Assembly (NCBI GenBank): GCA_944332185.1
Contig: CALVJJ010000004.1
Location: forward strand, 5,768 to 69,767
Direction of reading: 5' to 3'
Length of the DNA: 64,000 bases
Origin: an uncultured Clostridia bacterium
GTDB taxonomy: Bacteria > Bacillota > Clostridia > Christensenellales > UBA1242
In this document: in pieces, positions 1 through 64,000 of the stretch
Position numbering within the stretch: position 1 is the stretch's first letter
Layout: each line of letters starts with the position of its first letter
Notes under the pieces: generated by a model
Database searches by the model: none
What the model was told of the DNA's origin: nothing
What the model saw: only the letters and a program-made list of their open reading frames with translations
Made by a program: the position numbers and the translations under genes

Positions 1-1680
1 ATATTTGGATACGGAGTCATAGGGAGATTTAGTGGACAAGAGATTGTCTCACTTTATACCCCACAATTAGACACGACTGATGTACAGATTGTCGTCAATG
101 CAAAACATTTTGATGTCAAAGTAGTCCAAGGAAAAGCCTTTGAAGTAAGATATCAAGATCATGCGATTGGTATTTATAAAGGGGAAGGAAATGCCTATAT
201 TAAAGGATATTCATACCAAGAAGAAAATACCACGAGTGAAGGCAATACCAATATTGTCACGAAAAACACGTATTCTCCTTTGTATTATGATGCTCAAGAT
301 ATGCTGATCGAATATCAGGCAGATAAGACTGCTTTTGAAAATGATATTAAAAGCAATGCTACGAAAATGGTTATTGATCTAGTAGAACCAGAAGGATATA
401 TTTGGTATAAAGATTGTGTGCTAACGATTACCATTCCACAAGATAAAACGTATGATGTTGTGATCAATGGTGGAGAAGGGAATATCACACTAGATAGTGC
501 TATATCTTATGGGTTGCTAGAGATGAATACGACAAGTGGGAATGTTTCTCTTGCAGGAGAGCAAACCAATAAAACTATTGAAAGACTCACCATGTCTACG
601 GTAGATGGTAGATTGGATTTTAGCCCTATTGACAATTTGTATATTGGAGCTAATGGCGAGTTAGGTACATTAGAAATTACCAATAGCCAAGATGGAAAAT
701 TTTCATTTGGAAATCTATATGCTTCTATTCAAGTCAAGGCAAGTGGGGTAAAATTCCAAGCCAATCATGTCCTAACCGGCAAAGCAGGATTTTATTATGA
801 CTGTCAAGAAGGATCTTTAAACATACAATCCCTAGATAGTATTCAAGATGTGGAAGGGTATACCTTGTCCAATCAAGCACAAAAAACTTACATGAATTCT
901 ATCAGTGCAGAAAATGCCACTGTCAAGATTCAAGATATCAAAGGAGATGTTTTTGTGGCTACCACGACAGGTGATGTAACACTAGGTAATGTGTATGGTG
1001 CTACTGTTGATGGACATCTTACAGGGGTGGCAAGTATTACCACCACGAATGGCAATATTACCATTGGGGCGATTAAAGAAAATTGCATTTTAAGTTCTAC
1101 GTATGGCAATATTCAAGTAAGTTACTACAAAGGGATCAAAGCCTATAGTCGTTTTGGAAATATTCAAGTAGATAATAATAGCAATGAAAATAATACTTTT
1201 GTAGGGTATTCTACCACGGAAGGCAAAGGGTATCTTGTAGAATCATTGGGATATACAACTATTTTAAGAACAGCCGATGGAGATATTACGGCAAAAGATA
1301 TCTTGACACCATGTGTCATTGAAGCAGAAAACACAGGGAATGTGAATGTGAATTTCTTACCTTTATATGCAAGTAATGCTGATGGAACAACCATCATGAA
1401 TACCACAGATATTAAGTACTATGTGGAAAGTAATAAAGGGAATATTGATGTGACCATTTTAGGTCAAACCAATACTTCATCTTTTGTGTTAGAAATTGGA
1501 GTAGCGAATAACAAAGCGTATGGAAGCATTGGGGAAACCAATGCGATAGAATATGTCGGTGGTAGCAAACAAGTGTTGCCAACGACAGCACAAGTTGATG
1601 GAACAGATACTAATTTTTATGGACCAAGAATGTATTGTGTTTCATCATCTGGTAGTGTGACATTACACACACAATTTTAA
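1..1680 (+). CDS. 5'-truncated CDS: DUF4097/LiaG-like 'putative adhesin' beta-strand-repeat protein
   Basis: Frame 1 is open from base 1; the track starts only at an internal TTG at 280. The translation repeats short G-[ND]-[IV]-x-[LIV] strands at least 10 times (GNITLDS, GNVSLAG, GDVTLGN, GNITIGA, GNIQVSY, GNIQVDN, GDITAKD, GNVNVNF, GNIDVTI, GSVTLHT), as in that family. Stop TAA at 1678-1680. Confidence 0.6.
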   Translation: MFGYGVIGRFSGQEIVSLYTPQLDTTDVQIVVNAKHFDVKVVQGKAFEVRYQDHAIGIYKGEGNAYIKGYSYQEENTTSEGNTNIVTKNTYSPLYYDAQDMLIEYQADKTAFENDIKSNATKMVIDLVEPEGYIWYKDCVLTITIPQDKTYDVVINGGEGNITLDSAISYGLLEMNTTSGNVSLAGEQTNKTIERLTMSTVDGRLDFSPIDNLYIGANGELGTLEITNSQDGKFSFGNLYASIQVKASGVKFQANHVLTGKAGFYYDCQEGSLNIQSLDSIQDVEGYTLSNQAQKTYMNSISAENATVKIQDIKGDVFVATTTGDVTLGNVYGATVDGHLTGVASITTTNGNITIGAIKENCILSSTYGNIQVSYYKGIKAYSRFGNIQVDNNSNENNTFVGYSTTEGKGYLVESLGYTTILRTADGDITAKDILTPCVIEAENTGNVNVNFLPLYASNADGTTIMNTTDIKYYVESNKGNIDVTILGQTNTSSFVLEIGVANNKAYGSIGETNAIEYVGGSKQVLPTTAQVDGTDTNFYGPRMYCVSSSGSVTLHTQF

Positions 1681-1695
1681 AACAATGAGGATCGT

Positions 1696-4122
1696 ATGGC
1701 AAAAGAATATAATTTTAGTGAAATAGAACCAAAGTGGCAAAAACAATGGGAAAAAGAACACCGTTTTGAAGTTGCTGATAAAGTAGAGGGAAAAGAAAAT
1801 GCTTATATTTTGATCGAGTTCCCTTATCCAAGTGGCAAAGGACTGCATACAGGACACGTACGCAGTTATTCAGCCATGGACGCTGTAGCTCGTAAAAAAC
1901 GTATGCAAGGATACAATGTGTTATTCCCTATGGGGTGTGATGCTTTTGGACTGGAAGCAGAACGTACAGCCATTAAAGAACACAAAATGCCTCAAGAAAT
2001 TGTAGCACGTAATATTGCTACTTTTAAAGAACAATTAAAAATGGTGGGCTTGTCTGTAGATTGGAGTAGGGAAGTCAATACTTCTGATCCAAAGTACTAC
2101 AAATGGACACAATGGTTGTTCTTACAGTTCTTTAAACATGGACTGGCTGAAAAAAGAGAAGCAGTAGTCAATTTTTGTCCAAACTGTGGAGTGCTGGCTA
2201 ATGAAGAAGTGGAGAATGGTTTGTGTTGTCAATGTGGCAGTGAAACCATTCAAAAGCCAAAAAAACAATGGATTTTAAAAATGACAGAATATGCCGATCG
2301 ATTGGATCAAGATCTAGCTATGACCAAATATATGGACCATATCAAAACCAGTCAAAAAAATTGGATCGGTGCTTCCAGTGGGGTAGAAGTAGATTTTACG
2401 ATCAAACAAGGTGGAAAATTCTCTATTTTTACAACTTGTATTGAGACCATTTTTGGTATAACGTTTATGGTGCTTGCACCAGAACATGCGTTGGTACAAC
2501 AATTAAAACCATATATCACCAACTGGAAAGAGGTAGAAGCCTATATTAAAAAGACACAAAAGAAAAGTGAATTCGATAGACTCGAAATGAACAAAGAAAA
2601 AACAGGGTGTATTTTGCAAGGCATTACAGCCATCAACCCTGTCAATCAAAAAGAAGTGCCAGTATATATTGGAGATTTTGTGTTAGCAAGTTATGGGACA
2701 GGTGCTGTCATGGCTGTTCCTACACACGACCAAAGAGATTTTGAGTTTGCAAAGAATCTTGGTGGTATTCAGTTTATTCAAGTCATTAACGGAAAAGATG
2801 TGTCCGAACATGCTTTTGAAAAACAAGACTATTTAGGAAAACATTGCACCTTGTGTAATAGTGGGATCTATGATGGTATGACTGTGGAAGAAGCAAAAGA
2901 AGCCATAACTGATGCTTTGATCCAACAAGGAGTGGCAAGAAGGACGAAGAATTTCAAAATGCGTGACTGGGTATTTTCTCGTCAAAGATATTGGGGAGAG
3001 CCTATTCCAATCATTCATTGTCCACATTGTGGTATGGTCCCAGTACCAGAAGATGAACTACCTGTGACTTTGCCAAAAGTAGAAAGTTATGACACCACAA
3101 AAGATGGAGAAAGTCCATTGTCTTTGATTACAGATTGGGTGCACGTGCCTTGTCCAAAATGTGGGAAGCCTGCAAAAAGAGAAACAGATACCATGCCGGG
3201 TTGGGCAGGTAGTTCTTGGTATTTTATGCGCTATTGTGATCCACATAATGACAAAGAATTTGCTAATTTTGAAAAATTAAAAGATTGGCTTCCAGTCGGT
3301 TTATATAATGGAGGCAACGAACACACAACAAGACACTTGTTGTATGCACGTTTCTGGAACAAATTTTTCTACGATATTGGACTTAGTCCTGTCAGTGAAC
3401 CATTCATGGAAAGAATCAGTCAAGGTATGATTTTAGGTTCTAATGGCGTCAAAATGAGTAAAAGTCTAGGCAACGTAGTAGACCCAAGAGATGTGATTAA
3501 AGAATATGGAGCAGATGCATTGCGTATTTGGGAAAGTTTCATGGGTGACTATTTTGATACGGTCAACTGGAATGATGATGGTGTCAAAGCTTGTTATAAG
3601 TTTTTAAGTCGTGTATGGAATTTGCAAGATATTTTAATTGATGGAGATACGATTAGACCAGATATGGAATATGCTTTCCATTATGCAATTTATAAAGTAA
3701 CGAACGATATTGATCATATCAAATTTAATACAGCCATTGCTGCAATGATGTCACTACTTAACGAAATAGGTAAAAAAGGATCTATCACACATAAAGAATA
3801 TAAGATCTTGCTTACCCTTCTTAATCCATTTGCTCCACATATGACAGAAGAAGTTTGGACACTTTGTGGATTTGGCACAAGTATGAAAGATGCTGTATGG
3901 CCTACGTTTGATGAGAAAAAACTTGTGAAAGAGGAAATAGAGTACGCGATCCAGATCAATAATAAAATTATCACTAGAGTCAACTATTCTACAAAACTTT
4001 CTACAAAAGAATTGGAAGAAAAAGCTTTAGCAGAAGAAAAAGTAAAATCCTTGACACAAGGAAAACAAATTGTAAAAGTGATAGTAATACCAAAAAGACT
4101 CATCAATATTATTGCAAAATAA
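1696..4122 (+). CDS. leuS: leucyl-tRNA synthetase
   Basis: 808 aa with class I HIGH motif (LHTGHVRSY), KMSKS motif (VKMSKSLGN), Cys-rich Zn clusters and a typical bacterial LeuRS length. RBS GAGGA lies 5-9 nt upstream of the ATG. Confidence 0.97.
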   Translation: MAKEYNFSEIEPKWQKQWEKEHRFEVADKVEGKENAYILIEFPYPSGKGLHTGHVRSYSAMDAVARKKRMQGYNVLFPMGCDAFGLEAERTAIKEHKMPQEIVARNIATFKEQLKMVGLSVDWSREVNTSDPKYYKWTQWLFLQFFKHGLAEKREAVVNFCPNCGVLANEEVENGLCCQCGSETIQKPKKQWILKMTEYADRLDQDLAMTKYMDHIKTSQKNWIGASSGVEVDFTIKQGGKFSIFTTCIETIFGITFMVLAPEHALVQQLKPYITNWKEVEAYIKKTQKKSEFDRLEMNKEKTGCILQGITAINPVNQKEVPVYIGDFVLASYGTGAVMAVPTHDQRDFEFAKNLGGIQFIQVINGKDVSEHAFEKQDYLGKHCTLCNSGIYDGMTVEEAKEAITDALIQQGVARRTKNFKMRDWVFSRQRYWGEPIPIIHCPHCGMVPVPEDELPVTLPKVESYDTTKDGESPLSLITDWVHVPCPKCGKPAKRETDTMPGWAGSSWYFMRYCDPHNDKEFANFEKLKDWLPVGLYNGGNEHTTRHLLYARFWNKFFYDIGLSPVSEPFMERISQGMILGSNGVKMSKSLGNVVDPRDVIKEYGADALRIWESFMGDYFDTVNWNDDGVKACYKFLSRVWNLQDILIDGDTIRPDMEYAFHYAIYKVTNDIDHIKFNTAIAAMMSLLNEIGKKGSITHKEYKILLTLLNPFAPHMTEEVWTLCGFGTSMKDAVWPTFDEKKLVKEEIEYAIQINNKIITRVNYSTKLSTKELEEKALAEEKVKSLTQGKQIVKVIVIPKRLINIIAK

Positions 4123-4149
4123 AAAATGCACCAAGAGGTGCATTTTTTT
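4121..4149. terminator. bidirectional rho-independent terminator between convergent leuS and the XRE gene
   Basis: A6-TGCACC-aaga-GGTGCA-T7. The stem is 4127-4132/4137-4142, flanked by an A-run and a T-run, so it can function on both strands. Confidence 0.8.
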
Positions 4150-4183
4150 ATGGTATAAAAGTGAAATACAAAAAAACAATAGT

Positions 4184-4426
4184 TTATTCCAAATCAAGAT
4201 TGGATTCTGTAAACAATTTATCGTCCAAAAATTCTAGTAAAGTCATGTCAAAACCATGAGCAAGTTGCATCACAGTTCTAAGAGTAATATTTTTGTTTCT
4301 TTCATTCATAATACACATCATAGTCCCATGTAAGATACCAGATTTTTGTTCTAGCCTGTATAAGGTCATATTTTTTTGTATGAGTAAATTAGAAATTCTT
4401 AAACCAACTGCTTTACATATATTCAT
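4184..4426 (-). CDS. XRE/Cro-CI family helix-turn-helix transcriptional regulator (80 aa)
   Basis: The translation (GLRISNLLIQKNMTLYRLEQKSGILHGTMMCIMNERNKNITLRTVMQLAHGF) fits the HTH_3 pattern. RBS GGAGA precedes the ATG. Confidence 0.8.
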   Translation of the reverse strand: MNICKAVGLRISNLLIQKNMTLYRLEQKSGILHGTMMCIMNERNKNITLRTVMQLAHGFDMTLLEFLDDKLFTESNLDLE

Positions 4427-4485
4427 ATTTTTCTCCTATGTATGTATACATACATATATTTTAAATAAAAATATAAAAAAATATG

Positions 4486-4501
4486 TGTAGGTATACCTAC
4501 A
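4486..4501. promoter_or_regulatory. operator-like perfect palindrome TGTAG-GTATAC-CTACA (site 1)
   Basis: 16-bp perfect inverted repeat in the divergent XRE/SLOG intergenic region, just upstream of the SLOG-gene -35 hexamer. Confidence 0.55.
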
Positions 4502-4508
4502 TAATGGT

Positions 4509-4536
4509 TTGATAATTTTGTATAATCTTATATAAT
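4509..4536 (+). promoter_or_regulatory. sigma-A-type promoter for the SLOG-family gene
   Basis: TTGATA (4509-4514), 16-nt spacer, TATAAT (4531-4536). The tataatctt unit is tandemly duplicated at 4521-4539. Confidence 0.55.
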
Positions 4537-4540
4537 CTTT

Positions 4541-4558
4541 ATGTAGATATAACTACAT
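4541..4558. promoter_or_regulatory. operator-like palindrome aTGTAG-ATATAA-CTACAt (site 2)
   Basis: Same half-sites and same 6-nt spacing as site 1. It sits immediately downstream of the -10 hexamer, at the expected transcription start. Confidence 0.55.
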
Positions 4559-4569
4559 GAGGTAAAAAT

Positions 4570-5148
4570 ATGAATAAGTCTTGTTGTTTTATTGGACATA
4601 GAAAAATCAATTTGACAAAACAATTAGAAACACAATTACAAAAAATAATAGAATCTTTAATTGTGCATCATCAAGTCAATGTATTTCTATTTGGCAGTAA
4701 AAGTCAATTTAACGATATCTGTCATGCTGTGGTGACGTCTTTAAAGGAGAAGTATCCATGGATCAAAAGAATTGCATATACTTGTCAAAGTGAAAGTTGT
4801 ATTTTAGAAAAAGAAAAAGAAAAATGGAAAGAGCTCTATACTACAGTATTATCCAAAGATATTCCTTTACTTTGTATGGAAGAAGAATATCATTATCCAG
4901 CAAAATACAAGGCCGGTAAAGCAAGTTATGTAGAAAGAAATTATGCGATGATAGATCATAGCCAGTATTGTATTTTTTACTATGATCCCTCTTATACCAT
5001 ACCCATTCGGCAAAATTCAAAAAATAAGAATGCACTTTTTAGACCATCTTCTGGCACACAACTGGCCTATCAATATGCAGTAAAAAAGAAAAAGATCTTA
5101 CTCAACTTGTTTCACAACGAAAGCATAATGATAAACATTTTTGAATAA
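4570..5148 (+). CDS. SLOG-fold / DUF1273 (YpsA-like) family protein, divergent
   Basis: 192 aa. The N-terminal CCFIGHRK followed by FLFGSKSQFNDICHAV resembles the CCFTGHR...G-x-x-G-x-D/E pattern I recall for SLOG/DUF1273 proteins. The assignment rests on motifs only. Confidence 0.4.
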   Translation: MNKSCCFIGHRKINLTKQLETQLQKIIESLIVHHQVNVFLFGSKSQFNDICHAVVTSLKEKYPWIKRIAYTCQSESCILEKEKEKWKELYTTVLSKDIPLLCMEEEYHYPAKYKAGKASYVERNYAMIDHSQYCIFYYDPSYTIPIRQNSKNKNALFRPSSGTQLAYQYAVKKKKILLNLFHNESIMINIFE

Positions 5149-5458
5149 ATATGCTTTTACATTATACATAAGATCATCTTGATACAAAGAATATACTAGA
5201 TGTATTTTTTAAAAATGGTATCTTTCAAGTACTTGGTACTTCAAAAAACACAAAATAAGACAAAAATGTCAAAAATGTGACAAAAGGGAAGTTTTTGACA
5301 AAAGCAGTATACTTATTGTGTAAAAAAGTTGGTTTTGGTAGGTATTATTGTAAACAACCAATTTTTTAAGGAATATGATGTCTAACAAATTTTGTCGAAT
5401 TTGTGCAAATCGACTAACGCTTTTTCCTTTACATCTAGGGGGTAAAGTGATATGCTTT

Positions 5459-5506
5459 AAGCAAGATATTGTGGTTGACAGTTTTGTTGGATACAATATA
5501 TTGTGT
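5459..5506 (+). promoter_or_regulatory. tandem NrdR boxes overlapping the nrdDG promoter
   Basis: Box 2 (5491-5506, atacaatatattgtgt) matches the 16-bp NrdR palindrome acaCwAtATaTwGtgt at 15/16. Box 1 (5459-5474, aagcaagatattgtgg) matches at 12/16. Centre-to-centre spacing is 32 bp. A TTGTGG-17-TACAAT promoter (5469-5497) is embedded. Confidence 0.6.
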
Positions 5507-5532
5507 TTTATGCAAGGGAGGAGTGGATAAAT

Positions 5533-7653
5533 ATGTATTACGTAATTAAGAAAGATGGAACACATGAAGAATTTAATATTCAAAAGGTTATCAATGCGAT
5601 CACAAAATCTGCGAATCGTGTTTTGCACGAGTTTACAAAACAAGAACTAGATGATATTTGTGCTTTCGTAGAGAATAGTGTTGCTCGTTATGGTTCGAAT
5701 GAGATTCCAATTCGTGCTATGCACAACATTGTCGAAGGTGCACTAGAAAACGTGAATCCAGATGTTGCAAAGTCTTATAAAGATTATAGGAATTACAAAC
5801 AAGATTTTGTGCACATGTTAGATGAAGTGTACAAAAAGAGTCAAGCCATTATGTTTATTGGAGACAAGGAAAACAGTAATGCTGACAGTACACTGGTTAG
5901 TACAAAACGTTGTTTGATTTTTAACCAACTCAATAAAGAATTGTATCAAAAATTCTTTTTAACCACAGAAGAATTGCAAGCTTGTCGTGATGGGTATATT
6001 TATGTCCATGATATGAGTGCAAGAAGAGATACCATGAACTGTTGTTTGTTTGATGTGGCTCACGTCTTAAAAGGCGGATTTGAAATGGGTAACATTTTCT
6101 ACAACGAACCAAAAACGCTTGATGTTGCTTTTGATGTAATTGGAGATATTGTGTTATCAGCTGCTAGTCAACAATATGGTGGATTTACGGTTCCTAATGT
6201 AGAAAAAATATTAGCTCCTTATGCAGAAAAAACGTATAACAAACAATATGCAAAATACATAGAACTTGGTCTTAGTGAAGAAAAAGCAAAAGAACAAGCA
6301 AAAAAAGATGTTGCGTATGATATGAAACAAGGTTTCCAAGGGTGGGAATACAAATTTAATACCGTAGCATCTAGTCGTGGGGATTATCCATTTATTACGC
6401 TTACAGCAGGCAATGGTACAGGAGAATTTGAAAAATTAGCCACTATTACCATGCTCAATGTAAGAAAAGAAGGACAAGGAAAACCTGGGTTCAAAAAACC
6501 AGTTCTATTCCCAAAACTTGTCTTCCTTTATGATGAAAACTTGCACGGGAAAGGCAAGCCTTTAGAAGATGTTTTTGAAGCTGGAATTGCTTGTTCTAGT
6601 AAAACCATGTATCCTGATTGGTTAAGTCTAACGGGAGAAGGGTATGTGGCTAGTATTTATAAAAAATATGGTGAAGTTATTAGCCCTATGGGTTGTCGTG
6701 CTTTTCTTTCTCCATGGTTTGAAAGAGGTGGTATGCACCCTGCTGATGATCAAGACAAACCTGTCTTTGTAGGTAGATTCAATATTGGTGCTATTTCTTT
6801 ACATTTGCCTATGATTTATGCAAAAGCACAAAAAGAAAGCAAAGATTTCTTTGAAGTTTTGGATTATTACTTAAACCTAATTAGAAAACTACATCTTCGT
6901 ACCTATGATTATTTGGGAGAAATGCGTGCTTCTACCAATCCACTTGCTTATTGTGAAGGTGGTTTCTATGGTGGACATTTGCATTACAATGATAAGATAA
7001 AACCTATTTTAAAATCTGCAACTGCTTCTTTTGGAATTACGGCACTCAATGAACTACAACAATTATACAATAAAAAGAGTTTGGTTCAAGATGGCGAATT
7101 TGCTTTAAAGACGATGGAATTTATTAACAAACGTATCAACGAATTCAAAGAAGAAGATGGTAGATTGTATGCTATCTATGGGACACCAGCTGAAAGTCTA
7201 TGTGGATTGCAAATCAAACAATTCCGTAAAAAATATGGCATTGTTGAAAACGTTTCTGATAGAGAATATGTATCGAATAGTTTCCATTGTCATGTGACGG
7301 AAGATATTACACCAATTCAAAAACAAGACCTAGAAAATCGTTTTTGGAACTTACTCAATGGTGGAAAAATTCAATATGTAAAATACCCGGTCAATTATAA
7401 TCTAGAAGCAATCCGTACACTGGTAAGACGTGCGATGAAGATGGGATTCTATGAAGGAGTCAATTTGAGTCTGTCATACTGTGATGATTGCGGACATCAA
7501 GAACTCAATATGGACGAATGTCCAAAGTGTCATAGCAAGAATGTGACAAAGATAGAGAGAATGAATGGATACCTATCCTTTAGTCGTGTCAAAGGAGATA
7601 CAAGGCTGAACAGTGCGAAAATGGCAGAAATAAAAGAAAGAAAATCAATGTAA
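5533..7653 (+). CDS. nrdD: anaerobic ribonucleoside-triphosphate reductase (class III RNR)
   Basis: N-terminal ATP-cone (MYYVIKKDGTHEEFNIQKVINAI), C-terminal Zn ribbon (CDDCGH...CPKCHS) and glycyl-radical motif (RMNGYL). The start is moved to ATG 5533, 9-10 nt after AAGGGAGGAG; the track's GTG at 5503 lies inside the promoter/RBS region. Confidence 0.95.
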   Translation: MYYVIKKDGTHEEFNIQKVINAITKSANRVLHEFTKQELDDICAFVENSVARYGSNEIPIRAMHNIVEGALENVNPDVAKSYKDYRNYKQDFVHMLDEVYKKSQAIMFIGDKENSNADSTLVSTKRCLIFNQLNKELYQKFFLTTEELQACRDGYIYVHDMSARRDTMNCCLFDVAHVLKGGFEMGNIFYNEPKTLDVAFDVIGDIVLSAASQQYGGFTVPNVEKILAPYAEKTYNKQYAKYIELGLSEEKAKEQAKKDVAYDMKQGFQGWEYKFNTVASSRGDYPFITLTAGNGTGEFEKLATITMLNVRKEGQGKPGFKKPVLFPKLVFLYDENLHGKGKPLEDVFEAGIACSSKTMYPDWLSLTGEGYVASIYKKYGEVISPMGCRAFLSPWFERGGMHPADDQDKPVFVGRFNIGAISLHLPMIYAKAQKESKDFFEVLDYYLNLIRKLHLRTYDYLGEMRASTNPLAYCEGGFYGGHLHYNDKIKPILKSATASFGITALNELQQLYNKKSLVQDGEFALKTMEFINKRINEFKEEDGRLYAIYGTPAESLCGLQIKQFRKKYGIVENVSDREYVSNSFHCHVTEDITPIQKQDLENRFWNLLNGGKIQYVKYPVNYNLEAIRTLVRRAMKMGFYEGVNLSLSYCDDCGHQELNMDECPKCHSKNVTKIERMNGYLSFSRVKGDTRLNSAKMAEIKERKSM

Positions 7654-7665
7654 CGAAGGTGAACC

Positions 7666-8211
7666 ATGAATTATCATAATATTACAAAAGACGATATGTT
7701 AAACGGTGATGGATTGCGAGTGGTGTTGTGGGTAGCTGGGTGTAGTCATGCTTGTCCAGGATGTCACAATCCAGAAACATGGGATCCTAAGAGTGGTATC
7801 GAATTTGACGAAGCAGCAAAGCAAGAACTGTTTTGTGAATTAGAAAAAGACTACATATCTGGTATTACGTTTAGTGGAGGAGATCCTTTGTATTGTGGCA
7901 ATCGTGAATGTGTGACAAAATTAGCAAAGGAAATTAAAGAAAAATATCCAACAAAAACCATTTGGTTGTATAGTGGTTATGTGTATGACCAAGTCAAAGA
8001 TCTAGAAATCATGAACTATATTGATGTGTTTGTTGATGGAGAATTTGTGCAAGCATTACTAGATCCACAATTAAGATGGAAAGGAAGTAGCAATCAAAAA
8101 GTGATTGATATGAATAAAACAAGAATGGTAGGATCCATTGTGCTATATGTGGACAACAACTATGAAAAATTGGAAGATTGTCAAACACAATCTTGTAGTT
8201 GTGGATTTTAA
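7666..8211 (+). CDS. nrdG: anaerobic RNR activating protein (radical SAM)
   Basis: GDGLRVVLWVAGCSHACPGCHNPETW cluster motif, 181 aa, immediately downstream of nrdD, with RBS GAAGGTGA. Confidence 0.93.
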   Translation: MNYHNITKDDMLNGDGLRVVLWVAGCSHACPGCHNPETWDPKSGIEFDEAAKQELFCELEKDYISGITFSGGDPLYCGNRECVTKLAKEIKEKYPTKTIWLYSGYVYDQVKDLEIMNYIDVFVDGEFVQALLDPQLRWKGSSNQKVIDMNKTRMVGSIVLYVDNNYEKLEDCQTQSCSCGF

Positions 8212-8293
8212 GTACCATAATCGTTTTCATTGTAGGTGTACTATGTTATGTACCATACGTAAAGATAGTATATTTCACATAAAACAAAACAAT

Positions 8294-8326
8294 AAAAAAG
8301 ATACCTTGATCGGTATCTTTTTTTTT
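8294..8326. terminator. bidirectional terminator between convergent nrdG and tyrS
   Basis: A6-GATACC-ttgatc-GGTATC-T9 (stem 8300-8305/8312-8317, extendable through the A/T flanks). Confidence 0.8.
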
Positions 8327-8392
8327 GTATAAACAATTTATTGTGTGGTGAGACCTATGCTTTATGATATAGATTGCATCACGATCACTTAT

Positions 8393-9634
8393 CTAACATT
8401 GTAATAGGACGTTCATAAAAGATTTTTTCCCTTTTTTCAGAAGTAATTGTCCATCTTCAAATAGATCTTTAGTGATGATCATAGACCAATTTTTTGTGAC
8501 CACTCCTTTGATGCTTACTGCTCCTTGTTCGCACATACGTCTAGCTTCTGATTTGCTAGATACTAATTTTGTAAGAGCTAGTAAATCTGCTAAAGTGGTA
8601 TTTTCTTGATACTTCCATGTAAAAGTTGGAACATTGGACATATCTACACCACCAGCAAACAAAGATTTTGATGCTTCGACTGCTTTGTCTGCTTCTTCTT
8701 TTCCATGAACCAATTTCGTGATCTCGTATGCCATACGTTGTTTTGCAATACGAATATCTCCTTTAAGCAATATAGCAATTTCGTCCAAATCTAATCTTGT
8801 CAAGACTTTCAACAATTTTTCCACATCTTTATCATCTACATTATAAAAATATTGATAAAATTCGTATGGAGAAGTCTTTTCTTTATCTACCCAAAGAGCA
8901 CCTTTTTCTGTTTTGCCCATTTTGACACCTTGGTAGTTGGTAAGAAGTGGAGTGGTAAAAGCTTGAAAAGTTTCTGCATCTTTACCTTGTGCAATGGCAA
9001 GTTTTCTGCCTAGATCTGCTCCAGCAACAATATTTGCCCATTGGTCACTTCCACCGAATTCCAATCTACAACCATAATGTTCATTAAGATATACAAAATC
9101 ATAGGCTTGCATGAGCATATATCCCATTTCAAAGAAGGTAAGACCACCTTGCTCCATGCGTCTGGAGTATGCATCACTTGCTAACATTTTGTTGACATTA
9201 AAATGCACGCCAATTTCTCTCATAAAATCTACATAATTTTGATGAGCAAACCACGTAGCATTGTTTAATACGATGGCTTTGTTTTGCCCCTGAAGATCAA
9301 GAAATTTTTCAATACAACGAATAATTCCTTGATAATTGGCATTGATAAATTCATCATCTACCATCTTACGCATATCTGTTTTTCCAGATGGATCGCCGAT
9401 TTTTGCAGTAGCTCCACCCAACACAATAATGACATGATGACCAGCTTCTTGTAGATATCTAGCAATAATAAGGGGAAAACAATGTCCAATGTGTAAACTG
9501 TTTGCTGTAGGATCAATCCCTACATAACACGTAATAGGATCGCCGTTTAATAATTTTTTGACTTCCTCTTCATTAGTTGTTTGGTAGATATATCCACGTT
9601 CTTTTAGTATGTCATACAAATTTTTTCTATCCAT
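8393..9634 (-). CDS. tyrS: tyrosyl-tRNA synthetase
   Basis: 413 aa with HIGH motif (SLHIGHCFPL), KMSKS-equivalent KMGKT and a C-terminal S4-like domain. RBS AAGGAGA. Confidence 0.95.
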   Translation of the reverse strand: MDRKNLYDILKERGYIYQTTNEEEVKKLLNGDPITCYVGIDPTANSLHIGHCFPLIIARYLQEAGHHVIIVLGGATAKIGDPSGKTDMRKMVDDEFINANYQGIIRCIEKFLDLQGQNKAIVLNNATWFAHQNYVDFMREIGVHFNVNKMLASDAYSRRMEQGGLTFFEMGYMLMQAYDFVYLNEHYGCRLEFGGSDQWANIVAGADLGRKLAIAQGKDAETFQAFTTPLLTNYQGVKMGKTEKGALWVDKEKTSPYEFYQYFYNVDDKDVEKLLKVLTRLDLDEIAILLKGDIRIAKQRMAYEITKLVHGKEEADKAVEASKSLFAGGVDMSNVPTFTWKYQENTTLADLLALTKLVSSKSEARRMCEQGAVSIKGVVTKNWSMIITKDLFEDGQLLLKKGKKSFMNVLLQC

Positions 9635-9649
9635 GCCATCTCCTTTTTT

Positions 9650-9680
9650 AAAAAAAGTAAAACAATGTTGCTTGTTTTAC
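9650..9680 (-). terminator. hairpin plus T7 between tRNA-Glu and the tyrS RBS
   Basis: The minus strand reads GTAAAACAA-gcaaca-TTGTTTTAC-TTTTTTT, followed directly by aaaaaaGGAGAtggcATG of tyrS. Confidence 0.65.
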
Positions 9681-9691
9681 TTGCATATGAT

Positions 9692-9766
9692 TGGTAGCGC
9701 TAACGGGAATTGAACCCGTGATTCAGCCTTGAGAGGGCTGCGTCTTAACCTCTTGACCATAGCGCC
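9692..9766 (-). tRNA. tRNA-Glu (anticodon CUC)
   Basis: The minus strand reads GGCGCTATGGTCAAGAGGTTAAGACGCAGCCCTCTCAAGGCTGAATCACGGGTTCAATTCCCGTTAGCGCTACCA. It folds as a cloverleaf with anticodon stem CAGCC/GGCTG, loop CTCTCAA and T-arm ACGGG-TTCAATT-CCCGT, and CCA is encoded. The D- and T-arms closely resemble Bacillus tRNA-Glu as I recall it. Confidence 0.85.
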
Positions 9767-9785
9767 ATATCATACATACGTATCT

Positions 9786-9814
9786 ATTATACCCAACTTC
9801 TGGATTTTTGGCAA
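9786..9814 (-). promoter_or_regulatory. sigma-A promoter driving tRNA-Glu (and probably tyrS)
   Basis: The minus strand has TTGCCA (9809-9814), a 17-nt spacer and TATAAT (9786-9791), about 20 nt upstream of the mature tRNA 5' end. Confidence 0.7.
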
Positions 9815-9874
9815 GTACATATAATGATTTTTTATGGATACTTACCGCAAAATCCAGTCTTTTGCACAAGATAC

Positions 9875-9905
9875 AAGAAAAAACAACTGTCTATGCGACA
9901 GTTGT
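9875..9905 (-). terminator. rho-independent terminator of the 471-aa lipoprotein gene
   Basis: The minus strand reads ACAACTGTC-gcata-GACAGTTGT-TTTTTCTT. The stop codon lies at the loop/stem junction. Confidence 0.8.
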
Positions 9906-11306
9906 AACATGGCTTTTGTAGTAAGCAGATGTATAAAAAGAAGAAGGTAAAGAGGCATTTTGCTGATCTCTTGCTGTAGAATCATACACTTTGGTGCAAT
10001 CAAAATACTCAGCTAGATACGGAGCTTGATCTACTAATTGTTTGCCACCAATAAATATTCTAGGACAAAGAGTGTGATCTTGTCCATAATTGCCGATTAA
10101 AAATGTATAACCATATTGTGTAAGAGATTGTGTGACTTCGCTAGGAATAGGAGTCTTTTCATTGGGAAGCAAATAGATAGGGGTTTTTCCTACAATTTTG
10201 CTTACTTCTTCTTGCCATAGATATAGGTCTTTATTTCTTTCCAGTTCACTCATGGTAGTAATAGAAGTGTGAGAATATCCCATGCTGGCAAAATGGTACC
10301 CTAAATTTTTTAATTTTGTCACGACTTCCAATGCTTTTTTGATATCATATCGACTGTTGGCGTTTGTTTTTTGTGTTCGGTATCCTAATATACCATTTTC
10401 TCCTGTTAGTCCCAAGATTGCCCTGGCTCCATTATGACTAAAATCTGGGTGAGATTGCATAAAGGATTCTAGTAATGGAGCGAATTCATCTTCATAACTT
10501 ACTCTGTCTTGAATAGATTTTTTTGTAGTATACGTGGCTAATTGTTTTTTACGGTCTAGCAACAATCTATCGACCATGCCTTTATTCTTTTGTTCTTTGC
10601 TGTAAGACACATCTTCTATAGTTAGTAGTAATGGCTTTTTATGTTCTGGAATATAAAGGTCTTTTCTTTCAACAGTATTGTTTACAACAGAAAAACACTC
10701 ATAAATATCAACAAGTATATAGTTATTGTCATAAAGTGACATAAGTATATGGTTAAATTCATAAGGTGTCAAATGATTTTCAAAAAAAGTATTTGCATAC
10801 GGATTGTTGGAATTAAGAGCAAGAGTAGGATTAGATATGAGGCATTTTAGAGATAGATGATGAATAGGTCCTGTATAGAGTTGCCATTGCATTTTTTCTG
10901 TTTGGTATTTTGCATCATCGTATAATTGTTGCATCATTGCGTCATGGGTAAAGTAGGGTAAATATTGTGATAAAAGAGTATAAGCCTGCTGTGGTTGTTG
11001 ATTATGTAAATAAGCATTGGCAGTAATTAGTACTTGTTGTTTACATTTTTCTAATGTTGCTTCATATAACTGATTTTGAAAAAAATATGGAAGTTGATCC
11101 TTGTGTTGCATAAGACTATAGAAAGCTTTTTCATATTCTTTTTGTTCTAAATATTGTTGTGTATTGCCTAAAAAGGTTTGTTCTTGTTCCATATACGAAA
11201 ACGTGGTTGAAGGAGAAAGAGTAGCTGGATAGGAAACAAAAGAGAAAGAACAACAACTTAAGATCATGAGGGATACTGTTGTTATTAAATACCTGATATG
11301 TTTCAT
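9891..11306 (-). CDS. putative lipoprotein, polysaccharide-deacetylase-family (NodB-like) C-terminal region
   Basis: Signal peptide with a lipobox-like MILSC. Blocks such as LTPYEFNHILMSLYDNNYILVDIYE, KKPLLLTIEDVSY, HPDFSHNGARAILGLTGENGILGYRT resemble a clostridial deacetylase family I recall. The catalytic DD pair is replaced by ED, so activity is uncertain. Confidence 0.45.
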   Translation of the reverse strand: MKHIRYLITTVSLMILSCCSFSFVSYPATLSPSTTFSYMEQEQTFLGNTQQYLEQKEYEKAFYSLMQHKDQLPYFFQNQLYEATLEKCKQQVLITANAYLHNQQPQQAYTLLSQYLPYFTHDAMMQQLYDDAKYQTEKMQWQLYTGPIHHLSLKCLISNPTLALNSNNPYANTFFENHLTPYEFNHILMSLYDNNYILVDIYECFSVVNNTVERKDLYIPEHKKPLLLTIEDVSYSKEQKNKGMVDRLLLDRKKQLATYTTKKSIQDRVSYEDEFAPLLESFMQSHPDFSHNGARAILGLTGENGILGYRTQKTNANSRYDIKKALEVVTKLKNLGYHFASMGYSHTSITTMSELERNKDLYLWQEEVSKIVGKTPIYLLPNEKTPIPSEVTQSLTQYGYTFLIGNYGQDHTLCPRIFIGGKQLVDQAPYLAEYFDCTKVYDSTARDQQNASLPSSFYTSAYYKSHVTTVA

Positions 11307-11386
11307 ACTTCTAGTCTAAGTAAATTGGTGTTTTTTATGTATAAGATACAAAACTTGGTCTATGATTAGACACAAAGGAAGTAAGT

Positions 11387-11806
11387 ATGAAAAAATTAGG
11401 GTTATTACTACTGGTGATGATATTATGGAGCGTGGGAATGACTACGAACTATCAAAATTTGTGTGATTTTGAAGTAGATGGTACATATTATTTGTTTTTA
11501 CCCAATACCACTACGCCACTTGTGACAGATTGCAGTCAGGCAAGTTCTTTACTGCAAAATACTAAAAATATAAGTGCAGAATGTATCAAAACAACTTATA
11601 CGCAACAAACGATGCAAGATCTTTCTGCTTTTTTATCGTATACCATCATTGCCCAAGAACATATAGATCAGCTACATATTATCTATGCCTATTCTCCTTA
11701 TTTAAAAGGGAATATCGTCATGCATGGACAAAAAGCAAATTTACAATTAGCTATCGCAGAAGATGCATTGTGGATAGGGTATCCTATTTTATATGGTGGG
11801 TATTAA
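11387..11806 (+). CDS. hypothetical secreted protein (139 aa)
   Basis: N-terminal signal peptide MKKLGLLLLVMILWSVGM. RBS AAGGAAG. No recognisable family. Confidence 0.5.
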   Translation: MKKLGLLLLVMILWSVGMTTNYQNLCDFEVDGTYYLFLPNTTTPLVTDCSQASSLLQNTKNISAECIKTTYTQQTMQDLSAFLSYTIIAQEHIDQLHIIYAYSPYLKGNIVMHGQKANLQLAIAEDALWIGYPILYGGY

Positions 11807-11864
11807 AAAACAGGTATAAAAAACAAAGTTGTGGTCTACTATTGGCGTAATAGGAGGGAAAACA

Positions 11865-12446
11865 ATGATATCACAAAATCAATTATCAAAAGAAAAAGTA
11901 ACGGAGTGGTTCAAAAAATATATGTATGCTATTATTGGAGGAATCATGCTTCTGGTATTAGCGACAACGACGACGGTGGTCTTACTAACTTCATCACCTC
12001 AAGAAAAAGTAGGAACAGGGTCTCAAAAATTATCTTTTTATACTCCTGTCTTGAATTTTACAGTAGGACAAGATTATGTAGAAGATAGCTTGGTATATAA
12101 TGCGACATTGAACCAATGGGAAGCTCACAAATCTGTTGATCTTAAAGTAGCAGAAGGAAGTAATGTCTATGCTTGTCTAGATGGAGAAGTAACTAGTGTT
12201 GAGGAAGATTACTTAAACGGTACAAGTATTGAAATTACACATGATAATGGATTGGTAACCAAATATTCTTCTTTAGGGGAAGAAGTCAATGTGAAAGAAG
12301 GTGATCAAGTCAAGAGTGGTCAAAAGATCGGTATAGCAGATAATAATGCTGGCAATAGTGATCTAGGTACACATTTGAGATTAGAAGTCTTTGTAGATGG
12401 TGAAGCTGTTGATCCTAATTTGTATCTTGAATTAAGTGGAAAATGA
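11865..12446 (+). CDS. membrane-anchored degenerate M23/LytM-domain protein, SpoIIQ-like
   Basis: The start is moved to ATG 11865 (AGGAGGG lies 7 nt upstream). There is one N-terminal TM segment (YAIIGGIMLLVLATTTTVVLL). The LytM domain keeps HxxxD (HKSVD) and ITHDNG, but HxH is HLR, so a Zn-ligand His is lost. The gene lies next to spoIIID, as spoIIQ does in Bacillus and Clostridioides. Confidence 0.6.
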   Translation: MISQNQLSKEKVTEWFKKYMYAIIGGIMLLVLATTTTVVLLTSSPQEKVGTGSQKLSFYTPVLNFTVGQDYVEDSLVYNATLNQWEAHKSVDLKVAEGSNVYACLDGEVTSVEEDYLNGTSIEITHDNGLVTKYSSLGEEVNVKEGDQVKSGQKIGIADNNAGNSDLGTHLRLEVFVDGEAVDPNLYLELSGK

Positions 12447-12450
12447 TAAT

Positions 12451-12486
12451 ACTATCATATTATGTGTCATAAAGTGATATGATAGT
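12451..12486 (+). terminator. 10-bp stem hairpin after the M23 gene (no T-tract)
   Basis: ACTATCATAT-(16 nt)-ATATGATAGT starts 5 nt after the TGA stop. It lacks a U-run, so its function as a terminator is uncertain. Confidence 0.3.
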
Positions 12487-12555
12487 GACAAAAATAATAA
12501 TCATGAAAAGATTCTGTCATGCATAAAATATTTTCAAGATAGTAGGGAAAATTAG

Positions 12556-12584
12556 TTGGAAATTTTTAGAAAATTCTGTATACT
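12556..12584 (+). promoter_or_regulatory. sigma-A promoter of acpP
   Basis: TTGGAA (12556-12561), 17-nt spacer, TATACT (12579-12584), about 20 nt upstream of the acpP RBS GGAGGA. Confidence 0.6.
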
Positions 12585-12605
12585 AAAAATGTTGGAGGAT
12601 ATAGT

Positions 12606-12839
12606 ATGACAACATTAGAAAAAGTACAAAATTTGTTAAGTGAACAACTGAATGTGGAAAAAGAAAAAATCACAACCAATGCTAGAGTCGTAGAAGATTT
12701 GGGTGCAGATTCTTTAGATGTAGTAGAATTACTTATGACACTAGAAGATGAATTCGGTATCACGGTAGAAGATGAAGAAGCTATCCAATTAAAGACCATT
12801 GGGGATATTGTAGCTTTGATAGATAAACATCAAGCATAA
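12606..12839 (+). CDS. acpP: acyl carrier protein
   Basis: 77 aa, acidic, with the phosphopantetheine attachment motif LGADSLDVVELLM. Confidence 0.93.
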   Translation: MTTLEKVQNLLSEQLNVEKEKITTNARVVEDLGADSLDVVELLMTLEDEFGITVEDEEAIQLKTIGDIVALIDKHQA

Positions 12840-12864
12840 AAAGGCATCGATGATGCTAAAAAAA

Positions 12865-12893
12865 GAAAAGACAAATTCGTTTGTCTTTTTTTT
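12865..12893 (+). terminator. rho-independent terminator of acpP
   Basis: AGACAAA-ttcg-TTTGTCT followed by T7-8. Confidence 0.8.
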
Positions 12894-12954
12894 GACATAA
12901 TTCGACAAAATGAGTCATACACATGTTTATAAGCAACAGCTTATAGGAGGGGGT

Positions 12955-13230
12955 ATGACAAAGCAAATTTCGAGAGCAGAACAGTTTGCTTTCTATTTAT
13001 TAGAGAATCAATGTACGATTCGGGCTTGTGCAAAACATTTTGGAATTAGTAAAAGCACGGTGCATTTAGATGTAAGTTGTAAATTACCAAAAGTAAATCC
13101 TTTATTATACCAACAAGTCAAAACATTATTACACAAGAATTTGGAACAAAGACACATTCGAGGAGGATTAGCTACCAAAATAAAATACGAACAAGAAAGG
13201 GAAAATCATAGAAAACAAAAAGTGTCCTAA
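12955..13230 (+). CDS. spoIIID: sporulation transcription regulator SpoIIID
   Basis: The start is moved to ATG 12955, after AGGAGGGGG. The 91-aa product has FGISKSTVHLDV...LPKVNPLLYQQVK...IRGGLATKIKY, which aligns with B. subtilis SpoIIID (FGVSKSTVHKDL...LPEINP...RGGEATKLKY). Confidence 0.85.
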   Translation: MTKQISRAEQFAFYLLENQCTIRACAKHFGISKSTVHLDVSCKLPKVNPLLYQQVKTLLHKNLEQRHIRGGLATKIKYEQERENHRKQKVS

Positions 13231-13262
13231 GGTAGTATTTTTTAAAGTTTCATACCAACAAA

Positions 13263-13290
13263 ATGTCCGTTGTTATACGGATATTTTTTA
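13263..13290 (+). terminator. rho-independent terminator of spoIIID
   Basis: ATGTCCGT-tgttat-ACGGATAT (8 bp including one G.U pair) followed by TTTTTATTGTTTTTTT. Confidence 0.7.
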
Positions 13291-13382
13291 TTGTTTTTTT
13301 GGAAAATTAAAAATAAAATTGAAGACAAAAATATATCAAAAATATGTAATTTTATATTTTATAAAATATAACGATATATCTT

Positions 13383-13420
13383 TATTTTGTTTGACAAATT
13401 ATGACAAAAAAATATACAAT
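13383..13420 (+). promoter_or_regulatory. promoter of giant gene 1 (homologous to 46638-46674)
   Basis: TTGACA at 13391-13396, then TATACA (16-nt spacer) or TACAAT (18-nt spacer). The string tattttgtttgacaa is identical (15/15) upstream of giant gene 2, and a downstream GACAAAAA repeat is also shared. Confidence 0.6.
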
Positions 13421-13586
13421 TAAGTATGCAAAAAAAATTTTAAAAATATTTTAAAAAATAAGATAAAAATATTGACATTTTTGATGCATGGTTTCAAAGC
13501 AAAAATTAGGGAAAATTTTGCATTTTACGTCAAATAAAAAATTTGCTTTTGAACATACTAAATGAAAGTAAAAATGGAGAACAACA

Positions 13587-13652
13587 ATGGTTAAAAAATT
13601 AACACTTTTGATGTCTATTTTCTTAAGTACAATATGCTTACTTGCTGGATGT
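13587..13652 (+). other. lipoprotein signal peptide and lipobox (LLAG-C22) of giant protein 1
   Basis: A basic n-region (KK), a hydrophobic core, and the lipobox L-A-G-C followed by GNPY. Confidence 0.8.
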
Positions 13653-16600
13653 GGGAATCCATATGCAAGAATGAGTTTGGATATTAGTGAAAAAGAAATT
13701 GTATTGTACATCGATCGTAAGGAAGATGGACAGATTGAGACAACTAGCCAAACCATCGATATTACTGTCAAGGGAGCAAAAAAAGGTGTTAGTACAGACA
13801 TTGTTGTGGAAAACTCTATTGAAAATATTGTAAGTATTACCACGCAAAAACAGGACAACACTACAAGCGTTACTTTTACCCCAAGCAGTCAATATATTGG
13901 AGGTAGTGCTGATCTTGTTGTTCGTACAAAAGAAGGGAATATTAGCGATGTCTTACACGTTACGGTGTTTGATAAAGTAAAAGACATTGCTTTTTCTCCT
14001 ATTTCGTATGCTGTAAGTGTGGGAGGAACAGTCAATTTAGCATCTTATCTTACCTATCAACCAAGTGGGACCAATCAAAAAGATGTTCTGTATTCTATTG
14101 CACAATTTGAGCAAAATCCAGCCTTACACACCTACCTATCTATCAGCGATACTGGAGTCATTAGTGCCGATGAGAATATTCTTAAGGAAGCTCAAGATAT
14201 GCTTTCTTATGATGCTGACAAAGGGCTTTATTACGTTACTGTGCTTGTTACCAGTCAATATGATGAAACCATTACCTGTGAGCAGAATGAGTATATCATC
14301 AATACGATCAAAGCACAAGACGTTGTTGTAAAATCGTTTAGTGACCAAGCAGAAGTGGTATTGACAGGTACACTCCAAGATCTAGATCTAACTTATGGTA
14401 CAGAACAATATACGTTAGAGAATGTGCCAACCTATCAAGTGGTACTAGCAAGCAATATCAATACACAAATGGAATATTTGTATTCTCGAACGATAGAATT
14501 TGTGCTTAGTGAAGAATCAGCAAAGATTGATTCTCTATATAGAATGTCTTTAGTGCAACAGAAATATTTGCAAAATGATGATTCTTTTATTAAGGTGACA
14601 GAACTGGCAAGGAATACCACACCTAATGAAGAATATGAGTATCATACATATCGTATTGACCAAATTAAAAATGGCCATGACACTTTACTATTTAAAATTG
14701 ATTATATAACGTTTGAAGGAATGCTGACCACTTATGTTGCTTTAGATGTGACGGTACAAAATATTGCAACAGATATACAAGCAAGTGTAAAAGGCGAAAG
14801 CATTAGTACCATTCACGACAATCCAAATTTGGCAGGATATCGTACCATCAACGTACTCAATATGCTAGGTGACAATCTTTACCAAACAACGAATGTCAAC
14901 ATTGTCACGAATTATGATAAAACTAATAAAAATATACCTCTGTATTTTAATTTGGTAGCAACAGAAGAAGTTACGAATGATGTTTTGAACTTGGTAAAAA
15001 GTAAAATTTTTATTTGTGACAAAAATGGAAATCAAATTCCACTCGATGGCACAGGATATATCAACAATGGCGACTCTTTCTATATTTTCCACGAATTAAG
15101 TGCCAGCGATGTCCAAACAGTAAGAGACAAATTTGCTTTAGTAGTCAAGACTGTCTATGACCTTAACCCTGTTCAAGGCGAGGAAATGAATTTCCCTCAC
15201 CAAGTAGAACAAACTTTCCCTTTGACCATTCATACCAATGTGAGCAAAGAAGAGATTGAGGTAAGAGAAGAATTGCTTGTCAGCCTTGCATCTTATGAAG
15301 AATTGATATTATTGGACGCAGGAATTGGGGTATATACTTCCAACTTTACCATTACTTCTGATCAAAGAAATACAAAAGTAGAAAAAATTGCAAGTCAAGA
15401 AGGCCTTATAGAGTCTAGAGTATTGGTAGATGACAAAGTCTTATTCTATGTTTATCAAAAAGATGGTAGTGTGGGAGAAAACAACTACATTACTGTCGTA
15501 GCCAATCGGGATATGTACTCTGGACAAACGTATTTGATCTTAAATGATGATGTACATAATTGGCAATTTAGAGTGAAAGTGATTGTGTATGCTCCTCTCA
15601 TGTACGGAGAACTTGAAGAAAAAACGTATTTTGCTAGCTCAATACCAAATGAAGATTATTATAAAGGGCAATGGATTGCTGTTGAGAAGGAAAATATCAA
15701 CATTACCTTTACAGCTGAAGATACCAGAACGTATTCTTCTATTACATCTTTAAAACTTGCTACGACATCTGCAAGAGACAAAAATACCATACAAGAATAT
15801 GTACCAATCGAAGTATACAATTTGGTGAAAGTAGGAGAGCAAATAGAAACCATCAATCTGCTATCCATGGCAACAGTTAGTTATGATCGCTCTTACATGT
15901 ATTATGAAGAAGGTAGAATTTATCCTTTTAACAAACAATATACGAACGAAGAAAAACCATTGGTGCTATCTTTTACAGTAAAAGGGTATGATAGCAATGG
16001 ACAAGAAATTGTCTTAACGTATTCCATTGATATTCTCATTGTCGATATTGTACAATCTTTTGATGTGACAACGACCAAAGATGTTCTTTATGAAAATAGT
16101 AGTCTAGGTGCATTTGATAAAGCATACAGTCAAGATACGATACAACTGATTTGCTATCCACATTTTGTGACGGGTATGACACAAGTATTTGCCTATCAAG
16201 ATGCAGTTGTCCGTTCCTTTGTAGTAGGGGGCACACGTGTAGATATTACCGTATCTGATCTTATGACACTAGATCCAAATACTGGACTATTAACAGTGGA
16301 TTATACAAAGACTGCGTATGGCAAATCAAAAGTAGAGCAATTACTCACTTTATTTGGTTCGGAAAATAATGTCATTCAAAATATTTACCAATCACCAATT
16401 TCTGTGAAAATTGAAGGGTTTATCAAACAAGATTCTTTAGATCAACTCTATGCATCTTCTTATATTACTTTGGATTATGCTACAAAAGTGGATACCATTA
16501 TTGTTTCTGGTATTGATGAACAAGGCGTGTATCTAGAGATGGTAGATGGCAATGCAAGTTCGACCTATGCAAGCAAAACCATTAGTTTTTCTGTGATGCC

Positions 16601-19600
16601 AACTAGTGCACTCAATAAAAATTTGAGAATTGTTGTAGCAGAAGGGACAGATATTATTCGTTTTGCAGATGGGCAAGTGGATCAAAATGGTCGTATTCAA
16701 AGTGTAGGGAATACTTTGACTTTCTATCCTGTCAAAGCAGGACTGATTGAATTAAAAATTGGTGCAGAAGATAGTTTTGAAGCTAGTTCTTCTGTTGTGG
16801 GAAGATATGAACCTAGTACATATATTACCATTCGTGTAAAGGTGGCAGATGGTAGTAAAGCCTATCCATTTGAAATTGCCAATACACAAGACTTTTTCAA
16901 TATTGCCAATGGCTATAAAATGGTTAGTGATGTTTTGACGAATGAGTATCATTATATGCTAGCCAAGAATATTAACCTTGCAGGACAAGTCTTTACACAA
17001 CATAGTTTGTTTGGTGGAGTGTTCAATGGTTCTTTGACTGGTCTTATGCAATATACGGAAGATAGCGCAGTACAACGATCTATCTATGGCTATAAAGTAG
17101 TATCAGATACACAACAAACAAGACCATATTACGGTATGTTTGAACAAGTAGGAATAGATGGAATACTAGATCACATTGTTCTTACACAAACTGATGTACA
17201 ATACAAAACAGAACAAGCAGAAACACTCTATGCTGGTATCTTAGTTGGAAAACTAGATGGTAAAATCACACAAAGTTATGTGAGTGGAAAACTATTCGTT
17301 GAAAACACAACAGATAAAGACACCTTTGTTGGTGGTGTTGTGGGACTACATAGTGGATACTCTGCTGGAGATAGTGTAGATCAATCAACACAAAGTAACA
17401 ATACCAATTATAGTGTATCGATAGCAGTCACAGCACCAAAAGCGTATGTAGGTGGTTGGGCTGGTAGTGTACAAGGACAAGAAGAAAGCACGCACCTTTC
17501 TATGATAGAAGGAGTGAATGGTTTTGCTAGTATTGTAGTCAATCCTGTCAAAGACACAACCTCTATGAGTATGGCTGGTGGTTTAGCTGGGGTGGTACTT
17601 GATGCCACAATCGGTAATGCCATCATACAACCAGTGATCCAAGCTGATGTTGTAGGAGGAATGGCTGGAGCTACTTACAATACCCAAATGGACCATATTA
17701 CGGTAGAACTTTTGGATATGGCAGATACCAATGCTACGTATGGGCTCTACGGGCGTAAAGTGACTGGGGGCATGATAGGATTGATGGACGCTTCTACTAT
17801 AACCTTTAGTTATGTAAGAAGTTATGCAAAAACCAATCAAATAGAACAAAATGGTCAAACCGTATCGTATATAGGCGATCTAGTCCTAGATGTCGATGGA
17901 CAATATCTTGGTGGACTTGTTGGAAGTCATGAAGATGCACAAAACTGGGCAGATCAATACAACTTCACATTGAGCACAAAAAATGTGATCACCAATATTC
18001 AACAATCTTATGTAGATGTATCTATTAGGGTATATGCTACCAACGATCCAAAAGTAGGTAGTCTATTAGGATCTAGCTACTATTATGTAGATGAATCTTA
18101 TACAGAAAATAATACATTCTTGCAATACAACTATGCAAAAATTACCACTGTAGAAGGTGTAGATGTAGACAATTTAACTTTTGTGGGAAATTATAAAACA
18201 ACCAATCAAATGGTAACCATTCACAAAATGAAGATTGTAGACACAAGTGTGGTGGTGGAAACACAACTAACCATTGATGTCATCAGTACAGATGGAAATA
18301 ATACCATTCTTACTGGACAACAAGTCACAGGATATACACTGCCAGATACTTTTGCAGATTCTGTCTATAATGTAGCAAGTGGACTAGTAGAATATTATGG
18401 AGCAAGTGAAAAATTAAATGATGTAAGACAAGTTACGGGTAGATTGACACAAGAACAAGCTTACATTCAAAAAGGTAGTTTGACAGGCGAAGATACAGAT
18501 AGTTGGTATATTCGTATGCAAAATTTGGGCAACAGCGAATTAGGCTATTACCTTTACGAAAAAGATAATACGTATTTTGCAATTCCTAGTGTAGTAACGA
18601 TTCAAGATGCTTTGTATCAAATTACCTTAGATACTAGTTATGAGCCAGTAGATGTACCACTCTATGCTTATGTAGCAGAAGATGTAGAAGGATCAGCACA
18701 ATACGTAGATGGTATGCATACTATGTATCAATACACAAAACAAAATAATACGACCATCGTACTTGATGCAGAAGGACTCATGATGACAGAGATGGGAATC
18801 CCATCATCTATGGATAGTGTTTGGAACACAAATAGTGCATCTAGAGTGCTTGCTTACCGAGAAAATGTATTAGATAGTGATACCCAAACTATTGATTGGA
18901 CTCTTCTTAGTCAATATATCTTCTATCAAAATAACAATGTATCTAGCGGCTATATCTTAAATGATGATTTGCCAGTGTTAGTAGACCAAACCAATCAAAA
19001 ACTTTTGTACAATATTTTGCCAACTTCTTTAATCATACAAGTAAGTGAAACAGTTACAGATATTACAAGTAATCATTACTTTATAAAAGATGATGATACA
19101 GCGATTATGTATTATAATGTCCTTATCGATGGGCCAGAACTAGACCATAATAATGTGTATTATGTGGGATTACAACAGCTAGCCAATCAAACTGTGGCAA
19201 CATACACATTAGATGTCAACCAAGATTTTGGGGGAGATAATCGTGTCAGTGTTATGAGTAGCAATCCTAATGTTGTTCAAGTACAGGAAGGGACCAATGC
19301 TATTGTACTTTGTGGTATAGGACAAAGTGAGATTACGGTAAGATCTTTATTAGATGCTTCAGTGTATGACACCTTTACCATTGTTACGACATACGGTATC
19401 CGTGGAATACATTTGACAGATGCAGAAGGGAATGTTATTACCAATCAAGATACAATGGTGCAATACATTAGTGAATACTATAGTTATTATCATGTAGCAA
19501 CCACCAACCAAGTACAACAAAATGGCATTGTCAGTTATTACCAAACAGAACAAAATTTCCAATTACAAGTGACAATTACAGGGTATACGAATACAGATAC

Positions 19601-22600
19601 ACAAAGTCCTGCTATGGATTTTGGAGGCAAAAAGATCACTGTACAAGATGGTGTCATTCTAGTCGATGGACAAAATCAAAACACTTTCCTTTTATCTAAT
19701 GTCGACCAAATCGCTATCAAAGGTATGCAAATTGGACAATTTAGTTTTAGCATAACACCTTTGATCTTAGTAAATGGAAAATCATATACCCTAACAGGTG
19801 TGACACAATCTTATGCAATAGATATTGCCAATCAAGCAACTTCTATTGTGTTTGATAAAGGTGCTACAAGTACGACATTTGCCATTGCGGGAAGTGGTAG
19901 CAGTAGTGAACTAGGTGTGTACTTGACTACCTATCATGAAGCTGATGAATTGAGCATGAATGTATATGATTATCAAGGAAATGTCTTAAATAGCGAACCT
20001 ATTGCCTTATCTACTTTCTCGAGTGGAACGTATCGATACTTAAAAATCAACCAAATCAACCAAGATGTACTCTCTACAGATAGTAGCAGTGAGATAGAAA
20101 AATATCATCAATTACAACTGTTATTCGATCAAACAGCATATTTAAGTAATATTTTAAGTACGTTACCAGAAGATAGTCTTAATCATCAACAATATGTGTT
20201 GGAGTTTGTGTGTGAAAGTAATACCGATCTTATTGGCACTTTCCATGTCAATATGCAAGCATTGAGTGTGAGTTCGATTGCCAATTACTATTACCCATCT
20301 GCACAACAAAAAGATCAGCAATACTACCCACAAGAAAATGCGAGTACCTATCTTGTACCGGGTAGAATTGGTATGTTTAAAACCAATGTTTTCCCAATGC
20401 TTAATAATGTCGATTACTTTACAATGACAGTGGATCCAGCATACCGACAATATATTCGATTGACACAATATTATGCCAATATGAATACAGATGGCACAGC
20501 CATTGCGAATTACACAGCTTATGAAAATACAGCCTATTTGCCAGAATTTGCTGGAATTCAATTAGAAAAATTGAGCCAAAAGACTTATTCAGCAAATAGT
20601 TTTGCCTATAGTTATACCGGTGATTATTATATCGGTGTGACAACTAGTTCAGACTGTCCAAGTGGAGGACAAGTTGTCTTTACCTTGACAGGCTACCGAT
20701 ATACAGCAGATGGCAGTGTGGAAATCGTGACTGATGCGACAACAACCATTTCCTTAGATGTTGTGGCTTTGCCAAAAGTTGATCTTACCATTGGAGGAGA
20801 AAAAGAAAGTATTCTTGCTAATGGTTATGAAAAACAAATGAATGTATCTATTAGTAATTATGATCTAATCAATGATGGACCAGTAGAATTCGTGATTGAA
20901 GTAGAAGAAGGTGGTATTTGGACCAGTGAAGGTGTTCAATCCAAATATATGGTAACAGAATCCTATCTTTTCTCTATTCTTGATGGAAAAGTAGGAGATA
21001 GAGTACGTGTAACTGCCCATATTGAAAAGATGTTGAATGGTGTGATGGAAGAATCGAATAGTTCTGTCATATTCAATGTAGTGGCATACGAAATTACCAA
21101 TATCTTTATTCAATCTTATCCTAGTGATCAAATCGAATTACTCAATGGGACACAAAATTATTTACTGGGAGATTTTGCTTATAGAGGAGAAACCAATCCA
21201 ACCATTGTATCGAATTTACGACTTTTAAGATATACTTGGAACGGTATTTTATCTTCTAGTACAGGATCTAGAAACAATCCATTCCAATATTACGATAATG
21301 GATACGTAAGTGTGGCAACACAACAAGAAAATTATTTGTATAATGGATCTATTCGTTTCATGAGATCTAATACCAATAATTATCTATTTGTGGAGACAGC
21401 AAAAGTTTCTACGCCATTGCAATTCCGTATCGTATTATCTTACTATTATGTCAATGGTGTTCCTACCTTGTATACCAATCAAGTAGGAGTAGATCAATAC
21501 TATCAACTTTATTATGATTTTACCATTACGATCAAAGACAATAGCAGTGCAGACAAGCCATTCCCAATCTATGAGGAAGAAGACTTCTATGCTTTGGAAG
21601 GTGTCACAGAAGGACATTATATCTTAATGAACAATTTGGAACTAACAGGACATACTCCTTTTGCTCTACAAGTAGATTCCTTGGATGGTAATAATCATAA
21701 AATTACGTTAAATGGATTTGATCTTAACACCTATCAATCTGGATCTACAGCCAACGTAGGATTATTCCAAAGTATTGATAGTGAAACGGTACTGAAAAAT
21801 TTGATTATTGATATTCACCCATTGATGACCAATCTAACAACCATACAACAAGTTTTAGGAAAAGTAAGTACCACACCAGAACAATATGAGAATGCTTTAA
21901 GTCAAGTAAAATTGAATTTTAGTGGAATTCAAACAGTAAATTTTGGTTTGGTTGCAGTTACCAACAATGGAACCATTACCAATGTAAATGTTGTGAATAT
22001 TAGTGAAGAAACAGACAAAGAATATTTGTTTGTCTATACATCGCAAGATTACTTAAGTGGGGTACGTACTAATGCAAGTGTGGCTGGATTAGTCTATTCC
22101 AATGGTTCTAATGGTGTGATTACCAATAGTTTTGTGGGTATGAACTATAGTACCAAAAATGATGCAGACACATCGATTCAAAATACCATTACTGTCAATA
22201 TGGCTCAATATGGAGAAATTACGAATGATACTTCTAGCACTGCCACAGGATCTGATACAAATGGTCAAATTGTAGAAGAAAAACAAAAAATTCGTCCTTT
22301 TGTATTAGCTGGTGGAAAAGAGTTAAGTGGATTGGTAATAGACAACTTGGGTACCATAGCCAGTACGTATGTATATGGGGTCGGGCTTTTGAATTTGGCA
22401 AGCTTATTTAATGAAGTGTATACAGCGGGGGTAGTACTCTATAATAGAGGTACAGTATTTGCAAGTTTTGTAGAAGGTATGTCTACTCTAACTAGTACCA
22501 CTGAAACTATATCTACTTTACCTAGTACCAATATATATCGTGCTAATAAAGACTATATTATAGAAAGTACTGGTATGTCTGGTGGATTCGTATATCAAAA

Positions 22601-25600
22601 TGTAGGAACAATATATGATTGTTATGCCAATATTGCAGTGAGTACCAATTCTGGCAGAACAGGGGATTTTGTATTCCAAAACCAAGGAAGTATTCGTAAT
22701 TGTTATACGACAGCAATCAGTCTAGAAAATAGTAAAGGCTCTGGTGCTCCAGCAGATGAAATTAGAACCAATCATGGAGTATTCACAGGTATTGGAACAG
22801 ATCTAACCATCAATAATACGGGTACGTATTCAGGGTGTTATTATTTACTATTAAAGAACGAAACAGAAAGTAAAATCGAAGATGCATTTGGCATCAAAGG
22901 ATATGTAACTGGTCAGGATAGCCAACAAACAAAATCAGATTATTTGAATATTGATTCTTACTATGGGTATTCGATGGGAACAAATGGTAGTGATTATATC
23001 TGGGTCATGGATACGACAGGACCAAAACTGGCTTATAGTTATACTGCCACTACTTCCATGCGATATATGAATGTATCGACTAGCAGTTCTGAAAATGGCT
23101 GGAATTATATCTATTTTGCAGCATATTCTTATGGAACGACGAACAATCCTATTTTAATTACTTCTGGAGAAGAACTAGTCACTTCAGTCATCAATTATGC
23201 AAATACCATTTATGTCTTACCTGATGGATCAGTGAGTGGTCAACAACCAACAGATGAAAGTGCTACCTTAACACCAATCTTTGGATACGATAATGGTGGA
23301 GCATCAAAAGAAGAAGAGAGTGCTAGTTTTAGTGCTAGATCTATTCGATTAGTAAGATCTATTACGATATCTAGTACGCTAATCAATCAAACAAGAATCA
23401 ACAATCGATATTTAAGAGAAGTCATTTTTGCAGGAATACTAGATGGTAATGGAATGACTGTAACCATTGACAACCTAAACGATGAATTACATCAAGTCTC
23501 TAAAGAAAATTTTGGTCTATTTAGTCAAATTGGAGTATTTAGTAGTTCCAATAAAGCCATTGTCAAAAATATTACGTTTGACCTAAAAGGCAATGTTACT
23601 TCTTCTAATGCACACAATGTTGGTATGCTTGCAGGATCTATTTATGATGCTACTATTATTGATGTGACAGTTGTGGGTTCTGAAGGAGTCACCATTAGTG
23701 GACTCAATGCAGTCGGTGGGATTGCAGGGGTAATTGGTGGAGATAGTCAATTACTCAATGTAAGAAGCAGTATATCTGTTAATAGTGTGTATGATACAAG
23801 AATTACAGACAAAGAAAATTCTAGTGATCCAGATTATGATTTTGCTTATCATAGATATGTAGAAGGCGATGGAAAGATAGATAGTACCAATGTCTCTTAT
23901 GCAGGAGGTATTGCAGGGATTCTAGATATTGATACCTTAAAACAACTACTTACTTATAAAGATGGAAAGCTTGCAGGTGTGGATTTGAATTTGGATTCTA
24001 CTGATCGAACCAGTATGTTTATTACTGAACAAAGTAGTGCCAAGATCATGAATTTGACAGTCTATGGATATGTCCAGATTGTAGCAGAGCATGCTGGTGG
24101 ACTCTTTGGATATGTCGGTACCACTTCCCATGTAAAACATAGTACATTTGAAATTGATGTAGAGACCACACAAAACATTATCGGTCACAATTTTGCCGGT
24201 GGTATTGTAGCAGAAAATAGAGGATATCTAGAAGAAGTCTATGTAGATGCCAATGCTGAAGATAAAGAAGAATTAGATGCTACTTTACCTTCTGTATCTT
24301 ATGGAACGACGTTATTTGTCGATACCAACAATCAATACCCAGTAGCTATTGGAGGTATTGCAGGATACAATCAAGGTGCAATCTATAATAGTTACTCAAA
24401 AGCCAATGTTGTCAACAGTACGGCCTTCGTGGCAGGTGGTGTCATTGGTATTGCTGAAGGTGTGAACTATTTGTCTCACGTATATACCACAGCCTATGCC
24501 TATGCTCGTAAAGTTATTGGTGGTGTGATTGGATTTGTGAGAGAAAATGGTAGCATACAACCAACCTTAATTATGGATTATGTCACAGGGTATAATGTCT
24601 GGGATAATGTAACAGACAAGACAACCAACAATACGACATATACACTTCTTTATAATATGTATAAAGAGGGGTACAAGGATATTGAGACAGGAAAATATAG
24701 TAATTTTGAAGTTCGTATGCCACAGATTGGCAATCAAGAATATGTTGTATATGATATAGAAGGTGGTACCACAACAAGAACACTTGCTTCTTCTACCTAT
24801 ATTGGAAGTTTACTTGGTAGAGTGGGAAGAGTAAGCGAAGATAATGTAGTGCCAAGTGTAACGGCAAGTAGTATGAAAGATATCTTATATACAAGGACCA
24901 ATTTGCCAGCGACTGAAAGCACAACAGGAACTACCATACAAAGTGAAGAAAATGTTTTAGATACAGATGAGATAACGACTGAGATATTTACTAGTAATTA
25001 TGCTACAGATGAGATGACTATTTATACATCTACTAGTAATTATGCTTATGTCAATTCTATGCCAAATGAAAAGAGTAAAGTTAGTAACAATACAGATAAA
25101 ATCTATTTTGAAGATGTATATGGTATTCAAAAACAATATGAAACTTTAAAAAATGGATTGGAATTTTCTTTATCTACTGAAAATGGTCAATATATCAAGG
25201 ATGAAGATGTAAAGAATTATCTTGTGCTCAACCAAATGGCAAGTACTTTATGGGTATTTGATAGCATAAGTGATGGCAGTAGAATCAATTCAAAATACTG
25301 GTCTTATGATAATGTTACAAAATTACCGATCATGATAGAAGGTGTCTATAGTTCTAATAATATTATTGAAAATAATACACAATACAAATCTTTACTATTA
25401 CAAGCAGCGATCAATAACCAGACTGCGAACAAATTCTATTTTGTAACAAAAGATATTACCATCAGTGATTTTGTAGAAAATGCCTATGATAGGCGTCCTA
25501 TTGTTTTCCAAGGACAGTTATCTGGACTATTAAACGAAAATAATAATAATAAGAATACAATTACGTTGTCCAAAGATGCTACATTCAATCTTATACAAAA

Positions 25601-28600
25601 TGCAACCATTGAGAATTTGAAATTTGTAGTTGATCTTACTCAAGAAAAAGAATCTCTAGCATTGACAGAATATACTAATGCACATATCGCTCATGGATTA
25701 TTTGCAGATTATGTATATAATTCTGCTATTCGTAATGTCGATATTGAAATTAAGTTACCAAGTTCTTTCTCTATTGGTGGACAACAAGATAAGGTACATG
25801 AATACTTAGGACTAGTATTTGGGTATGTGGTAGATAGTACGATCGAAAACGTGAATATTACTATTACGAATGCATCAACTATTACTGGTGTGCAATATAG
25901 CAACTTTGGGGTATTTGCTGGTGGAATTCGTAGTTCAAAAGTCAATACTATTACTGTCACAAGCAATGTCCTAACCATTGCACCAGATGAATATATTGAT
26001 TCGAGTGCATCAGGGTACTCCTATGGTACAGATGTTACGGTGGGTAGTTTTGCGGGACTAGTTTATACACAAAGTAGTCTTAACAACATACAAGAAAATG
26101 TATCTTTACAAGTACAGCCTATTGTGAATAATAGTTCTTATCGATACTACTATATTGGATCAGTGGCAAAGGTGCAAAATACCACGATGTCTAATTACAG
26201 TGTTAGTGGAGACATAACGGTGACTTCTGCTACTTGGATTACAGAAGGGTATGTGTATTATGGTAGAGTAGCAGGATACTCCAGTGATACGAGTATCAAT
26301 TTCACTGTATCTACAACAGCAAATCTTACTTACAATCCACAAGGAAGTGAAGATACCCTTTATCTAGGTGGTGTGCTTGGATATGCTTCTGCTACAACAC
26401 TTCGCATGGATAAAGAAGATGAACTTGTAGACAATATAAAACAAAATATTGAAGTCTTAGAATCTACTAAATCTATAATGATCTATGCTGGTGGAATCAC
26501 AGGCTATAGTGTCAAAGGTAATATTCAAAATATTGGTGTGACTTCTGTACTAACGCTTGCTTCTACTAGTAGTGTTTATGCTGGTGGTATCACAGGCTAT
26601 AGCAAAGGTGTTAGTATGCAAAACATCTTATTTGATGGTACGATAACGGTAGGTCAAGAAGGTGTATCTAGTACTCAAGCATACCTTGGTGGATTGAGTG
26701 CCATTGAAGAAAATAATACTGTGACATCATTCGTCGTGATGGGTACATTACAATATATTGGGACAGGCAATACCTATCGTATGGCAGGACTTGCTGTGAC
26801 GATGAATGGAGAAGCAAGTGCAGCAAAATATTCCAATGGTATGGTATCTCCAATATTTAATACCTTTAATACTTTATGTAAAGATGGTAGTATAGAGCCA
26901 TTGTATATTAGTTGTACTGCTACCAATAGAGTAGACAATACCGTAAAATATCCATACGAACTCTATCTATATGAAGGTATGGAAGACTTAGGAGATATCT
27001 CTCAGTCACATACTGATCACAATGGTATGCGATATGTGGATTTTATCAATACTTATTACAAATCAACGATTGCAACCACAACTACTACTACGACTAATCC
27101 TTCTTACATTGGAAAAACCTTCACAGTGACCATGGATCAAGAAGGCACTAGATACAATCCAACAGTCATTACAACGAACATGACGATTGGTAAAGATAGC
27201 AATAAGTATTATCTTGTTGATGGAGCTTATGCTATTACACTACTAGAGACATTCAATGGTGTGCTAATTGGTAAGAATACACAAGATAATGTCGCATATA
27301 GTTCTTCAAGCAATCTAACCAATAATGGAATTATTGCCAATATTCGTTTTGATGCTAGCATGATATTCACAAGTAATACTGGAGTGCTCTTTAATATTTT
27401 AGTTGAGCAAAATGAAGTAGATGGAAAAGGCCAATCTTCTAAAGGGATCCTTACGAATGAGAATACAGGATACATTATCGATAGTGGTGTGGTCTTGGAC
27501 CAAGTCACAACGGAAGGTCGTGATAAGATTGCATTACTTGTTTATACAAATAGTGGAACAATTATGAATTCTTATGTTGTCGGTAATGCTTTCCCAAGTA
27601 ATGCTTATGCTCTTGTAGCTAATAATACAGGTAGGGTACTGAACTCGTATTATGCTGGTAATGTGAATAGCATTATTAGTGGAGGGAATTACTCCAATAT
27701 CAAAGTTAATGCTGATGCTATGGGAGTGCCAAGTGGTCGTACAGAGAATAATATTCAATATTTGAGTACCGAGAATCTCTTAAATTTAGGAAATAGCAAT
27801 CACAACTTTGATACAAAGACATCATTAGCATACAATAATGGTTATCCTTATATATTAGGTGGTATGCGCTATGCTAATACTAGTTATAATAATGGAGAAT
27901 ATGTAATATATAATCAAGCTGACTGGATCTTAACCAATCATGATCTTACAGGAAAAGAAACACTACAAAAAGTAACAATCACTCTGCAACAAAATATTAC
28001 CTTGTCTGTAGACATTCAACCAATGAATTTGAAAGGATCGGATACAGCAACGATTACTGTTGATGGTAATGAAAAAACCATCACTATCAACTCTACTATG
28101 ACAGCTAGTAATGGAACTTGGGGATTGTTTGGATTAGTACAAAATGCAACAATTACAGACCTTACCGTTCAATGGAATAAAGACAGAACTTTAAGCAGTA
28201 ATAATGGTATTACATACGCTGGAGGACTAATTGGTCAAGCTGAAAAAGTTACTTTAGAGAATGTAACAGTGTCGAATTTGACTATCAATGATGCTTCTAC
28301 ACAGTACTTGGGAGGAGTCATTGGATATGGTACGAACATCACGATTGACAAACCTGTTAGTGTAAACAATATTACATTAACACAAAATAACACAGCAAGT
28401 TCACTAGGTGCATTTGCTGGTGAAATTACCAATTTAGATGGAGAAGAATCCATTACGATCACCAATCCAACCTTGAAAGGTAACAATATTGTTGGAGGTG
28501 CTATTGGAACGATCACTGGTGATGTATCACAAGTCATTCAAGTGACAGATGGTGGAAGTATACAAGGAGGAGTGTCTTCTATCGTAGGTGGGGTCTTCGG

Positions 28601-30890
28601 TGTTTGGAATAATGCACAAGGAGAAGCACAATTAGAAAATGAAGTAGAGGTCACAACATCTTCTATGTACTATGTAGGTGGAATTGTTGGACAATTAAAA
28701 GCAAATAATTATACGATCCATAATTGGACATTTACCAATTCTATTAGTAGTACTGATAAAGCTGATCTTGGTGGACTTATTGGATATGCAGAAGGAAATA
28801 TTGTAGTCAAAACTGTATCAGTATCCGATACACAATACACATATACTACCAAAGGAAAACTAGGTGGTCTGATTGGATATGTAAAAGGAGATGTAGACAT
28901 TCGTGAAAAGCTCAATCTATCTATGCAATTTGATAGTGTGTCAGATAGCCTTGGTGGACTAGTAGGTGTGATTGATGGTGATCTAACCATTGGTCTGGGC
29001 TTGAACAGTTGTGATATTACGATCCAGAATGACCTTTCTTCTACCAACATGGTGGGAGGCCTAGTAGCCAAAAGCAATGGACTATCTATTCTAAGCAACA
29101 ATACTACTATTACTTTACCATCTTCTATCAAAACAAGTGGGGATTATGCTGGAGGACTAGTTGGGGAAATTGATGGTGCTGTACGTATTACACGATCAGC
29201 ATTTACGTTACCAACATTAAGTACGATAGAGAGTAAAATATATGCTGGTGGTTTAATCGGGTATTTGAATTCATCAACGGCTACGATCAATAGTATAATT
29301 TATAGTGTGAGTGCCAATCTAACCATTCACACCACACAAGATGATGCCTATGTTGGTGGTTTGGTTGGATATGTTGGAGCAGCTGATACAACTTTAAGTC
29401 TAGGGGTTAATCAGCTAGTTGTGAGTATTGCCAATCGAAAAGCACAATATGCTGGTGGTTTAATTGGTTTTATTGAAAGAGATGTGATAATAGAAGCAGT
29501 TAATTTAACAATTGATCAACTTTTAGGTGTCAATGCTGGTGGGTTGATTGGTTCTTCCAAAAATAAGATTACCATTACAGACAATGTCACGGTGACCATG
29601 TTAGGTAAGTATACCAATTATAAATATTTTGGTGGACTAGTGGGCTATAATGGGGAATCAACAACCATCAATGTAGATGCAGTGTGTACAGTTACTGGAC
29701 TGTCCTTAACATCAAATACATCTTGTGGGGCTGCTGGATTTGGATATGTTGGGGTACTTACAAATAGAGGAACTATCAAGATTACCAATAGCTCTATGCA
29801 AACATCAGCTATCTATAATGGACTTGTTGTAGGTAGTACACCAGATAGTCTTGGTGGATATATGATAATTGAAAATAGTAAACTGCAGATGGCACAAAAA
29901 ACTGATTACGTAGGACTTATTGCTGGTAAATGCAAACAGATAAGTGCAACAGCAATCATCGAATTAGTGAATTCTAATCTAATTGTGCCAAATATGGATC
30001 CTTCCACTGGATTTAATTTTGAAAAACAAAGAACCAATCAAGAGCTTGTTAATCTTATTAAAAATTCTAAAGGGTTTACTAGTTTTGGAAATTTGTATAT
30101 TCAAAATACGAGAAATGAGTGGTTTAATGCTTCGAATAGATCATCTGCATGGTATGGAAAATATAGTTTTGATACAAAACTATATACGGATCAGTTCTCA
30201 CAATTCCCATATTCTATGGCAAGTGGATTAGATGATTCTATTGTTGTTGCTACTACAATGAATTTCAATACCGTAACCGATCCAAATACAGTCACTATTC
30301 GTGATTATTTCTCAAAATTTAATATTACAGAGAAAGATTCTAACTTTAATGTCTTCAATTCTTACGAATATAGATTTGGATTAGTAACAGGACAAGGACC
30401 TATCAATACTTCCCATATCACACTTATGAATTCTAAAATACAAAATGAAGAAGAAGAGAAAGTGTTGATTGGACAGTTTATGAAAATGATGTTTGCCTAT
30501 ATTGAATCAGGCTTTAGTGCTAGACAAAAATGGCTGGTAATGGATTACCATTACTATCTAGATGAGCAACAATTAACAACCACTTCTTATTGCTTTATTG
30601 ATGATATTGAATCTACCAAGCGAGATCATATTAGCAGAATTGAAATCATTTATGGATATAGTTCTGTAGCAATGGGAGATAATGAAAAACCAAATGATGG
30701 TGATACACATACATTTGGAAATGTTACTACGATAGATGATTCCTACATTCCAGAAGGAGGAAATTTTGTAGATAATGTATTTAAATTTCAGTATAGAATA
30801 AATTCATATGTAAGATATGGATTCTTAACTCAATTCTGTATCAATAGTAATGGAGATGATAGATTTACGTTATCGCCAGTTCAGTCATAA
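13587..30890 (+). CDS. giant surface lipoprotein, 5,767 aa: Big_2-like/beta-sandwich stalk plus about six GLUG-motif repeat modules
   Basis: Uninterrupted 17,304-nt ORF in AT-rich DNA. It starts with the lipoprotein signal MVKKLTLLMSIFLSTICLLAG|C. Big_2-like segments include YQPSGTNQKDVLYSI and SSNPNVVQVQEGTNAIVLCGIGQSEITV. I counted about 30 strict GG-x-x-G (GLUG-type) cores by eye, plus degenerate copies. RBS GGAGA. Confidence 0.95.
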   Translation: MVKKLTLLMSIFLSTICLLAGCGNPYARMSLDISEKEIVLYIDRKEDGQIETTSQTIDITVKGAKKGVSTDIVVENSIENIVSITTQKQDNTTSVTFTPSSQYIGGSADLVVRTKEGNISDVLHVTVFDKVKDIAFSPISYAVSVGGTVNLASYLTYQPSGTNQKDVLYSIAQFEQNPALHTYLSISDTGVISADENILKEAQDMLSYDADKGLYYVTVLVTSQYDETITCEQNEYIINTIKAQDVVVKSFSDQAEVVLTGTLQDLDLTYGTEQYTLENVPTYQVVLASNINTQMEYLYSRTIEFVLSEESAKIDSLYRMSLVQQKYLQNDDSFIKVTELARNTTPNEEYEYHTYRIDQIKNGHDTLLFKIDYITFEGMLTTYVALDVTVQNIATDIQASVKGESISTIHDNPNLAGYRTINVLNMLGDNLYQTTNVNIVTNYDKTNKNIPLYFNLVATEEVTNDVLNLVKSKIFICDKNGNQIPLDGTGYINNGDSFYIFHELSASDVQTVRDKFALVVKTVYDLNPVQGEEMNFPHQVEQTFPLTIHTNVSKEEIEVREELLVSLASYEELILLDAGIGVYTSNFTITSDQRNTKVEKIASQEGLIESRVLVDDKVLFYVYQKDGSVGENNYITVVANRDMYSGQTYLILNDDVHNWQFRVKVIVYAPLMYGELEEKTYFASSIPNEDYYKGQWIAVEKENINITFTAEDTRTYSSITSLKLATTSARDKNTIQEYVPIEVYNLVKVGEQIETINLLSMATVSYDRSYMYYEEGRIYPFNKQYTNEEKPLVLSFTVKGYDSNGQEIVLTYSIDILIVDIVQSFDVTTTKDVLYENSSLGAFDKAYSQDTIQLICYPHFVTGMTQVFAYQDAVVRSFVVGGTRVDITVSDLMTLDPNTGLLTVDYTKTAYGKSKVEQLLTLFGSENNVIQNIYQSPISVKIEGFIKQDSLDQLYASSYITLDYATKVDTIIVSGIDEQGVYLEMVDGNASSTYASKTISFSVMPTSALNKNLRIVVAEGTDIIRFADGQVDQNGRIQSVGNTLTFYPVKAGLIELKIGAEDSFEASSSVVGRYEPSTYITIRVKVADGSKAYPFEIANTQDFFNIANGYKMVSDVLTNEYHYMLAKNINLAGQVFTQHSLFGGVFNGSLTGLMQYTEDSAVQRSIYGYKVVSDTQQTRPYYGMFEQVGIDGILDHIVLTQTDVQYKTEQAETLYAGILVGKLDGKITQSYVSGKLFVENTTDKDTFVGGVVGLHSGYSAGDSVDQSTQSNNTNYSVSIAVTAPKAYVGGWAGSVQGQEESTHLSMIEGVNGFASIVVNPVKDTTSMSMAGGLAGVVLDATIGNAIIQPVIQADVVGGMAGATYNTQMDHITVELLDMADTNATYGLYGRKVTGGMIGLMDASTITFSYVRSYAKTNQIEQNGQTVSYIGDLVLDVDGQYLGGLVGSHEDAQNWADQYNFTLSTKNVITNIQQSYVDVSIRVYATNDPKVGSLLGSSYYYVDESYTENNTFLQYNYAKITTVEGVDVDNLTFVGNYKTTNQMVTIHKMKIVDTSVVVETQLTIDVISTDGNNTILTGQQVTGYTLPDTFADSVYNVASGLVEYYGASEKLNDVRQVTGRLTQEQAYIQKGSLTGEDTDSWYIRMQNLGNSELGYYLYEKDNTYFAIPSVVTIQDALYQITLDTSYEPVDVPLYAYVAEDVEGSAQYVDGMHTMYQYTKQNNTTIVLDAEGLMMTEMGIPSSMDSVWNTNSASRVLAYRENVLDSDTQTIDWTLLSQYIFYQNNNVSSGYILNDDLPVLVDQTNQKLLYNILPTSLIIQVSETVTDITSNHYFIKDDDTAIMYYNVLIDGPELDHNNVYYVGLQQLANQTVATYTLDVNQDFGGDNRVSVMSSNPNVVQVQEGTNAIVLCGIGQSEITVRSLLDASVYDTFTIVTTYGIRGIHLTDAEGNVITNQDTMVQYISEYYSYYHVATTNQVQQNGIVSYYQTEQNFQLQVTITGYTNTDTQSPAMDFGGKKITVQDGVILVDGQNQNTFLLSNVDQIAIKGMQIGQFSFSITPLILVNGKSYTLTGVTQSYAIDIANQATSIVFDKGATSTTFAIAGSGSSSELGVYLTTYHEADELSMNVYDYQGNVLNSEPIALSTFSSGTYRYLKINQINQDVLSTDSSSEIEKYHQLQLLFDQTAYLSNILSTLPEDSLNHQQYVLEFVCESNTDLIGTFHVNMQALSVSSIANYYYPSAQQKDQQYYPQENASTYLVPGRIGMFKTNVFPMLNNVDYFTMTVDPAYRQYIRLTQYYANMNTDGTAIANYTAYENTAYLPEFAGIQLEKLSQKTYSANSFAYSYTGDYYIGVTTSSDCPSGGQVVFTLTGYRYTADGSVEIVTDATTTISLDVVALPKVDLTIGGEKESILANGYEKQMNVSISNYDLINDGPVEFVIEVEEGGIWTSEGVQSKYMVTESYLFSILDGKVGDRVRVTAHIEKMLNGVMEESNSSVIFNVVAYEITNIFIQSYPSDQIELLNGTQNYLLGDFAYRGETNPTIVSNLRLLRYTWNGILSSSTGSRNNPFQYYDNGYVSVATQQENYLYNGSIRFMRSNTNNYLFVETAKVSTPLQFRIVLSYYYVNGVPTLYTNQVGVDQYYQLYYDFTITIKDNSSADKPFPIYEEEDFYALEGVTEGHYILMNNLELTGHTPFALQVDSLDGNNHKITLNGFDLNTYQSGSTANVGLFQSIDSETVLKNLIIDIHPLMTNLTTIQQVLGKVSTTPEQYENALSQVKLNFSGIQTVNFGLVAVTNNGTITNVNVVNISEETDKEYLFVYTSQDYLSGVRTNASVAGLVYSNGSNGVITNSFVGMNYSTKNDADTSIQNTITVNMAQYGEITNDTSSTATGSDTNGQIVEEKQKIRPFVLAGGKELSGLVIDNLGTIASTYVYGVGLLNLASLFNEVYTAGVVLYNRGTVFASFVEGMSTLTSTTETISTLPSTNIYRANKDYIIESTGMSGGFVYQNVGTIYDCYANIAVSTNSGRTGDFVFQNQGSIRNCYTTAISLENSKGSGAPADEIRTNHGVFTGIGTDLTINNTGTYSGCYYLLLKNETESKIEDAFGIKGYVTGQDSQQTKSDYLNIDSYYGYSMGTNGSDYIWVMDTTGPKLAYSYTATTSMRYMNVSTSSSENGWNYIYFAAYSYGTTNNPILITSGEELVTSVINYANTIYVLPDGSVSGQQPTDESATLTPIFGYDNGGASKEEESASFSARSIRLVRSITISSTLINQTRINNRYLREVIFAGILDGNGMTVTIDNLNDELHQVSKENFGLFSQIGVFSSSNKAIVKNITFDLKGNVTSSNAHNVGMLAGSIYDATIIDVTVVGSEGVTISGLNAVGGIAGVIGGDSQLLNVRSSISVNSVYDTRITDKENSSDPDYDFAYHRYVEGDGKIDSTNVSYAGGIAGILDIDTLKQLLTYKDGKLAGVDLNLDSTDRTSMFITEQSSAKIMNLTVYGYVQIVAEHAGGLFGYVGTTSHVKHSTFEIDVETTQNIIGHNFAGGIVAENRGYLEEVYVDANAEDKEELDATLPSVSYGTTLFVDTNNQYPVAIGGIAGYNQGAIYNSYSKANVVNSTAFVAGGVIGIAEGVNYLSHVYTTAYAYARKVIGGVIGFVRENGSIQPTLIMDYVTGYNVWDNVTDKTTNNTTYTLLYNMYKEGYKDIETGKYSNFEVRMPQIGNQEYVVYDIEGGTTTRTLASSTYIGSLLGRVGRVSEDNVVPSVTASSMKDILYTRTNLPATESTTGTTIQSEENVLDTDEITTEIFTSNYATDEMTIYTSTSNYAYVNSMPNEKSKVSNNTDKIYFEDVYGIQKQYETLKNGLEFSLSTENGQYIKDEDVKNYLVLNQMASTLWVFDSISDGSRINSKYWSYDNVTKLPIMIEGVYSSNNIIENNTQYKSLLLQAAINNQTANKFYFVTKDITISDFVENAYDRRPIVFQGQLSGLLNENNNNKNTITLSKDATFNLIQNATIENLKFVVDLTQEKESLALTEYTNAHIAHGLFADYVYNSAIRNVDIEIKLPSSFSIGGQQDKVHEYLGLVFGYVVDSTIENVNITITNASTITGVQYSNFGVFAGGIRSSKVNTITVTSNVLTIAPDEYIDSSASGYSYGTDVTVGSFAGLVYTQSSLNNIQENVSLQVQPIVNNSSYRYYYIGSVAKVQNTTMSNYSVSGDITVTSATWITEGYVYYGRVAGYSSDTSINFTVSTTANLTYNPQGSEDTLYLGGVLGYASATTLRMDKEDELVDNIKQNIEVLESTKSIMIYAGGITGYSVKGNIQNIGVTSVLTLASTSSVYAGGITGYSKGVSMQNILFDGTITVGQEGVSSTQAYLGGLSAIEENNTVTSFVVMGTLQYIGTGNTYRMAGLAVTMNGEASAAKYSNGMVSPIFNTFNTLCKDGSIEPLYISCTATNRVDNTVKYPYELYLYEGMEDLGDISQSHTDHNGMRYVDFINTYYKSTIATTTTTTTNPSYIGKTFTVTMDQEGTRYNPTVITTNMTIGKDSNKYYLVDGAYAITLLETFNGVLIGKNTQDNVAYSSSSNLTNNGIIANIRFDASMIFTSNTGVLFNILVEQNEVDGKGQSSKGILTNENTGYIIDSGVVLDQVTTEGRDKIALLVYTNSGTIMNSYVVGNAFPSNAYALVANNTGRVLNSYYAGNVNSIISGGNYSNIKVNADAMGVPSGRTENNIQYLSTENLLNLGNSNHNFDTKTSLAYNNGYPYILGGMRYANTSYNNGEYVIYNQADWILTNHDLTGKETLQKVTITLQQNITLSVDIQPMNLKGSDTATITVDGNEKTITINSTMTASNGTWGLFGLVQNATITDLTVQWNKDRTLSSNNGITYAGGLIGQAEKVTLENVTVSNLTINDASTQYLGGVIGYGTNITIDKPVSVNNITLTQNNTASSLGAFAGEITNLDGEESITITNPTLKGNNIVGGAIGTITGDVSQVIQVTDGGSIQGGVSSIVGGVFGVWNNAQGEAQLENEVEVTTSSMYYVGGIVGQLKANNYTIHNWTFTNSISSTDKADLGGLIGYAEGNIVVKTVSVSDTQYTYTTKGKLGGLIGYVKGDVDIREKLNLSMQFDSVSDSLGGLVGVIDGDLTIGLGLNSCDITIQNDLSSTNMVGGLVAKSNGLSILSNNTTITLPSSIKTSGDYAGGLVGEIDGAVRITRSAFTLPTLSTIESKIYAGGLIGYLNSSTATINSIIYSVSANLTIHTTQDDAYVGGLVGYVGAADTTLSLGVNQLVVSIANRKAQYAGGLIGFIERDVIIEAVNLTIDQLLGVNAGGLIGSSKNKITITDNVTVTMLGKYTNYKYFGGLVGYNGESTTINVDAVCTVTGLSLTSNTSCGAAGFGYVGVLTNRGTIKITNSSMQTSAIYNGLVVGSTPDSLGGYMIIENSKLQMAQKTDYVGLIAGKCKQISATAIIELVNSNLIVPNMDPSTGFNFEKQRTNQELVNLIKNSKGFTSFGNLYIQNTRNEWFNASNRSSAWYGKYSFDTKLYTDQFSQFPYSMASGLDDSIVVATTMNFNTVTDPNTVTIRDYFSKFNITEKDSNFNVFNSYEYRFGLVTGQGPINTSHITLMNSKIQNEEEEKVLIGQFMKMMFAYIESGFSARQKWLVMDYHYYLDEQQLTTTSYCFIDDIESTKRDHISRIEIIYGYSSVAMGDNEKPNDGDTHTFGNVTTIDDSYIPEGGNFVDNVFKFQYRINSYVRYGFLTQFCINSNGDDRFTLSPVQS
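24963..25046 (+). repeat. in-frame 42-bp tandem duplication inside giant gene 1
   Basis: Units 24963-25004 and 25005-25046 share the first 11 nt (acagatgagat) and the last 15 nt (actagtaattatgct). They encode TDEITTEIFTSNYA and TDEMTIYTSTSNYA. Confidence 0.8.
26484..26602 (+). repeat. near-identical 26-nt direct repeat, 93 bp apart, in giant gene 1
   Basis: tatgctggtggaatcacaggctatag (26484-) versus tatgctggtggtatcacaggctatag (26577-), 25/26 identical and in frame. Both encode YAGGITGYS. Confidence 0.8.
28200..29950 (+). repeat. dense array of consecutive GLUG-type repeats (protein level) in giant gene 1
   Basis: Successive cores run YAGGLIGQ, YLGGVIGY, IVGGAIGT, IVGGVFGV, YVGGIVGQ, DLGGLIGY, KLGGLIGY, SLGGLVGV, MVGGLVAK, YAGGLVGE, YAGGLIGY, YVGGLVGY, YAGGLIGF, NAGGLIGS, YFGGLVGY. 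They are spaced roughly 20-35 aa apart, then continue as degenerate copies. Confidence 0.8.
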
Positions 30891-30925
30891 AAAAAATAGA
30901 AGGCCTTATGGTCTTCTATTTTTTA
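30891..30925 (+). terminator. rho-independent terminator of giant gene 1
   Basis: AATAGAAGGCC-ttat-GGTCTTCTATT (10 bp, one G.U pair) followed by TTTTTAT, directly after the TAA stop. Confidence 0.85.
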
Positions 30926-31080
30926 TCTTGTTGGTAAAAAGTATTCTAAAATATTATAAGTAAACTTATATGTAAGTAATTTTTATATGCTTAAGTAATC
31001 TTTTTATAAAAATACCATGCCTATCCTAGTACATCAAATATTACAAAATCAAAAATCGTCATGCATGATAAATACAAGCA

Positions 31081-31175
31081 AAAAAAGAAGACTCCGTCTG
31101 GGAAACAGAGTCTTCTTTTACGCTATATAAGATATAGGTAAATAAAAATGGAAAACATTTTAATCTAAAATGCAC
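31081..31175 (-). ncRNA. candidate small RNA (or degV 3'UTR) ending at a strong minus-strand terminator
   Basis: The minus strand has TTGACA (31203-31208), a 17-nt spacer and TACACT (31180-31185). About 90 nt downstream lies GAAGACTC-(13 nt)-GAGTCTTC followed by T7 (31081-31115). No convincing ORF or RBS lies between them. Confidence 0.3.
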
Positions 31176-31309
31176 TTATAGTGTACATGGGAAATTAGTA
31201 AATGTCAATACCAAAATGTAAAAAATTTTAATTTTTTTACTAAAATTGTGTGTGTTTTTGCACAAAACTATCATATTTTGTGATTTTTACCATTCTTATA
31301 TACTGATTG

Positions 31310-32131
31310 TTAGTAGGCAATCCCAATACTTCCAATCCCAATATGAGAGCCCGTAACAGGATTGACAGCACGAGTGGTAATTTCAATATCTGGTCTTTTG
31401 GCAGATAATTGTTGAATAAAAGTTTTTAAATACTCACTTTTATAAATATATAGTACATAAGCTTTTTTGATGGTTGATGGAATTCTTGCTATCATCTCGG
31501 TTATTCCTTTTGCCATACCAAATACTTTTTTGATATTAGTAAGGGTATTGGCTTTGTAATTCAAAATAGGTTTGATATTTAAGACACTAGCAATAGTAGC
31601 AACAACACCATTGACACGACCACCACGTTTTAAGTATTCCATGGTCACTGGGACAAAGTCAATAGAAACAGTGTCTTTATAGGCATCTATTTTTGCAATA
31701 ATTTCATCTACTGGACAATTTTGTTCTATTAAAGACACAGCGTATTCGACAATCATGTGCTGTCCTAAAGTAAGTTGATGACTATCTACTACATGAATAT
31801 GTTCGGGATTGATTTGGTTGGCAATCAGTTGTGCTGTAGTATAGGTGCCACTTAATTGGGAAGCAACACAAATCACTAATACTTCGTCATATCCTTCTAA
31901 AAAAGCTTTTTGATAAGCTTGTTCAAAATCATAAGGACTAGGTTGACTGGTCATAGGAAAATTCTTGCTGTTTTCCAAAGCTTGATAAAATTCTTCCCAA
32001 GTGTCTTCGTATCCTTCTATTCTACTGACATCATCTAATAAAGTACTTAATCTTACGACATCAATATTGTGTTTTTCCACAAAATCTTTTTCTAAACTAG
32101 CCATACTATCGGTAATGAGTTTTATTTTCAT
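31310..32131 (-). CDS. DegV-family fatty-acid-binding protein
   Basis: 273 aa. MKIKLITDSMASL... and the overall pattern are typical of DegV. The start is set at the ATG 5 nt after AAGGAG; the track's GTG start lies inside the RBS. Confidence 0.85.
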   Translation of the reverse strand: MKIKLITDSMASLEKDFVEKHNIDVVRLSTLLDDVSRIEGYEDTWEEFYQALENSKNFPMTSQPSPYDFEQAYQKAFLEGYDEVLVICVASQLSGTYTTAQLIANQINPEHIHVVDSHQLTLGQHMIVEYAVSLIEQNCPVDEIIAKIDAYKDTVSIDFVPVTMEYLKRGGRVNGVVATIASVLNIKPILNYKANTLTNIKKVFGMAKGITEMIARIPSTIKKAYVLYIYKSEYLKTFIQQLSAKRPDIEITTRAVNPVTGSHIGIGSIGIAY

Positions 32132-32257
32132 AATCACTCCTTATTATCATTGTTTTCTTTATAGTATGATACCATAGTTTTGAATAATTACCAATTAGTT
32201 TCAACTTTTTTAAAAAAAATAAAAAAATTTGTTTTGTGTCTTATTACATACGAAAAT

Positions 32258-32296
32258 AAAAAAGAACCTTATTTCATAAGAAACAAGGTTTTTATA
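32258..32296. terminator. terminator downstream of the MFS gene
   Basis: AACCTT-a-TTTC-ataa-GAAA-c-AAGGTT, with T-runs on both strands. Confidence 0.6.
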
Positions 32297-32306
32297 AGAT
32301 TGTGCC

Positions 32307-33524
32307 TTATAGCAAATCGTTTTGATAAATAAAATCCACAATTTTTTTACGAGATTTTTCTTCATTGATATTAAAGAAAACACCTGCACCCACTCCACAA
32401 ATACCCATAAGGAAGAAACAAGGGATCATACCCAGACCAAACATACCGACAATATTGACCATCGTTTGTCCCATAAGACCACTATATTCTCTGTCATAAA
32501 TAAGATCATTGCTACACCCTAAAATGCGAGTTTTTTCTAATTGTTGTTGGAATTCTATTGTAATCATTGCAGCATAACAAACACCTAAAATACTACAGAA
32601 AAATCCTAATACATACATATTCTTTGTAAAAGGTAGGAAAGTACAGGTAATACCTGATGCAATGCAAGCAAGTGTCATAATTGGGGCAGCAGCATGGTAT
32701 TTGCAGTATAAACCAATAAGAATGGCAAATACACCATAGAATAAATAGAAAATAGAACTATAGATCCCTGCTGTCAAATAACTAGAATGGCTAGCAAATA
32801 AGTATAAGTTTAACACATTGATGGTTTGATCCATGGTACTCGTGAGCAAATGCAGAACAAAATACCCAAGCAAAACATATTTTTTAGTTTGATGATAGTA
32901 TTTTAAACCTTCTTTAGAATTTTGATGATAGATGGTCGCATCAGTGGTGTAGTCTTTATTAAAGTTTTTGGTTTTTCGATTACGGAGATAGTATAGGTAT
33001 AAAGGCAGAACTGATACTAGATAGATGAGCAAAGAAAGGATAGCGACTATATTTTTATTTAAGTAGTCCATAAAAAAGCCACCAAACATTTGTGCAAGGA
33101 TAATGCCTGCACAATCTAGACTACGAGTCACTCCCATAATTCTAGTTGTTGTCTTTTGATTGATATAATTATGTAAAACATCTTGAGGCATGGTTTTTAA
33201 TGCATTGGATATCCCATAAAAAATTTCAATCATTGCCCCCAATACGAGTGCATTAGAAGAGGACAAGTAGATAATAAAGATGTACATGATGGCAAGTGGG
33301 AAAATTCTACATAGTATAGCAATTTGGGGTTTTCGTTTTACAAAATTACGAAGCAAAACATCAAAGATGACTCTACTAATTCGTTCTAATATCCAGTACA
33401 GTAAAGCAATATATAATTTCCCTGTTTGTTGAAAGACAATTAAAGGAATAAACGTGCCAATTAAAGTACACGCAAAATTGGATACAATACGATAATATTG
33501 AAATAAGGTAGATTGTTGTTTCAT
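32307..33524 (-). CDS. MFS-type multi-pass membrane transporter
   Basis: 405 aa with about 10-12 hydrophobic helices throughout. The substrate is unknown. Confidence 0.6.
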   Translation of the reverse strand: MKQQSTLFQYYRIVSNFACTLIGTFIPLIVFQQTGKLYIALLYWILERISRVIFDVLLRNFVKRKPQIAILCRIFPLAIMYIFIIYLSSSNALVLGAMIEIFYGISNALKTMPQDVLHNYINQKTTTRIMGVTRSLDCAGIILAQMFGGFFMDYLNKNIVAILSLLIYLVSVLPLYLYYLRNRKTKNFNKDYTTDATIYHQNSKEGLKYYHQTKKYVLLGYFVLHLLTSTMDQTINVLNLYLFASHSSYLTAGIYSSIFYLFYGVFAILIGLYCKYHAAAPIMTLACIASGITCTFLPFTKNMYVLGFFCSILGVCYAAMITIEFQQQLEKTRILGCSNDLIYDREYSGLMGQTMVNIVGMFGLGMIPCFFLMGICGVGAGVFFNINEEKSRKKIVDFIYQNDLL

Positions 33525-33776
33525 TTATTTAAGTCCATTTTTATGTTTATAGTCCATGGTAAGTCTGTCCATAATTTTAGGTAAATTCATTTGAATGGTT
33601 TTTAATAATTCCACATTCAGTTTTCCACTAGCAACAGATTTTAATCCATGATCGTTAATAATAAATGCCAAAATCGTATCTCCCTCATCGGCAACTTGGA
33701 CATCATTGAGTTCATTAAAAATAACAATTTTTTGTTTGTCTGATTTTTGTTTATCTGGTTGTTTTTGTTGTTCCAT
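33525..33776 (-). CDS. hypothetical 83-aa protein, translationally abutted to the MFS gene
   Basis: Its TAA stop is immediately followed by the MFS ATG. It has a K/Q-rich N-terminus and no recognisable family. Confidence 0.45.
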   Translation of the reverse strand: MEQQKQPDKQKSDKQKIVIFNELNDVQVADEGDTILAFIINDHGLKSVASGKLNVELLKTIQMNLPKIMDRLTMDYKHKNGLK

Positions 33777-33804
33777 ATCGACCTCATTGGTAATCTATTT
33801 ATAC

Positions 33805-33833
33805 ATCATACCATACTTTTGAGTTTTTTGCAA
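33805..33833 (-). promoter_or_regulatory. sigma-A promoter of the small-protein/MFS operon
   Basis: The minus strand has TTGCAA (33828-33833), a 17-nt spacer and an extended -10 TGgTATGAT (-10 hexamer at 33805-33810). Confidence 0.6.
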
Positions 33834-33890
33834 AAAATTTTTATTCTTATCGGGAAAAACCTATAAAAATTCATTTTGATTGTAGATAAT

Positions 33891-33922
33891 ATAAAAAAAT
33901 AAGAAAGAATTTCTTTCTTATT
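33891..33922 (-). terminator. rho-independent terminator of rubrerythrin
   Basis: An 11-bp stem (33898-33908/33912-33922) overlaps the stop codon. T7 follows on the minus strand. Confidence 0.75.
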
Positions 33923-34520
33923 CTCCTGTTTCAATCGGTATCTGGACATAGCCTTGTCCTTTATGACAGAGTGGACACTCTGTCCATGCTTTTTTATCTG
34001 TGTGCTCAAAACCACATTCATTACATTTCCATTTTTGTGCAGTCTTACTAACATACAATTTGTTTTTCTTTAGTTTGTCATGAATTTGTTTGATGAGCAA
34101 ATGATGACAATTTTCTACTGTGGCGATCAGCCTAAAAGTATGTGCAATTTCAGGGTATCCTTCTTGTTCGGCAATATCGGCAAAGGCTGGATAAATATCT
34201 TGACTTTCTCCTTTTTCATATTCTAAAGAATGTTTTAAGTTGTCCACAAGTTCTCCACAAGGGAAAGGGTATCCGGCTTCTATATCAACATTGACAAATC
34301 CACTACTTGTATTGGCTGTAATATGATGATATACTTCTTTTGCATGAGCCATTTCATTTTTTGCGATTGTTTTTAATAGCGTCTCTATATAACTATATCC
34401 TTCTTGATTGGCTTTTTGTGCAATCATTTGGTATCGAGCTCCTTCCATACATTCACCAGCAAATGTACGTGCAAGATTTTTGATTGTTTGACTTTTTTCA
34501 AATTCTTTTTTTTCTACCAT
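33918..34520 (-). CDS. rbr: rubrerythrin
   Basis: Diiron four-helix motifs (FAGECMEGARYQ, NEMAHAKE, EYE, VENCHH) plus a C-terminal rubredoxin-like CNECG...CPLC. Confidence 0.9.
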   Translation of the reverse strand: MVEKKEFEKSQTIKNLARTFAGECMEGARYQMIAQKANQEGYSYIETLLKTIAKNEMAHAKEVYHHITANTSSGFVNVDIEAGYPFPCGELVDNLKHSLEYEKGESQDIYPAFADIAEQEGYPEIAHTFRLIATVENCHHLLIKQIHDKLKKNKLYVSKTAQKWKCNECGFEHTDKKAWTECPLCHKGQGYVQIPIETGE

Positions 34521-34533
34521 AATGTTCTCCTTT

Positions 34534-34545
34534 TTCTAATTAGAA
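34534..34545. promoter_or_regulatory. 12-bp perfect palindrome TTCTAATTAGAA next to the rubrerythrin RBS
   Basis: It lies between the likely promoter and the AAAGGAGA RBS of rbr. It could be an operator for a peroxide- or redox-responsive repressor, but the regulator is unknown. Confidence 0.3.
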
Positions 34546-34742
34546 TATGGACCTTTTGTGTGCTATTTATACTTTTTTAAAAAAATTTTTACGATCAAAA
34601 AATAGCAGTCTATTTTATTGACTTTATAACTAGTAAAAGGCAAGAAAGAAAAAGTATTGTTTTTTATAAAAACATAGTTGAATATTTGCTAAAATGCTCC
34701 TTTTGTAGTATACTACTATTAGAAAATATATGTAGGTAAAAA

Positions 34743-35435
34743 ATGGAAAACAAAAAGATAAAATTTTTATCCCACTGTTATTTACTCACAAAACCAAAGA
34801 ATGATTTGAGTCGTGTTCTAGATAAAAAAGGTTTTGTGTCCTTTTTTGTGCGTGAAGATCAAGAAAAAGAAAAAATTATGAAAACCTACTATGATGCACA
34901 AGGATTCTTTAATCGATATGGTATTCGTATTAGTATCGTTATTTCTTCCAAACTCAATTATGCACAACTTGTGGTGCGTTTGGAAAGTCAAGTAGAAAGA
35001 CTAAAATTTTTACAAGATATGCCAGATAAATTTGTGAAAAAAATATCTCCTAAAGATAGTATTTCCAAATATTATTCTTATATCACTGACTGTGTGAATG
35101 ATATGTATCCTAATGGATTCAATACCAATGTGGCAAGTTTTGTGTCTATGTTACGTCCTATTATGACAGTAGTCAAAAAGAATGAAAAAATACGATTGAT
35201 CAACAATCATGGGTTGAAATACTTTTTGTGTTATGGACCTGTAGAATATCAAAATAAAATGAATGGTAGCAAAGAAAAGAATTATCAATTAGAAGTAGTA
35301 TTAGATTATACAGACGATCTGCAAAAATACTACAATCTTATTCATCGCATTGAGATGCAAGTACCATCAATTTTAAAATTAAGTTCTAGTGATATTATGA
35401 ATGGATTGCAGTTCACACAATCTAATAAAAAATAA
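34743..35435 (+). CDS. hypothetical cytoplasmic protein (230 aa), weak CYTH/triphosphate-tunnel-like resemblance
   Basis: The ORF has its own terminator. The segment KTYYDAQGFFNRYGIRISIV...LVVRLE loosely resembles the CYTH Y-x-D...LR-x-R pattern. This is not a secure assignment. Confidence 0.3.
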   Translation: MENKKIKFLSHCYLLTKPKNDLSRVLDKKGFVSFFVREDQEKEKIMKTYYDAQGFFNRYGIRISIVISSKLNYAQLVVRLESQVERLKFLQDMPDKFVKKISPKDSISKYYSYITDCVNDMYPNGFNTNVASFVSMLRPIMTVVKKNEKIRLINNHGLKYFLCYGPVEYQNKMNGSKEKNYQLEVVLDYTDDLQKYYNLIHRIEMQVPSILKLSSSDIMNGLQFTQSNKK

Positions 35436-35469
35436 CAATCTTTGGATTTACAAAGATTGTTTGTTTTTT
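35434..35469 (+). terminator. rho-independent terminator
   Basis: AACAATCTTTG-gattta-CAAAGATTGTT followed by TGTTTTTTC. Confidence 0.8.
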
Positions 35470-35584
35470 CTTCTAATTATCATGGAATACTCATATATGT
35501 ATACTATACTAGCTATAAAAATGAGCATACTTGTAGACAAATACCTACAATTTGTGTATACTAAAATGGGAAAAAGGAGAAAGT

Positions 35585-36493
35585 ATGTCTACCAAAATAA
35601 AATGTTGGATTGTGATCGCTATCTGTATGGTCAGTCTGTTTTTTACAGGGTGTGCATCTATCAATTATACACGAGTGGTCTATGAAGATGGATCTATGAA
35701 AGATGTATACGAGATTACTTTTGATAGGCAAGTTTTATTAGAAACTTTTTTAGAAAATGGATATACCATCGAACAAGCAACAACATACATGAATACATTT
35801 TGTCAAAAAACGTATGAGATTGTCAAAGAATATGAAAATAAAGTTCGTATGAGTTATCAGTATGAATTATCACGTGCTGTCTTAACCGGACAAATAACAC
35901 CAGAAGAATATGAAGTATACGTGGATCAAATTCAATTCCTAACAGTTATGGATTCCGTTGGGTATGAATATGTTAGATACAGTCGTGTCTTTACAACGCC
36001 AGAAGTGGTTACGTTATATCAAGCCTTATATGATACAGGAGAAGATAGTGAAGATGATGGCTATGAGTTGGAAGATGGATTTTTCTTCTATCGCTATGCG
36101 ATTGAAGTAGAAAACTTTTATCAATCTCTAAAAGTAACCTTAGAGCAAGATCCCAATGTTTTTTCAATTACGTATGATCAAATTCTACAAGAATTTGGCA
36201 TGGGACTATTTACAGAAGCTGATCTAACAGTGACACAAGATTATATTTCTAGTGATAGTAGGCTTCATAGCAATGCTGATTATACAGCGCAGGAAAATGG
36301 CTATTATCTACAAGAATGGAATATTTCGACGAGCGAACCAACTGTTTTAAAATACTATTACTACATTGCGAATACTACGAATTGGTACTGGTTGTGTGTG
36401 GTTATTGGTGTGGGTGTTGTAGGATTGCTAGGTGTATATCTAGGGATATCTCATTATATGAAAAAGAAAAAAAGAGATGATAGGGTAAAGTAA
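35585..36493 (+). CDS. hypothetical lipoprotein with an additional C-terminal TM anchor
   Basis: The start is moved to ATG 35585, after AAAGGAGAAAG. The signal is MSTKIKCWIVIAICMVSLFFTG|C. The C-terminus has WYWLCVVIGVGVVGLLGVYLGI followed by KKKKRDDRVK. Confidence 0.6.
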   Translation: MSTKIKCWIVIAICMVSLFFTGCASINYTRVVYEDGSMKDVYEITFDRQVLLETFLENGYTIEQATTYMNTFCQKTYEIVKEYENKVRMSYQYELSRAVLTGQITPEEYEVYVDQIQFLTVMDSVGYEYVRYSRVFTTPEVVTLYQALYDTGEDSEDDGYELEDGFFFYRYAIEVENFYQSLKVTLEQDPNVFSITYDQILQEFGMGLFTEADLTVTQDYISSDSRLHSNADYTAQENGYYLQEWNISTSEPTVLKYYYYIANTTNWYWLCVVIGVGVVGLLGVYLGISHYMKKKKRDDRVK

Positions 36494-36514
36494 GTACCCT
36501 TCATCACTTTTTTT
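36476..36514 (+). terminator. terminator formed by the 3' end of the lipoprotein CDS
   Basis: GATGA-t-AGGGTA-aagtaag-TACCCTTCATC followed by ACTTTTTTT. Confidence 0.6.
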
Positions 36515-36908
36515 ATGGTTCACATTCTTCTTTTTCTTCTGCCGAGCTAAAGACTTGAATAGAAGGATCTAAGTAGGTCTTTTGTATGATATCTCTACTT
36601 TTTTGAAGAATATGGTAAACATACTCTATATCTTTATGAATCATCTGTGCTATGGTTCGATCGTTTTTAGGATAGCCATTATCAAAACCACATCGAAAAA
36701 TAGCAACTTGTAGATAGCTAGGATCTATTTTTTTTAATTGTTGTAAGACAGCAATGACTTGTCGCTTGGTATGGAAAGGCACTTTGAGATCAGGGTAAAA
36801 GGCTTTCACAAAAGCTTGATTAGGCGATACTACAGGAATATTGGTACGATAAACTTGATTCAAAATGCTAACTGTCTTTGGTGTAATATATAATTTTTTT
36901 AACTGCAT
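36513..36908 (-). CDS. hypothetical protein with a sigma-70 region-4-like HTH
   Basis: 131 aa. AIFRCGFDNGYPKNDRTIAQMIHKDIEYVYHILQKSRDIIQK resembles the region 4.2 pattern (lRfGl.dg...Tl.EIa...vs.erVrQi...A...L). Confidence 0.35.
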   Translation of the reverse strand: MQLKKLYITPKTVSILNQVYRTNIPVVSPNQAFVKAFYPDLKVPFHTKRQVIAVLQQLKKIDPSYLQVAIFRCGFDNGYPKNDRTIAQMIHKDIEYVYHILQKSRDIIQKTYLDPSIQVFSSAEEKEECEP

Positions 36909-37080
36909 AAATAACTCCTTTTAGTTATGTATATGCAAGTTAACCTCAAAAAGTATCTACTAAATAAGTCATAGGAGAGAATAGGTATCATCGTATAAGT
37001 ACGGATACAAATAACAATGTTTTTTATGCTTTGCGATTTTTAGCCAAGTAATTCTATATCAATTTCTTTATCAACACAAA

Positions 37081-37108
37081 CAAAAAAATCACCAAAAAAT
37101 TGGTGATT
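37081..37108 (-). terminator. rho-independent terminator of efp
   Basis: The minus strand reads AATCACCAA-tttt-TTGGTGATT-TTTTTTG, immediately after the stop. Confidence 0.8.
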
Positions 37109-37110
37109 GT

Positions 37111-37668
37111 TTATTTTACTCTACCGCTATATTCTCCTGTTCTGGTATCAATACGAATAATTTCATGATTCCCAATAAAAGAAGGTACTTTTACGGTAAT
37201 ACCTGTTTCTACTTTTGCAGGTTTGTATGTTGTTTTACTATCGCTACTAGAAGAGGCAGGTTCGGTATCTATGATTTCTAATTCTACAAAATTTTGAGGG
37301 GTAAGGGAAATGACTTTATCACGACAAAGATGCAACATCACAACATCATTTTCTTTCACATACCCAATTTCATTTTGAATGGTAGCATAATCCACGACTA
37401 CTTGTTCGTATGTTGTGGTGTCCATAAAATAATATAAACCATCATCGTGGTAAAGATATTGCATTTCTCTATGTTCTAATCTGGCTTCTTGTAAAACTTC
37501 ACCTGGTCCAAAGCGTCTTTCTTGTACTTGGCCTGTTTCAATATTTTTTAATGTAGTACGAATAATAGCTGCTAGTCTAGGTTGTGACACATGTTGTTTT
37601 TCCACAACTTGATACACGTTACCATCTAGTTCAAAGGTGGATCCTACTCTTAAATCACTTGCTGTCAT
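37111..37668 (-). CDS. efp: elongation factor P, Arg-tip variant
   Basis: 185 aa, alignable along its full length to EF-P (KOW-like N-domain, YLYHDDGLYYFMDTTTYEQ, IRIDTRTGEYSGRV). The loop reads HVSQPRLAAI where B. subtilis has [10 protein letters not shown]. Confidence 0.9.
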   Translation of the reverse strand: MTASDLRVGSTFELDGNVYQVVEKQHVSQPRLAAIIRTTLKNIETGQVQERRFGPGEVLQEARLEHREMQYLYHDDGLYYFMDTTTYEQVVVDYATIQNEIGYVKENDVVMLHLCRDKVISLTPQNFVELEIIDTEPASSSSDSKTTYKPAKVETGITVKVPSFIGNHEIIRIDTRTGEYSGRVK

Positions 37669-37676
37669 AGTTGCCC

Positions 37677-38063
37677 CTAAATTTGTAATTCACTATTGCC
37701 GACATTACGACGTTTTCTATCACGTTCGACACAATCTGCAATGATTTCATGCACTTTATATGGAGATTTGACTCTCAGAATTGTAAAATGATTGGTGGAA
37801 GCATCATTACAATAGACTTCAATATTGCCAACGCCAAAAATTTTATTTACAAAAGATTCAAACACGGTAAAGTCATCAATACGATATACTTGTGTTTCTT
37901 CAATATGTGTTGAGAACAATCCTTTTTCCACAAAAAGTTTGATCCATTTGCCAGGTTTTTCTACAATAGAGTAACAAGTAAAAGATAAAGGTAGCCCAAA
38001 ATATCTTTTTCTGTCTTTCCAAATAATTTTAACATCTTCACCGAATTTTCTTGTAGTTTTCAT
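37677..38063 (-). CDS. bacterial PH-domain (bPH_2/DUF304-like) protein
   Basis: 128 aa. The segment VYRIDDFTVFESFVNKIFGVGNIEVYCND...FTILRVKSPYKVHEII fits the YdbS/YdbT-type PH domain. It lies 8 nt upstream of efp. Confidence 0.55.
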   Translation of the reverse strand: MKTTRKFGEDVKIIWKDRKRYFGLPLSFTCYSIVEKPGKWIKLFVEKGLFSTHIEETQVYRIDDFTVFESFVNKIFGVGNIEVYCNDASTNHFTILRVKSPYKVHEIIADCVERDRKRRNVGNSELQI

Positions 38064-38093
38064 ATACTTTCTCCTTATTCTATGTATAGTATA

Positions 38094-38136
38094 ACAAAAA
38101 AATAGTCTAATGTAAATTTGATTAGACTATTTTTTA
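38094..38136. terminator. bidirectional terminator after the GT4 gene
   Basis: A7-AATAGTCTAAT-gtaaatttg-ATTAGACTATT-T5. A TTTACA-17-TATACT promoter for the PH-efp operon overlaps its 3' arm on the minus strand. Confidence 0.75.
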
Positions 38137-38180
38137 TAACTATTCTATGATTTTATGATGTGAGTAAGAACAACATATAT

Positions 38181-39347
38181 TTACGCATTTTTGATAGAGA
38201 TATTATGTTCTTTTTTCTCTTCATGTTCTTTGATAGCATCTTCAAACATATTGACCATTTTGTCAATACAAGATTCCAAATTAAATTGTTTTGCATATTG
38301 GATATATTCTTGACTGACTTGTTCTTTTTCTTGTGGGTGTTCTATCCAATATTCTATCTTATGTGCTAGGTCAGTCGTATTTCTTGCCTTAAATGTATTT
38401 TCTGGGTGCAAGGCAAAAAATTTTGTAGCAGATTTTTTGCTATTGGAGATCACAGGGACCAATCCACAAGTAATAGCTTCTAGACAACTAATAGCTTCGA
38501 TTTCTACATCAGCAGGGTGTACATATAGATCACAGTAATTGATGGTTTTGTTGAGTTCCTCTTTGTTGAAGAATTCAAATTTTGGTGGATTTGGAAGTTT
38601 TCTTCCCATTTTTTCTAGTTTTTCTTTTAGTGGACCACAACCAGCAAAAATAAGTTGGATTCTATCTTTATATTTGCATTTTGCCACTGCTTTAATAAGC
38701 AGATCATGTCGTTTTTCTCTACTATATCTACCAGAAAACAGAATACAAAATTTGTCTTGATATTCTACTGGTTTTTCTACTTCCATAGGATAAAAATCAC
38801 TAGATACCCCATTGGATATAACATATTTTTTTGACTTATATCCATGTTTTGTGAGTTCGTTGGCAATAAATTGTGTTGGACAATGAATATAATTGCTGTG
38901 TTTAAATAATTTGTTGTCCAAATAATGATATAGCCACGTATTGACTAATTTTGAATTTTGTAAATACAAATGTGTACTAATATTTTCTGGTTGCACATGG
39001 AAAGCAGTAGTGTAAGGAATATCTAGTTCGTTCAAAATTGGAATTGCGTGTTTTCCAAGAGCAAAAGGCATCATAATATGCACAAGATCTGCTCCTTCCA
39101 CAGCTTTTCTAATGACATCATTTTCTGCTACGGCAAGTGTCACGCCGTTTTTTGCTACATAAGTATCGAATGGTCCAAAACTTCTTTTCTTGGCAGTTAT
39201 ATATTTTTCTTTATCATCACTTTCAAATGTAGATAATACTTTGACTGTATGACCTCTTTCTTCTAGTCCTTTAATTAGTCTAGATGCAGTGATGGTTGTT
39301 CCGTTGTTTTCTTTTCCAAATACATCGCAAATAATGGTTATTTTCAT
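38181..39347 (-). CDS. GT4-family (GT-B) glycosyltransferase, diacylglycerol glycolipid-synthase-like
   Basis: 388 aa with an N-terminal MKITIICDVFGKENNGTT Rossmann start and an EX7E motif (EIEAISCLE). The glycolipid function is inferred by analogy only. Confidence 0.6.
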   Translation of the reverse strand: MKITIICDVFGKENNGTTITASRLIKGLEERGHTVKVLSTFESDDKEKYITAKKRSFGPFDTYVAKNGVTLAVAENDVIRKAVEGADLVHIMMPFALGKHAIPILNELDIPYTTAFHVQPENISTHLYLQNSKLVNTWLYHYLDNKLFKHSNYIHCPTQFIANELTKHGYKSKKYVISNGVSSDFYPMEVEKPVEYQDKFCILFSGRYSREKRHDLLIKAVAKCKYKDRIQLIFAGCGPLKEKLEKMGRKLPNPPKFEFFNKEELNKTINYCDLYVHPADVEIEAISCLEAITCGLVPVISNSKKSATKFFALHPENTFKARNTTDLAHKIEYWIEHPQEKEQVSQEYIQYAKQFNLESCIDKMVNMFEDAIKEHEEKKEHNISIKNA

Positions 39348-39580
39348 GTTTCCTCCCTAAAAATAGGCGAATATTTGTATTATTATTCTATCAAAAACAA
39401 ACTATAATGACAAATAGTTTTTCATAATATTCTATTTTTCTATCATTTTAGACAAAATTTTGTGAGCTAAACCTTATTTTAGGTAAAAATTGTAGGTTAC
39501 TTGATAAAAACAAGTAAAACAATTTGTATTTTTATCTTTTATTTGGTAGAATAAATGGAATATGAACTAAGGGAGAAAAT

Positions 39581-41161
39581 ATGATAACAGTTAATAATGT
39601 TCGTTTGCAATTTGGCAGCAGAGTGCTATTTGATGAAGTGAATTTAAAATTCACCAAAGGTAATTGTTATGGTGTTATTGGTGCCAATGGCGCAGGGAAA
39701 AGTACCTTTTTAAAATTACTTTCTGGGGAATTAGAACCAAATAAAGGGGAAATTGTTGTAGATAAAGGGGAAAGAATCAGTGTTTTACAACAAAACCAAA
39801 ATGCTTTTGATGATAAAACAGTCATTGATACAGTACTTGCTGGGCACAAACGATTGGTAGAGATTATGGCACAAAAAGATGCCTTATACAGTAAAGAAAA
39901 TTTTACCGAAGAAGATGGAATTCTGGCTGGAGAATTGGAAGCAGAGTTTATGGATCTAAATGGCTGGGAAGCAGAATCCGAAGCACAGAATTTACTCAAT
40001 GGTTTAGGCGTAAAAGAAGAAGATCAACACAAACTTATGAAAGATCTTGATGCAAAAACCAAAGTAAAAGTGTTACTGGCACAGAGTTTGTTTGGCAATC
40101 CTGATATTTTGATTCTAGATGAACCTACGAACAATCTTGATGCCAAGACGATTCGCTGGCTAGAAGATTATTTTTTGGATTTTGAAAACACAACCATTAT
40201 CGTAAGTCACAATAGACATTTTTTGAATAAAGTATGTACGCATATCTGTGATGTGGATTATGGAAAAATCAATATTTTTGTAGGGAACTACGATTTCTGG
40301 TACGAAACCAGCCAGTTGCTTCTTCGACAACAAAAAGAACAAAACAAAAAAGCAGAAGCTAGAGCAAAAGAATTGCAAGAATTTATTCAACGATTCTCAG
40401 CGAATGCTAGTAAGTCTAGACAAGCAACCAGCAGAAAAAAAGAATTGGAAAAGTTAACCATTGATGATATCAAACCAAGTCTTAGAAAATATCCTTATAT
40501 TGATTTTAAATTTGATAGAGAGATAGGTAATGATGTATTATTTGTGGAAAATCTAACGAAAAAAGGATATTTTGAGAATCTTACTTTTAAACTTAATAAA
40601 GGGGAAAAAATAGGATTTGTAGCAGATAATAGTAACGTACTGACAAAATTATTTGATATTCTTGCAGGTGTAGATACACCAGATAGTGGGTCTTTCCGTT
40701 GGGGACAGACGATTACTGTTAGTTATTTGCCACAAAACAACAATGCTTTTTTTGAACATTGTGATCTAAATCTAGTGGAATGGATTGGACAATGGAGTAA
40801 AGAGCATGATGAAACATTTTTACGTAGTTGGCTAGGAAGAATGTTGTTTTCTGGTCAAGAAGCATTGAAAAAGGCAAGTGTTTTGTCAGGTGGAGAAAAA
40901 GTCCGCTGTATGCTTGCTCGTATGATGCTCACAAGTGGTAATGTACTCATTATGGACGAACCAACCAACCACTTGGATCTAGAAAGTATTACAGCACTGA
41001 ATAAAGGCATGGTGAATTTTAAAGGAAGTATGCTATTTACCTCTGCAGACCAGGAAATTATGAATACGGTGGCAGATCGTATTATTGAGATCAAAAATGG
41101 ACAAAAAGTCTTTGATAGATCTATTCGTTATGATGATTATTTGGATCTTAAAAATGAATAG
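39581..41161 (+). CDS. ABC-F family ATPase (YbiT/YfmM-size class)
   Basis: 526 aa with two NBDs and no TM domain. NBD1 has Walker A GANGAGKST and Walker B ILILDEPTNNLD. NBD2 has signature LSGGEKVR and Walker B VLIMDEPTNHLD. A basic inter-domain linker (QQKEQNKKAEARAKELQEFI) joins them. Confidence 0.85.
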   Translation: MITVNNVRLQFGSRVLFDEVNLKFTKGNCYGVIGANGAGKSTFLKLLSGELEPNKGEIVVDKGERISVLQQNQNAFDDKTVIDTVLAGHKRLVEIMAQKDALYSKENFTEEDGILAGELEAEFMDLNGWEAESEAQNLLNGLGVKEEDQHKLMKDLDAKTKVKVLLAQSLFGNPDILILDEPTNNLDAKTIRWLEDYFLDFENTTIIVSHNRHFLNKVCTHICDVDYGKINIFVGNYDFWYETSQLLLRQQKEQNKKAEARAKELQEFIQRFSANASKSRQATSRKKELEKLTIDDIKPSLRKYPYIDFKFDREIGNDVLFVENLTKKGYFENLTFKLNKGEKIGFVADNSNVLTKLFDILAGVDTPDSGSFRWGQTITVSYLPQNNNAFFEHCDLNLVEWIGQWSKEHDETFLRSWLGRMLFSGQEALKKASVLSGGEKVRCMLARMMLTSGNVLIMDEPTNHLDLESITALNKGMVNFKGSMLFTSADQEIMNTVADRIIEIKNGQKVFDRSIRYDDYLDLKNE

Positions 41162-41185
41162 GAATCAGGTGATAAAGGGAGAATC

Positions 41186-41797
41186 ATGATAACAATTACT
41201 TGTTTACAAAAAGGAGATTTTTGCTCTAATACCTATGTAGTAGAAAATGAAAAAGGTAGTATCATCATAGATGCAGGAGTGCCTGTAGAAGATATTTTGC
41301 ACACAACAAAAAAACCAATTATGGCAATTCTTATCACACATGCGCATTTTGATCATATTTGGTATCTAAAAGAGTATGATCAAGCTTTTCATTGTCCTAT
41401 CTATATGTCTTATGTGGCATACGAAAAAATGAGTGATCCAGAAAAAAATTTGTCTAGACAATTTTGTGAAAAAGATTTTGCTTGGAATATTCCCAAAGAT
41501 CATGTGCAATATGTAGAAAACCAAACCTTTGAACTTTTACAAGAGCCAATAGAATGCATGATGGTACCAGGACATAGTGATTGCTCTATATGTTACTTCA
41601 TAGATGGGGTATGTTTTTGTGGGGATCTTTTATTTGAAAATGGTATAGGTAGAACAGACTTTGCCGATGGAAATATTGTCAAACTATACCGTTCCATGAA
41701 AAAAGTATTAGAAAAACCGGTGAAACAATTTTATCCGGGGCATGGACCATCTTTTACAAAATTAGCCTTCGAAACTATGGTTAGCAAAAGAAGGTGA
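41186..41797 (+). CDS. MBL-fold metallo-hydrolase
   Basis: HxHxDH motif (ITHAHFDHIW) with downstream His/Asp ligands (PGHSD, CGDLLF, PGHG). 203 aa. Confidence 0.8.
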   Translation: MITITCLQKGDFCSNTYVVENEKGSIIIDAGVPVEDILHTTKKPIMAILITHAHFDHIWYLKEYDQAFHCPIYMSYVAYEKMSDPEKNLSRQFCEKDFAWNIPKDHVQYVENQTFELLQEPIECMMVPGHSDCSICYFIDGVCFCGDLLFENGIGRTDFADGNIVKLYRSMKKVLEKPVKQFYPGHGPSFTKLAFETMVSKRR

Positions 41798-41799
41798 TC

Positions 41800-42636
41800 A
41801 TGAATAAAAAAATACAAGAGAGACAAAAACAGTATGAACAATTAGAAAAAGAAGGTAGGCTTGATGCGCATGTGAGAGATGTGGATCATTTGCAAGCAGA
41901 GCCATTATCAGAAGAATATCAGTTTATTCCAAGATTTTTCCTAACAAAATGGATTTATGCTGTGATTTGGTATATTGCCGTATTCTTGATAGCTCCTATT
42001 GTGACCTTTGTGTTATATGGTGTTAGAATCAAAGGTAGACGTAATTTAAAACATTTAAAAACGGGAGCTATTAGTATTTGCAATCACTGTGTGGATATGG
42101 ACGTCGTATTCGTAGCACAAAGTTTAATGCCTAAAAAGGTATACTATACGACATTAGAAAGTAATATGCGCTTGCCTATTATAGGACATATTATCAAAGC
42201 ATTTGGGGGATTGCCAATTTGCTCTAGACCAAGTATGCAAGTAGAATTCAATCGAACAGTGGCAGAACTAGTCAGCAAAAGAAAAATTGTACATTTTATG
42301 CCGGAAGGAAGCCTTTGGGCTTATTATGATAAAATAAGACCTTTTAAAAAAGGAGCATTTTATTATGCTGTACAAAATCAAGTTCCAATTTTGCCAATTT
42401 GTATCAATTTTAGACAACCAAGAAAATGGCAAACTTTTTTTGGCATACGAGCCCAACTTGTGACGGTTCATATTGGAAAACCTATTTTTGCTGATCCTGA
42501 TTTGCATAAAAAAGACCAAATCGAACAACTACGAGTTCGTAGCCAACATATTATGGAAAGAATGCATGAGAACTTTAAATTAGTGGACAAATCTCATGTG
42601 CAACAGGAAGAACAAAAAGAACAAGATAAAATCTAA
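41800..42636 (+). CDS. lysophospholipid (1-acyl-sn-glycerol-3-phosphate) acyltransferase, PlsC-like
   Basis: HX4D motif (NHCVDMD) and PEG block (FMPEGSLW), plus N-terminal TM helices. ATG 41800 is preferred (GAAGG lies 5 nt upstream); the track's GTG at 41794 overlaps the MBL stop. Confidence 0.75.
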   Translation: MNKKIQERQKQYEQLEKEGRLDAHVRDVDHLQAEPLSEEYQFIPRFFLTKWIYAVIWYIAVFLIAPIVTFVLYGVRIKGRRNLKHLKTGAISICNHCVDMDVVFVAQSLMPKKVYYTTLESNMRLPIIGHIIKAFGGLPICSRPSMQVEFNRTVAELVSKRKIVHFMPEGSLWAYYDKIRPFKKGAFYYAVQNQVPILPICINFRQPRKWQTFFGIRAQLVTVHIGKPIFADPDLHKKDQIEQLRVRSQHIMERMHENFKLVDKSHVQQEEQKEQDKI

Positions 42637-42653
42637 AAATAAAATGAAATATC

Positions 42654-42682
42654 TTGACAAATTACACAAGAAAGAATATAAT
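42654..42682 (+). promoter_or_regulatory. consensus sigma-A promoter of the pheST leader
   Basis: TTGACA (42654-42659), 17-nt spacer, TATAAT (42677-42682). Confidence 0.8.
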
Positions 42683-42688
42683 AAAGCC

Positions 42689-42947
42689 AGATTTTTAAAT
42701 GCGATGAATGTGTTTTAGTAGATACATCTGTATGGTAAGAGAGTTGTGGTCATAGGCTGAAAACCATAATACAATAAGATGTGTTCGAATTTCGCCACAG
42801 GAGCATCTAGTAGAAATATTAGACGGGTTATCTCCGTTAAAAGATAGAATGAGGAGAGAGAATTCTCTTGAATTCGGGTGGTACCACGAATCAATTCGTC
42901 CCGTATATGTTTTTGCATATACGGGCTTTTTTTGTAAGAAGGAGGAA
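42689..42947 (+). promoter_or_regulatory. T-box riboswitch leader, Phe-specific
   Basis: GA/K-turn motif (gcGATGAa), AGAGAG box, and a specifier region GUUCGAAUUUCG that offers only Phe codons (UUC/UUU). The T-box sequence is aattcGGGTGGTACCACGaa (42871-42890). A terminator GTCCCGTATATG...CATATACGGGC followed by T7 lies at 42898-42933. Confidence 0.9.
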
Positions 42948-42949
42948 GT

Positions 42950-43975
42950 ATGAAAGAATTAGAACAAATAAGAACAATGTACCAACACAAAAACAAAGAT
43001 ATTCATAATTTGGACACATGGAACGAAGTAAAAAATCTCTTTTTAGGTAAAAATGGGTATGTTACTTCTTGTATGAAGGAAATTAAAAACTTAGATCCAA
43101 AAGATAGAAAAAGTTTTGGAGAAGCAGTGAATCAATTAAAAAATGAAATCACTGTTTTACTAGACAAGAAAAAAGTAGAACTAGAAAATCTGGAGATTGA
43201 AGAAAAGATCAAAAGTATGCCAAGACTAGATCTTACTATTCCTACCCAAGAAGAATGTGGAAGTTTGCATCCAGTAACGATTGTGCAACAAAAACTCATT
43301 GATGTATTTCGTAGTATGGGGTTTGCTGTGGAAGATGGTAACGAAATCGAAACAGAATACAACAACTTTGAAGCTGTGAATATTCCAAAACATCATCCAG
43401 CACGTGATATGCAAGATACTTTCTATCTTAATAATGGGCAACTTTTAAAAACACATACTTCAGCTAGTCAAAATAGAATTATGAAAAAATATGGAGCTCC
43501 TTTAAAAGTGATATTCCCTGGAAGATGCTTTCGTAATGAAGAATTAGATGCTAGTCACGAAAACACTTTCTTCCAAATGGAAGGTATGATGATCGATAAA
43601 GATGTTTCGATTAGTAATTTGATTTACTTTATGAAAACCATGTTATCAGAAGTCTTTGGAAAAGAAGTGAATGTGAGATTGCGTCCGGGATTTTTCCCTT
43701 TTGTCGAACCAGGATTTGAATTGGATTGTTCTTGCCCATATTGTGGAGGAAAAGGTTGCAAAGTTTGTAAACAAAGTGGTTGGATTGAACTTTGTCCTTG
43801 TGGTATGATTCACCCTAATGTTTTAACAATGGGTGGAATCAATCCAGAAGAATACCAAGGGTTTGCATTTGGTTTGGGGTTAAGTAGATTGGTCATGATG
43901 ACGTATGGAATTGATGATATTCGACATCTTAATGGAAAAGATTTGAAAGTATTAGAGCAAACAAAGGTAAAATAA
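42950..43975 (+). CDS. pheS: phenylalanyl-tRNA synthetase alpha subunit
   Basis: 341 aa with class II motifs (HPARDMQDTFY, FPGRCFRNE, GFAFGLGLSRL). Confidence 0.96.
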   Translation: MKELEQIRTMYQHKNKDIHNLDTWNEVKNLFLGKNGYVTSCMKEIKNLDPKDRKSFGEAVNQLKNEITVLLDKKKVELENLEIEEKIKSMPRLDLTIPTQEECGSLHPVTIVQQKLIDVFRSMGFAVEDGNEIETEYNNFEAVNIPKHHPARDMQDTFYLNNGQLLKTHTSASQNRIMKKYGAPLKVIFPGRCFRNEELDASHENTFFQMEGMMIDKDVSISNLIYFMKTMLSEVFGKEVNVRLRPGFFPFVEPGFELDCSCPYCGGKGCKVCKQSGWIELCPCGMIHPNVLTMGGINPEEYQGFAFGLGLSRLVMMTYGIDDIRHLNGKDLKVLEQTKVK

Positions 43976-43986
43976 GGAGGTAAGAT

Positions 43987-46347
43987 ATGTACATTTCAGT
44001 TAATTGGTTAAAAGATTTTGTGAATTTAGATGGTTTGAATATAGAAGATGTTGTACAACAATTTACCTTGTCTTGTGCTGAAGTAGAAGGCGTAGAATAC
44101 AAAGGAAAAGATGTACAAGGGGTCATTACAGCAAGAATTGAAAAAGTAGTAGATCACCCAAATAGTAAAAAATTGCATTTGCTAGAAGTGAATACTGGGA
44201 AAGAAAAACTGGCTGTCGTATGTGGTGCACCTAATGTCAAAGTCGGTATGATAACAGCTTTTGCACCAATCGGCGCACAGGTAGGACAACTAACCATAGG
44301 AAAAGCAATCGTTGGTGGATATGAAAGTTATGGTATGTGTTGTAGTGCAAAAGAGTTAGGAATATCTGATGATCATAGTGGAATTCTAGAATTTAGTGCA
44401 GATCAACAAATTGGTGTTGATGTAAAGAAAGTGCTACCTATTGACGATATCATTATAGAAATTGACAATAAGTCCCTAACTAATCGTCCAGATATGTGGG
44501 GACATTACGGGATTGCAAGAGAAATTGCAGCTATTACAGGTAGAACATTACAGCCTTATATTGTAGATCAACATACATATAGTGGAAAAGAAAATCTTGC
44601 TATTGAAGTGCTTTCTCCTAGTTGTTATCGATACAGTGCTGTTCGTATCGGTCATGTAACAAAACACAGTAGTCCAGAACAATTAAAAATTAGACTATAT
44701 TACTGTGGTATGAGAGCTATCTCTTTGCTGGCTGACCTAACCAATTATATTATGTTGGAACTAGGACAACCAATGCATAGTTTTGATGGAAGTAAAATTC
44801 AAAGTATAACCGTACGTGATATTCAGCAAAATACACCATTTACCACTCTTGATGGGGTACAAAGAATCCTTCCTAGTGGCACGATGGTGATCGACACCAA
44901 TCATGAAATTGGTGCAATCGCAGGTGTTATGGGTGGCCAAAGTACAGAAATAGAAGAAAATACAGATAGTGTATTCTTGGAAGTAGCAAATTTTGAAGCT
45001 GTAAAAGTAAGAAAAACAGCTACTGCGATTGGTTTGCGTAGCGAATCTAGTGCTAGATATGAAAAAAGTCTTGATCCAGAAATGACGATGATGGCTTTGC
45101 GTAGATATATCTATCTATTACAAACCATTGATCCAAATTGTGAAGTTGTTAGCAATATATGTGATGTTTGTGTCAAAAAATACGATAAAATTGTCATCAA
45201 CATAACAAAACAATTCATTGACAAATATACCGGAGTAGATATTCCTCAAGAAAGAATGGTGCACATTTTGACGTCTTTGGGATTTCAAGTTACAGAGAAT
45301 GGTAGTGAACTATGTGTTCATGTTCCATCTTGGCGTGCTACCAAAGATATTTCTAATAAAGCAGATATTGTAGAGGAAATTACCAGAGTCTATGGGTATG
45401 ATAATATTGTTAGTAAACCATCTACACAACCTATCAAACCATTAAGAATAGGAACAGATATTGTGCGTGAATATGATATCAAGTATATGTTAGCCCAAAG
45501 ATATAATTGGCACGAAATTCATAGTTATATATGGGAAGATCAACCTACCAATGCTATGTTAGGTATTGAAACACCATCTTACATTTATCTTATCAATTCC
45601 TTGCAAAAGGATAATGAAAATATTCGTTCTAGTATGAAACCAACTATGATTCGTACTTTGTTGCAAAACAAACGTTATGCAGATGACTTTGGTGTATTTG
45701 AAATAGGACATGTTGTGACAGGAATGAAAGATCATCTTGCTCAAGAAGAAAAACATTTGGGTATAGGTGTTATGACAAAACAAAACAATTTTGCTCAAAA
45801 ACTGCTTGAAGTCAAAGATAGTATCTTGTATCTATTCCACTATGTCTTACAATTACCTGTTCGTTTAGAAGAAAGTCGACCAACAGAAGAATATTTGTGT
45901 CCAATCAATCATTATGATATTATCTGTGATCATGAAAGTGTTGGAAATATTGGTGTCTTACACCCAAAAGTACAACAAAAAATTGATGCAGAAAAAGTAG
46001 TTATTTTAGTAGAACTCAATGTGTCCAAAATTTATCAAAAACCTGCAGAAATATCGAAATATGAGAGTGTGTCCAAATATCCTACAACCAGTCTTGATTT
46101 TAATTTTGTGTTGGATCAGGAAAAACATTATGGAGATATTGAGGAGATTGCACATAAAATACCTACAACTCTATCTTACCATGTGGAATTACTAGATATT
46201 TTTGATAATGGAAATACAAAGAATTATACTTTAAGATATTTTGTTACCAGCAAAGATCATACATTATCTAGTGAAGAAATAGAACAATTCCATACTTCTG
46301 TTATTACAACCTTTGAACAACATGGTGTGTATTTAAAAACAGAATAA
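43987..46347 (+). CDS. pheT: phenylalanyl-tRNA synthetase beta subunit
   Basis: 786 aa with an N-terminal tRNA-binding OB domain (MYISVNWLKDFV...), B3/4 and B5 regions, and a C-terminal FDX-ACB-like end. RBS AAGGAGG. Confidence 0.95.
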   Translation: MYISVNWLKDFVNLDGLNIEDVVQQFTLSCAEVEGVEYKGKDVQGVITARIEKVVDHPNSKKLHLLEVNTGKEKLAVVCGAPNVKVGMITAFAPIGAQVGQLTIGKAIVGGYESYGMCCSAKELGISDDHSGILEFSADQQIGVDVKKVLPIDDIIIEIDNKSLTNRPDMWGHYGIAREIAAITGRTLQPYIVDQHTYSGKENLAIEVLSPSCYRYSAVRIGHVTKHSSPEQLKIRLYYCGMRAISLLADLTNYIMLELGQPMHSFDGSKIQSITVRDIQQNTPFTTLDGVQRILPSGTMVIDTNHEIGAIAGVMGGQSTEIEENTDSVFLEVANFEAVKVRKTATAIGLRSESSARYEKSLDPEMTMMALRRYIYLLQTIDPNCEVVSNICDVCVKKYDKIVINITKQFIDKYTGVDIPQERMVHILTSLGFQVTENGSELCVHVPSWRATKDISNKADIVEEITRVYGYDNIVSKPSTQPIKPLRIGTDIVREYDIKYMLAQRYNWHEIHSYIWEDQPTNAMLGIETPSYIYLINSLQKDNENIRSSMKPTMIRTLLQNKRYADDFGVFEIGHVVTGMKDHLAQEEKHLGIGVMTKQNNFAQKLLEVKDSILYLFHYVLQLPVRLEESRPTEEYLCPINHYDIICDHESVGNIGVLHPKVQQKIDAEKVVILVELNVSKIYQKPAEISKYESVSKYPTTSLDFNFVLDQEKHYGDIEEIAHKIPTTLSYHVELLDIFDNGNTKNYTLRYFVTSKDHTLSSEEIEQFHTSVITTFEQHGVYLKTE

Positions 46348-46354
46348 CAAATAA

Positions 46355-46390
46355 GAAAAGAAAAGGAAAGCAATCCTTTTCTTTTTTTTA
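46355..46390 (+). terminator. rho-independent terminator of pheST
   Basis: GAAAAGG-aaagcaat-CCTTTTC followed by T8. Confidence 0.75.
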
Positions 46391-46637
46391 TGTTTTAAAA
46401 TAGTAAGACAAACTCGTCATACATTGATACTGTTTTTTGATCAGTAATAACGATACAAATGGACTATAAAAAGCTAATGATATTTATCAAAAAATACAGA
46501 ATAAATCAAAATATGTATTTGCAAAAAAATACGTCATCATCAATGGAAAATGTGTATGAAATTGCATGGAAAATATATAAAAAAACAATCCATCATGAAG
46601 CGATATTTTTATAAGTATTATTTTTTTATTATATAAG

Positions 46638-46674
46638 TATTTTGTTTGACAATTTTAGACAAAAATTTTATACT
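46638..46674 (+). promoter_or_regulatory. promoter of giant gene 2 (homologous to 13383-13420)
   Basis: TTGACA (46646-46651), 17-nt spacer, TATACT (46669-46674). The upstream tattttgtttgacaa string and the GACAAAAA element are the same as for giant gene 1. Confidence 0.6.
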
Positions 46675-46786
46675 TAATTATAGCATAAATAATCTTGAAT
46701 TTTATCTTTTTTACAGGGGTAAATTTTGAGATAAAATATGTATGAAAAATGTTCAATTTTCAAAAAATAAAAATACAGGTGAACAA

Positions 46787-46861
46787 ATGGAAAAATTCAA
46801 ATCTAAAATTAGTCTTATTTCTATGATGTTTTTATGGGCAATCCTTCTGCTTGCAGGGTGT
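46787..46861 (+). other. lipoprotein signal peptide and lipobox (LLAG-C25) of giant protein 2
   Basis: A basic n-region (KFKSK), a hydrophobic core, and LLAGC followed by GNPY, identical to the giant 1 cleavage region. Confidence 0.8.
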
Positions 46862-49800
46862 GGAAATCCTTATAGAAATATGAAACTAGAAATAGACAGC
46901 AAAATTGCTGTGGAAAATGGACAATATACTTTTGATGTAGACTTGGAAAATGACGAGCCTACTCCTTTTACATTCAGTGTGAATGTTGCAGGGGCAAAAA
47001 AAGGAGTAAATACCAATGTTATTGTATCATCTAGTCAAACAGAATATGTCACGGTAGATCAAACAGTAGTCAATGGTTCTAATACAGATGTACGATTGAC
47101 AGCATATCGTGTTGGACAAAGTCTAATCACAGTCAAAAGTGTAGAAGGAAATTTGACAGAGACTATTGTAGTAAGAGTCAACAAGCCTGTGGAAGATATT
47201 GTGGTTGACACAACTTCTTTGTACATAGAACGTGGGGTTGCCATAGATATGAGAGAAGTTGTCTCTTATTTGCCTACAGATACCAATCGCAAAGATTTGA
47301 TTTTGCAAGTAGGGCAAGTAGATATTCCAGCAGAAGAAAATCAAATTCTAATAGATGGGAATATGCTTACGGTAGATCAAAATTCTACAGTGCAATCTTT
47401 TGAACTTTCTATTCGTTCTCTATACAATGAAGATATTGAATCCAAACAAATCACTATACACGTTGTCGATGTGATACAAAATGATGCCATTGTGATCAAA
47501 TATGAAAAAGAAGGCGAATTCGTAGAATTAGAAAAGAATAACAATGGACAATATGTATTATCCATGGCACAAAATAGTGAAAATATTGGAGATTTTTCTA
47601 AAAACATTGCTTTCTTTGTAAGAACTCCAGAAGAAGATATATTGCTTGATCCAGCAACATACCAATTAGGGATTATCAATCAGCAAGGGGTTTTTACCGA
47701 TCATTATACAGATAGTTATGTTGATGTAACGAAGATGGATACTACATTCCAAATCATGGAACAAGGTATGGGATCCACGGTGTTAACATTTGGGTATCAA
47801 CATAAACTATTGGACACCAATTCCATCAAAAAGGTAACGTTACAAGTACTAGTGGAATACTATCCAGAATCCATCGTAGTAACCAATCAAAATGTACAAC
47901 TTGATGAAAATCATGGCATGACTATTTTTGATGAAGATAGACCATATGGCGATGGTAGCAATGCAATCCGTGTTAGTATACGCACTCTAAATGATACTGT
48001 TTTGACACGTTCTCCTTTCTATATTCATCTAGAAGGGGAACAAATAGCAGACTATAAAGTATCTTTGTACAATCGTAATGGCATTGTTGATCCAACGGCA
48101 ATGTATACCGAACAAGATGGTCCTTTCTATATTGTACATAACTATCCATCAGATGTGGAAATTGGAACATTTTCTCTAGTTATTACCAGTGCTGTAAGTG
48201 GTGTAGATCTTACAAAAACCATTCCTTTGCAATTTGTGAGAGGACAAATGGATATTGCTACCAATCAATCTATTTATTATCTTAACGTTGATGGAACAGC
48301 AGAAGATGGTACCAATATACAAAATATTACCTTTACAGGTATCAACGCAACGGAACTTTGGGAAAGTTTCCAAATTATTGGTATGCAAGATAGTCTAGTT
48401 ACTTGGGAATGGCTTGCTGATCATTCTGGTTTGTTGCTAACAGCCAATCTAGAAGGACGTACGGGAAAATTCGATGTGCGATTTGTGGCACCAAATGGTA
48501 ATGTGTGTGTAGCAACGATTGTTGTATTCCATGAATTACAAGATGCTAGCTTATATGTAGGGAATGCAGTACCTAGCAATATTGCTATTGCTTCTGTAGA
48601 AACTGTTACAGAAGATGTGATTGCGAATGCTCCTACTTATCAATTCTTAAGTGGGACTCAAGTACCATTAAACTTTATTCTCAATGGTACCGTACAATCT
48701 TTGTTCGAGGGAACAAGAGTTCAAGTACAATTAAGTGGACGAGGGGTGACCTTTAGAGCAGATAATCAATCTTTTACAGTTACCAGTAGTGCTGTAGAAA
48801 CTGTGGTGACTTTGACACTGCAAGGGTATGATAATACTGGACAGTCTTATGCAACTGTAAAATATTTTGTGTTTAAAGTTAGTCCTGTTTTACCAATCAC
48901 GCAAGTGACGATAGATCAACCAACAGGTAGTTCTAGTTTTCAAATTTATAGTAGATATGAACTAGATAGTTTGGAAGATGATACACTGAAAAAAGCAACT
49001 ATTCGCTATCGTGTATACCCAACTACCGTTAAGTATATGGATCCTACTTGGGAAGTGTTTGGTACACAAGGCAACACTATTGCACAACTGACTTACAATG
49101 AAAATGAACAATCTTCCACTTCTAGTGTGCAAATATCTTATACTTTAGGTCAAAATAATGAAAAACTTTATAAAACTTATGCTATTCGTTATGGCGATCA
49201 TACTATATTCGTAGAATTAAATTTGAAAGATAAAAGTTATGCTGTGGTCTATGCTAATATTATCAATGCAGATATTGTTACCTTCCATATTCGTGTAAAA
49301 CTAATGCAAGAATATCAAGACACCAATATGGTCACCACATACCTTTATAATGAAGAAGCTTATGCGACTATACAGGTACAAAAACCTACAAAAGTAGAGT
49401 CTATACGATTTGAAAATTTGCAAAAAGAAAATGATGAATATGTGTATTATTTTGATATTCGTGATATGCAACTAAATGGCAATCAATTCGTAGGCAACAA
49501 TACAGCTTCTATTAGAACCAATATCTATCCTATCGATTCTGTCAATACTAATTTGGTAATTGAAACAAAAGTTTGGGAAAGTGTAGATCAAGGTAGGACA
49601 TATCAAGATACAGGAAGTTCTGCGATTGCTTATCTTAATTATACCGTCCAAAATGTTGATGGGAAAAATTATCAAAAAGACTTACAAATTGAATTGTTGC
49701 AACTTCTTAATCAAGAAGGAGATGATGGATATATTACTAGATACATTGAAGTAATCATTTATGCACAAGATAGTAAAAACGGATCTAGCTACACCATTAG

Positions 49801-52800
49801 GAATCAATTCAAAATTTTCTTACTAGATGGTTCAGAAAGTAATCCATTTAGAGTACGAACGGCAGAAGATGTCGATGATATGAGAAATGGACTCAATAGC
49901 CATTATGTTTTAACGAATAATATTGACTTATCGTACTATATTGCGACTAGAATGAATGGTTCTTGGTCGCCAATCGGAGATAAGAATACACCTTTTACAG
50001 GATCTTTACGTAGTCAAAATACAGATGAATTCTATGGGAAATATACCATTAGTGGTTTATCATTTGTGGAAAACAGCAACACCAATAACATGCTTGTCAA
50101 CGATGTTGAAAATCACAAGGAATACTTCATTGGTCTATTTGGATATTTGGGTGATGGTGCAAGTTTACGTAGTTTTGATGTTGTTGTAAAACAATTTGAT
50201 GTAGTCCAAACCAAAGGTACAGTAGGTGATATGTTGTATTTTGGTGTACTAGCAGGTGCAACAGCAAAAAATACCACGATTGCAGGTGTAGGTGTCTATG
50301 ATAATCGTGGTGCGACAGTCAATCCAACAGGCAATGGTGTACAATTTGTTTCTACTTCTTCTATCACAGCTTACATAGGTGGTATGGTAGGATTCAATCA
50401 AGGCAGAATGACAAGTGCTACAGATACCACGCATGGAGTAGAGTATCGTTTGCAAGTCAATCTTGTCATGAGTGTACTAGACAATAGTACGACGGGAGCT
50501 TCTACTGTTGTGTATGTTGGTGGTATGGTGGGAGCTAATTCTGGAACAATTCAAAATTCCGAAAACAATACCCTTCTTTTTGGGGTGGACACGTATGATG
50601 TAGTAGTAGATATCAATCCTACCAACAATCAAGTATCTAACAGGAATTCTGTCTTTGGTGGGGTAGCAGGTAAGAACACAGGGACTATTCAACAACTACA
50701 AGTCTTGGCACACATCAAGGCATACAATCAAGTTGGTGGAGCAGTAGGATCTCAAGAAAGTGGTGTTTTACATTCACTTACTGTAGCTCCTTACATAAGA
50801 GGAAATGAAAGTATTGGTGGACTAATTGGTGTCATTAGTGGATACTCTTCTATCGATGATACCCATATAGAATTCTATGGCTATCAATATGCTAATAGCA
50901 TTGAAAATTCGAGTATCGTAGGAAAGGATAAAGTAGGTGGTTTGATTGGAACAACAACCACAAGAAGTAGTTTTACCATTAAAAATACATCTATTTATTC
51001 TTACACAAAAGCAACTGTTGAGGATTATTTGCCTACAGCAACTTCTGCTTTCTGGGGTGATGTAGTAGCACAGAATACTGATGCGTATTTGTCCTTAGGA
51101 ATTGGTTACCAAGGATCAAGTAATGCACAAAATATTGTGGTTACTTGGAATAATATTTTCGTATCTGCAAGTATGCAAAACTTTGCTTCTACCAATTCCC
51201 ATGCACTATTACCAAATGGTGCTATGGTGGTATACAACACATCACTGCATGTCACGATACCAACTGAAATCGACTCTATAGAAACATTTGCATTTGGAAC
51301 AGCTGTCACCAATTCTTATGCAGTCATCAATGAAAGTTTTGTAGGATATGATACCACAACTTCTTATACTAATTATCAAGAATTCTTAACTCAAATGAGT
51401 ACTATGATTTATACCTTTGATCAGGCAAAAGGAAATGCTGAAAAGGGATTGAATTTTGATAGTCAGGATCCTACTTATACCCAAGCACAAAAAACACAAT
51501 ATGAAAATGCAGTCTTCTATGCACATGAAGATTATACGATCACGATTGGAGATGTGACTTATCCATATTTGATCAACTTGGCAGGAACTGATGATCGTGG
51601 CACACCTTACGTGACAGATCTTACGACACAAACATTGCAACTTGTAGGCAGTGTACAATTACTTGTCAATTTGCCACCATTAGGGGTGACTTGTGAAGCA
51701 AAAGTGACTGTAGTGGGTATGGTTCGTCTGGCAGATAGCAACTATGATCAAAATGGTAACTTGATTGGAGATGTTGATGGTAGTTTGACAAGAGCTTTAG
51801 AGGAAGAAAATTTAAAACCTTTAGAGGAAATTCTATCTATAACAGCCATTCCAGCATTCTTAACCAACTCCAAAGTACAAGTGGTGGCGAACAATCGAAA
51901 AGTAGCAGAAATTGTGAGCTACAATGGAGCATCTTACTTGAAACTAAATGGTATTGGGGAAGTGACCTTAACTATCACAAGTTTGTATGATAGTACGATC
52001 ACAGCAAGTGCAACCCTTCAAGTGATAGATCAAGTGCTAGGATTTGGACTATATGAAGATGATGCTTATGCAGATTCCATTGTATTAAGTAATGATGACG
52101 CATTTCAATCACAATCTACTTTAACGATGGAAAAGGGAACGACCTTATCTATTTACTCTAAAATGATGCAAGATTGGAATGGATACCAACAAACCATGGA
52201 TTCTTCTTCCATTGGTGTAAGGTATCGCATTACAGCGATTGAAAATGAAAAACATGAAGATGTTGCGATTGATGAACAATATTTGACCATCAATGGTAAG
52301 ACAGGCACAATGTGGGAAAGTGCTTTAGGGCAAATGACCATGAAAGGATTGCAATCTGGCACAGTAACATTAGAAGCTTGTCCATATTATCGTAGTGGAG
52401 ATACAACCATCTACTATGAAGAGTATGCTGTTCAATTTGATCTCGATATTATTAACGGAACACAAGATGTGTTTGTAGAAGGACAAACGACAAGTATTCG
52501 TTTTGAACCAAGCAATACAACACAAAGATTTGCTGTTAGTATTGAAACAGACAAAGATAATGAGCAATTAGTTTTGTTGTTGACAGATTCCTATAATATG
52601 CATTATACATTTGTGCTTGATACAAAGAATTGGAAACAACAAAACACAATACAATTAGGGTATATGTTGTTATCTTGTGAATTTAGTAAGAATGACAACA
52701 TTATGACTTTTGCTTTCTATGTAAGAGCAGATATGTCAAAACTCTATCAACAAATAGACGAAATAGGCGAAACACAAGTCTTAGACAGTCTCAATACTGC

Positions 52801-55800
52801 TGTTAGTGTACAATTCGATTTTTATGTTTTAGGTCAAGAATCCATCGATATCTTGCCACAAGCCACTTCCACAACCGACAACAAATATACTTTGGATAAA
52901 ACTGGTTTCTTCCAAATTTCTACGGCAAGTCGTTCGGAAGTCATTAGTAAAGCCAATAGCAATGTTATCAACTATCCAAATTTGATCATAACCATGAATA
53001 CAGAAGAATTAAAACATGGTGCGATGAATGCATATCATTATCCAAACAACCTAGAAAAACAAATAGAAGCAACTACAGAAGAAACTAAAGAAGAAAGTTA
53101 TGTCTTTAATGGAGAGGAAATTCCATACGACACCATTTTAAGTGGTAAAAATGGATTGTTAAAAATTGACTATACTCCAATTTATGCCAATGTAGATTAT
53201 GTAGAAATTACTTCTACTGCTATCAATGGACAATATATTCGTTTTGACCAAATGATCAAAACTTATACCTTATCCACTGTAGGGGATACTTCTACTATAA
53301 ACATTCAATATGTAAGAGATAGTGAAAGTGCAGATCCTATAGAAAATGGTATTACTCTTGGAAAACGTAGTTTTGCATACAATGGAAAGACAATGTTTAA
53401 CGGATCATTCTATGTCCGTACAACGATACCATCAAGTATACAAGCAGGGAACGTATATACGATTACCATTAGAGCATATAAGTATTTGCCAACTGGAGAA
53501 TCTGTGCTTGTAGATACCATGACAAAACAACTAGATGTTTTGATGCCACCTAGTGTATCTATCTCTTGTTCAACCCAAGCGATTGCACGAGGTATGACAC
53601 AAAACTTTACGTTGAAGATCAATGGACAAGATGATACAACCACTTTGTCATTTGAACAGTCTACATTGAAAAAAGGTAATGTTTCCTATTCTTATGGTAA
53701 TTATTTTACCATTCAAAGCATGGGCAATGATCAATATCAAGTCTGGGTATCTTCTGCCGTTCCACAAGGTGCAGAATTAAATATTGTCTATAAAGTTAGC
53801 AAACGTATCAATGGTGTCAATATTGAAGAAACCAATTTACAACAACCATTGACCTTGACAGTAGCAGATTTTGTTGTGAATGCTATTGGGGTAGAAAATG
53901 TATACAATGGTAGATTCGTTGGATTGCTCAATCAATTCTATACCTTACGCATTGTACTAACAGATGTCACCTATAATAGTAGAACTTTAGGGGTAGCACA
54001 AGCTATTACAAACCTAGAAAATACCTTGTCAACACTTGCGTATACGACACAAAATACTACGTTGACTTCTACTTGGTGGACACAAGAAGGAAATGATCTT
54101 ACACAGATAAAAACGCAAAGTTATGCAGGATTCATAGCAAGTACTTCAAAACAAGAGGACAATAGTGTTTCTATACGAGTGAAAAACACGGTCTTAACAA
54201 CCAACACGCTTCTCAAAGCTAGAACCTATCTATATTATGGGGACAATGGGATTGTGGCTGTGCCATACAATCAAATTGGTTTACCTGCTTATAATGGACT
54301 ATGTCAAAACTTAGAGTATGATTTCACGTTTGATTGTTATCAATATACTGATGAAGAAAATCCAACTCCAATATACAATGAAGAACAATTCATTGATATG
54401 GTAGACAATGGAGTAGGTGATTATCGTCTTATGGCAGATCTTACTCTGTCTAATTGGACACCAAGGAATACATATCATTCAACAAGTGATGCTGTGAGTG
54501 GACAAACTGTAACTGGAGTCATTAGTAGTTTTGATGGCAATGGATATGTGATCAAAATAGAAAGTTTTAATACACAAGCTATTCAGGAAACAGGCATTGC
54601 TGGATTGTTCGCTACAGTGCATGAAGATACATTACTGAAGAATATTACCGTTCTATTAGAACCAACGGGCGATGCTCAAAGGGTAGAAGTGGACCAAGAA
54701 GGCAATGGTCTAGCATCTTCTGAAAATTCTGTTGATGAATTCGATATAGAGATTGATTTGACTGGTAATGATACCGTCTATTATGGAACCATTGCAGGTA
54801 TCAATAATGGTATGATTACCAACTGTGCTGTCACGTATAATACCGAAGCTTATCAAGATCAAAGAATCAACGAACTTCTACAAGGTACAGAAGTAAGCCC
54901 TATTAATGTTTTGTCTTTTGAGGAATACGAATTGTATACGACTGTGGGCGATCAATTAAAAGATACAGATGGAAATTATCGCTTCTATCAAGCAGTTGAG
55001 AAAGTAAGTAATTTCCACAATACCATTTATGACACTGTCATACAAAATAATAATGTGATCAAAAATGGTAGAACTTTGACCTCTATTTGGATAGAGTCTG
55101 ATCTTGGAATCAGTGCTTATGTTGGAGGACTTGTTGGACAAAATAACGGGTATATTACCAATTCTAGAGTAGAACATATCAGTATCAAAGGTAGTGGGTA
55201 TGTTGCAGGACTGGTAGCAGAAAATACCAATAAGATTAGCAGTAGTTATTATAAAGATGGGAATATTAAAAACAACTTCAATTCTACCACCAATGCCGGA
55301 ACGGGTGGATTAGTTGCGATCAATAGTGGCTATATTGGATATAGTTATGTAGAAGGACGTAATCCATACCAAATGATGATTGGACAAGAATTAGAAGGTG
55401 ATTTTGAAACAGTAGCGAATCGATCAGTCACCAGCGTGGATCTCACAAAATTCACGGGTGACAATTATGAGAGTTTGCTAGAATTAGGTATGTATGCTGT
55501 CAGTATGCGTAATACATATTCAGCAATTAATACCAATACGCATGCTGGTGGATTTGTATATGATAATACCGGTACCATTACCAATAGTTATGCTAATATC
55601 TTAGTCAACTCTACAGGTGACTCAGCAGGATTTGTGTATCAAAATGGTGAAAATGGTTCTATCAGTGAAGTATATTCTTTAAGTAGTGTTGCGATCAACA
55701 AACGAAACGCTTCTCAATTTAGTGGTCGAACAACCAGCGGGAATTGGCTCAATCAAGGAACGATCGAACACAGTGTATACTTAAAAGTAGAAGGATTGGA

Positions 55801-58800
55801 CAATAAAGGTGGCACGATTGAAGATCAAGTCACAGATGATCCATTCGTAGATGCTATCAGTATGACACAATTTGGAAGATATTCTTCCTTTACAGGTTTT
55901 GCATTTAATGGGGATTATCAAGAAAATACAGCAGAAAAAGTAGCAAGTGCAGTTTGGTTTATTCCAGAAATGAACGAATATGATAATTGTTTTAGTGAAG
56001 ATGCAACGGAAAATACAGAAGATTTGTATTTCAGTATTATGCAAAACAATTACTATTTCCCAGCTAGACCACAACTAGTCAGCGCTAATATCTTGACACG
56101 TTCTGTTTCTTATTTAGCAGGATCAAAAACTGACGAAGAGAATAATGTGATTTATAGTTATCAAAATGTGGCTGATGCAGAAGGTTCTATTACCAATCCA
56201 TATTTGGTCTATGATGCACAATTATTTGATACACGTATGCACGATGTTCAAACATTGCGACAAGAAAATACTTTGAATACTCAAGAAGGGAATAATACCT
56301 ATAATATTCGTTTAATACGTGATTTTAGTTATGCAGACAAATTAGATAGAAAAGCCACCACCTATGATGTCCTCTTTAGTGGGATCCTAGATGGAAATGG
56401 TATGGAAGTGCAAGATTTGACCATAACGGCCGCTAAAGATAGTGATACGACTGCAGATATTGTACAAGCTGGTTGGTTCGGTTCTATCGATCAAGGAACA
56501 GTCAAAAACTTGTTCATTGAAGTGGAAGAAGTTAGTGCTACCGGTGTACCTTTTGTAGGGGTATTATCTGGGGTGATTCATGATGCCAATGTCTTTAATG
56601 TGACAATCACACCAGCGAATGAAGATTCTTATATTAGTGGAAGCAATATCATCGGTGGCCTAGCAGGACTTATCTATGGAAAGTCCCAAATCATTGGTAT
56701 TACTTCTAATGTCAATATTACCTCTTATTTTAAGAGCGGATCTAATGAATTCAATTTTGAAAATTTGTATGGAGACAAAGGCACATTTGCCATTCTCAAT
56801 ATCAATGAAACAAAAGATGATTTTTCTGATCGTTATACCAATTACAACAAAGTATCTTATGTTGGTGGTATTGTGGGTGTCATGGATGCTGAACTTAACG
56901 AAATTGATGCCTATTCTGTGGCACAGGCACAGACCAGCCAAGCAAGAAGATTGTCTGTGGGTGATACGATCCAGTTAGCAGGCGAAATTGTAGGTGGTAT
57001 TATGGGATACATGGGTAAGAATGTCGTTAGTGTCAATGATGAGATTCAGTTATCCGAAGATGCAACCATGAGTATCATCGCTTCTCGTGTTGCAGGTGGT
57101 ATTATTGGAGAAAATCATGGTAGCTTACAAAGATCCTTTGTATCACATATTACGACTTTACAAAATAGTATTGATGAAGCACAAAAATTAGGTACTTATG
57201 ATACGAATAATTATCGTAATTTGTTTGGTACCGATCAAGATGGAAAAGGTACAAGCAGAAATGCACATTATATTGGTGGACTTGTAGGACTCAATATCAA
57301 TGGTGTCATTGAGAATAGTTATAACAAAGTACCAGTATATTCCTTAAATGCCTTGGCAAGTGGTGGACTTATTGGACTAAGTTTTGGTGGAAGTATTGTA
57401 TCTAGTTATACCACAGCTACTGTACGATCTTATGAAAGTGCTGGTGGACTCATTGGTAGAATGGGCGAATGGTATACTACGACAGCAGAAGATGTGACGA
57501 CAGTAGATAGTGAAAAAATACAATCTACTTATTACATCAAATTGCCAGCATCTTATTATACTATGGTGGATTTACCTACGATATTTGATGGTGGTGTGGC
57601 TGCAACAGTATGGAATACAGAAGATTTGCATGCAAAATTAAGAGCCAATGGCACACTCAATACATACTATTATCTGGGTGCTTATGTAGGCAAGTTAGAT
57701 TCACCTATCAGTAATTTAGAGAACAATGATGCTTCTATTATGGGAACGTCTAGTTATAGTAGAGCAAAACAAGAAGTCAATTATGCAACCAAAGTGGTTC
57801 TTGACTATAAGACGAATATTGGTACAGACGCTTCCATGATTCTAACAGAAACTGGTAGTGGGAATTTAGTCAAAGCTACAGATGGTACCTATGTTCCATA
57901 TATCACAGGAGGAGTATATTTACAGAATCCAACGAATGGAAAAGAAACTTATTATTTGTATAGAGATATGGGATATTTCTGTTCTTTGCGTACACAAGAA
58001 GAAATTATAGCTAGACGATTACTCTGGGAGAATGATACTGTTACATGGAATGGTAAGATATTTGCTGGAACAGAAGATCCAATTGTTGACAATGGACAGT
58101 TCAAACATGCAGACAAATTAAAATCTTCCACAACATCTATCTATAATTCCTTTATGGAAATGTATTGGAATGGCTTTGATATCAACGATGTCACTTTAGA
58201 TCCAATCGATGAAAGTTATCTATATCCAGCATTAAAGGCTGAAACATACGATTTGATTGTGTATGTGACAACTGTTGAAGATTTGAAAAAGATGGACGTC
58301 TATCCAGATGCTACATTTATTCTAATGAATGATATTGATTTGGGTGATGAACCTTGGGTGCCTCTCTGTCAAGATACCCCATTCAATGGTACATTACGAA
58401 GCAACGAAGGCAATGTGTATACCATTCACAATCTGTATTTTACAGCAGATTCTATCGGTATGACACAAAGCAATCCTATCAATTCTAATATTGGACTCAT
58501 TGCACAAGCAAAACGTGCAAAATTCGAAAACTTTAATTTAACTTTAAAAGACACCAATATTACAGAAGATAATGCTGTCAGTGTGAATGCAGGATATGGT
58601 TTGAATTATGGTAATCTAGTTGGAGTAGTGGTGGACAATAAGAAAACAACCACCTTTACGAATATTCAAATTGGAGCAGAACAAGAAAACAATGTATCCT
58701 TAACGTTAAAAAATATCAACACCTATGGTGGTGTTGTCGGTGCAGGAACCAACTTTACTTTAAGTAAGGTTACAGTTGGACCTTATCAGGTAGGTAGTAT

Positions 58801-61800
58801 TTCACATTCTGGCATAAGTGCTACTATACAAAGTTTAGTAAAAGATACTCAATTTGGGAATAATGCACAACAACATGGTATTGGTGGACTCATTGGATTG
58901 TATATTCAAGAAGGATATGAACCACTTTCTTTGCTAAGTACTGCAGTTTCTCATCATACTTGGGACATAGCAACAAGTGATGAAGGTAAAAACCATACTT
59001 CCATTGCTATGGGTGGAGCCATTGGATCTATCGTAGATTACAATTTAACCACCACAAGTGCAACCTATCAATTAGATGTATCTGTGAGCAACATATCTAT
59101 CAAAGATAACAGCACACAAGAAAACAATCAATATGCAATGGGTGGTGTCATTGGTAGTCTGACCGGGAATACGACTCTCAATACAAGTGAAGATACTTCC
59201 ATTACCACTTGGCAAATAGATGCTATTACCTTAGAAAATGTTAATACTTCTACTAATACTACTTCTTATATTGGTGGACTTGTGGGATATCAAAGTACAC
59301 ATAACAGTGCTAACAGCAATGATATTGTGTATAAGATACCATCTTATACGAAAGACAATGATATCACAATGAATGTGTTGGGTACATCTGTTGGTGGATT
59401 ATTTGGATATCTTAGTGGAGCATCTATCATAAGCAGTAGTGATGCTGTTACCACAATTCCTGAAAACTTCATGAATATTACGATAAAAGGGAAGATTGGG
59501 GATTTGGGTATATTAGCAGGAACATTTGTAAATGCTCAAGATATACAGAATATAAGTATTACACCTCAAACATTTAACTATGCGGGATTGTATCAAATTA
59601 CTAATTTTGGAACAGTCGCTGGTTCTATGACCGGAGGCACCATTGATGGTGTAACTGTACAAGATTACCAAAAAGCGCTCGTTGAAAACCAAGAAACGAA
59701 CCAACGATTATCCATCAATACCCTTGGTGGTATTGTGGGCAACAGTAATGGAACAATGATTCAAAATTGTTCTGTAACAGATGATGCTAACAAACGTGTT
59801 GACGCTAACAAACGTATTTATGCTAACACTCATGGTGGAATTGCTGGACAAAGTGTTTTAAGTGGTAGTACATGGTCTAATCTACAAGTAAACATTGCTG
59901 GGTTATCAGGAAATATTGCTGGTGGTATTGTAGGAAAAGTAGATAATACCATACAAGAAACATCACAATTAAATACCCGTACTACTGGATCCATTAGCCA
60001 AGTATTGACTAAAGGAAATATTTATCAATATTATGCATCAGCAGATACCATTTCTTGGTATACAAATGGGTATATGGGTGGTATCATTGGTCATCTATCT
60101 GCAAGTATTACCCTAGATCAAGCAGTCAGTGAAATGAATCTTATTTTAGATCGTACGAGCAAATATGTTGGTGGATTGGTTGGATACAATGCAGGAAGTA
60201 TTACTAATAGTTATAGCCAAGGATATCTCGATATCTCTGAAAGTTCCAAAGGTAATGAGAGCGCAACCGAGAATAATCCTGTATACTTAGGTGGATTGGT
60301 TGGGTACAATGCAGGAAGCATAGAAGATACCTATACTATTAGTCGTTATGTCTATGGATCGAATGTCACGATGTACTATGATACCACCAAAGGTGGACTT
60401 GTGGGAGACATGGCAACTAATGCTTCTATTAGTCGTAGTTATTACAGTACAGATATTACTCCTTATAGTAATGATTGGGGAAAAGGTCTCTATTTAGATG
60501 AAATATTGGGTAAATCATTTACAGAAACTACTTCAATAGAAAATACTTTGTGGGCATCAGATGGTATTACAGATACAACACCTCAACTAGCATGGACTAA
60601 AGATAAAAATATCACGACTTCTATCATATCTTCATCAGCAGCAACAACAGATACTATTAGTAATATTGTATACGATGTTGATGGATCGATCACTGTACAA
60701 GCAGTTGGGAAAACAGGATTCATCATTGCTCCTAGTGTAACAGTTGGTGGAAATAATGATGGTATGATCTTTGGTGGTAAGAATAAAGGTACATCATTAT
60801 CTATCACAGGGGATCAAAATGGAATTGTCGATTACTTTGTGGTATATAGTGAAGAATTTATTATTGACGGTAATCAAAAGGGATTACTTAACCGAGTCAG
60901 TTATACCGGAAGTAACAATATTGCAGATACTCTTGGCGGTATCTTACGCAATGTGGAGATCTTTACAACAAGTAATCTTGATTCGATATTAACTAACCAA
61001 GTCACATGGATAGATAGTATTGTGGCACAACAAGATGTAGACAATGCTACTGTGACGAATATGACCTTCTATCGAACTAAGAGTAAAACTGTCATAAGTC
61101 ATAATCCAGCTGATTATGTAGATCTTGGTGGATCTACAGATCTATGGATCATGATTCGTACATCCAATCAAAAAGTAGAAGACAATGATACCACTAGAAG
61201 AAAACTCAATTATGGATTCCCAGTCTTACGTTGGTCATTGCAAGATAGTTATACTATGGCTACAACTGATCAATTAAGTGATAAGTATTATTGGAAGTCT
61301 AATGATGACTTGGTCACAGATTTACAAAGTAATACATGGAATACCTACGATATTGATCTAGGCAACAAACTATGGACTCCATTAGCAACAACTACAACTA
61401 CACAATTAAGTGGGAATTTGCAAGGTGTAGCAGATCAAGGTGTGAGTACAACTATGTTAGACACCTTTGGAAAGAACTACACAGCAGATCGAGGACAGAC
61501 ACTGAATCGTATCTACAATATGACCATTTATTATCAAAACAAGATGATGGCAGAAACTGATATGACTAATCTTACGAATATTGGTTTATTCCAAACTTTG
61601 CCTAGTGTCAGTAATATTAGAATGGAGAATGCTCTCATCTTTGTACCAGATGGTACGGGTACAGCATTGAATGTTGGGACGGTAGCAGGGAAAGTTACAA
61701 GTTCTGCAACTAGACTTGCTTCTGTCAATAGTTCTATCTATGTAGGCAATGATCAATCTACTGTCGGTGGATTGATTGGATCTATGGAGGACAGTGGCAC

Positions 61801-64000
61801 TATCACCATGGCATATACTATTTATACTGAACATGGAATGAATGTCTCTGAAAACACTCAAGATACTTACACATACACTTCTGGCATTAGTACAAAGTCT
61901 ACAAAAGGAGAAATTGTAGGTAAGGGTAATGGTTCACAACTTTATACTCCATTATCTTCTACTGGTAATAAGTTGAGTGGTGGTGGAACTATCAGTAGTG
62001 CATACTATAAAGAAGATCAACTAAAAACTTCTGTTCTAGAAGGATTCAATTGGAATATTTGGCAACGACAAAATAATGCAGAACATTATTACAACTTGCC
62101 ATATATTGATGGAGATTATCCATATTGGATTGATGGTGTGCGCAAGGTTGACAATGCTTACTACTACAATGAAAACAATACAGGTATTACCACTTCTACA
62201 GAAGCATATACTGTCCATACATCACAACAACTAGCAGTCATTGCTTATATTACGAATGTTGAACAAAGGAATGTAAACGTGACTTTGGGTGCCAATATTG
62301 ATCTTGGTGGAAAACTTTGGACGCCAATCGGCATAGAAAGTAACGCATACCAAGGGACATTTGATGGTGGTTCTCATACTATATCTAATATGGTTATCAC
62401 GAGAGTTCATGCAACAAAAGATGATCAAGATTATGCTGGACTCTTTGGGTATATGAGTGGTGCAACGATCAAGAATGTAAATATAGAGAATAGTAATATC
62501 TTCTTTACGGATTCTGCCAAAATTGTTGATACTGTTGGATCCATCTCAGGTTATACCACGAATTCATCTATTACCAATGTCCATGTGAACAATGTCGTCT
62601 TATACGTCAATGGACAGACTGTGGGTGGATTGGTAGGATCTGCTAATGCAACTACAATTTCACGAAGTAGCGTGACAGGTTCGACCATGAGTGCCAATGA
62701 TATCATGGGAGGTCTTATTGGTGAAAGTAATGGTGGAACAGTAGAGACTTCCTATATTACAGGTAGTACGATGACACAAGTAGCAAGTAGTGTGACAGGT
62801 TCGACATCATCTACCCAAGTAGCTTACCTATCTAGTCTATCCAATACCAATGCAACCACGAGATCTAATGTAGCGTCACCATACCAAGGTGGACTAATTG
62901 GAATATCTACGAATACCAATATTTTAGAGGTTGTGGCAGATACTACTAAGATTAGTAATCATGCTGATTCTTATAAAAACGTAGGAGAACTATTTGGATC
63001 TATTACAGTCAGTAATGATACTCCTACCATGACCAATGGTGTACATAATGTATTAGCGTACGATGTGACCAATGGAACAAATAATCCAATAGAAAAATTA
63101 TTTGGAAATGATCTAACTTACCATAACAATATGAGTATGATATTCACAAATAGGAAAACTGATTTAGATACAACGTACTATATTGGTGGATTACCTAATA
63201 TAGAAGATGCAATTATGACAAACAATCCATGGTGGAATGGTCGAATCAATGATAATAATAGGACAGCCAATATCGATAGACCATATTATGTACCGGGGAA
63301 TGCAACGAACAATACAGATATTACACTTGCAGATTTTATGGCTACGATGAGTTTACGATACTATCCAAATGGTAGTATTCCAACGACAAAGTATACCATT
63401 ACGCAAGTAGGTAGTAGTTATACAACAATCTATTATGATGATTTTACCATTCAAAAATCTGCTGGAACTACGTATTATCCTATTGCCAATACTTCTCTTT
63501 ATGGACCAGGTAAAGATAGTTATTATCAATTAGAAATTGCAACGAATGGTATCTCTTACTTATTTGAGACAATGACTAATATTACAGAGTTTAAGAACTT
63601 TAATATCTCTACTGACGTACCTATTGCTAATTCTATTGATAATAGTAAAATTGGAGATAAAGTTTCCAGTGAATTTAGCAATCTAGTTTTAACATCTAGT
63701 GCACAAGGTGGTGCACTTGCAGTAGAATATAAAGGGAATGGAACATTATATTCTTCTATAGGCAAAGAAGATGCTTTTATTACGGTGAATGCGAATGAAA
63801 TTTCCGGTGGTGGCTTATGTGATTATATAAAAAATGCAACTGTGCAATATGTCACTATTACAGGAAGTATTGTAGGAGCATTTAATCAAGAAGCTGTCGG
63901 TGGCGTTGTTGGAAAGATGGTATCTGGTGAGATTAGTAATGTCACTGTTACGGCAACTGTTGATGGAAATGGTGCTCCACAAGTTGGTGGTGTGATCGGT
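46787..64000 (+). CDS. second giant surface lipoprotein, 3'-truncated by the window (at least 5,738 codons), paralogue of 13587-30890
   Basis: Not in the supplied track. The ATG at 46787 follows AGGTGA. The signal is MEKFKSKISLISMMFLWAILLLAG|CGNPY. I translated frame 2 by hand from 46787 to about 54700 without meeting a stop and spot-checked 59786-59829 and 63980-64000 (..QVGGVIG). The track lists no frame-2 ORF ending anywhere in 46348-64000, and every antisense ORF there is 100 aa or shorter. The product has the same Big_2-like and GLUG content as giant 1. Confidence 0.93.
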   Translation, partial: MEKFKSKISLISMMFLWAILLLAGCGNPYRNMKLEIDSKIAVENGQYTFDVDLENDEPTPFTFSVNVAGAKKGVNTNVIVSSSQTEYVTVDQTVVNGSNTDVRLTAYRVGQSLITVKSVEGNLTETIVVRVNKPVEDIVVDTTSLYIERGVAIDMREVVSYLPTDTNRKDLILQVGQVDIPAEENQILIDGNMLTVDQNSTVQSFELSIRSLYNEDIESKQITIHVVDVIQNDAIVIKYEKEGEFVELEKNNNGQYVLSMAQNSENIGDFSKNIAFFVRTPEEDILLDPATYQLGIINQQGVFTDHYTDSYVDVTKMDTTFQIMEQGMGSTVLTFGYQHKLLDTNSIKKVTLQVLVEYYPESIVVTNQNVQLDENHGMTIFDEDRPYGDGSNAIRVSIRTLNDTVLTRSPFYIHLEGEQIADYKVSLYNRNGIVDPTAMYTEQDGPFYIVHNYPSDVEIGTFSLVITSAVSGVDLTKTIPLQFVRGQMDIATNQSIYYLNVDGTAEDGTNIQNITFTGINATELWESFQIIGMQDSLVTWEWLADHSGLLLTANLEGRTGKFDVRFVAPNGNVCVATIVVFHELQDASLYVGNAVPSNIAIASVETVTEDVIANAPTYQFLSGTQVPLNFILNGTVQSLFEGTRVQVQLSGRGVTFRADNQSFTVTSSAVETVVTLTLQGYDNTGQSYATVKYFVFKVSPVLPITQVTIDQPTGSSSFQIYSRYELDSLEDDTLKKATIRYRVYPTTVKYMDPTWEVFGTQGNTIAQLTYNENEQSSTSSVQISYTLGQNNEKLYKTYAIRYGDHTIFVELNLKDKSYAVVYANIINADIVTFHIRVKLMQEYQDTNMVTTYLYNEEAYATIQVQKPTKVESIRFENLQKENDEYVYYFDIRDMQLNGNQFVGNNTASIRTNIYPIDSVNTNLVIETKVWESVDQGRTYQDTGSSAIAYLNYTVQNVDGKNYQKDLQIELLQLLNQEGDDGYITRYIEVIIYAQDSKNGSSYTIRNQFKIFLLDGSESNPFRVRTAEDVDDMRNGLNSHYVLTNNIDLSYYIATRMNGSWSPIGDKNTPFTGSLRSQNTDEFYGKYTISGLSFVENSNTNNMLVNDVENHKEYFIGLFGYLGDGASLRSFDVVVKQFDVVQTKGTVGDMLYFGVLAGATAKNTTIAGVGVYDNRGATVNPTGNGVQFVSTSSITAYIGGMVGFNQGRMTSATDTTHGVEYRLQVNLVMSVLDNSTTGASTVVYVGGMVGANSGTIQNSENNTLLFGVDTYDVVVDINPTNNQVSNRNSVFGGVAGKNTGTIQQLQVLAHIKAYNQVGGAVGSQESGVLHSLTVAPYIRGNESIGGLIGVISGYSSIDDTHIEFYGYQYANSIENSSIVGKDKVGGLIGTTTTRSSFTIKNTSIYSYTKATVEDYLPTATSAFWGDVVAQNTDAYLSLGIGYQGSSNAQNIVVTWNNIFVSASMQNFASTNSHALLPNGAMVVYNTSLHVTIPTEIDSIETFAFGTAVTNSYAVINESFVGYDTTTSYTNYQEFLTQMSTMIYTFDQAKGNAEKGLNFDSQDPTYTQAQKTQYENAVFYAHEDYTITIGDVTYPYLINLAGTDDRGTPYVTDLTTQTLQLVGSVQLLVNLPPLGVTCEAKVTVVGMVRLADSNYDQNGNLIGDVDGSLTRALEEENLKPLEEILSITAIPAFLTNSKVQVVANNRKVAEIVSYNGASYLKLNGIGEVTLTITSLYDSTITASATLQVIDQVLGFGLYEDDAYADSIVLSNDDAFQSQSTLTMEKGTTLSIYSKMMQDWNGYQQTMDSSSIGVRYRITAIENEKHEDVAIDEQYLTINGKTGTMWESALGQMTMKGLQSGTVTLEACPYYRSGDTTIYYEEYAVQFDLDIINGTQDVFVEGQTTSIRFEPSNTTQRFAVSIETDKDNEQLVLLLTDSYNMHYTFVLDTKNWKQQNTIQLGYMLLSCEFSKNDNIMTFAFYVRADMSKLYQQIDEIGETQVLDSLNTAVSVQFDFYVLGQESIDILPQATSTTDNKYTLDKTGFFQISTASRSEVISKANSNVINYPNLIITMNTEELKHGAMNAYHYPNNLEKQIEATTEETKEESYVFNGEEIPYDTILSGKNGLLKIDYTPIYANVDYVEITSTAINGQYIRFDQMIKTYTLSTVGDTSTINIQYVRDSESADPIENGITLGKRSFAYNGKTMFNGSFYVRTTIPSSIQAGNVYTITIRAYKYLPTGESVLVDTMTKQLDVLMPPSVSISCSTQAIARGMTQNFTLKINGQDDTTTLSFEQSTLKKGNVSYSYGNYFTIQSMGNDQYQVWVSSAVPQGAELNIVYKVSKRINGVNIEETNLQQPLTLTVADFVVNAIGVENVYNGRFVGLLNQFYTLRIVLTDVTYNSRTLGVAQAITNLENTLSTLAYTTQNTTLTSTWWTQEGNDLTQIKTQSYAGFIASTSKQEDNSVSIRVKNTVLTTNTLLKARTYLYYGDNGIVAVPYNQIGLPAYNGLCQNLEYDFTFDCYQYTDEENPTPIYNEEQFIDMVDNGVGDYRLMADLTLSNWTPRNTYHSTSDAVSGQTVTGVISSFDGNGYVIKIESFNTQAIQETGIAGLFATVHEDTLLKNITVLLEPTGDAQRVEVDQEGNGLASSENSVDEFDIEIDLTGNDTVYYGTIAGINNGMITNCAVTYNTEAYQDQRINELLQGTEVSPINVLSFEEYELYTTVGDQLKDTDGNYRFYQAVEKVSNFHNTIYDTVIQNNNVIKNGRTLTSIWIESDLGISAYVGGLVGQNNGYITNSRVEHISIKGSGYVAGLVAENTNKISSSYYKDGNIKNNFNSTTNAGTGGLVAINSGYIGYSYVEGRNPYQMMIGQELEGDFETVANRSVTSVDLTKFTGDNYESLLELGMYAVSMRNTYSAINTNTHAGGFVYDNTGTITNSYANILVNSTGDSAGFVYQNGENGSISEVYSLSSVAINKRNASQFSGRTTSGNWLNQGTIEHSVYLKVEGLDNKGGTIEDQVTDDPFVDAISMTQFGRYSSFTGFAFNGDYQENTAEKVASAVWFIPEMNEYDNCFSEDATENTEDLYFSIMQNNYYFPARPQLVSANILTRSVSYLAGSKTDEENNVIYSYQNVADAEGSITNPYLVYDAQLFDTRMHDVQTLRQENTLNTQEGNNTYNIRLIRDFSYADKLDRKATTYDVLFSGILDGNGMEVQDLTITAAKDSDTTADIVQAGWFGSIDQGTVKNLFIEVEEVSATGVPFVGVLSGVIHDANVFNVTITPANEDSYISGSNIIGGLAGLIYGKSQIIGITSNVNITSYFKSGSNEFNFENLYGDKGTFAILNINETKDDFSDRYTNYNKVSYVGGIVGVMDAELNEIDAYSVAQAQTSQARRLSVGDTIQLAGEIVGGIMGYMGKNVVSVNDEIQLSEDATMSIIASRVAGGIIGENHGSLQRSFVSHITTLQNSIDEAQKLGTYDTNNYRNLFGTDQDGKGTSRNAHYIGGLVGLNINGVIENSYNKVPVYSLNALASGGLIGLSFGGSIVSSYTTATVRSYESAGGLIGRMGEWYTTTAEDVTTVDSEKIQSTYYIKLPASYYTMVDLPTIFDGGVAATVWNTEDLHAKLRANGTLNTYYYLGAYVGKLDSPISNLENNDASIMGTSSYSRAKQEVNYATKVVLDYKTNIGTDASMILTETGSGNLVKATDGTYVPYITGGVYLQNPTNGKETYYLYRDMGYFCSLRTQEEIIARRLLWENDTVTWNGKIFAGTEDPIVDNGQFKHADKLKSSTTSIYNSFMEMYWNGFDINDVTLDPIDESYLYPALKAETYDLIVYVTTVEDLKKMDVYPDATFILMNDIDLGDEPWVPLCQDTPFNGTLRSNEGNVYTIHNLYFTADSIGMTQSNPINSNIGLIAQAKRAKFENFNLTLKDTNITEDNAVSVNAGYGLNYGNLVGVVVDNKKTTTFTNIQIGAEQENNVSLTLKNINTYGGVVGAGTNFTLSKVTVGPYQVGSISHSGISATIQSLVKDTQFGNNAQQHGIGGLIGLYIQEGYEPLSLLSTAVSHHTWDIATSDEGKNHTSIAMGGAIGSIVDYNLTTTSATYQLDVSVSNISIKDNSTQENNQYAMGGVIGSLTGNTTLNTSEDTSITTWQIDAITLENVNTSTNTTSYIGGLVGYQSTHNSANSNDIVYKIPSYTKDNDITMNVLGTSVGGLFGYLSGASIISSSDAVTTIPENFMNITIKGKIGDLGILAGTFVNAQDIQNISITPQTFNYAGLYQITNFGTVAGSMTGGTIDGVTVQDYQKALVENQETNQRLSINTLGGIVGNSNGTMIQNCSVTDDANKRVDANKRIYANTHGGIAGQSVLSGSTWSNLQVNIAGLSGNIAGGIVGKVDNTIQETSQLNTRTTGSISQVLTKGNIYQYYASADTISWYTNGYMGGIIGHLSASITLDQAVSEMNLILDRTSKYVGGLVGYNAGSITNSYSQGYLDISESSKGNESATENNPVYLGGLVGYNAGSIEDTYTISRYVYGSNVTMYYDTTKGGLVGDMATNASISRSYYSTDITPYSNDWGKGLYLDEILGKSFTETTSIENTLWASDGITDTTPQLAWTKDKNITTSIISSSAATTDTISNIVYDVDGSITVQAVGKTGFIIAPSVTVGGNNDGMIFGGKNKGTSLSITGDQNGIVDYFVVYSEEFIIDGNQKGLLNRVSYTGSNNIADTLGGILRNVEIFTTSNLDSILTNQVTWIDSIVAQQDVDNATVTNMTFYRTKSKTVISHNPADYVDLGGSTDLWIMIRTSNQKVEDNDTTRRKLNYGFPVLRWSLQDSYTMATTDQLSDKYYWKSNDDLVTDLQSNTWNTYDIDLGNKLWTPLATTTTTQLSGNLQGVADQGVSTTMLDTFGKNYTADRGQTLNRIYNMTIYYQNKMMAETDMTNLTNIGLFQTLPSVSNIRMENALIFVPDGTGTALNVGTVAGKVTSSATRLASVNSSIYVGNDQSTVGGLIGSMEDSGTITMAYTIYTEHGMNVSENTQDTYTYTSGISTKSTKGEIVGKGNGSQLYTPLSSTGNKLSGGGTISSAYYKEDQLKTSVLEGFNWNIWQRQNNAEHYYNLPYIDGDYPYWIDGVRKVDNAYYYNENNTGITTSTEAYTVHTSQQLAVIAYITNVEQRNVNVTLGANIDLGGKLWTPIGIESNAYQGTFDGGSHTISNMVITRVHATKDDQDYAGLFGYMSGATIKNVNIENSNIFFTDSAKIVDTVGSISGYTTNSSITNVHVNNVVLYVNGQTVGGLVGSANATTISRSSVTGSTMSANDIMGGLIGESNGGTVETSYITGSTMTQVASSVTGSTSSTQVAYLSSLSNTNATTRSNVASPYQGGLIGISTNTNILEVVADTTKISNHADSYKNVGELFGSITVSNDTPTMTNGVHNVLAYDVTNGTNNPIEKLFGNDLTYHNNMSMIFTNRKTDLDTTYYIGGLPNIEDAIMTNNPWWNGRINDNNRTANIDRPYYVPGNATNNTDITLADFMATMSLRYYPNGSIPTTKYTITQVGSSYTTIYYDDFTIQKSAGTTYYPIANTSLYGPGKDSYYQLEIATNGISYLFETMTNITEFKNFNISTDVPIANSIDNSKIGDKVSSEFSNLVLTSSAQGGALAVEYKGNGTLYSSIGKEDAFITVNANEISGGGLCDYIKNATVQYVTITGSIVGAFNQEAVGGVVGKMVSGEISNVTVTATVDGNGAPQVGGVIG
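59786..59829 (+). repeat. in-frame 18-bp tandem repeat (about 2.4 units) in giant gene 2
   Basis: gctaacaaacgtgttgac / gctaacaaacgtatttat / gctaacac..., encoding ANKRVD-ANKRIY-ANT. Confidence 0.85.
60170..60321 (+). repeat. 32-nt direct repeat exactly 120 bp apart in giant gene 2
   Basis: ggtggattggttggatacaatgcaggaagtat (60170-60201) versus ggtggattggttgggtacaatgcaggaagcat (60290-60321), 30/32 identical. Both encode GGLVGYNAGSI. Confidence 0.85.

Follow-up and report, generated by a model that had tools for sequence, protein, structure and literature searches.

Bacterial proteins longer than 5,000 aa fall mainly into two classes, and giant surface proteins are one of them (PMC11573180). Giant surface proteins that combine Ig-like stalks with beta-solenoids are already well known, and GLUG modules are widespread. 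The Giant1-5 proteins of Apilactobacillus kunkeei have 3,000-8,000 aa and are predicted to form fibres of 0.1-0.2 µm, with a role in attachment inferred; the beta-solenoid tips of Giant1-4, like those of SRRP, are proposed to mediate binding (PMC12863079). The Giants carry a Sec/SPI signal and a solenoid at the N-terminal, distal end, together with long arrays of imperfect repeats that are largely alpha-helical, and basic C-terminal SH3b-like wall-binding domains (DUF5776). Threonine is over-represented in fibrillar adhesins (PMC9210967). In surveys of these proteins, about half of the candidates had no recognisable anchor, and the lipobox is not among the anchors named (PMC8286594, PMC9210967). 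Moreover, sortase-less Firmicute proteins show an unexplained C-terminal peak of adhesive domains (PMC8286594).

In the cryo-EM structure of S. pneumoniae IgA1P, residues 781-1070 of the N-terminal domain make up a compact, non-catalytic beta-helix, which is in contact with the substrate and acts as its gate (PMC7695701); this domain seems to correspond to the GLUG/Peptidase_M26_N region. The TpsA/FHA-type and autotransporter adhesins, such as HMW1, HxuA, and Fap2, are long beta-helical extracellular filaments exported by type V secretion. Here we compare with these systems the product of a giant gene, p1, from a 64,000-nt stretch of bacterial DNA (the window).

The gene and its surroundings

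The p1 gene is a single uninterrupted frame at 13587..30890 on the forward strand, which covers 17.3 kb and comprises an ATG start, 5,767 codons, and a stop codon. At 35% GC, the probability of an equally long stop-free run arising by chance is ~1e-185. Searches for exact copies of the flanking tyrS and degV products located it in many assemblies from several projects. Four of these assemblies, which stem from at least three projects, contain the complete gene, with products of 5,767, 5,766, 5,768, and 5,767 aa, and in six further partial contigs it stays open up to the contig end. The strain variants share 98.7-99.9% identity, with all indels in-frame. In particular, one variant has six differences in the first 6,048 nt; in another, the last 9.6 kb diverge by 1.1% and contain one in-frame indel. 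Over the same last 9.6 kb, the strain comparison yielded 56 synonymous and 45 non-synonymous differences (pN/pS 0.23), which indicates purifying selection. There are essentially no internal DNA repeats in the gene, so assembly collapse of repeats is not an issue. The first-pass annotation had described one intact 17.3-kb ORF; given the four complete copies and exclusively in-frame indels, this is confirmed, and the gene is real, not an assembly artefact.

The codon usage and GC content of the gene are those of the housekeeping genes in the window (RSCU r=0.96), and recent horizontal transfer was rejected on these grounds. A phage origin was likewise rejected, as the codon usage is native and PHROGs yielded no match. 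The gene context fits an anaerobic, spore-forming, low-GC Firmicute. Its habitat, going only by the assembly names, would be animal or human gut metagenomes.

We found candidate transcription signals on both sides of the gene, all on the forward strand. An intrinsic-terminator-like hairpin (13260..13287) lies at the 3' end of the upstream spoIIID. It is followed by a sigma-70-type promoter-like site, TTGACA-18-TACAAT, identified by consensus match only (11/12 positions, 13391..13420), and by a putative ribosome-binding site GGAG at 13576..13579, 7 nt 5' of the ATG. A second terminator-like hairpin (30891..30924) is situated directly 3' of the stop codon. The promoter-like site and the flanking hairpins suggest that the gene is monocistronic and forms its own transcription unit. 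The next gene is the convergent degV.

A second giant lipoprotein gene, p2, starts 16 kb downstream of p1 and runs off the window (46787..64000, forward strand); the first-pass annotation is silent on this larger paralogue. Its product, for which the source contig gives a length of 6,427 aa, carries the lipobox LLLAG|C, has ~25% identity to p1, and is collinear with it only up to aa ~3650. The last ~675 aa of p2 fall outside the window; the Logan contig ERR4096561_61026 contains the entire gene. Both genes lie amid housekeeping genes, namely nrdDG, tyrS, leuS, pheST (with a T-box leader), efp, degV, and rubrerythrin. We saw no secretion, glycosylation, or immunity partner conserved beside the family members.

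Two sporulation genes, spoIIID and that of a spoIIQ-like M23 peptidase, are close by, and the p1 gene is directly downstream of them. Moreover, the order M23 peptidase - ACP - SpoIIID - giant lipoprotein is kept at L007, a locus from a third, more distant species. The product could then be a sporulation-related structure, either a spore appendage or a tether between the mother cell and the forespore. We consider this highly improbable: the terminator after spoIIID and the separate sigma-70-like promoter argue against co-regulation, p2 and the homologous locus L008 adjoin pheST and rpoBC instead, and p1 matches no spore-coat or exosporium family. The L007 gene appears split. We rejected this as a sign of smaller genes, as the scaffold is of low coverage and the splits are a scaffold N-gap and one in-frame TAA.

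Predicted membrane anchor and architecture of the product

According to a sequence script, mature p1 has ~630 kDa and a pI of 4.5; threonine is its commonest residue (10.3%). The N-terminus reads MVKKLTLLMSIFLSTICLLAG|C and continues with CGNPY. It has the features of a lipoprotein signal peptide (aa 1-22, 13587..13652, forward strand): the positively charged MVKK, the hydrophobic LTLLMSIFLSTICLL, and a lipobox LLAG|C, whose L-A-G-C at aa 19-22 fits the pattern [LVI][ASTVI][GAS]C within the first ~35 residues. A lipobox is present at every family N-terminus seen, that is, in p1, p2 (LLAGC), the orthologue P0002 (LLAGC), L007 (LVGC), and L008 (LFGC). Cys22 would be the lipid-modified residue.

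As claimed in the first-pass annotation, the lipobox is the sole targeting signal. Among 19-residue windows, only the signal peptide exceeds a Kyte-Doolittle mean of 1.8, so that there is no second hydrophobic segment, including at the C-terminus, and LPxTG does not occur anywhere in p1. The claimed lack of choline- and SLH-type wall-binding repeats also stood in the Pfam searches: we found no SLH, choline-binding, LysM, or SH3b domains (tiles at E<=0.01, spacers and tip at E<=1). The C-terminus is acidic and hence not wall-binding-like.

Pfam was run on p1 as seven overlapping 1,000-aa tiles, and the sole match was the GLUG motif (PF07581, Glug). In the tile of aa 4801-5767, it scored 35.3 bits, above the gathering score of 20.5; at aa 3201-4200, the score of 18.6 bits was just below. 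The Glug gathering score is also passed in p2 and L008. The literal string 'GLUG' is absent from p1, which has 28 cores of the form GG[LIVMFA][LIVMFATS]G. A home-made coil HMM built from the GGxxG cores found ~35 clustered coils of ~25-31 aa each. Every cluster is preceded by a cap, (P)[YF]xI...Y/F.L...[IL].L...F.G.hxG, and the caps start at aa ~1092, 2657, 3186, 3924, 4522, and 4770. The same cap opens generic GLUG proteins, e.g. P0037. The six caps with clustered coils bear out the earlier count of about six modules with GG-x-x-G cores, and the alternation of these modules with beta-sandwich segments, which had also been proposed, holds as an architecture.

All segments of this architecture are given on the forward strand. 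The lipobox is followed by a membrane-proximal stalk (aa 23-1090, 13653..16856), a putative beta-sandwich array. Next comes GLUG-type beta-helix module 1 (aa 1091-1540, 16857..18206), in which the cap AYPFEI... precedes GGxxG coils; its equivalent in L008 matches Pfam Glug. A second stalk (aa 1541-2655, 18207..21551), predicted to be a beta-sandwich array by modelling and Foldseek, leads to module 2 (aa 2656-3100, 21552..22886), which lies in the conserved core and was delimited by its cap, coils, and AF2 model. After a connector rich in tyrosine, serine, and threonine (aa 3101-3185, 22887..23141) there is module 3 (aa 3186-3690, 23142..24656), which includes the weaker Glug match and is the most conserved part of the family.

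The fast-evolving distal part begins in the spacer at aa 3691-3923 (24657..25355). It continues with module 4 (aa 3924-4400, 25356..26786), recognised by its coils and cap, a spacer with a poly-Thr stretch (aa 4401-4520, 26787..27146), and the short Asn-rich module 5 (aa 4521-4720), which together with a connector up to aa 4769 occupies 27147..27893. Module 6 (aa 4770-5465, 27894..29981) has ~20 regular coils of ~30 aa and, with the above-threshold Pfam match, is the clearest GLUG array in p1. The protein ends in an acidic (pI 4.8) orphan tip domain without a family (aa 5466-5767, 29982..30887).

Two regions of p1 were modelled, aa 2150-3200 and 4751-5767, of which ~1,000 aa have moderate confidence. 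The AF2 model of aa 2150-3200, built from six family sequences, is all-beta, with a mean pLDDT of 54 and blocks at 70-91, and contains beta-sandwich domains with pLDDT 65-82. In Foldseek searches, the first half of this model (aa ~2230-2500) matched tandem Ig/FN3 arrays at E ~4e-4, among them RbmA, the Ig-like domains of PrgB, the MG domains of complement C3, and the N-terminal Ig domain of PAD4; the Ig-like matches also include S-layer domains (Sap and Haloferax SLG). The second half is a beta-solenoid-like run of strands of 3-4 residues, with pLDDT up to ~90. A single-sequence model of aa 4751-5767 was poor (mean pLDDT 39.8) and yielded no fold for the C-terminal domain. Module 6 nevertheless appeared there as periodic short strands with pLDDT 50-77. 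Its Foldseek matches, headed by HMW1, HxuA, and Fap2 and also including the IgA1 protease 6xja and pectin lyase, were all non-significant and nearly all beta-solenoids, and provide a weak hint only.

Thus, the beta-sandwich nature of aa ~2230-2500 is shown by the model. For the N-terminal stalk it is supported by a homologue, as the L008 stalk has a Big_2 match (35.1 bits, gathering score 22.8) at the equivalent of p1 aa ~712-813, and the rest of the proposed beta-sandwich segments are presumably of the same kind. With hhalign, no internal repeats were detected among the stalk segments. The beta-helix geometry of the modules is suggested by sequence periodicity, Pfam homology, and the non-significant fold matches.

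Possible catalytic function of the modules

Pectate lyases, GH28 enzymes, and tailspikes are all right-handed beta-helices. Hence, one may ask if the beta-helix modules or the orphan segments degrade polysaccharide or protein, which would make p1 a tethered degradative machine serving nutrient capture. The pectin lyase among the fold neighbours of module 6 could be taken in this sense, and so could the co-occurrence of GLUG modules elsewhere with subtilases, chitobiase-like domains, and M26 protease domains. In addition, about half of the p1 residues (the N-terminal stalk, the second stalk, the spacers, and the tip) match no family, which leaves room for a new catalytic fold.

The searches, however, argue against such a machine. 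The NCBIfam and PHROGs tiles gave no matches, phmmer of the whole p1 against PDB sequences, as well as PDB searches with profiles of the N-terminal stalk, the second stalk, and modules 2-3, yielded nothing or noise, and the spacers and tip, when compared with Pfam at E<=1, produced only noise. No catalytic family was found in any of these, nor was a recognised adhesive domain found in the Pfam tiles, or a toxin family in the tiles and in the spacers and tip at E<=1. HExxH is absent from p1, no tile matches Peptidase_M26_C, and Peptidase_M26_N (PF05342) has no match in p1; in p2, the latter reaches a sub-threshold 21.0 bits (gathering score 27.7). In the one solved case, that of the IgA1 protease, the corresponding beta-helix is a non-catalytic gate (PMC7695701). 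We therefore regard the degradative role as improbable.

The first-pass annotation had stated that the protein has no catalytic, toxin, or wall-anchor module. None is indeed found in Pfam, NCBIfam, PHROGs, or PDB, but this is absence of evidence in a protein about half of which is unmatched. The missing HEXXH motif, to which it attached importance in view of the Zmp/IgA1 metalloproteases, is confirmed, and the link to these enzymes concerns only their non-catalytic N-terminal beta-helix. Similar to them (PF07581, PF05342), p1 has the same coil motif and the same cap-plus-coil layout. Unlike them, it has no M26 catalytic domain, HExxH, G5 domain, or LPxTG, contains six modules rather than one, is anchored by a lipobox, and is about three times as large. 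Apart from family members, the only proteins retrieved with a profile of modules 2-3 were generic GLUG/Peptidase_M26_N proteins of many phyla. Their architectures are diverse but invariably extracellular, with T9SS tails, TPS domains, subtilases, or Big domains.

The family and its conservation gradient

One family member is P0002, a collinear full-length orthologue of 5,941 aa with the lipobox LLAGCGNPY and an overall identity of 49%. The JGI metagenome locus L008 encodes a 3,288-aa lipoprotein that matches p1 aa 1-3667 only, and P0034, labelled 'Firmicutes bacterium' by NCBI, is a partial member. Module 3 is conserved in p2, L007, L008, and P0034. Scans of the GTDB species-representative genomes with an N-terminal pattern and then with a pattern for modules 2-3 revealed no family member. 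A word-indexed homologue search with aa 1-1100 at 1e-5 returned nothing and missed p1 itself; this index evidently misses the family. The family is thus small, unannotated, and so far metagenomic.

Conservation is distributed unevenly along the protein. Identity between p1 and P0002 is 0.55-0.76 in aa 2600-3700 (0.57-0.76 in module 3) and 0.2-0.45 in aa 4100-5767. Among four family members, the first 100 aa and modules 2-3 are kept best. The strains of p1 show the same trend: counts of non-synonymous and synonymous differences are 6/21 in aa 2575-3749 versus 39/35 in aa 3750-5767 (Fisher p=0.007), and the rate of evolution is about fourfold higher in the distal 2,000 aa than in the core. In L008, which consists of the core only, these distal 2,000 aa are entirely absent. 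Therefore, the membrane-proximal core (aa 1-3700) is constrained; the distal third is fast-evolving and lineage-specific.

The tip is the most isolated part. In an exhaustive phmmer search of 1.84 billion representatives, the C-terminal 318 aa matched three proteins, self included, namely P0002 (38% identity, E 2e-29) and P0003; the latter, a repetitive eukaryote-like protein, was rejected as a spurious relative. A nearly orphan tip at the end of a variable distal part could be a novel toxin domain carried on a long stalk, as in CDI and polymorphic-toxin systems, and the combination of beta-helix and long filament resembles the TpsA/CdiA passengers, with HMW1 and HxuA among the fold matches. 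Yet the tip of P0002 is homologous, not swapped as the tips of polymorphic toxins are, p1 matches no toxin family, and no dedicated secretion partner was seen. An immunity-gene candidate is also absent, as the stop codon is immediately followed by the terminator and then by the convergent degV. Such a contact-dependent effector is very hard to reconcile with these observations, and we give it little credence.

The gradient also bears on a structural role, in which p1 and p2 would surround the cell with a coat, sheath, or spacer layer of fibrils that substitutes for an S-layer or capsule, and would provide a barrier or hold cells together in chains or aggregates instead of acting as specific adhesins. 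The faster evolution of the distal part is typical of outward interaction surfaces, not of lattice contacts, the L008 protein does without the whole of this part, and p1 contains neither SLH nor any other domain for self-assembly or wall binding. On the other hand, two paralogues occupying ~36.6 kb amid housekeeping genes, with a native chromosomal signature, would suit an envelope component, as would the uniformly acidic composition of p1, the S-layer domains among the Ig-like fold matches, and the failure to find a specific adhesive domain. The sigma-70-like promoter also suggests vegetative expression. All in all, an envelope component seems rather unlikely, although less so than a degradative machine.

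Proposed role and relation to known systems

We propose that p1 is probably an N-terminally lipid-anchored, fibrillar adhesin-like surface fibre that serves for attachment. Adhesion, a fibril, and cell contact were among the options of the first-pass annotation and remain the best reading, as the architecture, the anchor, and the conservation gradient all fit. What counts against an adhesin is that no known adhesive domain was detected, that roughly half of the residues match no family, and that the stalk is devoid of near-identical repeats.

In the proposed mechanism, p1 would be exported by Sec and lipid-modified at Cys22, so that its N-terminus is held in the outer leaflet of the cytoplasmic membrane. 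The chain would form an extended non-repetitive fibre, with two arrays of roughly ten beta-sandwich domains as the stalk and six right-handed GLUG-type beta-helix modules interspersed along it. Assuming ~4 nm for each beta-sandwich and ~0.48 nm for each coil, we estimate the length of the extended fibre at ~100-150 nm, which would take it through the wall and beyond, and would expose it at the surface for binding. The proximal core of aa 1-3700, ending in modules 2-3, would be the family scaffold and probably its conserved binding unit. The distal 2,000 aa (modules 4-6 and the orphan tip), which evolve faster and are paralogue-specific, could provide ligand specificity. In this way, p1 would let the cell adhere to surfaces of host, dietary, or microbial origin; nothing points to a mechanism other than attachment.

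Similar to the Gram-positive fibrillar adhesins (Monzon & Bateman), such as L. reuteri SRRP and S. pneumoniae PfbA, p1 is very long, Thr-rich, and acidic, would combine a putative Ig-like stalk with predicted beta-solenoid regions, and has its anchor at one end and a variable region at the opposite one. By the features used to define these proteins (PMC8286594/PMC9210967), p1 has the length and a surface anchor, and lacks a recognised adhesive domain. With regard to the stalk, tandem Ig-like domains are modelled at aa ~2230-2500 and a Big_2 domain is matched in a homologue, with no sequence repetition between segments. The polarity of p1 is reversed, with a predicted N-terminal lipid anchor instead of a C-terminal LPxTG. 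Its stalk domains are all unlike each other, whereas classical stalks consist of near-identical repeats, and its beta-solenoids are interspersed, not only at the tip. Unlike SRRP, p1 has no serine-rich repeats, and an accessory Sec signal was not seen.

The A. kunkeei Giants resemble p1 and p2 in that several giant paralogues are encoded next to or near each other in a Firmicute genome of small size (presumed for p1 and p2), in combining beta-solenoids with arrays of beta-sheet domains, and in the predicted long fibre with a putative role in attachment. By contrast with the Giants, p1 carries a lipobox, is free of repeats, and ends in an acidic orphan domain, and no sequence relation was detected. 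Like the TpsA/FHA-type and autotransporter adhesins, p1 would be a long beta-helical filament, but it has no TPS or beta-barrel domain, and its host is a monoderm-type Firmicute.

Compared to these systems, what is new is the lipid anchor with reversed polarity at such a size, the non-repetitive alternation of stalk and beta-helix, and an essentially orphan family that is represented twice, by paralogues, in a single genome. A bolder reading, which we put forward tentatively and with less confidence than attachment as such, is that p1 represents an undescribed family of lipid-anchored megafibres of reverse polarity, restricted to a small clade of uncultured gut Bacillota, in which modules 2-3 form a new ligand-binding or catalytic unit, and the distal modules and the tip perform receptor recognition. 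If this is true, Gram-positive cells would display adhesive fibres of ~100 nm independently of sortase, and lipid tethering would be able to carry fibres of ~3,300-6,400 aa in Firmicutes. The polarity would be flipped, with the variable and probably ligand-binding end at the C-terminus, and this would explain why adhesive domains peak at the C-terminus of sortase-less Firmicute proteins (PMC8286594). As p1 and p2 together take up ~36.6 kb of what we guess to be a small genome, they are likely central to the organism's dealings with its surroundings.

A second giant lipoprotein gene

The window contains a second giant lipoprotein gene, p2, which starts at 46787 on the forward strand and continues past the window end at 64000. 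In the source contig, its product is called with a length of 6,427 aa, starting at an upstream ATG (46742). This gene was absent from the first-pass annotation's finding on p1, the 5,767-aa lipoprotein with GLUG-type modules. The p2 protein has the lipobox LLLAG|C and is ∼25% identical to its paralogue p1, the collinearity being limited to p1 up to aa ∼3650. It contains Glug matches, and also a Peptidase_M26_N match below the threshold.

Within the 17.3-kb p1 gene, the sole tandem repeat (24962-25046, forward strand) is comprised of two 42-nt copies that are 83% identical, and encodes a Thr/Asp/Glu-rich stretch in spacer 3, the segment where the fast-evolving distal part of p1 begins. A strain indel falls in the same interval (aa 3750-3999).

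Gene neighborhood and homologous loci

Directly upstream of p1 are genes encoding a spoIIQ-like M23 peptidase and a small acyl carrier protein, followed by spoIIID (11829-13230, forward strand); a terminator separates them from p1. The same order, ending with the giant gene, is found at locus L007 of another species (ENA ERZ28574364), where the p1 homologue (3768-12424) is syntenic with p1, downstream of spoIIID. A scaffold gap of 10 N and a single in-frame TAA (11696-11698) led gene callers to split this homologue; the stop may be genuine, making a pseudogene, or an assembly error.

Locus L008 of a JGI metagenome collection (contig LGOV01004972.1, 2669-12535) encodes a "core-only" family member of 3,288 aa, which has the lipobox LLFG|C, matches aa 1-3667 of p1 and ends with a Pro/Asp-rich tail. 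This gene is adjoined by rpoB/rpoC and preceded by a separate 779-aa GLUG ORF.

Other features of the window

For three forward-strand ORFs of 230-466 aa (280-1680, 34743-35435, and 35552-36493), Pfam gave no family at E<=0.001. In the source contig, the ORF at 280-1680 is called with a length of 594 aa and has a faint DUF4097 match.

A tRNA-Glu gene (anticodon CTC; 9692-9766, reverse strand) lies immediately upstream of tyrS. T-box leaders upstream of tyrS occur in many Firmicutes; none was detected at this position in the window. A T-box leader (107.6 bits; 42695-42906, forward strand) precedes pheS/pheT and supports a Firmicute origin.

Follow-up and report, generated by a model that had tools for sequence, protein, structure and literature searches.

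Two giant genes, here called A and B, lie in the same orientation in a 64,000-nt stretch of DNA (the window) from an uncultured Clostridia bacterium, and alignment of their products showed that they are homologous, colinear paralogues. On balance, we favour the view that the two are anciently duplicated, giant lipid-anchored surface fibres or adhesins, which are not redundant with each other and are made together. The evidence that bears on this view concerns the relationship between the two proteins, their architecture, the conservation of the genes and their surroundings, and the promoters in front of them.

Two giant paralogues on either side of a housekeeping block

Gene A is a complete open reading frame of 17,304 nt that encodes 5767 aa, and its product is identical to the database protein P0001. 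The reading frame of gene B is open from its ATG to the end of the window, spanning 17,214 nt and 5738 aa. The contig from which the window derives is a 212-kb metagenome scaffold (ENA ERZ28614362). There, gene B encodes 6427 aa, which means that its last ~689 codons lie outside the window. Together, the co-oriented genes take up 34,518 nt, or 53.9% of the window, and they are separated by a spacer of 15,896 nt (Table 1). The sizes, direct orientation and coverage of about 54% given in a preliminary description of this DNA were thus exact. The spacer genes named in that description (degV, rubrerythrin, efp, ABC-F, a plsC-like gene and pheST) are all present in what is a 15.9-kb block of housekeeping genes, which further includes genes for an MFS transporter, a GT4 glycosyltransferase and an MBL-fold hydrolase, along with a T-box leader and a number of small unknown ORFs. 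The GC content of the giant genes is in line with that of their surroundings. Their mature products are acidic (pI 4.5) and large, with ~630 kDa for A and a range of ~630-700 kDa for the giants, and both are rich in Thr, Ser, Asn and Gly. Such a compositional bias has been reported for extracellular giant proteins, according to PMC12863079, which cites Reva and Tummler (2008).

Table 1. Positions of the features discussed, numbered from the first nucleotide of the window
Feature	Position	Strand	Basis and remarks
Promoter of A	13385..13420	+	Block TTTTGTTTGACAAATTATGACAAAAA at 13385-13410; -35 TTGACA at 13391-13396; -10 TACAAT ending at 13420
Gene A, predicted giant lipoprotein	13587..30890	+	ORF list, translation; mature ~630 kDa, pI 4.5
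Predicted signal peptide of A	13587..13652	+	Translation; lipobox LLAG/C (Cys22), then conserved GNPYxxMxL
Putative divergent Big_2-like Ig domain of A	13824..14156	+	N-terminal profile; ~aa 80-190, just past GAKKGV (aa 63-68)
GLUG array 1 of A	17241..17975	+	HMM; aa 1219-1463, 5 units; colinear with array 1 of B
Core of A, its most conserved part	21384..24686	+	aa 2600-3700; sliding identity 63-65% to orthologue, 25-33% to B
GLUG array 2 of A, inside core	23712-24584	+	HMM; aa 3376-3666
GLUG array 3 of A	25815..26612	+	HMM; aa 4077-4342
GLUG array 4 of A	28122..29696	+	HMM; aa 4846-5370, 13 units; Pfam Glug 23.9 bits
A-type-specific C-terminal region, presumably cell-distal	29907..30887	+	Conservation in A-type orthologues; aa 5441-5767
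Intrinsic-terminator-like hairpin directly 3′ of A stop codon	30891..30924	+	
Housekeeping block	31310..46347	mixed	degV(-), MFS(-), rubrerythrin(-), two unknown ORFs(+), efp(-), GT4(-), ABC-F(+), MBL hydrolase(+), plsC-like(+), T-box leader, pheS(+), pheT(+)
T-box leader ahead of pheS	42695-42906		
Promoter of B	46640..46674	+	Block TTTTGTTTGACAATTTTAGACAAAAA; -35 at 46646-46651; -10 TATACT ending at 46674
Gene B, predicted giant lipoprotein, running off window end	46787..64000	+	Translation; full gene on source contig
Predicted signal peptide of B	46787..46861	+	Translation; lipobox LLAG/C (Cys25)
GLUG array 1 of B	50372..51004	+	HMM; aa 1196-1406
Core of B	54167..57589	+	aa 2461-3601; DGNG heads at aa 2582 and 3201; GLUG array 2 at aa 3358-3574
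GLUG array 3 of B	58724..60460	+	HMM; aa 3980-4558, 13 units; Pfam Glug 44.4 and 27.5 bits
GLUG array 4 of B	61760..62956	+	HMM; aa 4992-5390; head YQGTFDGGSHTI at aa 5188
Further GLUG array of B	63896..64000	+	HMM; from aa 5704, continuing past window end

A blastp comparison of the two proteins returned one single colinear alignment at 21% identity (A 786-5418, B 666-5375; E 4e-116), and the N-terminal 250 aa were 29% identical (E 2e-25). The homology proposed earlier from the signal peptide, the GAKKGV block, the module heads and the GLUG arrays was thereby confirmed, the arrays themselves being colinear and the GAKKGV block occurring once in each protein (at aa 63 in A and aa 69 in B). When the proteins were compared in 300-aa chunks, every significant chunk outside the GLUG repeats matched the colinear chunk of the other protein best, and not a chunk of its own protein. 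Chunks rich in GLUG repeats often matched other GLUG chunks, and many chunks had no match at all. The best matches of the non-GLUG chunks to their colinear counterparts indicate that the pair arose by paralogy of whole genes and not by independent expansion of a common repeat. Apart from the GLUG units, there are few internal repeats in A and B.

At the DNA level, no similarity was detectable between the two coding sequences (best blastn E 5e-4). Their longest common exact word is 16 nt, which lies within the 14-18 nt obtained from a codon-shuffle null, and the strong DNA divergence with short shared strings noted before is therefore real, the shared strings being at chance level. The sole exception lies in the promoters, where a 26-nt block ahead of the two genes is identical at 25 of 26 positions. 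Since the longest stretch in common is at chance level, A and B are not substrates for recombination with each other. This disposes of the suggestion that recombination between direct repeats would delete essential genes and that the layout might thereby stabilise the pair. The conserved layout is ordinary synteny, for which selection on the layout itself need not be invoked. More generally, direct 'repeats' at the protein level may share zero DNA similarity, and arguments on recombination that start from a layout need a check of the DNA first.

Lipobox, GLUG arrays and predicted fold

Both proteins start with a signal peptide that ends in a lipobox of the pattern [LVI][ASTVI][GAS]C (...ICLLAG/C22 in A and ...LLLAG/C25 in B, each within the string LLAGCGNPY), and this peptide is the only membrane segment that stands out in either protein. 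In all 30 N-terminal family representatives inspected, a signal peptide was present whose last residue is a Cys, mostly within a GCG-type context, and 19 of the 30 carried the strict lipobox pattern. Judged from these signals, A and B are likely to be lipidated at the lipobox cysteine and exposed at the cell surface. Neither lgt nor lsp lies within the window. There is no C-terminal LPXTG motif: LPxTG is absent from A, from the window part of B, and from the relatives P0003 and P0079, while the single LPxTG of P0002 is internal (aa 4833). Lacking a C-terminal sorting signal, the pair does not belong with sortase-anchored LPXTG giant adhesins such as Ebh and the SRRPs.

Just beyond the GAKKGV block, positions ~80-190 of the N-terminal profile of A and B match repeated units in P0005, P0008, P0018 and P0020 with E-values from 1e-9 to 1e-32, and Pfam assigns these repeated units to Big_2 (PF02368). 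A and B themselves have no direct Pfam match to Big_2. The profile matches identify a putative, divergent Big_2-like domain near the membrane anchor of both proteins.

Motifs of the type GG[LIVF][VIAL]G recur at a spacing of ~30 aa, with 21 in A and 27 in B, and are gathered in colinear arrays. An HMM built from the GG[LIV][VIA]G repeats placed four or five such arrays in each protein. The central cores have heads of the type F-x-G-x-L-D-G-N-G, two per core (at aa 2699 and 3285 in A), plus one GLUG array each. In sliding comparisons, the central core is 63-71% identical between orthologues and 25-33% between the paralogues. The gathering threshold of Pfam Glug (PF07581; 20.5 bits) was passed by two pieces of A (25.9 and 23.9 bits), by the C-terminal half of B (39.8 bits) and by two pieces of B (44.4 and 27.5 bits). 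When A was searched as 3000-aa pieces at E <= 0.01, no Pfam match was found; NCBIfam gave no match in 20 pieces of the proteins; and searches of PDB sequences with profiles of the core and of the N-terminus, and with three long single segments, yielded nothing credible, the two matches obtained being at chance level (E ~0.05-0.07). In all, GLUG alone was recognised by Pfam in A and B, with no known adhesin, lectin or enzyme domain, and ~90% of the sequence of the pair matches no known domain. GLUG-motif protein is thus the only family membership that holds for A and B.

An AF2 model of the core, built from a five-sequence alignment, had a mean pLDDT of 51, with blocks of 70-85 that consist of short regular strands. 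The top Foldseek matches to this model were nearly all right-handed beta-helix proteins, including the IgA1 proteases 7uvl, 7uvk and 6xja, the adhesin PfbA, polysaccharide lyases, Ag43, SRRP and tailspikes; none was significant (best E 5.5e-3, TM-scores <=0.3). Taking the model and the repeats together, the GLUG arrays of A and B probably form right-handed beta-helices. The C-terminal region of A is conserved among A-type orthologues at 25-36% identity (AF2 pLDDT 31), and the last ~330 aa of the A-type proteins have no counterpart in the B-type or C-type proteins (best E ~1). Of the earlier suggestions on the use of the pair, non-redundancy fits these unrelated C-terminal regions.

The closest domain relatives of A and B are GLUG proteins such as the M26 IgA1 proteases of streptococci and Gemella (6xja, 7uvl, 7uvk). 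The likeness consists of GLUG repeats that pass the Pfam threshold, of the fold search, in which these protease structures rank at the top for the core, and of a head F-x-G-x-L-D-G-N-G-x-x-[IV] that precedes GG[LIV][VIA]G rungs. In contrast to these proteases, A and B lack HExxH, the M26 catalytic domain, G5 domains and LPXTG, and they are three to five times larger, with several separate GLUG modules and a lipobox anchor. An identity as M26 IgA1 protease was rejected, given that there is no HExxH and no match to Peptidase_M26_C, and that Peptidase_M26_N stayed below its cut-off of 27.7 bits, with 21.7 bits in a single piece of B. PfbA of S. pneumoniae (4mr0) and the SRRP binding region of L. 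reuteri (5nxk) resemble A and B in their surface beta-helix modules, which in A and B are predicted, though the fold matches are not significant. These two proteins have a single module of 300-450 aa and C-terminal attachment to the wall by sortase, whereas A and B have several modules, ~630-700 kDa and an N-terminal tether.

Polysaccharide lyases and hydrolases, too, have a beta-helix fold. Conceivably, the giants could therefore be enzymes tethered to the surface, with beta-helix modules that work on dietary or host glycans as proteases or as polysaccharide lyases or hydrolases, the paralogues differing in substrate. The Foldseek matches of the core do include fucoidan lyase, pectate lyases, alginate lyase, GH55, GH110 and tailspike depolymerases; the weak match of one B piece to the N-terminal region of the M26 IgA1 protease points in the same direction, as does the animal-gut habitat that is judged from relatives. 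However, all the fold matches have E >= 5e-3 on a model of pLDDT 51 and mirror a beta-helix fold that is generic, Pfam and NCBIfam revealed no catalytic family, HExxH is absent from all five full-length proteins (A, B, P0002, P0003 and P0079), and a length of 5,700-6,500 aa far exceeds that of known lyases. Because of this counter-evidence we consider an enzymatic role quite unlikely and rank it below the view that A and B are non-redundant surface fibres or adhesins.

Orthologues, synteny and strain variation

An exhaustive HMMER search with a profile of both N-termini against 1.84 billion representative proteins gave 69 matches, in which ~30 family clusters (50% identity) were recognised. 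Full-length members are represented by A, P0002 (5941 aa) and P0003 (6519 aa), to which P0079 (6158 aa), encoded on a 277-kb ENA contig, was added via the truncated representative P0006. About 25 further matches are N-terminal fragments, and the remainder are unrelated proteins that were matched through Big_2 Ig repeats. A scan of metagenome contigs with A-type N-termini gave one marginal match of 64 residues.

The members fall into types. P0002 shares 46-50% identity with A over its whole length, and the A-type proteins on contigs L087 (37%) and L088 are further orthologues; P0003 is 48-52% identical to B, and the giants of L085 and L086 are 52-53% identical to it; and P0079, which is 30% identical to B, represents a type C. 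By the identity matrix (A-A2 49.5%, B-B2 52.1%, B-C 30% and A-B 22%), the types group as ((A,A2),((B,B2),C)). As A-type and B-type proteins are ~22% identical in every comparison, the duplication is ancient and older than the divergence of the host species. A and B belong to a rare, unannotated family, which would be one of a known general kind, the giant beta-helix surface proteins.

The neighbourhoods of the orthologues were compared in related genomes, as had been proposed. The PheT of the window organism has its best identities, 62-71%, among uncultured Clostridia and Christensenellales MAGs. The organism represents a low-GC lineage of presumably gut-dwelling Clostridia, probably within the order Christensenellales, and its species is absent from the GTDB representatives. 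In L085 and L086 (PheT 65-66%), the block of MFS, rubrerythrin, efp, GT4, ABC-F, MBL, pheS and pheT is followed by a B-type giant; one of these two giants has 6559 aa and the other 4742 aa or more. L011, a more distant MAG (PheT 55%), has a C-type giant directly after pheT. L087 and L088, which were found via DegV, carry an A-type giant that is convergent with degV and adjoins MFS and rubrerythrin; one of these contigs comes from MAG GCA_045538425.1. An A-type position beside degV and a B-type position after pheT are thus kept across species. Both types in one genome were seen only in the window species (two strains), and in relatives they are on separate contigs. GCA_045538425.1 is the sole MAG that supplied both a degV/A-type contig and a pheT contig, and the latter stops before any giant gene. 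In L006-L010 (PheT 62-63%), the closest GTDB species representatives whose sequence continues past pheT, ordinary genes and no giant come next, which indicates that the family is patchy and the layout not universal. From these neighbourhoods, the order A, housekeeping block, B appears to be ancestral to a clade.

A second strain from another sample has the identical layout, with genes of 5766 aa and 6425 aa. The 90% cluster of A has ten entries, nine of them full length; in one assembly, A is broken into pieces of 3785 and 1958 aa, the break lying at a tandem duplication of 42 nt (24962-25046), and with the split version counted as two entries, eight of nine distinct assembled versions are full length. 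The eight full-length variants in the cluster are 98.6-99.98% identical to A. Two ways in which the pair could have been spurious had been named at the outset, and neither applies. Duplication of one locus by assembly is rejected by the 21% identity and by the two independent assemblies, one from each strain, and a pseudogene pair is rejected by the intactness of B, with no inactivation beyond the window, at 6427 aa and 6425 aa in the two strains. The proposal of an old duplication with both copies kept intact under selection is therefore supported, by orthologues of both types, by the length of B in both strains and by the full length of A in most entries.

Synonymous sites are saturated at the 21% identity of the paralogues, and also between the ~50% orthologues; omega was therefore taken from the comparison of the two strains. 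For the 3′ half of A, this gave Sd 40, Nd 59 and an omega of 0.42, and neutrality was rejected with a binomial p = 4e-5, for which the neutral nonsynonymous fraction of 0.78 was roughly estimated. This showed that A is under purifying selection. With an omega of 0-0.18 between strains, the housekeeping neighbours are far more constrained than A, for which 0.42 means fairly relaxed constraint. Weaker constraint is usual for exposed proteins. The differences between the strains form a mosaic, with none at 21.3-24.0 kb, ~1% at 24.0-46.7 kb and a single one over the 9.5 kb of B that follow. The pattern suggests a recombination tract of ~22.7 kb, whose two ends would lie within A and in the 5′ UTR of B. 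The amino-acid variation between strains clusters at aa 3952-3996 of A, where there are two haplotypes, and in its C-terminal quarter (a patch at aa 4500-5250).

The conservation of the locus also bears on whether the pair could be a structural component of the envelope, i.e. an S-layer-like coat or spacer without a specific ligand, of which a heteromeric form would keep two paralogues. The genes sit in a conserved chromosomal block and not on an island, their GC content matches the surroundings, their position is kept across species, their promoters are identical in design, and the central core is 63-71% conserved between orthologues, all of which would suit a coat. The lack of a giant at this position in the closest GTDB relatives argues against it, since the component would then not be universal in the lineage, and no SLH or other wall-binding domains were found in Pfam scans of A and B. 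On these grounds we regard a coat as improbable, and place it below the reading of the pair as surface fibres or adhesins.

The closest analogue in concept is the set of Giant1-5 proteins of Apilactobacillus kunkeei, which we set beside A and B by their description in PMC12863079. Those genes are paralogous, have 3,000-8,000 codons and lie consecutively, filling a large share of a region of a small Firmicute genome. Their products have an N-terminal signal peptide, predicted beta-solenoid domains, an elongated shape and an inferred interaction at the surface, and they were recovered in culture supernatant. Divergence between strains is driven by short recombination tracts. The points of likeness are giant paralogues, a signal peptide, a predicted beta-solenoid or beta-helix and recombination-driven strain diversity. 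Unlike the consecutive Giant genes, A and B are separated by 15.9 kb of housekeeping genes, and they have a lipobox, whereas no lipobox anchoring is described for the Giants in the abstract and introduction of that paper. The domain order differs too, and A and B combine few internal repeats besides GLUG with type-specific C-terminal regions. With bacterial giant genes in general (Reva and Tummler 2008, as cited in PMC12863079; West-Roberts et al. 2023), A and B share very long single ORFs, surface or extracellular products (predicted for A and B), poor domain coverage and an annotation that needs structure prediction. The survey of West-Roberts et al. (2023, bioRxiv 10.1101/2023.11.21.568195) classes proteins of >10,000 aa as 'large' and those of >=30,000 aa as 'giant'; compared with these, A and B (5.8-6.4 thousand aa) are below the 'large' class, and no secA-like domain was found in them.

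Promoters and the proposed roles of the pair

Each giant gene is preceded by a sigma-70-like promoter with 11 of 12 consensus positions, and each of these promoters follows the terminator of the preceding gene. The 26-nt block that contains the -35 element occurs twice in the window, where 0 occurrences are expected by chance. The block was also found ahead of the B-type genes of L085 and L086 and of the C-type gene of L011, where the intergenic DNA is otherwise unconserved by eye, and the clade consensus is TTTGACAAnTTnnnACAAAAAnTTTTATACT. Inverted repeats of the kind that flank invertons were looked for around both promoters, and none was convincing; homopolymer or short-unit tracts were absent from the promoters and the 5′ coding regions. 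The conserved promoter in common and the absence of switch elements argue for common regulation and not for alternation, and suggest that A and B are co-expressed. A phase-variation switch was rejected, there being no convincing inverted repeats around the promoters and no simple repeats in the promoters and 5′ coding regions.

These observations bear directly on the suggestion in the preliminary description that the two genes are used alternately. A and B would then be antigenic or functional variants of one surface structure, expressed one at a time, which would allow evasion of phage or of host immunity. Two divergent copies of one architecture with different distal ends are what such a system might contain, and the patches of strain substitutions in A are as expected of exposed, selected surfaces. 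However, the promoters are conserved and identical at 25 of 26 block positions, the repeats and tracts of known switches are lacking at them, the coding sequences offer no common DNA for the exchange of cassettes, and ~22% identity speaks of ancient subfunctionalisation and not of a variation system. The alternation proposed earlier is not supported, and in view of this evidence we judge it very unlikely and rank it below co-expression of two non-redundant proteins.

In the mechanism that we propose for the fibres or adhesins, each giant gene would be its own transcription unit, read from a strong sigma-A-type promoter of clade-conserved design. The 5′ UTR would measure roughly 100-170 nt, and transcription would end, at least in the case of A, at a terminator belonging to the unit. 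The product would be exported by Sec, receive a lipid on the lipobox cysteine (Cys22 in A, Cys25 in B) and be tethered by its N-terminus to the outer face of the membrane. From there, a long, acidic and mostly beta structure would extend outward, starting with the membrane-proximal Big_2-like Ig domain and continuing through regions of unknown fold and the four or five GLUG modules to the type-specific C-terminal region at the distal end. With the same promoters and different distal ends, A and B would most likely be made together and have different jobs, for instance the binding of different ligands on the surfaces of the host, of food particles or of neighbouring cells. That they are alternative versions of one structure seems unlikely. 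In line with this architecture, A and B may act as adhesins or fibres.

A more far-reaching possibility, which we regard as rather unlikely, is that A and B are obligatorily co-expressed subunits of an undescribed, lipid-anchored giant beta-helix organelle. Such an organelle would be a core trait, fixed in the chromosome, of one Christensenellales-like clade of uncultured gut Clostridia, with TTTGACAAnTTnnnACAAAAAnTTTTATACT as a dedicated promoter element that is read by a specific regulator, and with dual specificity conferred by the distal ends. If true, this would add a new class of surface appendage to Gram-positive bacteria, distinct from sortase-dependent pili, SRRPs and S-layers.

The family invites the question of how a cell exports a protein of >600 kDa and retains it through one lipid anchor. 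The surfaces of uncultured gut Clostridia are almost unstudied, and the family is a target for structure prediction and metaproteomics. Genes of 17-19 kb that were already at this position before the related species split, and have remained there intact ever since, point to a costly and evidently important surface structure.

A conserved promoter block upstream of both giant genes

The giant surface-lipoprotein paralogues A and B are each preceded by a 26-nt promoter block, TTTTGTTTGACAAnTTnnGACAAAAA, the two copies of which are identical at 25 of 26 positions; the coding DNA of A and B shares nothing. The same block was found upstream of the orthologues on the related-species contigs L085 (12145) and L086 (12642) and on the more distant MAG contig L011 (12624), and it has been kept in species with only 55–66% identical PheT proteins. 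It may serve as the target of a dedicated regulator or represent a constrained strong promoter. A 51-aa ORF in the source annotation overlaps the copy upstream of gene B and is probably spurious.

Features of the two giant genes and their surroundings (window coordinates)
Feature	Position	Remarks
tRNA-Glu (anticodon CTC)	9692-9766	minus strand; flanked by tyrS and an unannotated 471-aa ORF
SpoIIQ-like M23 peptidase gene	11829-12446	
First small gene of a pair	12607-12840	directly upstream of A
Second small gene of the pair	12956-13231	directly upstream of A
26-nt promoter block	13385-13410	upstream of A
42-nt unit, two tandem copies	24962-25046	14 aa duplicated; A aa about 3792-3820
Hypervariable patch	25440-25574	A aa 3952-3996
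Small/medium ORF	33525-33776	intervening block
Small/medium ORF	34743-35435	intervening block
Small/medium ORF	35552-36493	intervening block
Small/medium ORF	36513-36908	intervening block
Small/medium ORF	37677-38063	intervening block
PlsC-like acyltransferase gene	41794-42636	between MBL hydrolase gene and pheS
T-box leader (Rfam RF00230)	42695-42906	107.6 bits; upstream of pheS-pheT
51-aa ORF	46504-46659	upstream of B; overlaps promoter block
26-nt promoter block	46640-46665	upstream of B

Genes upstream of A and between the paralogues

Judged by eye, the products of the two small genes preceding A look like an acyl carrier protein and a transcription regulator resembling SpoIIID. Together with the SpoIIQ-like peptidase gene, they hint at a sporulation-related background of the host.

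In the related species represented by L085 and L086, the housekeeping block that in the window separates A from B lacks the PlsC-like acyltransferase gene, the rest of the block being identical. Five small or medium-sized ORFs of this block have no Pfam match on record, and the two largest likewise have none in NCBIfam. Since ORFs of similar size occupy the equivalent positions in three related-species contigs (L085, L086 and L087), the five are probably genuine genes of unknown function.

Variation between strains

Comparison with a second strain of the species (L090/L093; ENA ERZ28614538 scaffold_281) revealed a mosaic pattern: differences were nil at 21.3–24.0 kb, amounted to ∼1% over 24.0–46.7 kb (24000-46701), and numbered only one in the first 9.5 kb of gene B past 46.7 kb. 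The pattern resembles a ∼22.7-kb recombination tract bounded within gene A on one side and within the 5′ UTR of B on the other.

The 42-nt tandem repeat in gene A coincides exactly with a split of this gene in one other assembly (products of 3785 and 1958 aa); the split is due either to a true frameshift in that allele or to misassembly at the repeat. Furthermore, eight strain variants, elsewhere 98.6–99.98% identical, displayed two distinct haplotypes at the hypervariable patch, and small indels at aa 3967-4021 are among the features of these gene A haplotypes. This pattern suggests that a module head has undergone recombinational import or diversifying selection.

What the first reader, a model, noticed from the sequence alone, without database searches (positions are those of the whole stretch)
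46787..64000. A second giant lipoprotein gene that the ORF track misses entirely
The last 17.2 kb of the window looks empty in the ORF track; only short antisense ORFs are listed. In fact frame 2 is open from ATG 46787 to the final base. The track apparently reports only ORFs closed by a stop codon. The product begins MEKFKSKISLISMMFLWAILLLAGCGNPY, so its lipobox and the next four residues are identical to those of the 5,767-aa protein at 13587. It then shows the same succession of Big_2-like beta-sandwich segments and GLUG-type GG-x-x-G repeats. An open frame of at least 5,738 codons in such AT-rich DNA cannot arise by chance. The true length is unknown because the gene continues beyond the window.
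Basis: seen in the sequence. Interest (0 to 1): 0.85.

Follow-up and report, generated by a model that had tools for sequence, protein, structure and literature searches.

The report
Second giant surface lipoprotein gene
The last 17 kb of the window is the first 90% of a real gene for a roughly 6,400-residue, lipid-anchored cell-surface fibre protein of an uncultured gut Clostridia bacterium; it is a distant twin of the giant gene 16 kb upstream, belongs to a very rare uncharacterised family, and its building blocks are of known kinds.

Summary
Frame 2 is open from 46730 to 64000, giving 5,738 codons from ATG 46787 (chance about 1e-204). The ORF lister omits it only because it runs off the window. 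Public gene calls on the same contig give 6,427 aa from ATG 46742. That is 6,412 aa from the better-supported ATG 46787, so the stop lies near window position 66025.

The product has a canonical lipobox (LLAG|C25). An array of about ten Ig-like domains follows, then at least six or seven GLUG-motif beta-helix modules. An unassignable region (aa 1501-2522) lies after the first module, and shorter unassigned spacers separate the later ones. It is collinear with the 5,767-aa protein at 13587 at only about 26% identity, and neither protein has appreciable internal sequence repeats.

An exhaustive search of 1.84 billion representative proteins found four relatives with E <= 1e-10. The three with usable flanking DNA sit downstream of pheST or next to another giant gene. 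Five of the six family genes examined share a promoter element.

The most likely function is a long adhesive surface fibre; this is inferred, not shown. It is a new family variant of a known kind of protein. Interest is moderate.

The parts
46353..46388 (+). Intrinsic terminator of pheT. It separates gene B from the pheST operon.
   Evidence: 15-pair stem followed by a T-run; 0 expected in shuffles.
46644..46674 (+). Promoter of gene B: -35 TTGACA (46646-46651), 17-nt spacer containing the conserved GACAAAAA element, and -10 TATACT (46669-46674).
   Evidence: 11 of 12 matches to the consensus; the motif GTTTGACAA-N5-GACAAAAA occurs only here and at 13389 in the window (0.09 expected). It also lies upstream of the family genes in L007, L009 and L011.
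46777..46782 (+). Shine-Dalgarno sequence AGGTGA, 4 nt before ATG 46787.
   Evidence: Read directly. The same AGGTGAA precedes the MEK start in L007, L009 and L011.
46787..64000 (+). Gene B, the first 5,738 of about 6,412 codons. It runs off the window, with the predicted stop near window position 66025.
   Evidence: no stop codon; public gene calls give 6,427 aa from ATG 46742 on two contigs; collinear at 47.9% identity with the 6,519-aa orthologue P0001 over B 1-5738.
46787..46861 (+). Type II (lipoprotein) signal peptide, aa 1-24, with the lipobox L-A-G-C (aa 22-25, nt 46850-46861) and the lipidated Cys25.
   Evidence: matches a PROSITE PS51257-type pattern, has 3 Lys in the first 7 residues and Cys at position 25. 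The same layout is present in A and in eight relatives (a ninth, P0013, has a degenerate variant); this is the only hydrophobic segment in the protein.
46862..49816 (+). Array of about ten tandem Ig-like beta-sandwich domains (aa 26-1010), proposed as the membrane-proximal stalk. The first two domains (aa 49-219, nt 46931-47443) are Big_2-like.
   Evidence: AF2 model with mean pLDDT 76, all-beta. Foldseek best hits are tandem Ig arrays (NUP210, SbsB, Sap, titin, GhpA), E 1e-23 to 1e-11; phmmer hits to Pfam-confirmed Big_2 arrays; hhalign against a Big_2 profile, E 3.5e-5 and 6e-5.
49835..51286 (+). GLUG beta-helix module 1 (aa 1017 to about 1500; the end is approximate).
   Evidence: cap HMM, 84 bits. 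GGxxG motifs at aa 1198-1384; the part of the model with pLDDT 60-85 is likely what aligns to the IgA1-protease chains 7uvk and 6xja (about 375 columns, rmsd 6-7 A, prob 1.0, but E only 8e-3 to 5e-2; the aligned residue ranges were not returned).
51287..54352 (+). Middle region (aa 1501-2522) with no family match. It is beta-rich and includes a further small Ig-like domain near aa 1685-1750. Its fold is not established.
   Evidence: no Pfam or NCBIfam match; pLDDT mostly below 50; 67-69-column matches to lambda gpV Ig-like domain and intimin domains, E only 0.08-0.28.
54353..56086 (+). GLUG beta-helix module 2 (aa 2523 to about 3100).
   Evidence: cap HMM, 72 bits; weak GLUG match at aa 2777-2795. 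Seen in the sequence.
56189..57586 (+). GLUG beta-helix module 3 (aa 3135 to about 3600). It lies in the longest block conserved with A.
   Evidence: cap HMM, 67 bits; motifs at aa 3290-3553. GLUG 20.9 bits at aa 3492-3514. B 2794-3561 aligns with A 2901-3653, E 1e-31.
58247..60586 (+). GLUG beta-helix module 4, possibly two modules (aa 3821 to about 4600).
   Evidence: cap HMM, 89 bits, plus a partial cap at aa 4247; motifs at aa 3981-4536. GLUG 33.7 bits, three stretches, best at aa 4459-4483.
61241..62086 (+). GLUG beta-helix module 5 (aa 4819 to about 5100).
   Evidence: cap HMM, 44 bits; motif at aa 4994.
62195..63046 (+). GLUG beta-helix module 6 (aa 5137-5420).
   Evidence: cap HMM, 84 bits; 46 homologues, mostly GLUG (PF07581) proteins of about 450 aa, best E 1e-24. 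Peptidase_M26_N 21.7 bits at aa 5217-5268, below the cut-off.
63704..64000 (+). Start of a seventh GLUG module (aa about 5640-5738), cut by the window end.
   Evidence: motifs at aa 5705 and 5734. GLUG 20.3 bits at aa 5702-5725. The orthologue continues with about 12 more GLUG turns and then a C-terminal domain of about 500 aa with no family.
13587..30890 (+). Gene A, the complete 5,767-aa paralogue, with the same lipobox, the same order of modules and the same promoter element (13389-13420).
   Evidence: Eight full-length strain variants at 98.6-99.98% identity.

Best explanation
Gene B encodes a giant (about 6,412 aa, about 700 kDa, pI about 4.5) secreted lipoprotein of an uncultured, probably spore-forming, gut Clostridia bacterium. 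After Sec export, Cys25 would be diacylglycerol-modified and the signal peptide cut by signal peptidase II, leaving the protein tethered to the outer face of the cytoplasmic membrane by its N-terminus only. The first roughly 1,000 residues form a beads-on-a-string stalk of about ten Ig-like domains, long enough in principle to cross the cell wall. Beyond it lie at least six or seven GLUG-motif right-handed beta-helix modules. An unassignable beta-rich region follows the first module, shorter unassigned spacers separate the later ones, and a family-specific C-terminal domain lies outside the window. The whole protein would form a fibre of the order of 100-200 nm whose distal beta-helices bind ligands such as glycans, host mucus, food particles or other cells. 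It is transcribed on its own from a near-consensus sigma-A promoter that it shares with its paralogue A. Shown here: the open frame, the lipobox, the Ig-like array, the GLUG modules, paralogy with A, orthologues and synteny, and the shared promoter. Inferred: lipidation, surface exposure, fibre geometry and adhesive function.
For: The gene is real and intact. There is no stop in 5,738 codons and the composition is coding-like. The same sequence appears at 99.99-100% identity in six assemblies from several samples, and two contigs give a 6,427-aa product. There are no long DNA repeats that could mislead assembly. Lipoprotein: the lipobox, the charged n-region and Cys at position 22-25 are conserved in A, B and eight relatives, with a degenerate variant in P0013. 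There is no other hydrophobic segment and no LPXTG. The MEK start with its AGGTGA ribosome-binding site is conserved in orthologues, and in L009 the upstream ATG is out of frame. Ig-like stalk: AF2 pLDDT 76, all-beta. Foldseek hits are tandem Ig arrays of adhesins, S-layer proteins and titin, at E down to 1e-23. Big_2 relation. Beta-helix modules: GLUG scores above the gathering threshold. There are 30 GGxxG motifs against 0.7 in shuffles, spaced about 30 aa apart in clusters. Six full-length cap-HMM hits lie at positions conserved in A, P0001 and L007. Module 6 has homologues that are stand-alone GLUG proteins. Module 1 shows a weak structural match to the IgA1-protease beta-helix (PMC7695701). 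The composition (Cys 0.2%, Arg 2.3%, rich in Thr, Ser, Asn and Gly, acidic) fits the published signature of giant surface proteins (PMC10756260 citing Reva and Tummler 2008). Variation between strains of A concentrates in the distal modules, as expected for an exposed tip. Beta-solenoid domains mediate ligand binding in SRRP adhesins and are proposed to do so in the A. kunkeei Giant proteins (PMC12863079).
Against: There is no direct evidence of expression, lipidation, surface location or binding. About 90% of the length has no Pfam or NCBIfam match. The aa 1360-2210 part of the second model is unreliable (pLDDT below 50). The C-terminal 674 residues were not seen. Positions of the modules are conserved across very divergent paralogues and orthologues, and there is no repeat homogenisation. 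This suggests position-specific roles that a simple spacer-plus-adhesin picture does not explain. The beta-helix fold is also common in polysaccharide-degrading enzymes.
Confidence: 0.6

Rival explanations
1. It is a surface-tethered enzyme. One or more beta-helix modules, or the unseen C-terminal domain, degrade a polymer (polysaccharide lyase or hydrolase, or an IgA-protease-like peptidase), and the rest of the protein is only a stalk.
For: The right-handed beta-helix is the fold of pectate lyases and many glycosidases (established knowledge). There are weak Peptidase_M26_N matches (19-22 bits), and Foldseek matches to IgA1 protease chains. The largest Epulopiscium giant protein is interpreted as a surface glycosyl hydrolase (PMC10756260).
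Against: No catalytic family is found in Pfam or NCBIfam for A (complete), for B (5,738 aa) or for the orthologue's C-terminal 509 aa. There is no HExxH motif in A or B. The M26_N matches are below the cut-off and cover only the part of that model flagged as beta-helix. In IgA1P the beta-helix is a gate, not the catalytic domain (PMC7695701).
Confidence: 0.15
2. It is a structural envelope component: an S-layer-like coat or sheath protein that covers the cell rather than binding external ligands.
For: The S-layer proteins SbsB, SbsC, Sap and EA1 are among the Foldseek matches. The promoter is strong and near-consensus. Two paralogues sit in one genome.
Against: Those matches reflect generic tandem Ig-like domains. 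There is no SLH or other wall-binding domain. S-layer proteins are typically 40-200 kDa and self-assemble in two dimensions, whereas a single N-terminal lipid anchor with a 6,400-residue extension suggests a fibre.
Confidence: 0.12
3. It is a delivery scaffold for a C-terminal toxin or effector, of the polymorphic-toxin or contact-dependent competition type.
For: The C-terminal domains of A and of the B-type orthologue are unrelated to each other while the scaffolds are collinear. This recalls swapping of C-terminal cassettes.
Against: No toxin, Rhs, pre-toxin or immunity family is found. The genes downstream are DegV (after A) and a ComF-like gene (after the orthologue), not small immunity genes. 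B and P0001 stay collinear up to the window end.
Confidence: 0.05
4. It is an assembly artefact or a decaying pseudogene.
For: The sequence comes from metagenome assemblies, and the relative in L011 is split by a frameshift.
Against: The frame is open for 17.2 kb. The sequence is identical in six assemblies, and two give the same full-length call. Intact orthologues of 6,519 aa and at least 4,831 aa exist in other genomes in the same synteny. There are no long repeats. Eight intact strain variants of the paralogue exist.
Confidence: 0.01

Closest known systems
GLUG-motif beta-helix domain (Pfam PF07581), as in the N-terminal domain of M26 IgA1 metalloproteases (S. pneumoniae and G. haemolysans IgA1P; PDB 6XJA, 7UVK) and in stand-alone GLUG proteins of about 450 aa
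   Same: GLUG motifs score above Pfam's threshold. Module 6 is 29-39% identical to stand-alone GLUG proteins from Oscillospiraceae, Methanocorpusculum, Synergistaceae and Bacteroidota. The model of module 1 superposes on IgA1P chains over about 375 columns at 6-7 A rmsd, most plausibly on their beta-helix, although the aligned ranges were not returned.
   Different: There are six to seven such modules in one chain instead of one. There is no M26 catalytic domain, no HExxH, no G5 domain, no LPXTG and no T9SS sorting domain. Neither a single sequence nor a profile of the modules finds any PDB chain by sequence.
Giant1-5 extracellular proteins of Apilactobacillus kunkeei (3,000-8,000 aa; PMC12863079)
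   Same: Both are Firmicutes from a host-associated niche. Both have several giant genes per genome. Both combine beta-solenoid and Ig-like elements in an elongated molecule of about 0.2 um, have Asn-rich atypical composition and a presumed binding role.
   Different: The Giant proteins have a type I signal peptide, one N-terminal beta-solenoid, long imperfect internal repeats (mostly alpha-helical) and C-terminal DUF5776/SH3b-like wall-binding domains. Here the anchor is an N-terminal lipid, the Ig-like array comes first, the beta-helices are multiple and distal, there are almost no internal sequence repeats and DUF5776 is absent.
Tandem Ig-like (Big_2-type) arrays of bacterial adhesins and S-layer proteins (intimin/invasin, SiiE, RTX adhesins, SbsB, Sap, GhpA)
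   Same: The N-terminal 985 residues fold as a tandem beta-sandwich array with these proteins as best structural matches. The first two domains match a Big_2 profile.
   Different: Pfam Big_2 does not score at all. The domains are so diverged from one another that they are not detected as repeats. The array forms the membrane-proximal end of a lipoprotein rather than the passenger of a T1SS or T5SS adhesin.
Other giant genes of gut Clostridia (Epulopiscium 6,869-aa and 6,833-aa proteins, PMC10756260; 10,000-30,000-aa repetitive proteins, bioRxiv 10.1101/2023.11.21.568195)
   Same: Same bacterial class, gut habitat, size class, Cys- and Arg-poor composition and Ig-like domains.
   Different: Those proteins are described as highly repetitive (RCC1, Listeria-Bacteroides repeats, 21-31 recognisable Ig domains), or as lacking secretion signals, or as having transmembrane helices. 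None is described as a lipoprotein with multiple GLUG beta-helices.

Membership tests
Bacterial lipoprotein (Lgt/LspA substrate, PROSITE PS51257-type signal) | Lipobox [LVI][ASTVI][GAS]C, preceded by an uncharged hydrophobic stretch, with Cys within residues 15-35 | tested here: met
   FLWAILLLAG|C25 matches the pattern. The same holds in A (C22) and eight relatives; P0013 has a degenerate variant.
Bacterial lipoprotein (Lgt/LspA substrate, PROSITE PS51257-type signal) | Positively charged n-region (Lys or Arg in the first 7 residues) | tested here: met
   K3, K5 and K7.
Bacterial lipoprotein (Lgt/LspA substrate, PROSITE PS51257-type signal) | Actual diacylglycerol modification and signal peptidase II cleavage; lgt and lspA present in the genome | not testable with these tools
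   No experiment is possible, and lgt/lspA are not in the window.
GLUG motif (Pfam PF07581) | hmmscan score at or above the gathering cut-off of 20.5 bits | tested here: met
   B: 33.7 bits (aa 4019-4712 piece), 20.9 bits and 23.7 bits (first 5,000 aa). A: 32.6 and 23.9 bits.
GLUG motif (Pfam PF07581) | Right-handed beta-helix fold of the module | tested here: inconclusive
   The model of module 1 reaches only pLDDT 60-85 over about 330 residues. The Foldseek match to IgA1P chains has prob 1.0 but E 8e-3 to 5e-2.
Big_2 (Pfam PF02368) | hmmscan score at or above the gathering cut-off of 22.8 bits | tested here: not met
   No Big_2 match at E <= 1 in any piece of A or B.
Big_2 (Pfam PF02368) | Ig-like beta-sandwich fold and remote homology to Big_2 repeats | tested here: met
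   Met for the first two domains only: hhalign E 3.5e-5 and 6e-5, and phmmer hits to Pfam-confirmed Big_2 arrays. An Ig-like fold is predicted for the whole 26-1010 array.
M26 IgA1 metalloprotease (ZmpA/IgA1P) | HExxH zinc site and Peptidase_M26_C catalytic domain | tested here: not met
   No HExxH in A or in B 1-5738. No M26_C match. No Pfam family in the orthologue's C-terminal 509 aa. B's own last 674 aa were not seen.
M26 IgA1 metalloprotease (ZmpA/IgA1P) | Peptidase_M26_N at or above the cut-off of 27.7 bits | tested here: not met
   19.1 and 21.7 bits, covering model positions 203-249 only.
A. kunkeei Giant1-5 family | Type I signal peptide, N-terminal beta-solenoid, long internal repeats and C-terminal DUF5776/SH3b-like domains (PMC12863079) | tested here: not met
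   The signal is type II. There are no internal repeats by BLAST or phmmer. DUF5776 is absent from A and from B's visible part.
Sortase-anchored (LPXTG) Gram-positive adhesins | C-terminal LPXTG followed by a hydrophobic segment and a charged tail | tested here: not met
   Absent from A (complete) and from the orthologue P0001. There is no C-terminal hydrophobic segment. B's own C-terminus was not seen.
This giant-lipoprotein family (B, A, P0001, L007, P0002-P0004) | Lipobox followed by G-(N/D)-P-Y-x-x-M-x-L, an Ig-like array of about 1,000 aa, and the first beta-helix cap at about aa 960-1090 with further caps at collinear positions | tested here: met

The most novel reading that the evidence does not exclude
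A and B are not generic sticky proteins. They would be the position-specific subunits of an undescribed long surface appendage of a small clade of uncultured gut Clostridia. Supporting this reading: each of the roughly 10 Ig-like domains and 6-7 beta-helix modules has kept its own identity and position across paralogues (26% identity) and across genera (25-48%). There is no repeat homogenisation. The family has its own conserved promoter element, and the B-type gene has a fixed position after pheST. This suggests an ordered multi-site machine, for example for attachment to a particular host or partner-cell structure, with the two paralogues forming distinct or paired fibres.
Probability: 0.12. 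Interest if true: 0.7.

Novelty: new variant of a known kind. Interest (0 to 1): 0.4.

Why it matters
Together the two genes take up about 36.5 kb (17.3 kb for A and about 19.2 kb for B). About 34.5 kb of that lies inside this 64-kb window. Both must be costly to make, yet they are kept intact across strains and genera, so they probably dominate the cell surface of this uncultured gut bacterium. The case also has a practical lesson: ORF listings that require a closing stop codon silently drop the largest genes at contig or window ends, and more than 90% of such proteins is invisible to domain databases. A lipid-anchored protein of 6,400 residues with multiple GLUG beta-helices is an unusual architecture for a Gram-positive organism and gives a defined target for asking what GLUG modules bind. 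It does not, however, change any general principle. Giant Ig-like and beta-helix surface proteins are well known, and no new mechanism is demonstrated.

Tried and rejected
**Searches that failed or were uninformative**
- The search for homologous proteins with 5,738 aa and with 5,000 aa failed on length and on time.
- The same tool with B 1-1200 and B 1-425 returned nothing. This is uninformative, because the tool's only productive search returned only proteins shorter than 500 aa. The exhaustive HMMER search replaces it.

**Attempts to recover B's 3' end**
- A GTDB representative-genome scan with B's C-terminal 1,000 aa found nothing.
- An exact 47-mer search in JGI metagenomes found nothing.
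- A family alignment searched against JGI metagenomes found nothing.
- Exact look-up of the truncated products was not on record.
- The stop position therefore rests on public gene calls.

**Family and structure searches**
- The five-sequence family alignment was too divergent for pattern searching.
- PDB sequence searches found nothing real. These used B 1-5000, B 5001-5738 and a profile of 11 beta-helix modules. The T-plastin hit at E 0.14 is noise.
- NCBIfam found nothing.
- The second AF2 job (aa 1011-2210, 6-sequence alignment) gave pLDDT 44. Only its first 330 residues or so are usable, and the fold of the aa 1500-2520 region remains unknown.

**Internal repeats**
- BLAST and phmmer on A and B found only a few weak hits. 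A recent repeat expansion is rejected.
- No tandem DNA repeats or homopolymer tracts suggesting phase variation were found.

**Other**
- Literature searches by sample accession found nothing.
- ATG 46742, the gene caller's start, is rejected in favour of 46787. It has a weaker ribosome-binding site and would put Cys at position 40. In L009 the corresponding ATG is followed by an immediate stop codon (MN*), and it is absent from L007 and L011.
Full report
**1. Observation**

Translating 46787-64000 in frame gives 5,738 codons with no stop. The frame opens at 46730, after a stop at 46727-46729. With 7.8% stop codons expected from the base composition, the chance of such a run is about 10^-204. 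Codon-position composition (G 0.33 at position 1, GC3 0.25) is the same as in gene A and leuS. The ORF tool lists only two 100-aa ORFs in this stretch, because it omits ORFs that run off the source. The N-terminus reads MEKFKSKISLISMMFLWAILLLAGCGNPY. LLAGC and the following GNPY are identical to the 13587 product.

**2. Gene limits**

- *Public gene calls.* The same locus is present in public assemblies. The gene caller gives a product of 6,427 aa on two contigs, starting at the ATG equivalent to window position 46742. This places the stop near window position 66025, about 2.0 kb beyond the window.
- *Preferred start.* I prefer ATG 46787, which gives 6,412 aa and about 700 kDa. It is preceded by AGGTGA at the right distance. 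The MEK(F/V)KSK start with the same AGGTGAA is conserved in three other genomes. In the closest orthologue the upstream ATG is followed at once by a stop codon. Only this start puts the lipobox Cys at residue 25, as in all relatives.
- *Transcription unit.* A terminator follows pheT at 46353-46388. A near-consensus promoter (TTGACA, 17 nt, TATACT; 11 of 12 matches) lies at 46646-46674. B is therefore its own transcription unit with a leader of about 105 nt.

**3. Not an artefact**

- Six assemblies from several samples carry the 5' 2.5-9.6 kb of B at 99.99-100% identity.
- The only DNA repeats inside A and B are the 20-40-nt stretches that encode the Y-(V/I)-G-G-L-(V/I)-G motif. There are no long repeats or notable tandem arrays.
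- Gene A exists as eight full-length variants (5,764-5,768 aa) at 98.6-99.98% identity.
- Intact orthologues of B exist elsewhere (section 6).

**4. Relation to gene A**

- B and A align significantly but distantly. BLASTP gives E 1e-31 (B 2794-3561 with A 2901-3653) and 2e-24 (N-termini), at about 26% identity. The significant blocks are in the same order along both proteins.
- Neither protein has appreciable internal repeats by BLAST or phmmer.
- They are old, diverged paralogues with a conserved layout.

**5. Architecture**

- *Signal.* The lipoprotein signal meets the PROSITE-type rule. It is the only hydrophobic segment, and there is no LPXTG. The protein is acidic (pI 4.5), poor in Cys (0.2%) and Arg (2.3%), and rich in Thr, Gly, Asn and Ser.
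- *Residues 26-1010.* With a 9-sequence family alignment, AlphaFold2 gives an all-beta model (mean pLDDT 76) of about ten sandwich domains. Foldseek's best PDB matches are tandem Ig-like arrays: NUP210, SbsB, Sap, titin, GhpA and an RTX adhesin, with E 1e-23 to 1e-11. Pfam Big_2 does not score. However, the exhaustive search hit Big_2 arrays through aa 85-175. A profile-profile comparison matches the first two domains to a Big_2 profile (E 3.5e-5 and 6e-5, probability 65-72%); the later domains do not match.
- *GLUG motifs.* GLUG passes Pfam's cut-off in several pieces of both proteins. The motif G[GA]xxG occurs 30 times in B and 26 times in A, against 0.7 in shuffles. It falls in clusters with spacing of about 30 aa.
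- *Module starts.* Each cluster is preceded by a recognisable cap of the form (I/V)xTxE(D/Q)L...Y.L..DIDL...W.P(I/L)G...F.G.(F/L)DG.G..I..L...GLFG. An HMM built from five B caps finds strong full-length hits at B 1017, 2523, 3135, 3821, 4819 and 5137. It finds them at matching positions in P0001, L007 and A. A seventh cluster begins near aa 5640 and is cut by the window end.
- *Relatives of the modules.* Module 6 has 46 homologues, mostly stand-alone GLUG proteins of about 450 aa. The usable part of the second AF2 model (module 1, pLDDT 60-85) is probably what superposes on IgA1 metalloprotease chains, presumably on their beta-helix, since the aligned ranges were not returned. This match is weak (E 8e-3 to 5e-2, prob 1.0, rmsd 6-7 A over about 375 columns). 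That beta-helix is described in PMC7695701.
- *Unassigned regions.* Residues 1501-2522 and the spacers have no family match and no reliable model.
- *C-terminus.* In the orthologue, the region beyond the window holds about 12 more GLUG turns and then about 500 aa with no Pfam family. The C-terminal domains of A and of the B-type orthologue are not detectably related.

**6. Family and context**

- *Rarity.* HMMER scored B 26-1010 against 1.84 billion representative proteins. It found 19 proteins at E <= 1e-3 and 4 at E <= 1e-10.
- *P0001.* This 6,519-aa protein is collinear with B over all 5,738 residues at 47.9% identity. Its locus reads MBL, pheS, pheT, giant gene, then a ComF-like gene. PheS and PheT are 79% and 65% identical to the window's.
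- *L007.* A GTDB representative MAG, 'uncultured Clostridia bacterium Lapin-024__bin86', carries pheS and pheT (66% and 50% identity) followed by a giant lipoprotein ORF of at least 4,831 aa. That ORF is collinear with B at 25-29% identity.
- *Fragments.* P0002, P0003 and P0004 are pieces of further giant genes, cut by a frameshift or by contig ends. One genome has two giant genes in tandem. P0012 is a fragment of an A-type orthologue.
- *Absences.* Nothing was found in JGI metagenomes.
- *Host organism.* The window's other genes indicate an anaerobic, spore-forming Firmicute. They include leuS, nrdDG, tyrS, spoIIID, rubrerythrin, and pheST with a T-box leader.

**7. Shared promoter**

The element GTTTGACAA-N5-GACAAAAA occurs only twice in the window, upstream of A (13389) and of B (46644), against 0.09 expected. 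It recurs upstream of the family genes in L007, L009 and L011. L010 has a looser version. Conservation of the spacer as well as the hexamers suggests common regulation. This is inference.

**8. Mechanism**

The best-supported picture is a fibre anchored to the membrane by its N-terminal lipid. An Ig-like stalk would carry the protein through the wall, and multiple beta-helix modules would provide distal binding surfaces.
- Shown: the sequence features listed above.
- Inferred: lipidation, exposure, length and ligand binding.

The inference rests on three points. First, the fold types are those of known adhesins and of SRRP-type beta-solenoids (PMC12863079). Second, the composition is typical of giant surface proteins (PMC10756260). 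Third, no catalytic family or motif was found. Strain variation of A concentrates at aa 3751-4000 and 4500-5250, which fits an exposed distal part. The rival explanations are an enzyme, an S-layer-like coat, a toxin scaffold and an artefact. They are scored separately.

**9. Comparison with known systems**

- It works like giant Gram-positive surface adhesins. The nearest published analogues are the A. kunkeei Giant1-5 proteins. It is not a member of that family, because the signal type, the domain order, the repeats and the C-terminal domains all differ.
- Its beta-helix modules belong to the GLUG family.
- It is not an M26 protease: there is no HExxH, no M26_C match, and M26_N scores below the cut-off.
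- Its stalk is Ig-like, but only marginally Big_2.

**10. Verdict**

The gene is already called in public assemblies, unnamed and with no Pfam family recorded, and it is built from known module types. It is therefore a new family variant of a known kind of protein rather than a new kind.

The unusual points are:
- a lipid anchor on a protein of 6,400 residues;
- many beta-helix modules with almost no sequence repetition;
- strict collinearity across deep divergence;
- synteny with pheST;
- a family-specific promoter element;
- extreme rarity in sequence databases.

Interest is 0.4.

Noticed in passing
window 13389-13420 and 46644-46674; L007 9903-9924; L009 5379-5400; L011 403-422: A near-consensus sigma-A promoter with a conserved spacer element (TTGACAA-N4-6-(G/T)ACAAAAA-N3-4-TATAC(T/A)) precedes five of the six giant lipoprotein genes examined (not L010), across genomes whose PheT is only 50% identical. 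It occurs nowhere else in the 64-kb window. It may be a binding site for a regulator.
   Followed up: partly
window 46738-46770; L009 5509-5541: A 10-codon upstream ORF in B's leader (MYEKCSIFKK) is conserved in start, length and stop in the orthologue's leader (MYELNLIFKK). It is absent from L007 and L011. It could be a leader peptide or simply conserved RNA.
   Followed up: partly
window 46459-46614 (+): A 51-aa ORF between pheT and gene B is called as a gene in six public assemblies and has no significant family match.
   Followed up: no
window 13587-30890 (gene A), aa 3751-4000 and 4500-5250: Among eight full-length strain variants of A (98.6-99.98% identity), variable positions concentrate in the distal modules: 34 in aa 3751-4000, against 0-8 in most 250-aa bins.
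   Followed up: partly
L010 1-11943 and L011 502-10475: Another genome carries two giant genes in tandem: a C-terminal fragment of at least 1,400 aa (the gene call lists 1,621), then about 800 nt, then a new lipoprotein start. In L011 a family member is split by a frameshift into 1,657 aa plus at least 1,674 aa, which together are collinear with B.
   Followed up: partly
L007 about 9400-9700: Four copies of a unit of about 22 nt, TTTAGTCA-N3-4-TGCACAAAA, lie in the long pheT-to-giant-gene spacer of the rabbit-gut Clostridia MAG. They were seen by eye in the output.
   Followed up: no
window 42695-42906 (+): A T-box leader (Rfam RF00230, 107.6 bits) lies upstream of pheS, and a tRNA-Glu(CTC) lies at 9692-9766(-). 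Both are ordinary features that support a Firmicute origin.
   Followed up: yes
window 1-1680, 34743-35435 and 35552-36493 (+): Three ORFs have no Pfam family: one of 466 aa (open from base 1, so possibly truncated), one of 230 aa and one of 313 aa.
   Followed up: no
tool behaviour: The word-indexed protein search returned only proteins shorter than 500 aa in its one productive search. It found neither B, nor A, nor the 48%-identical P0001. Its silence on giant proteins should not be read as absence.
   Followed up: partly
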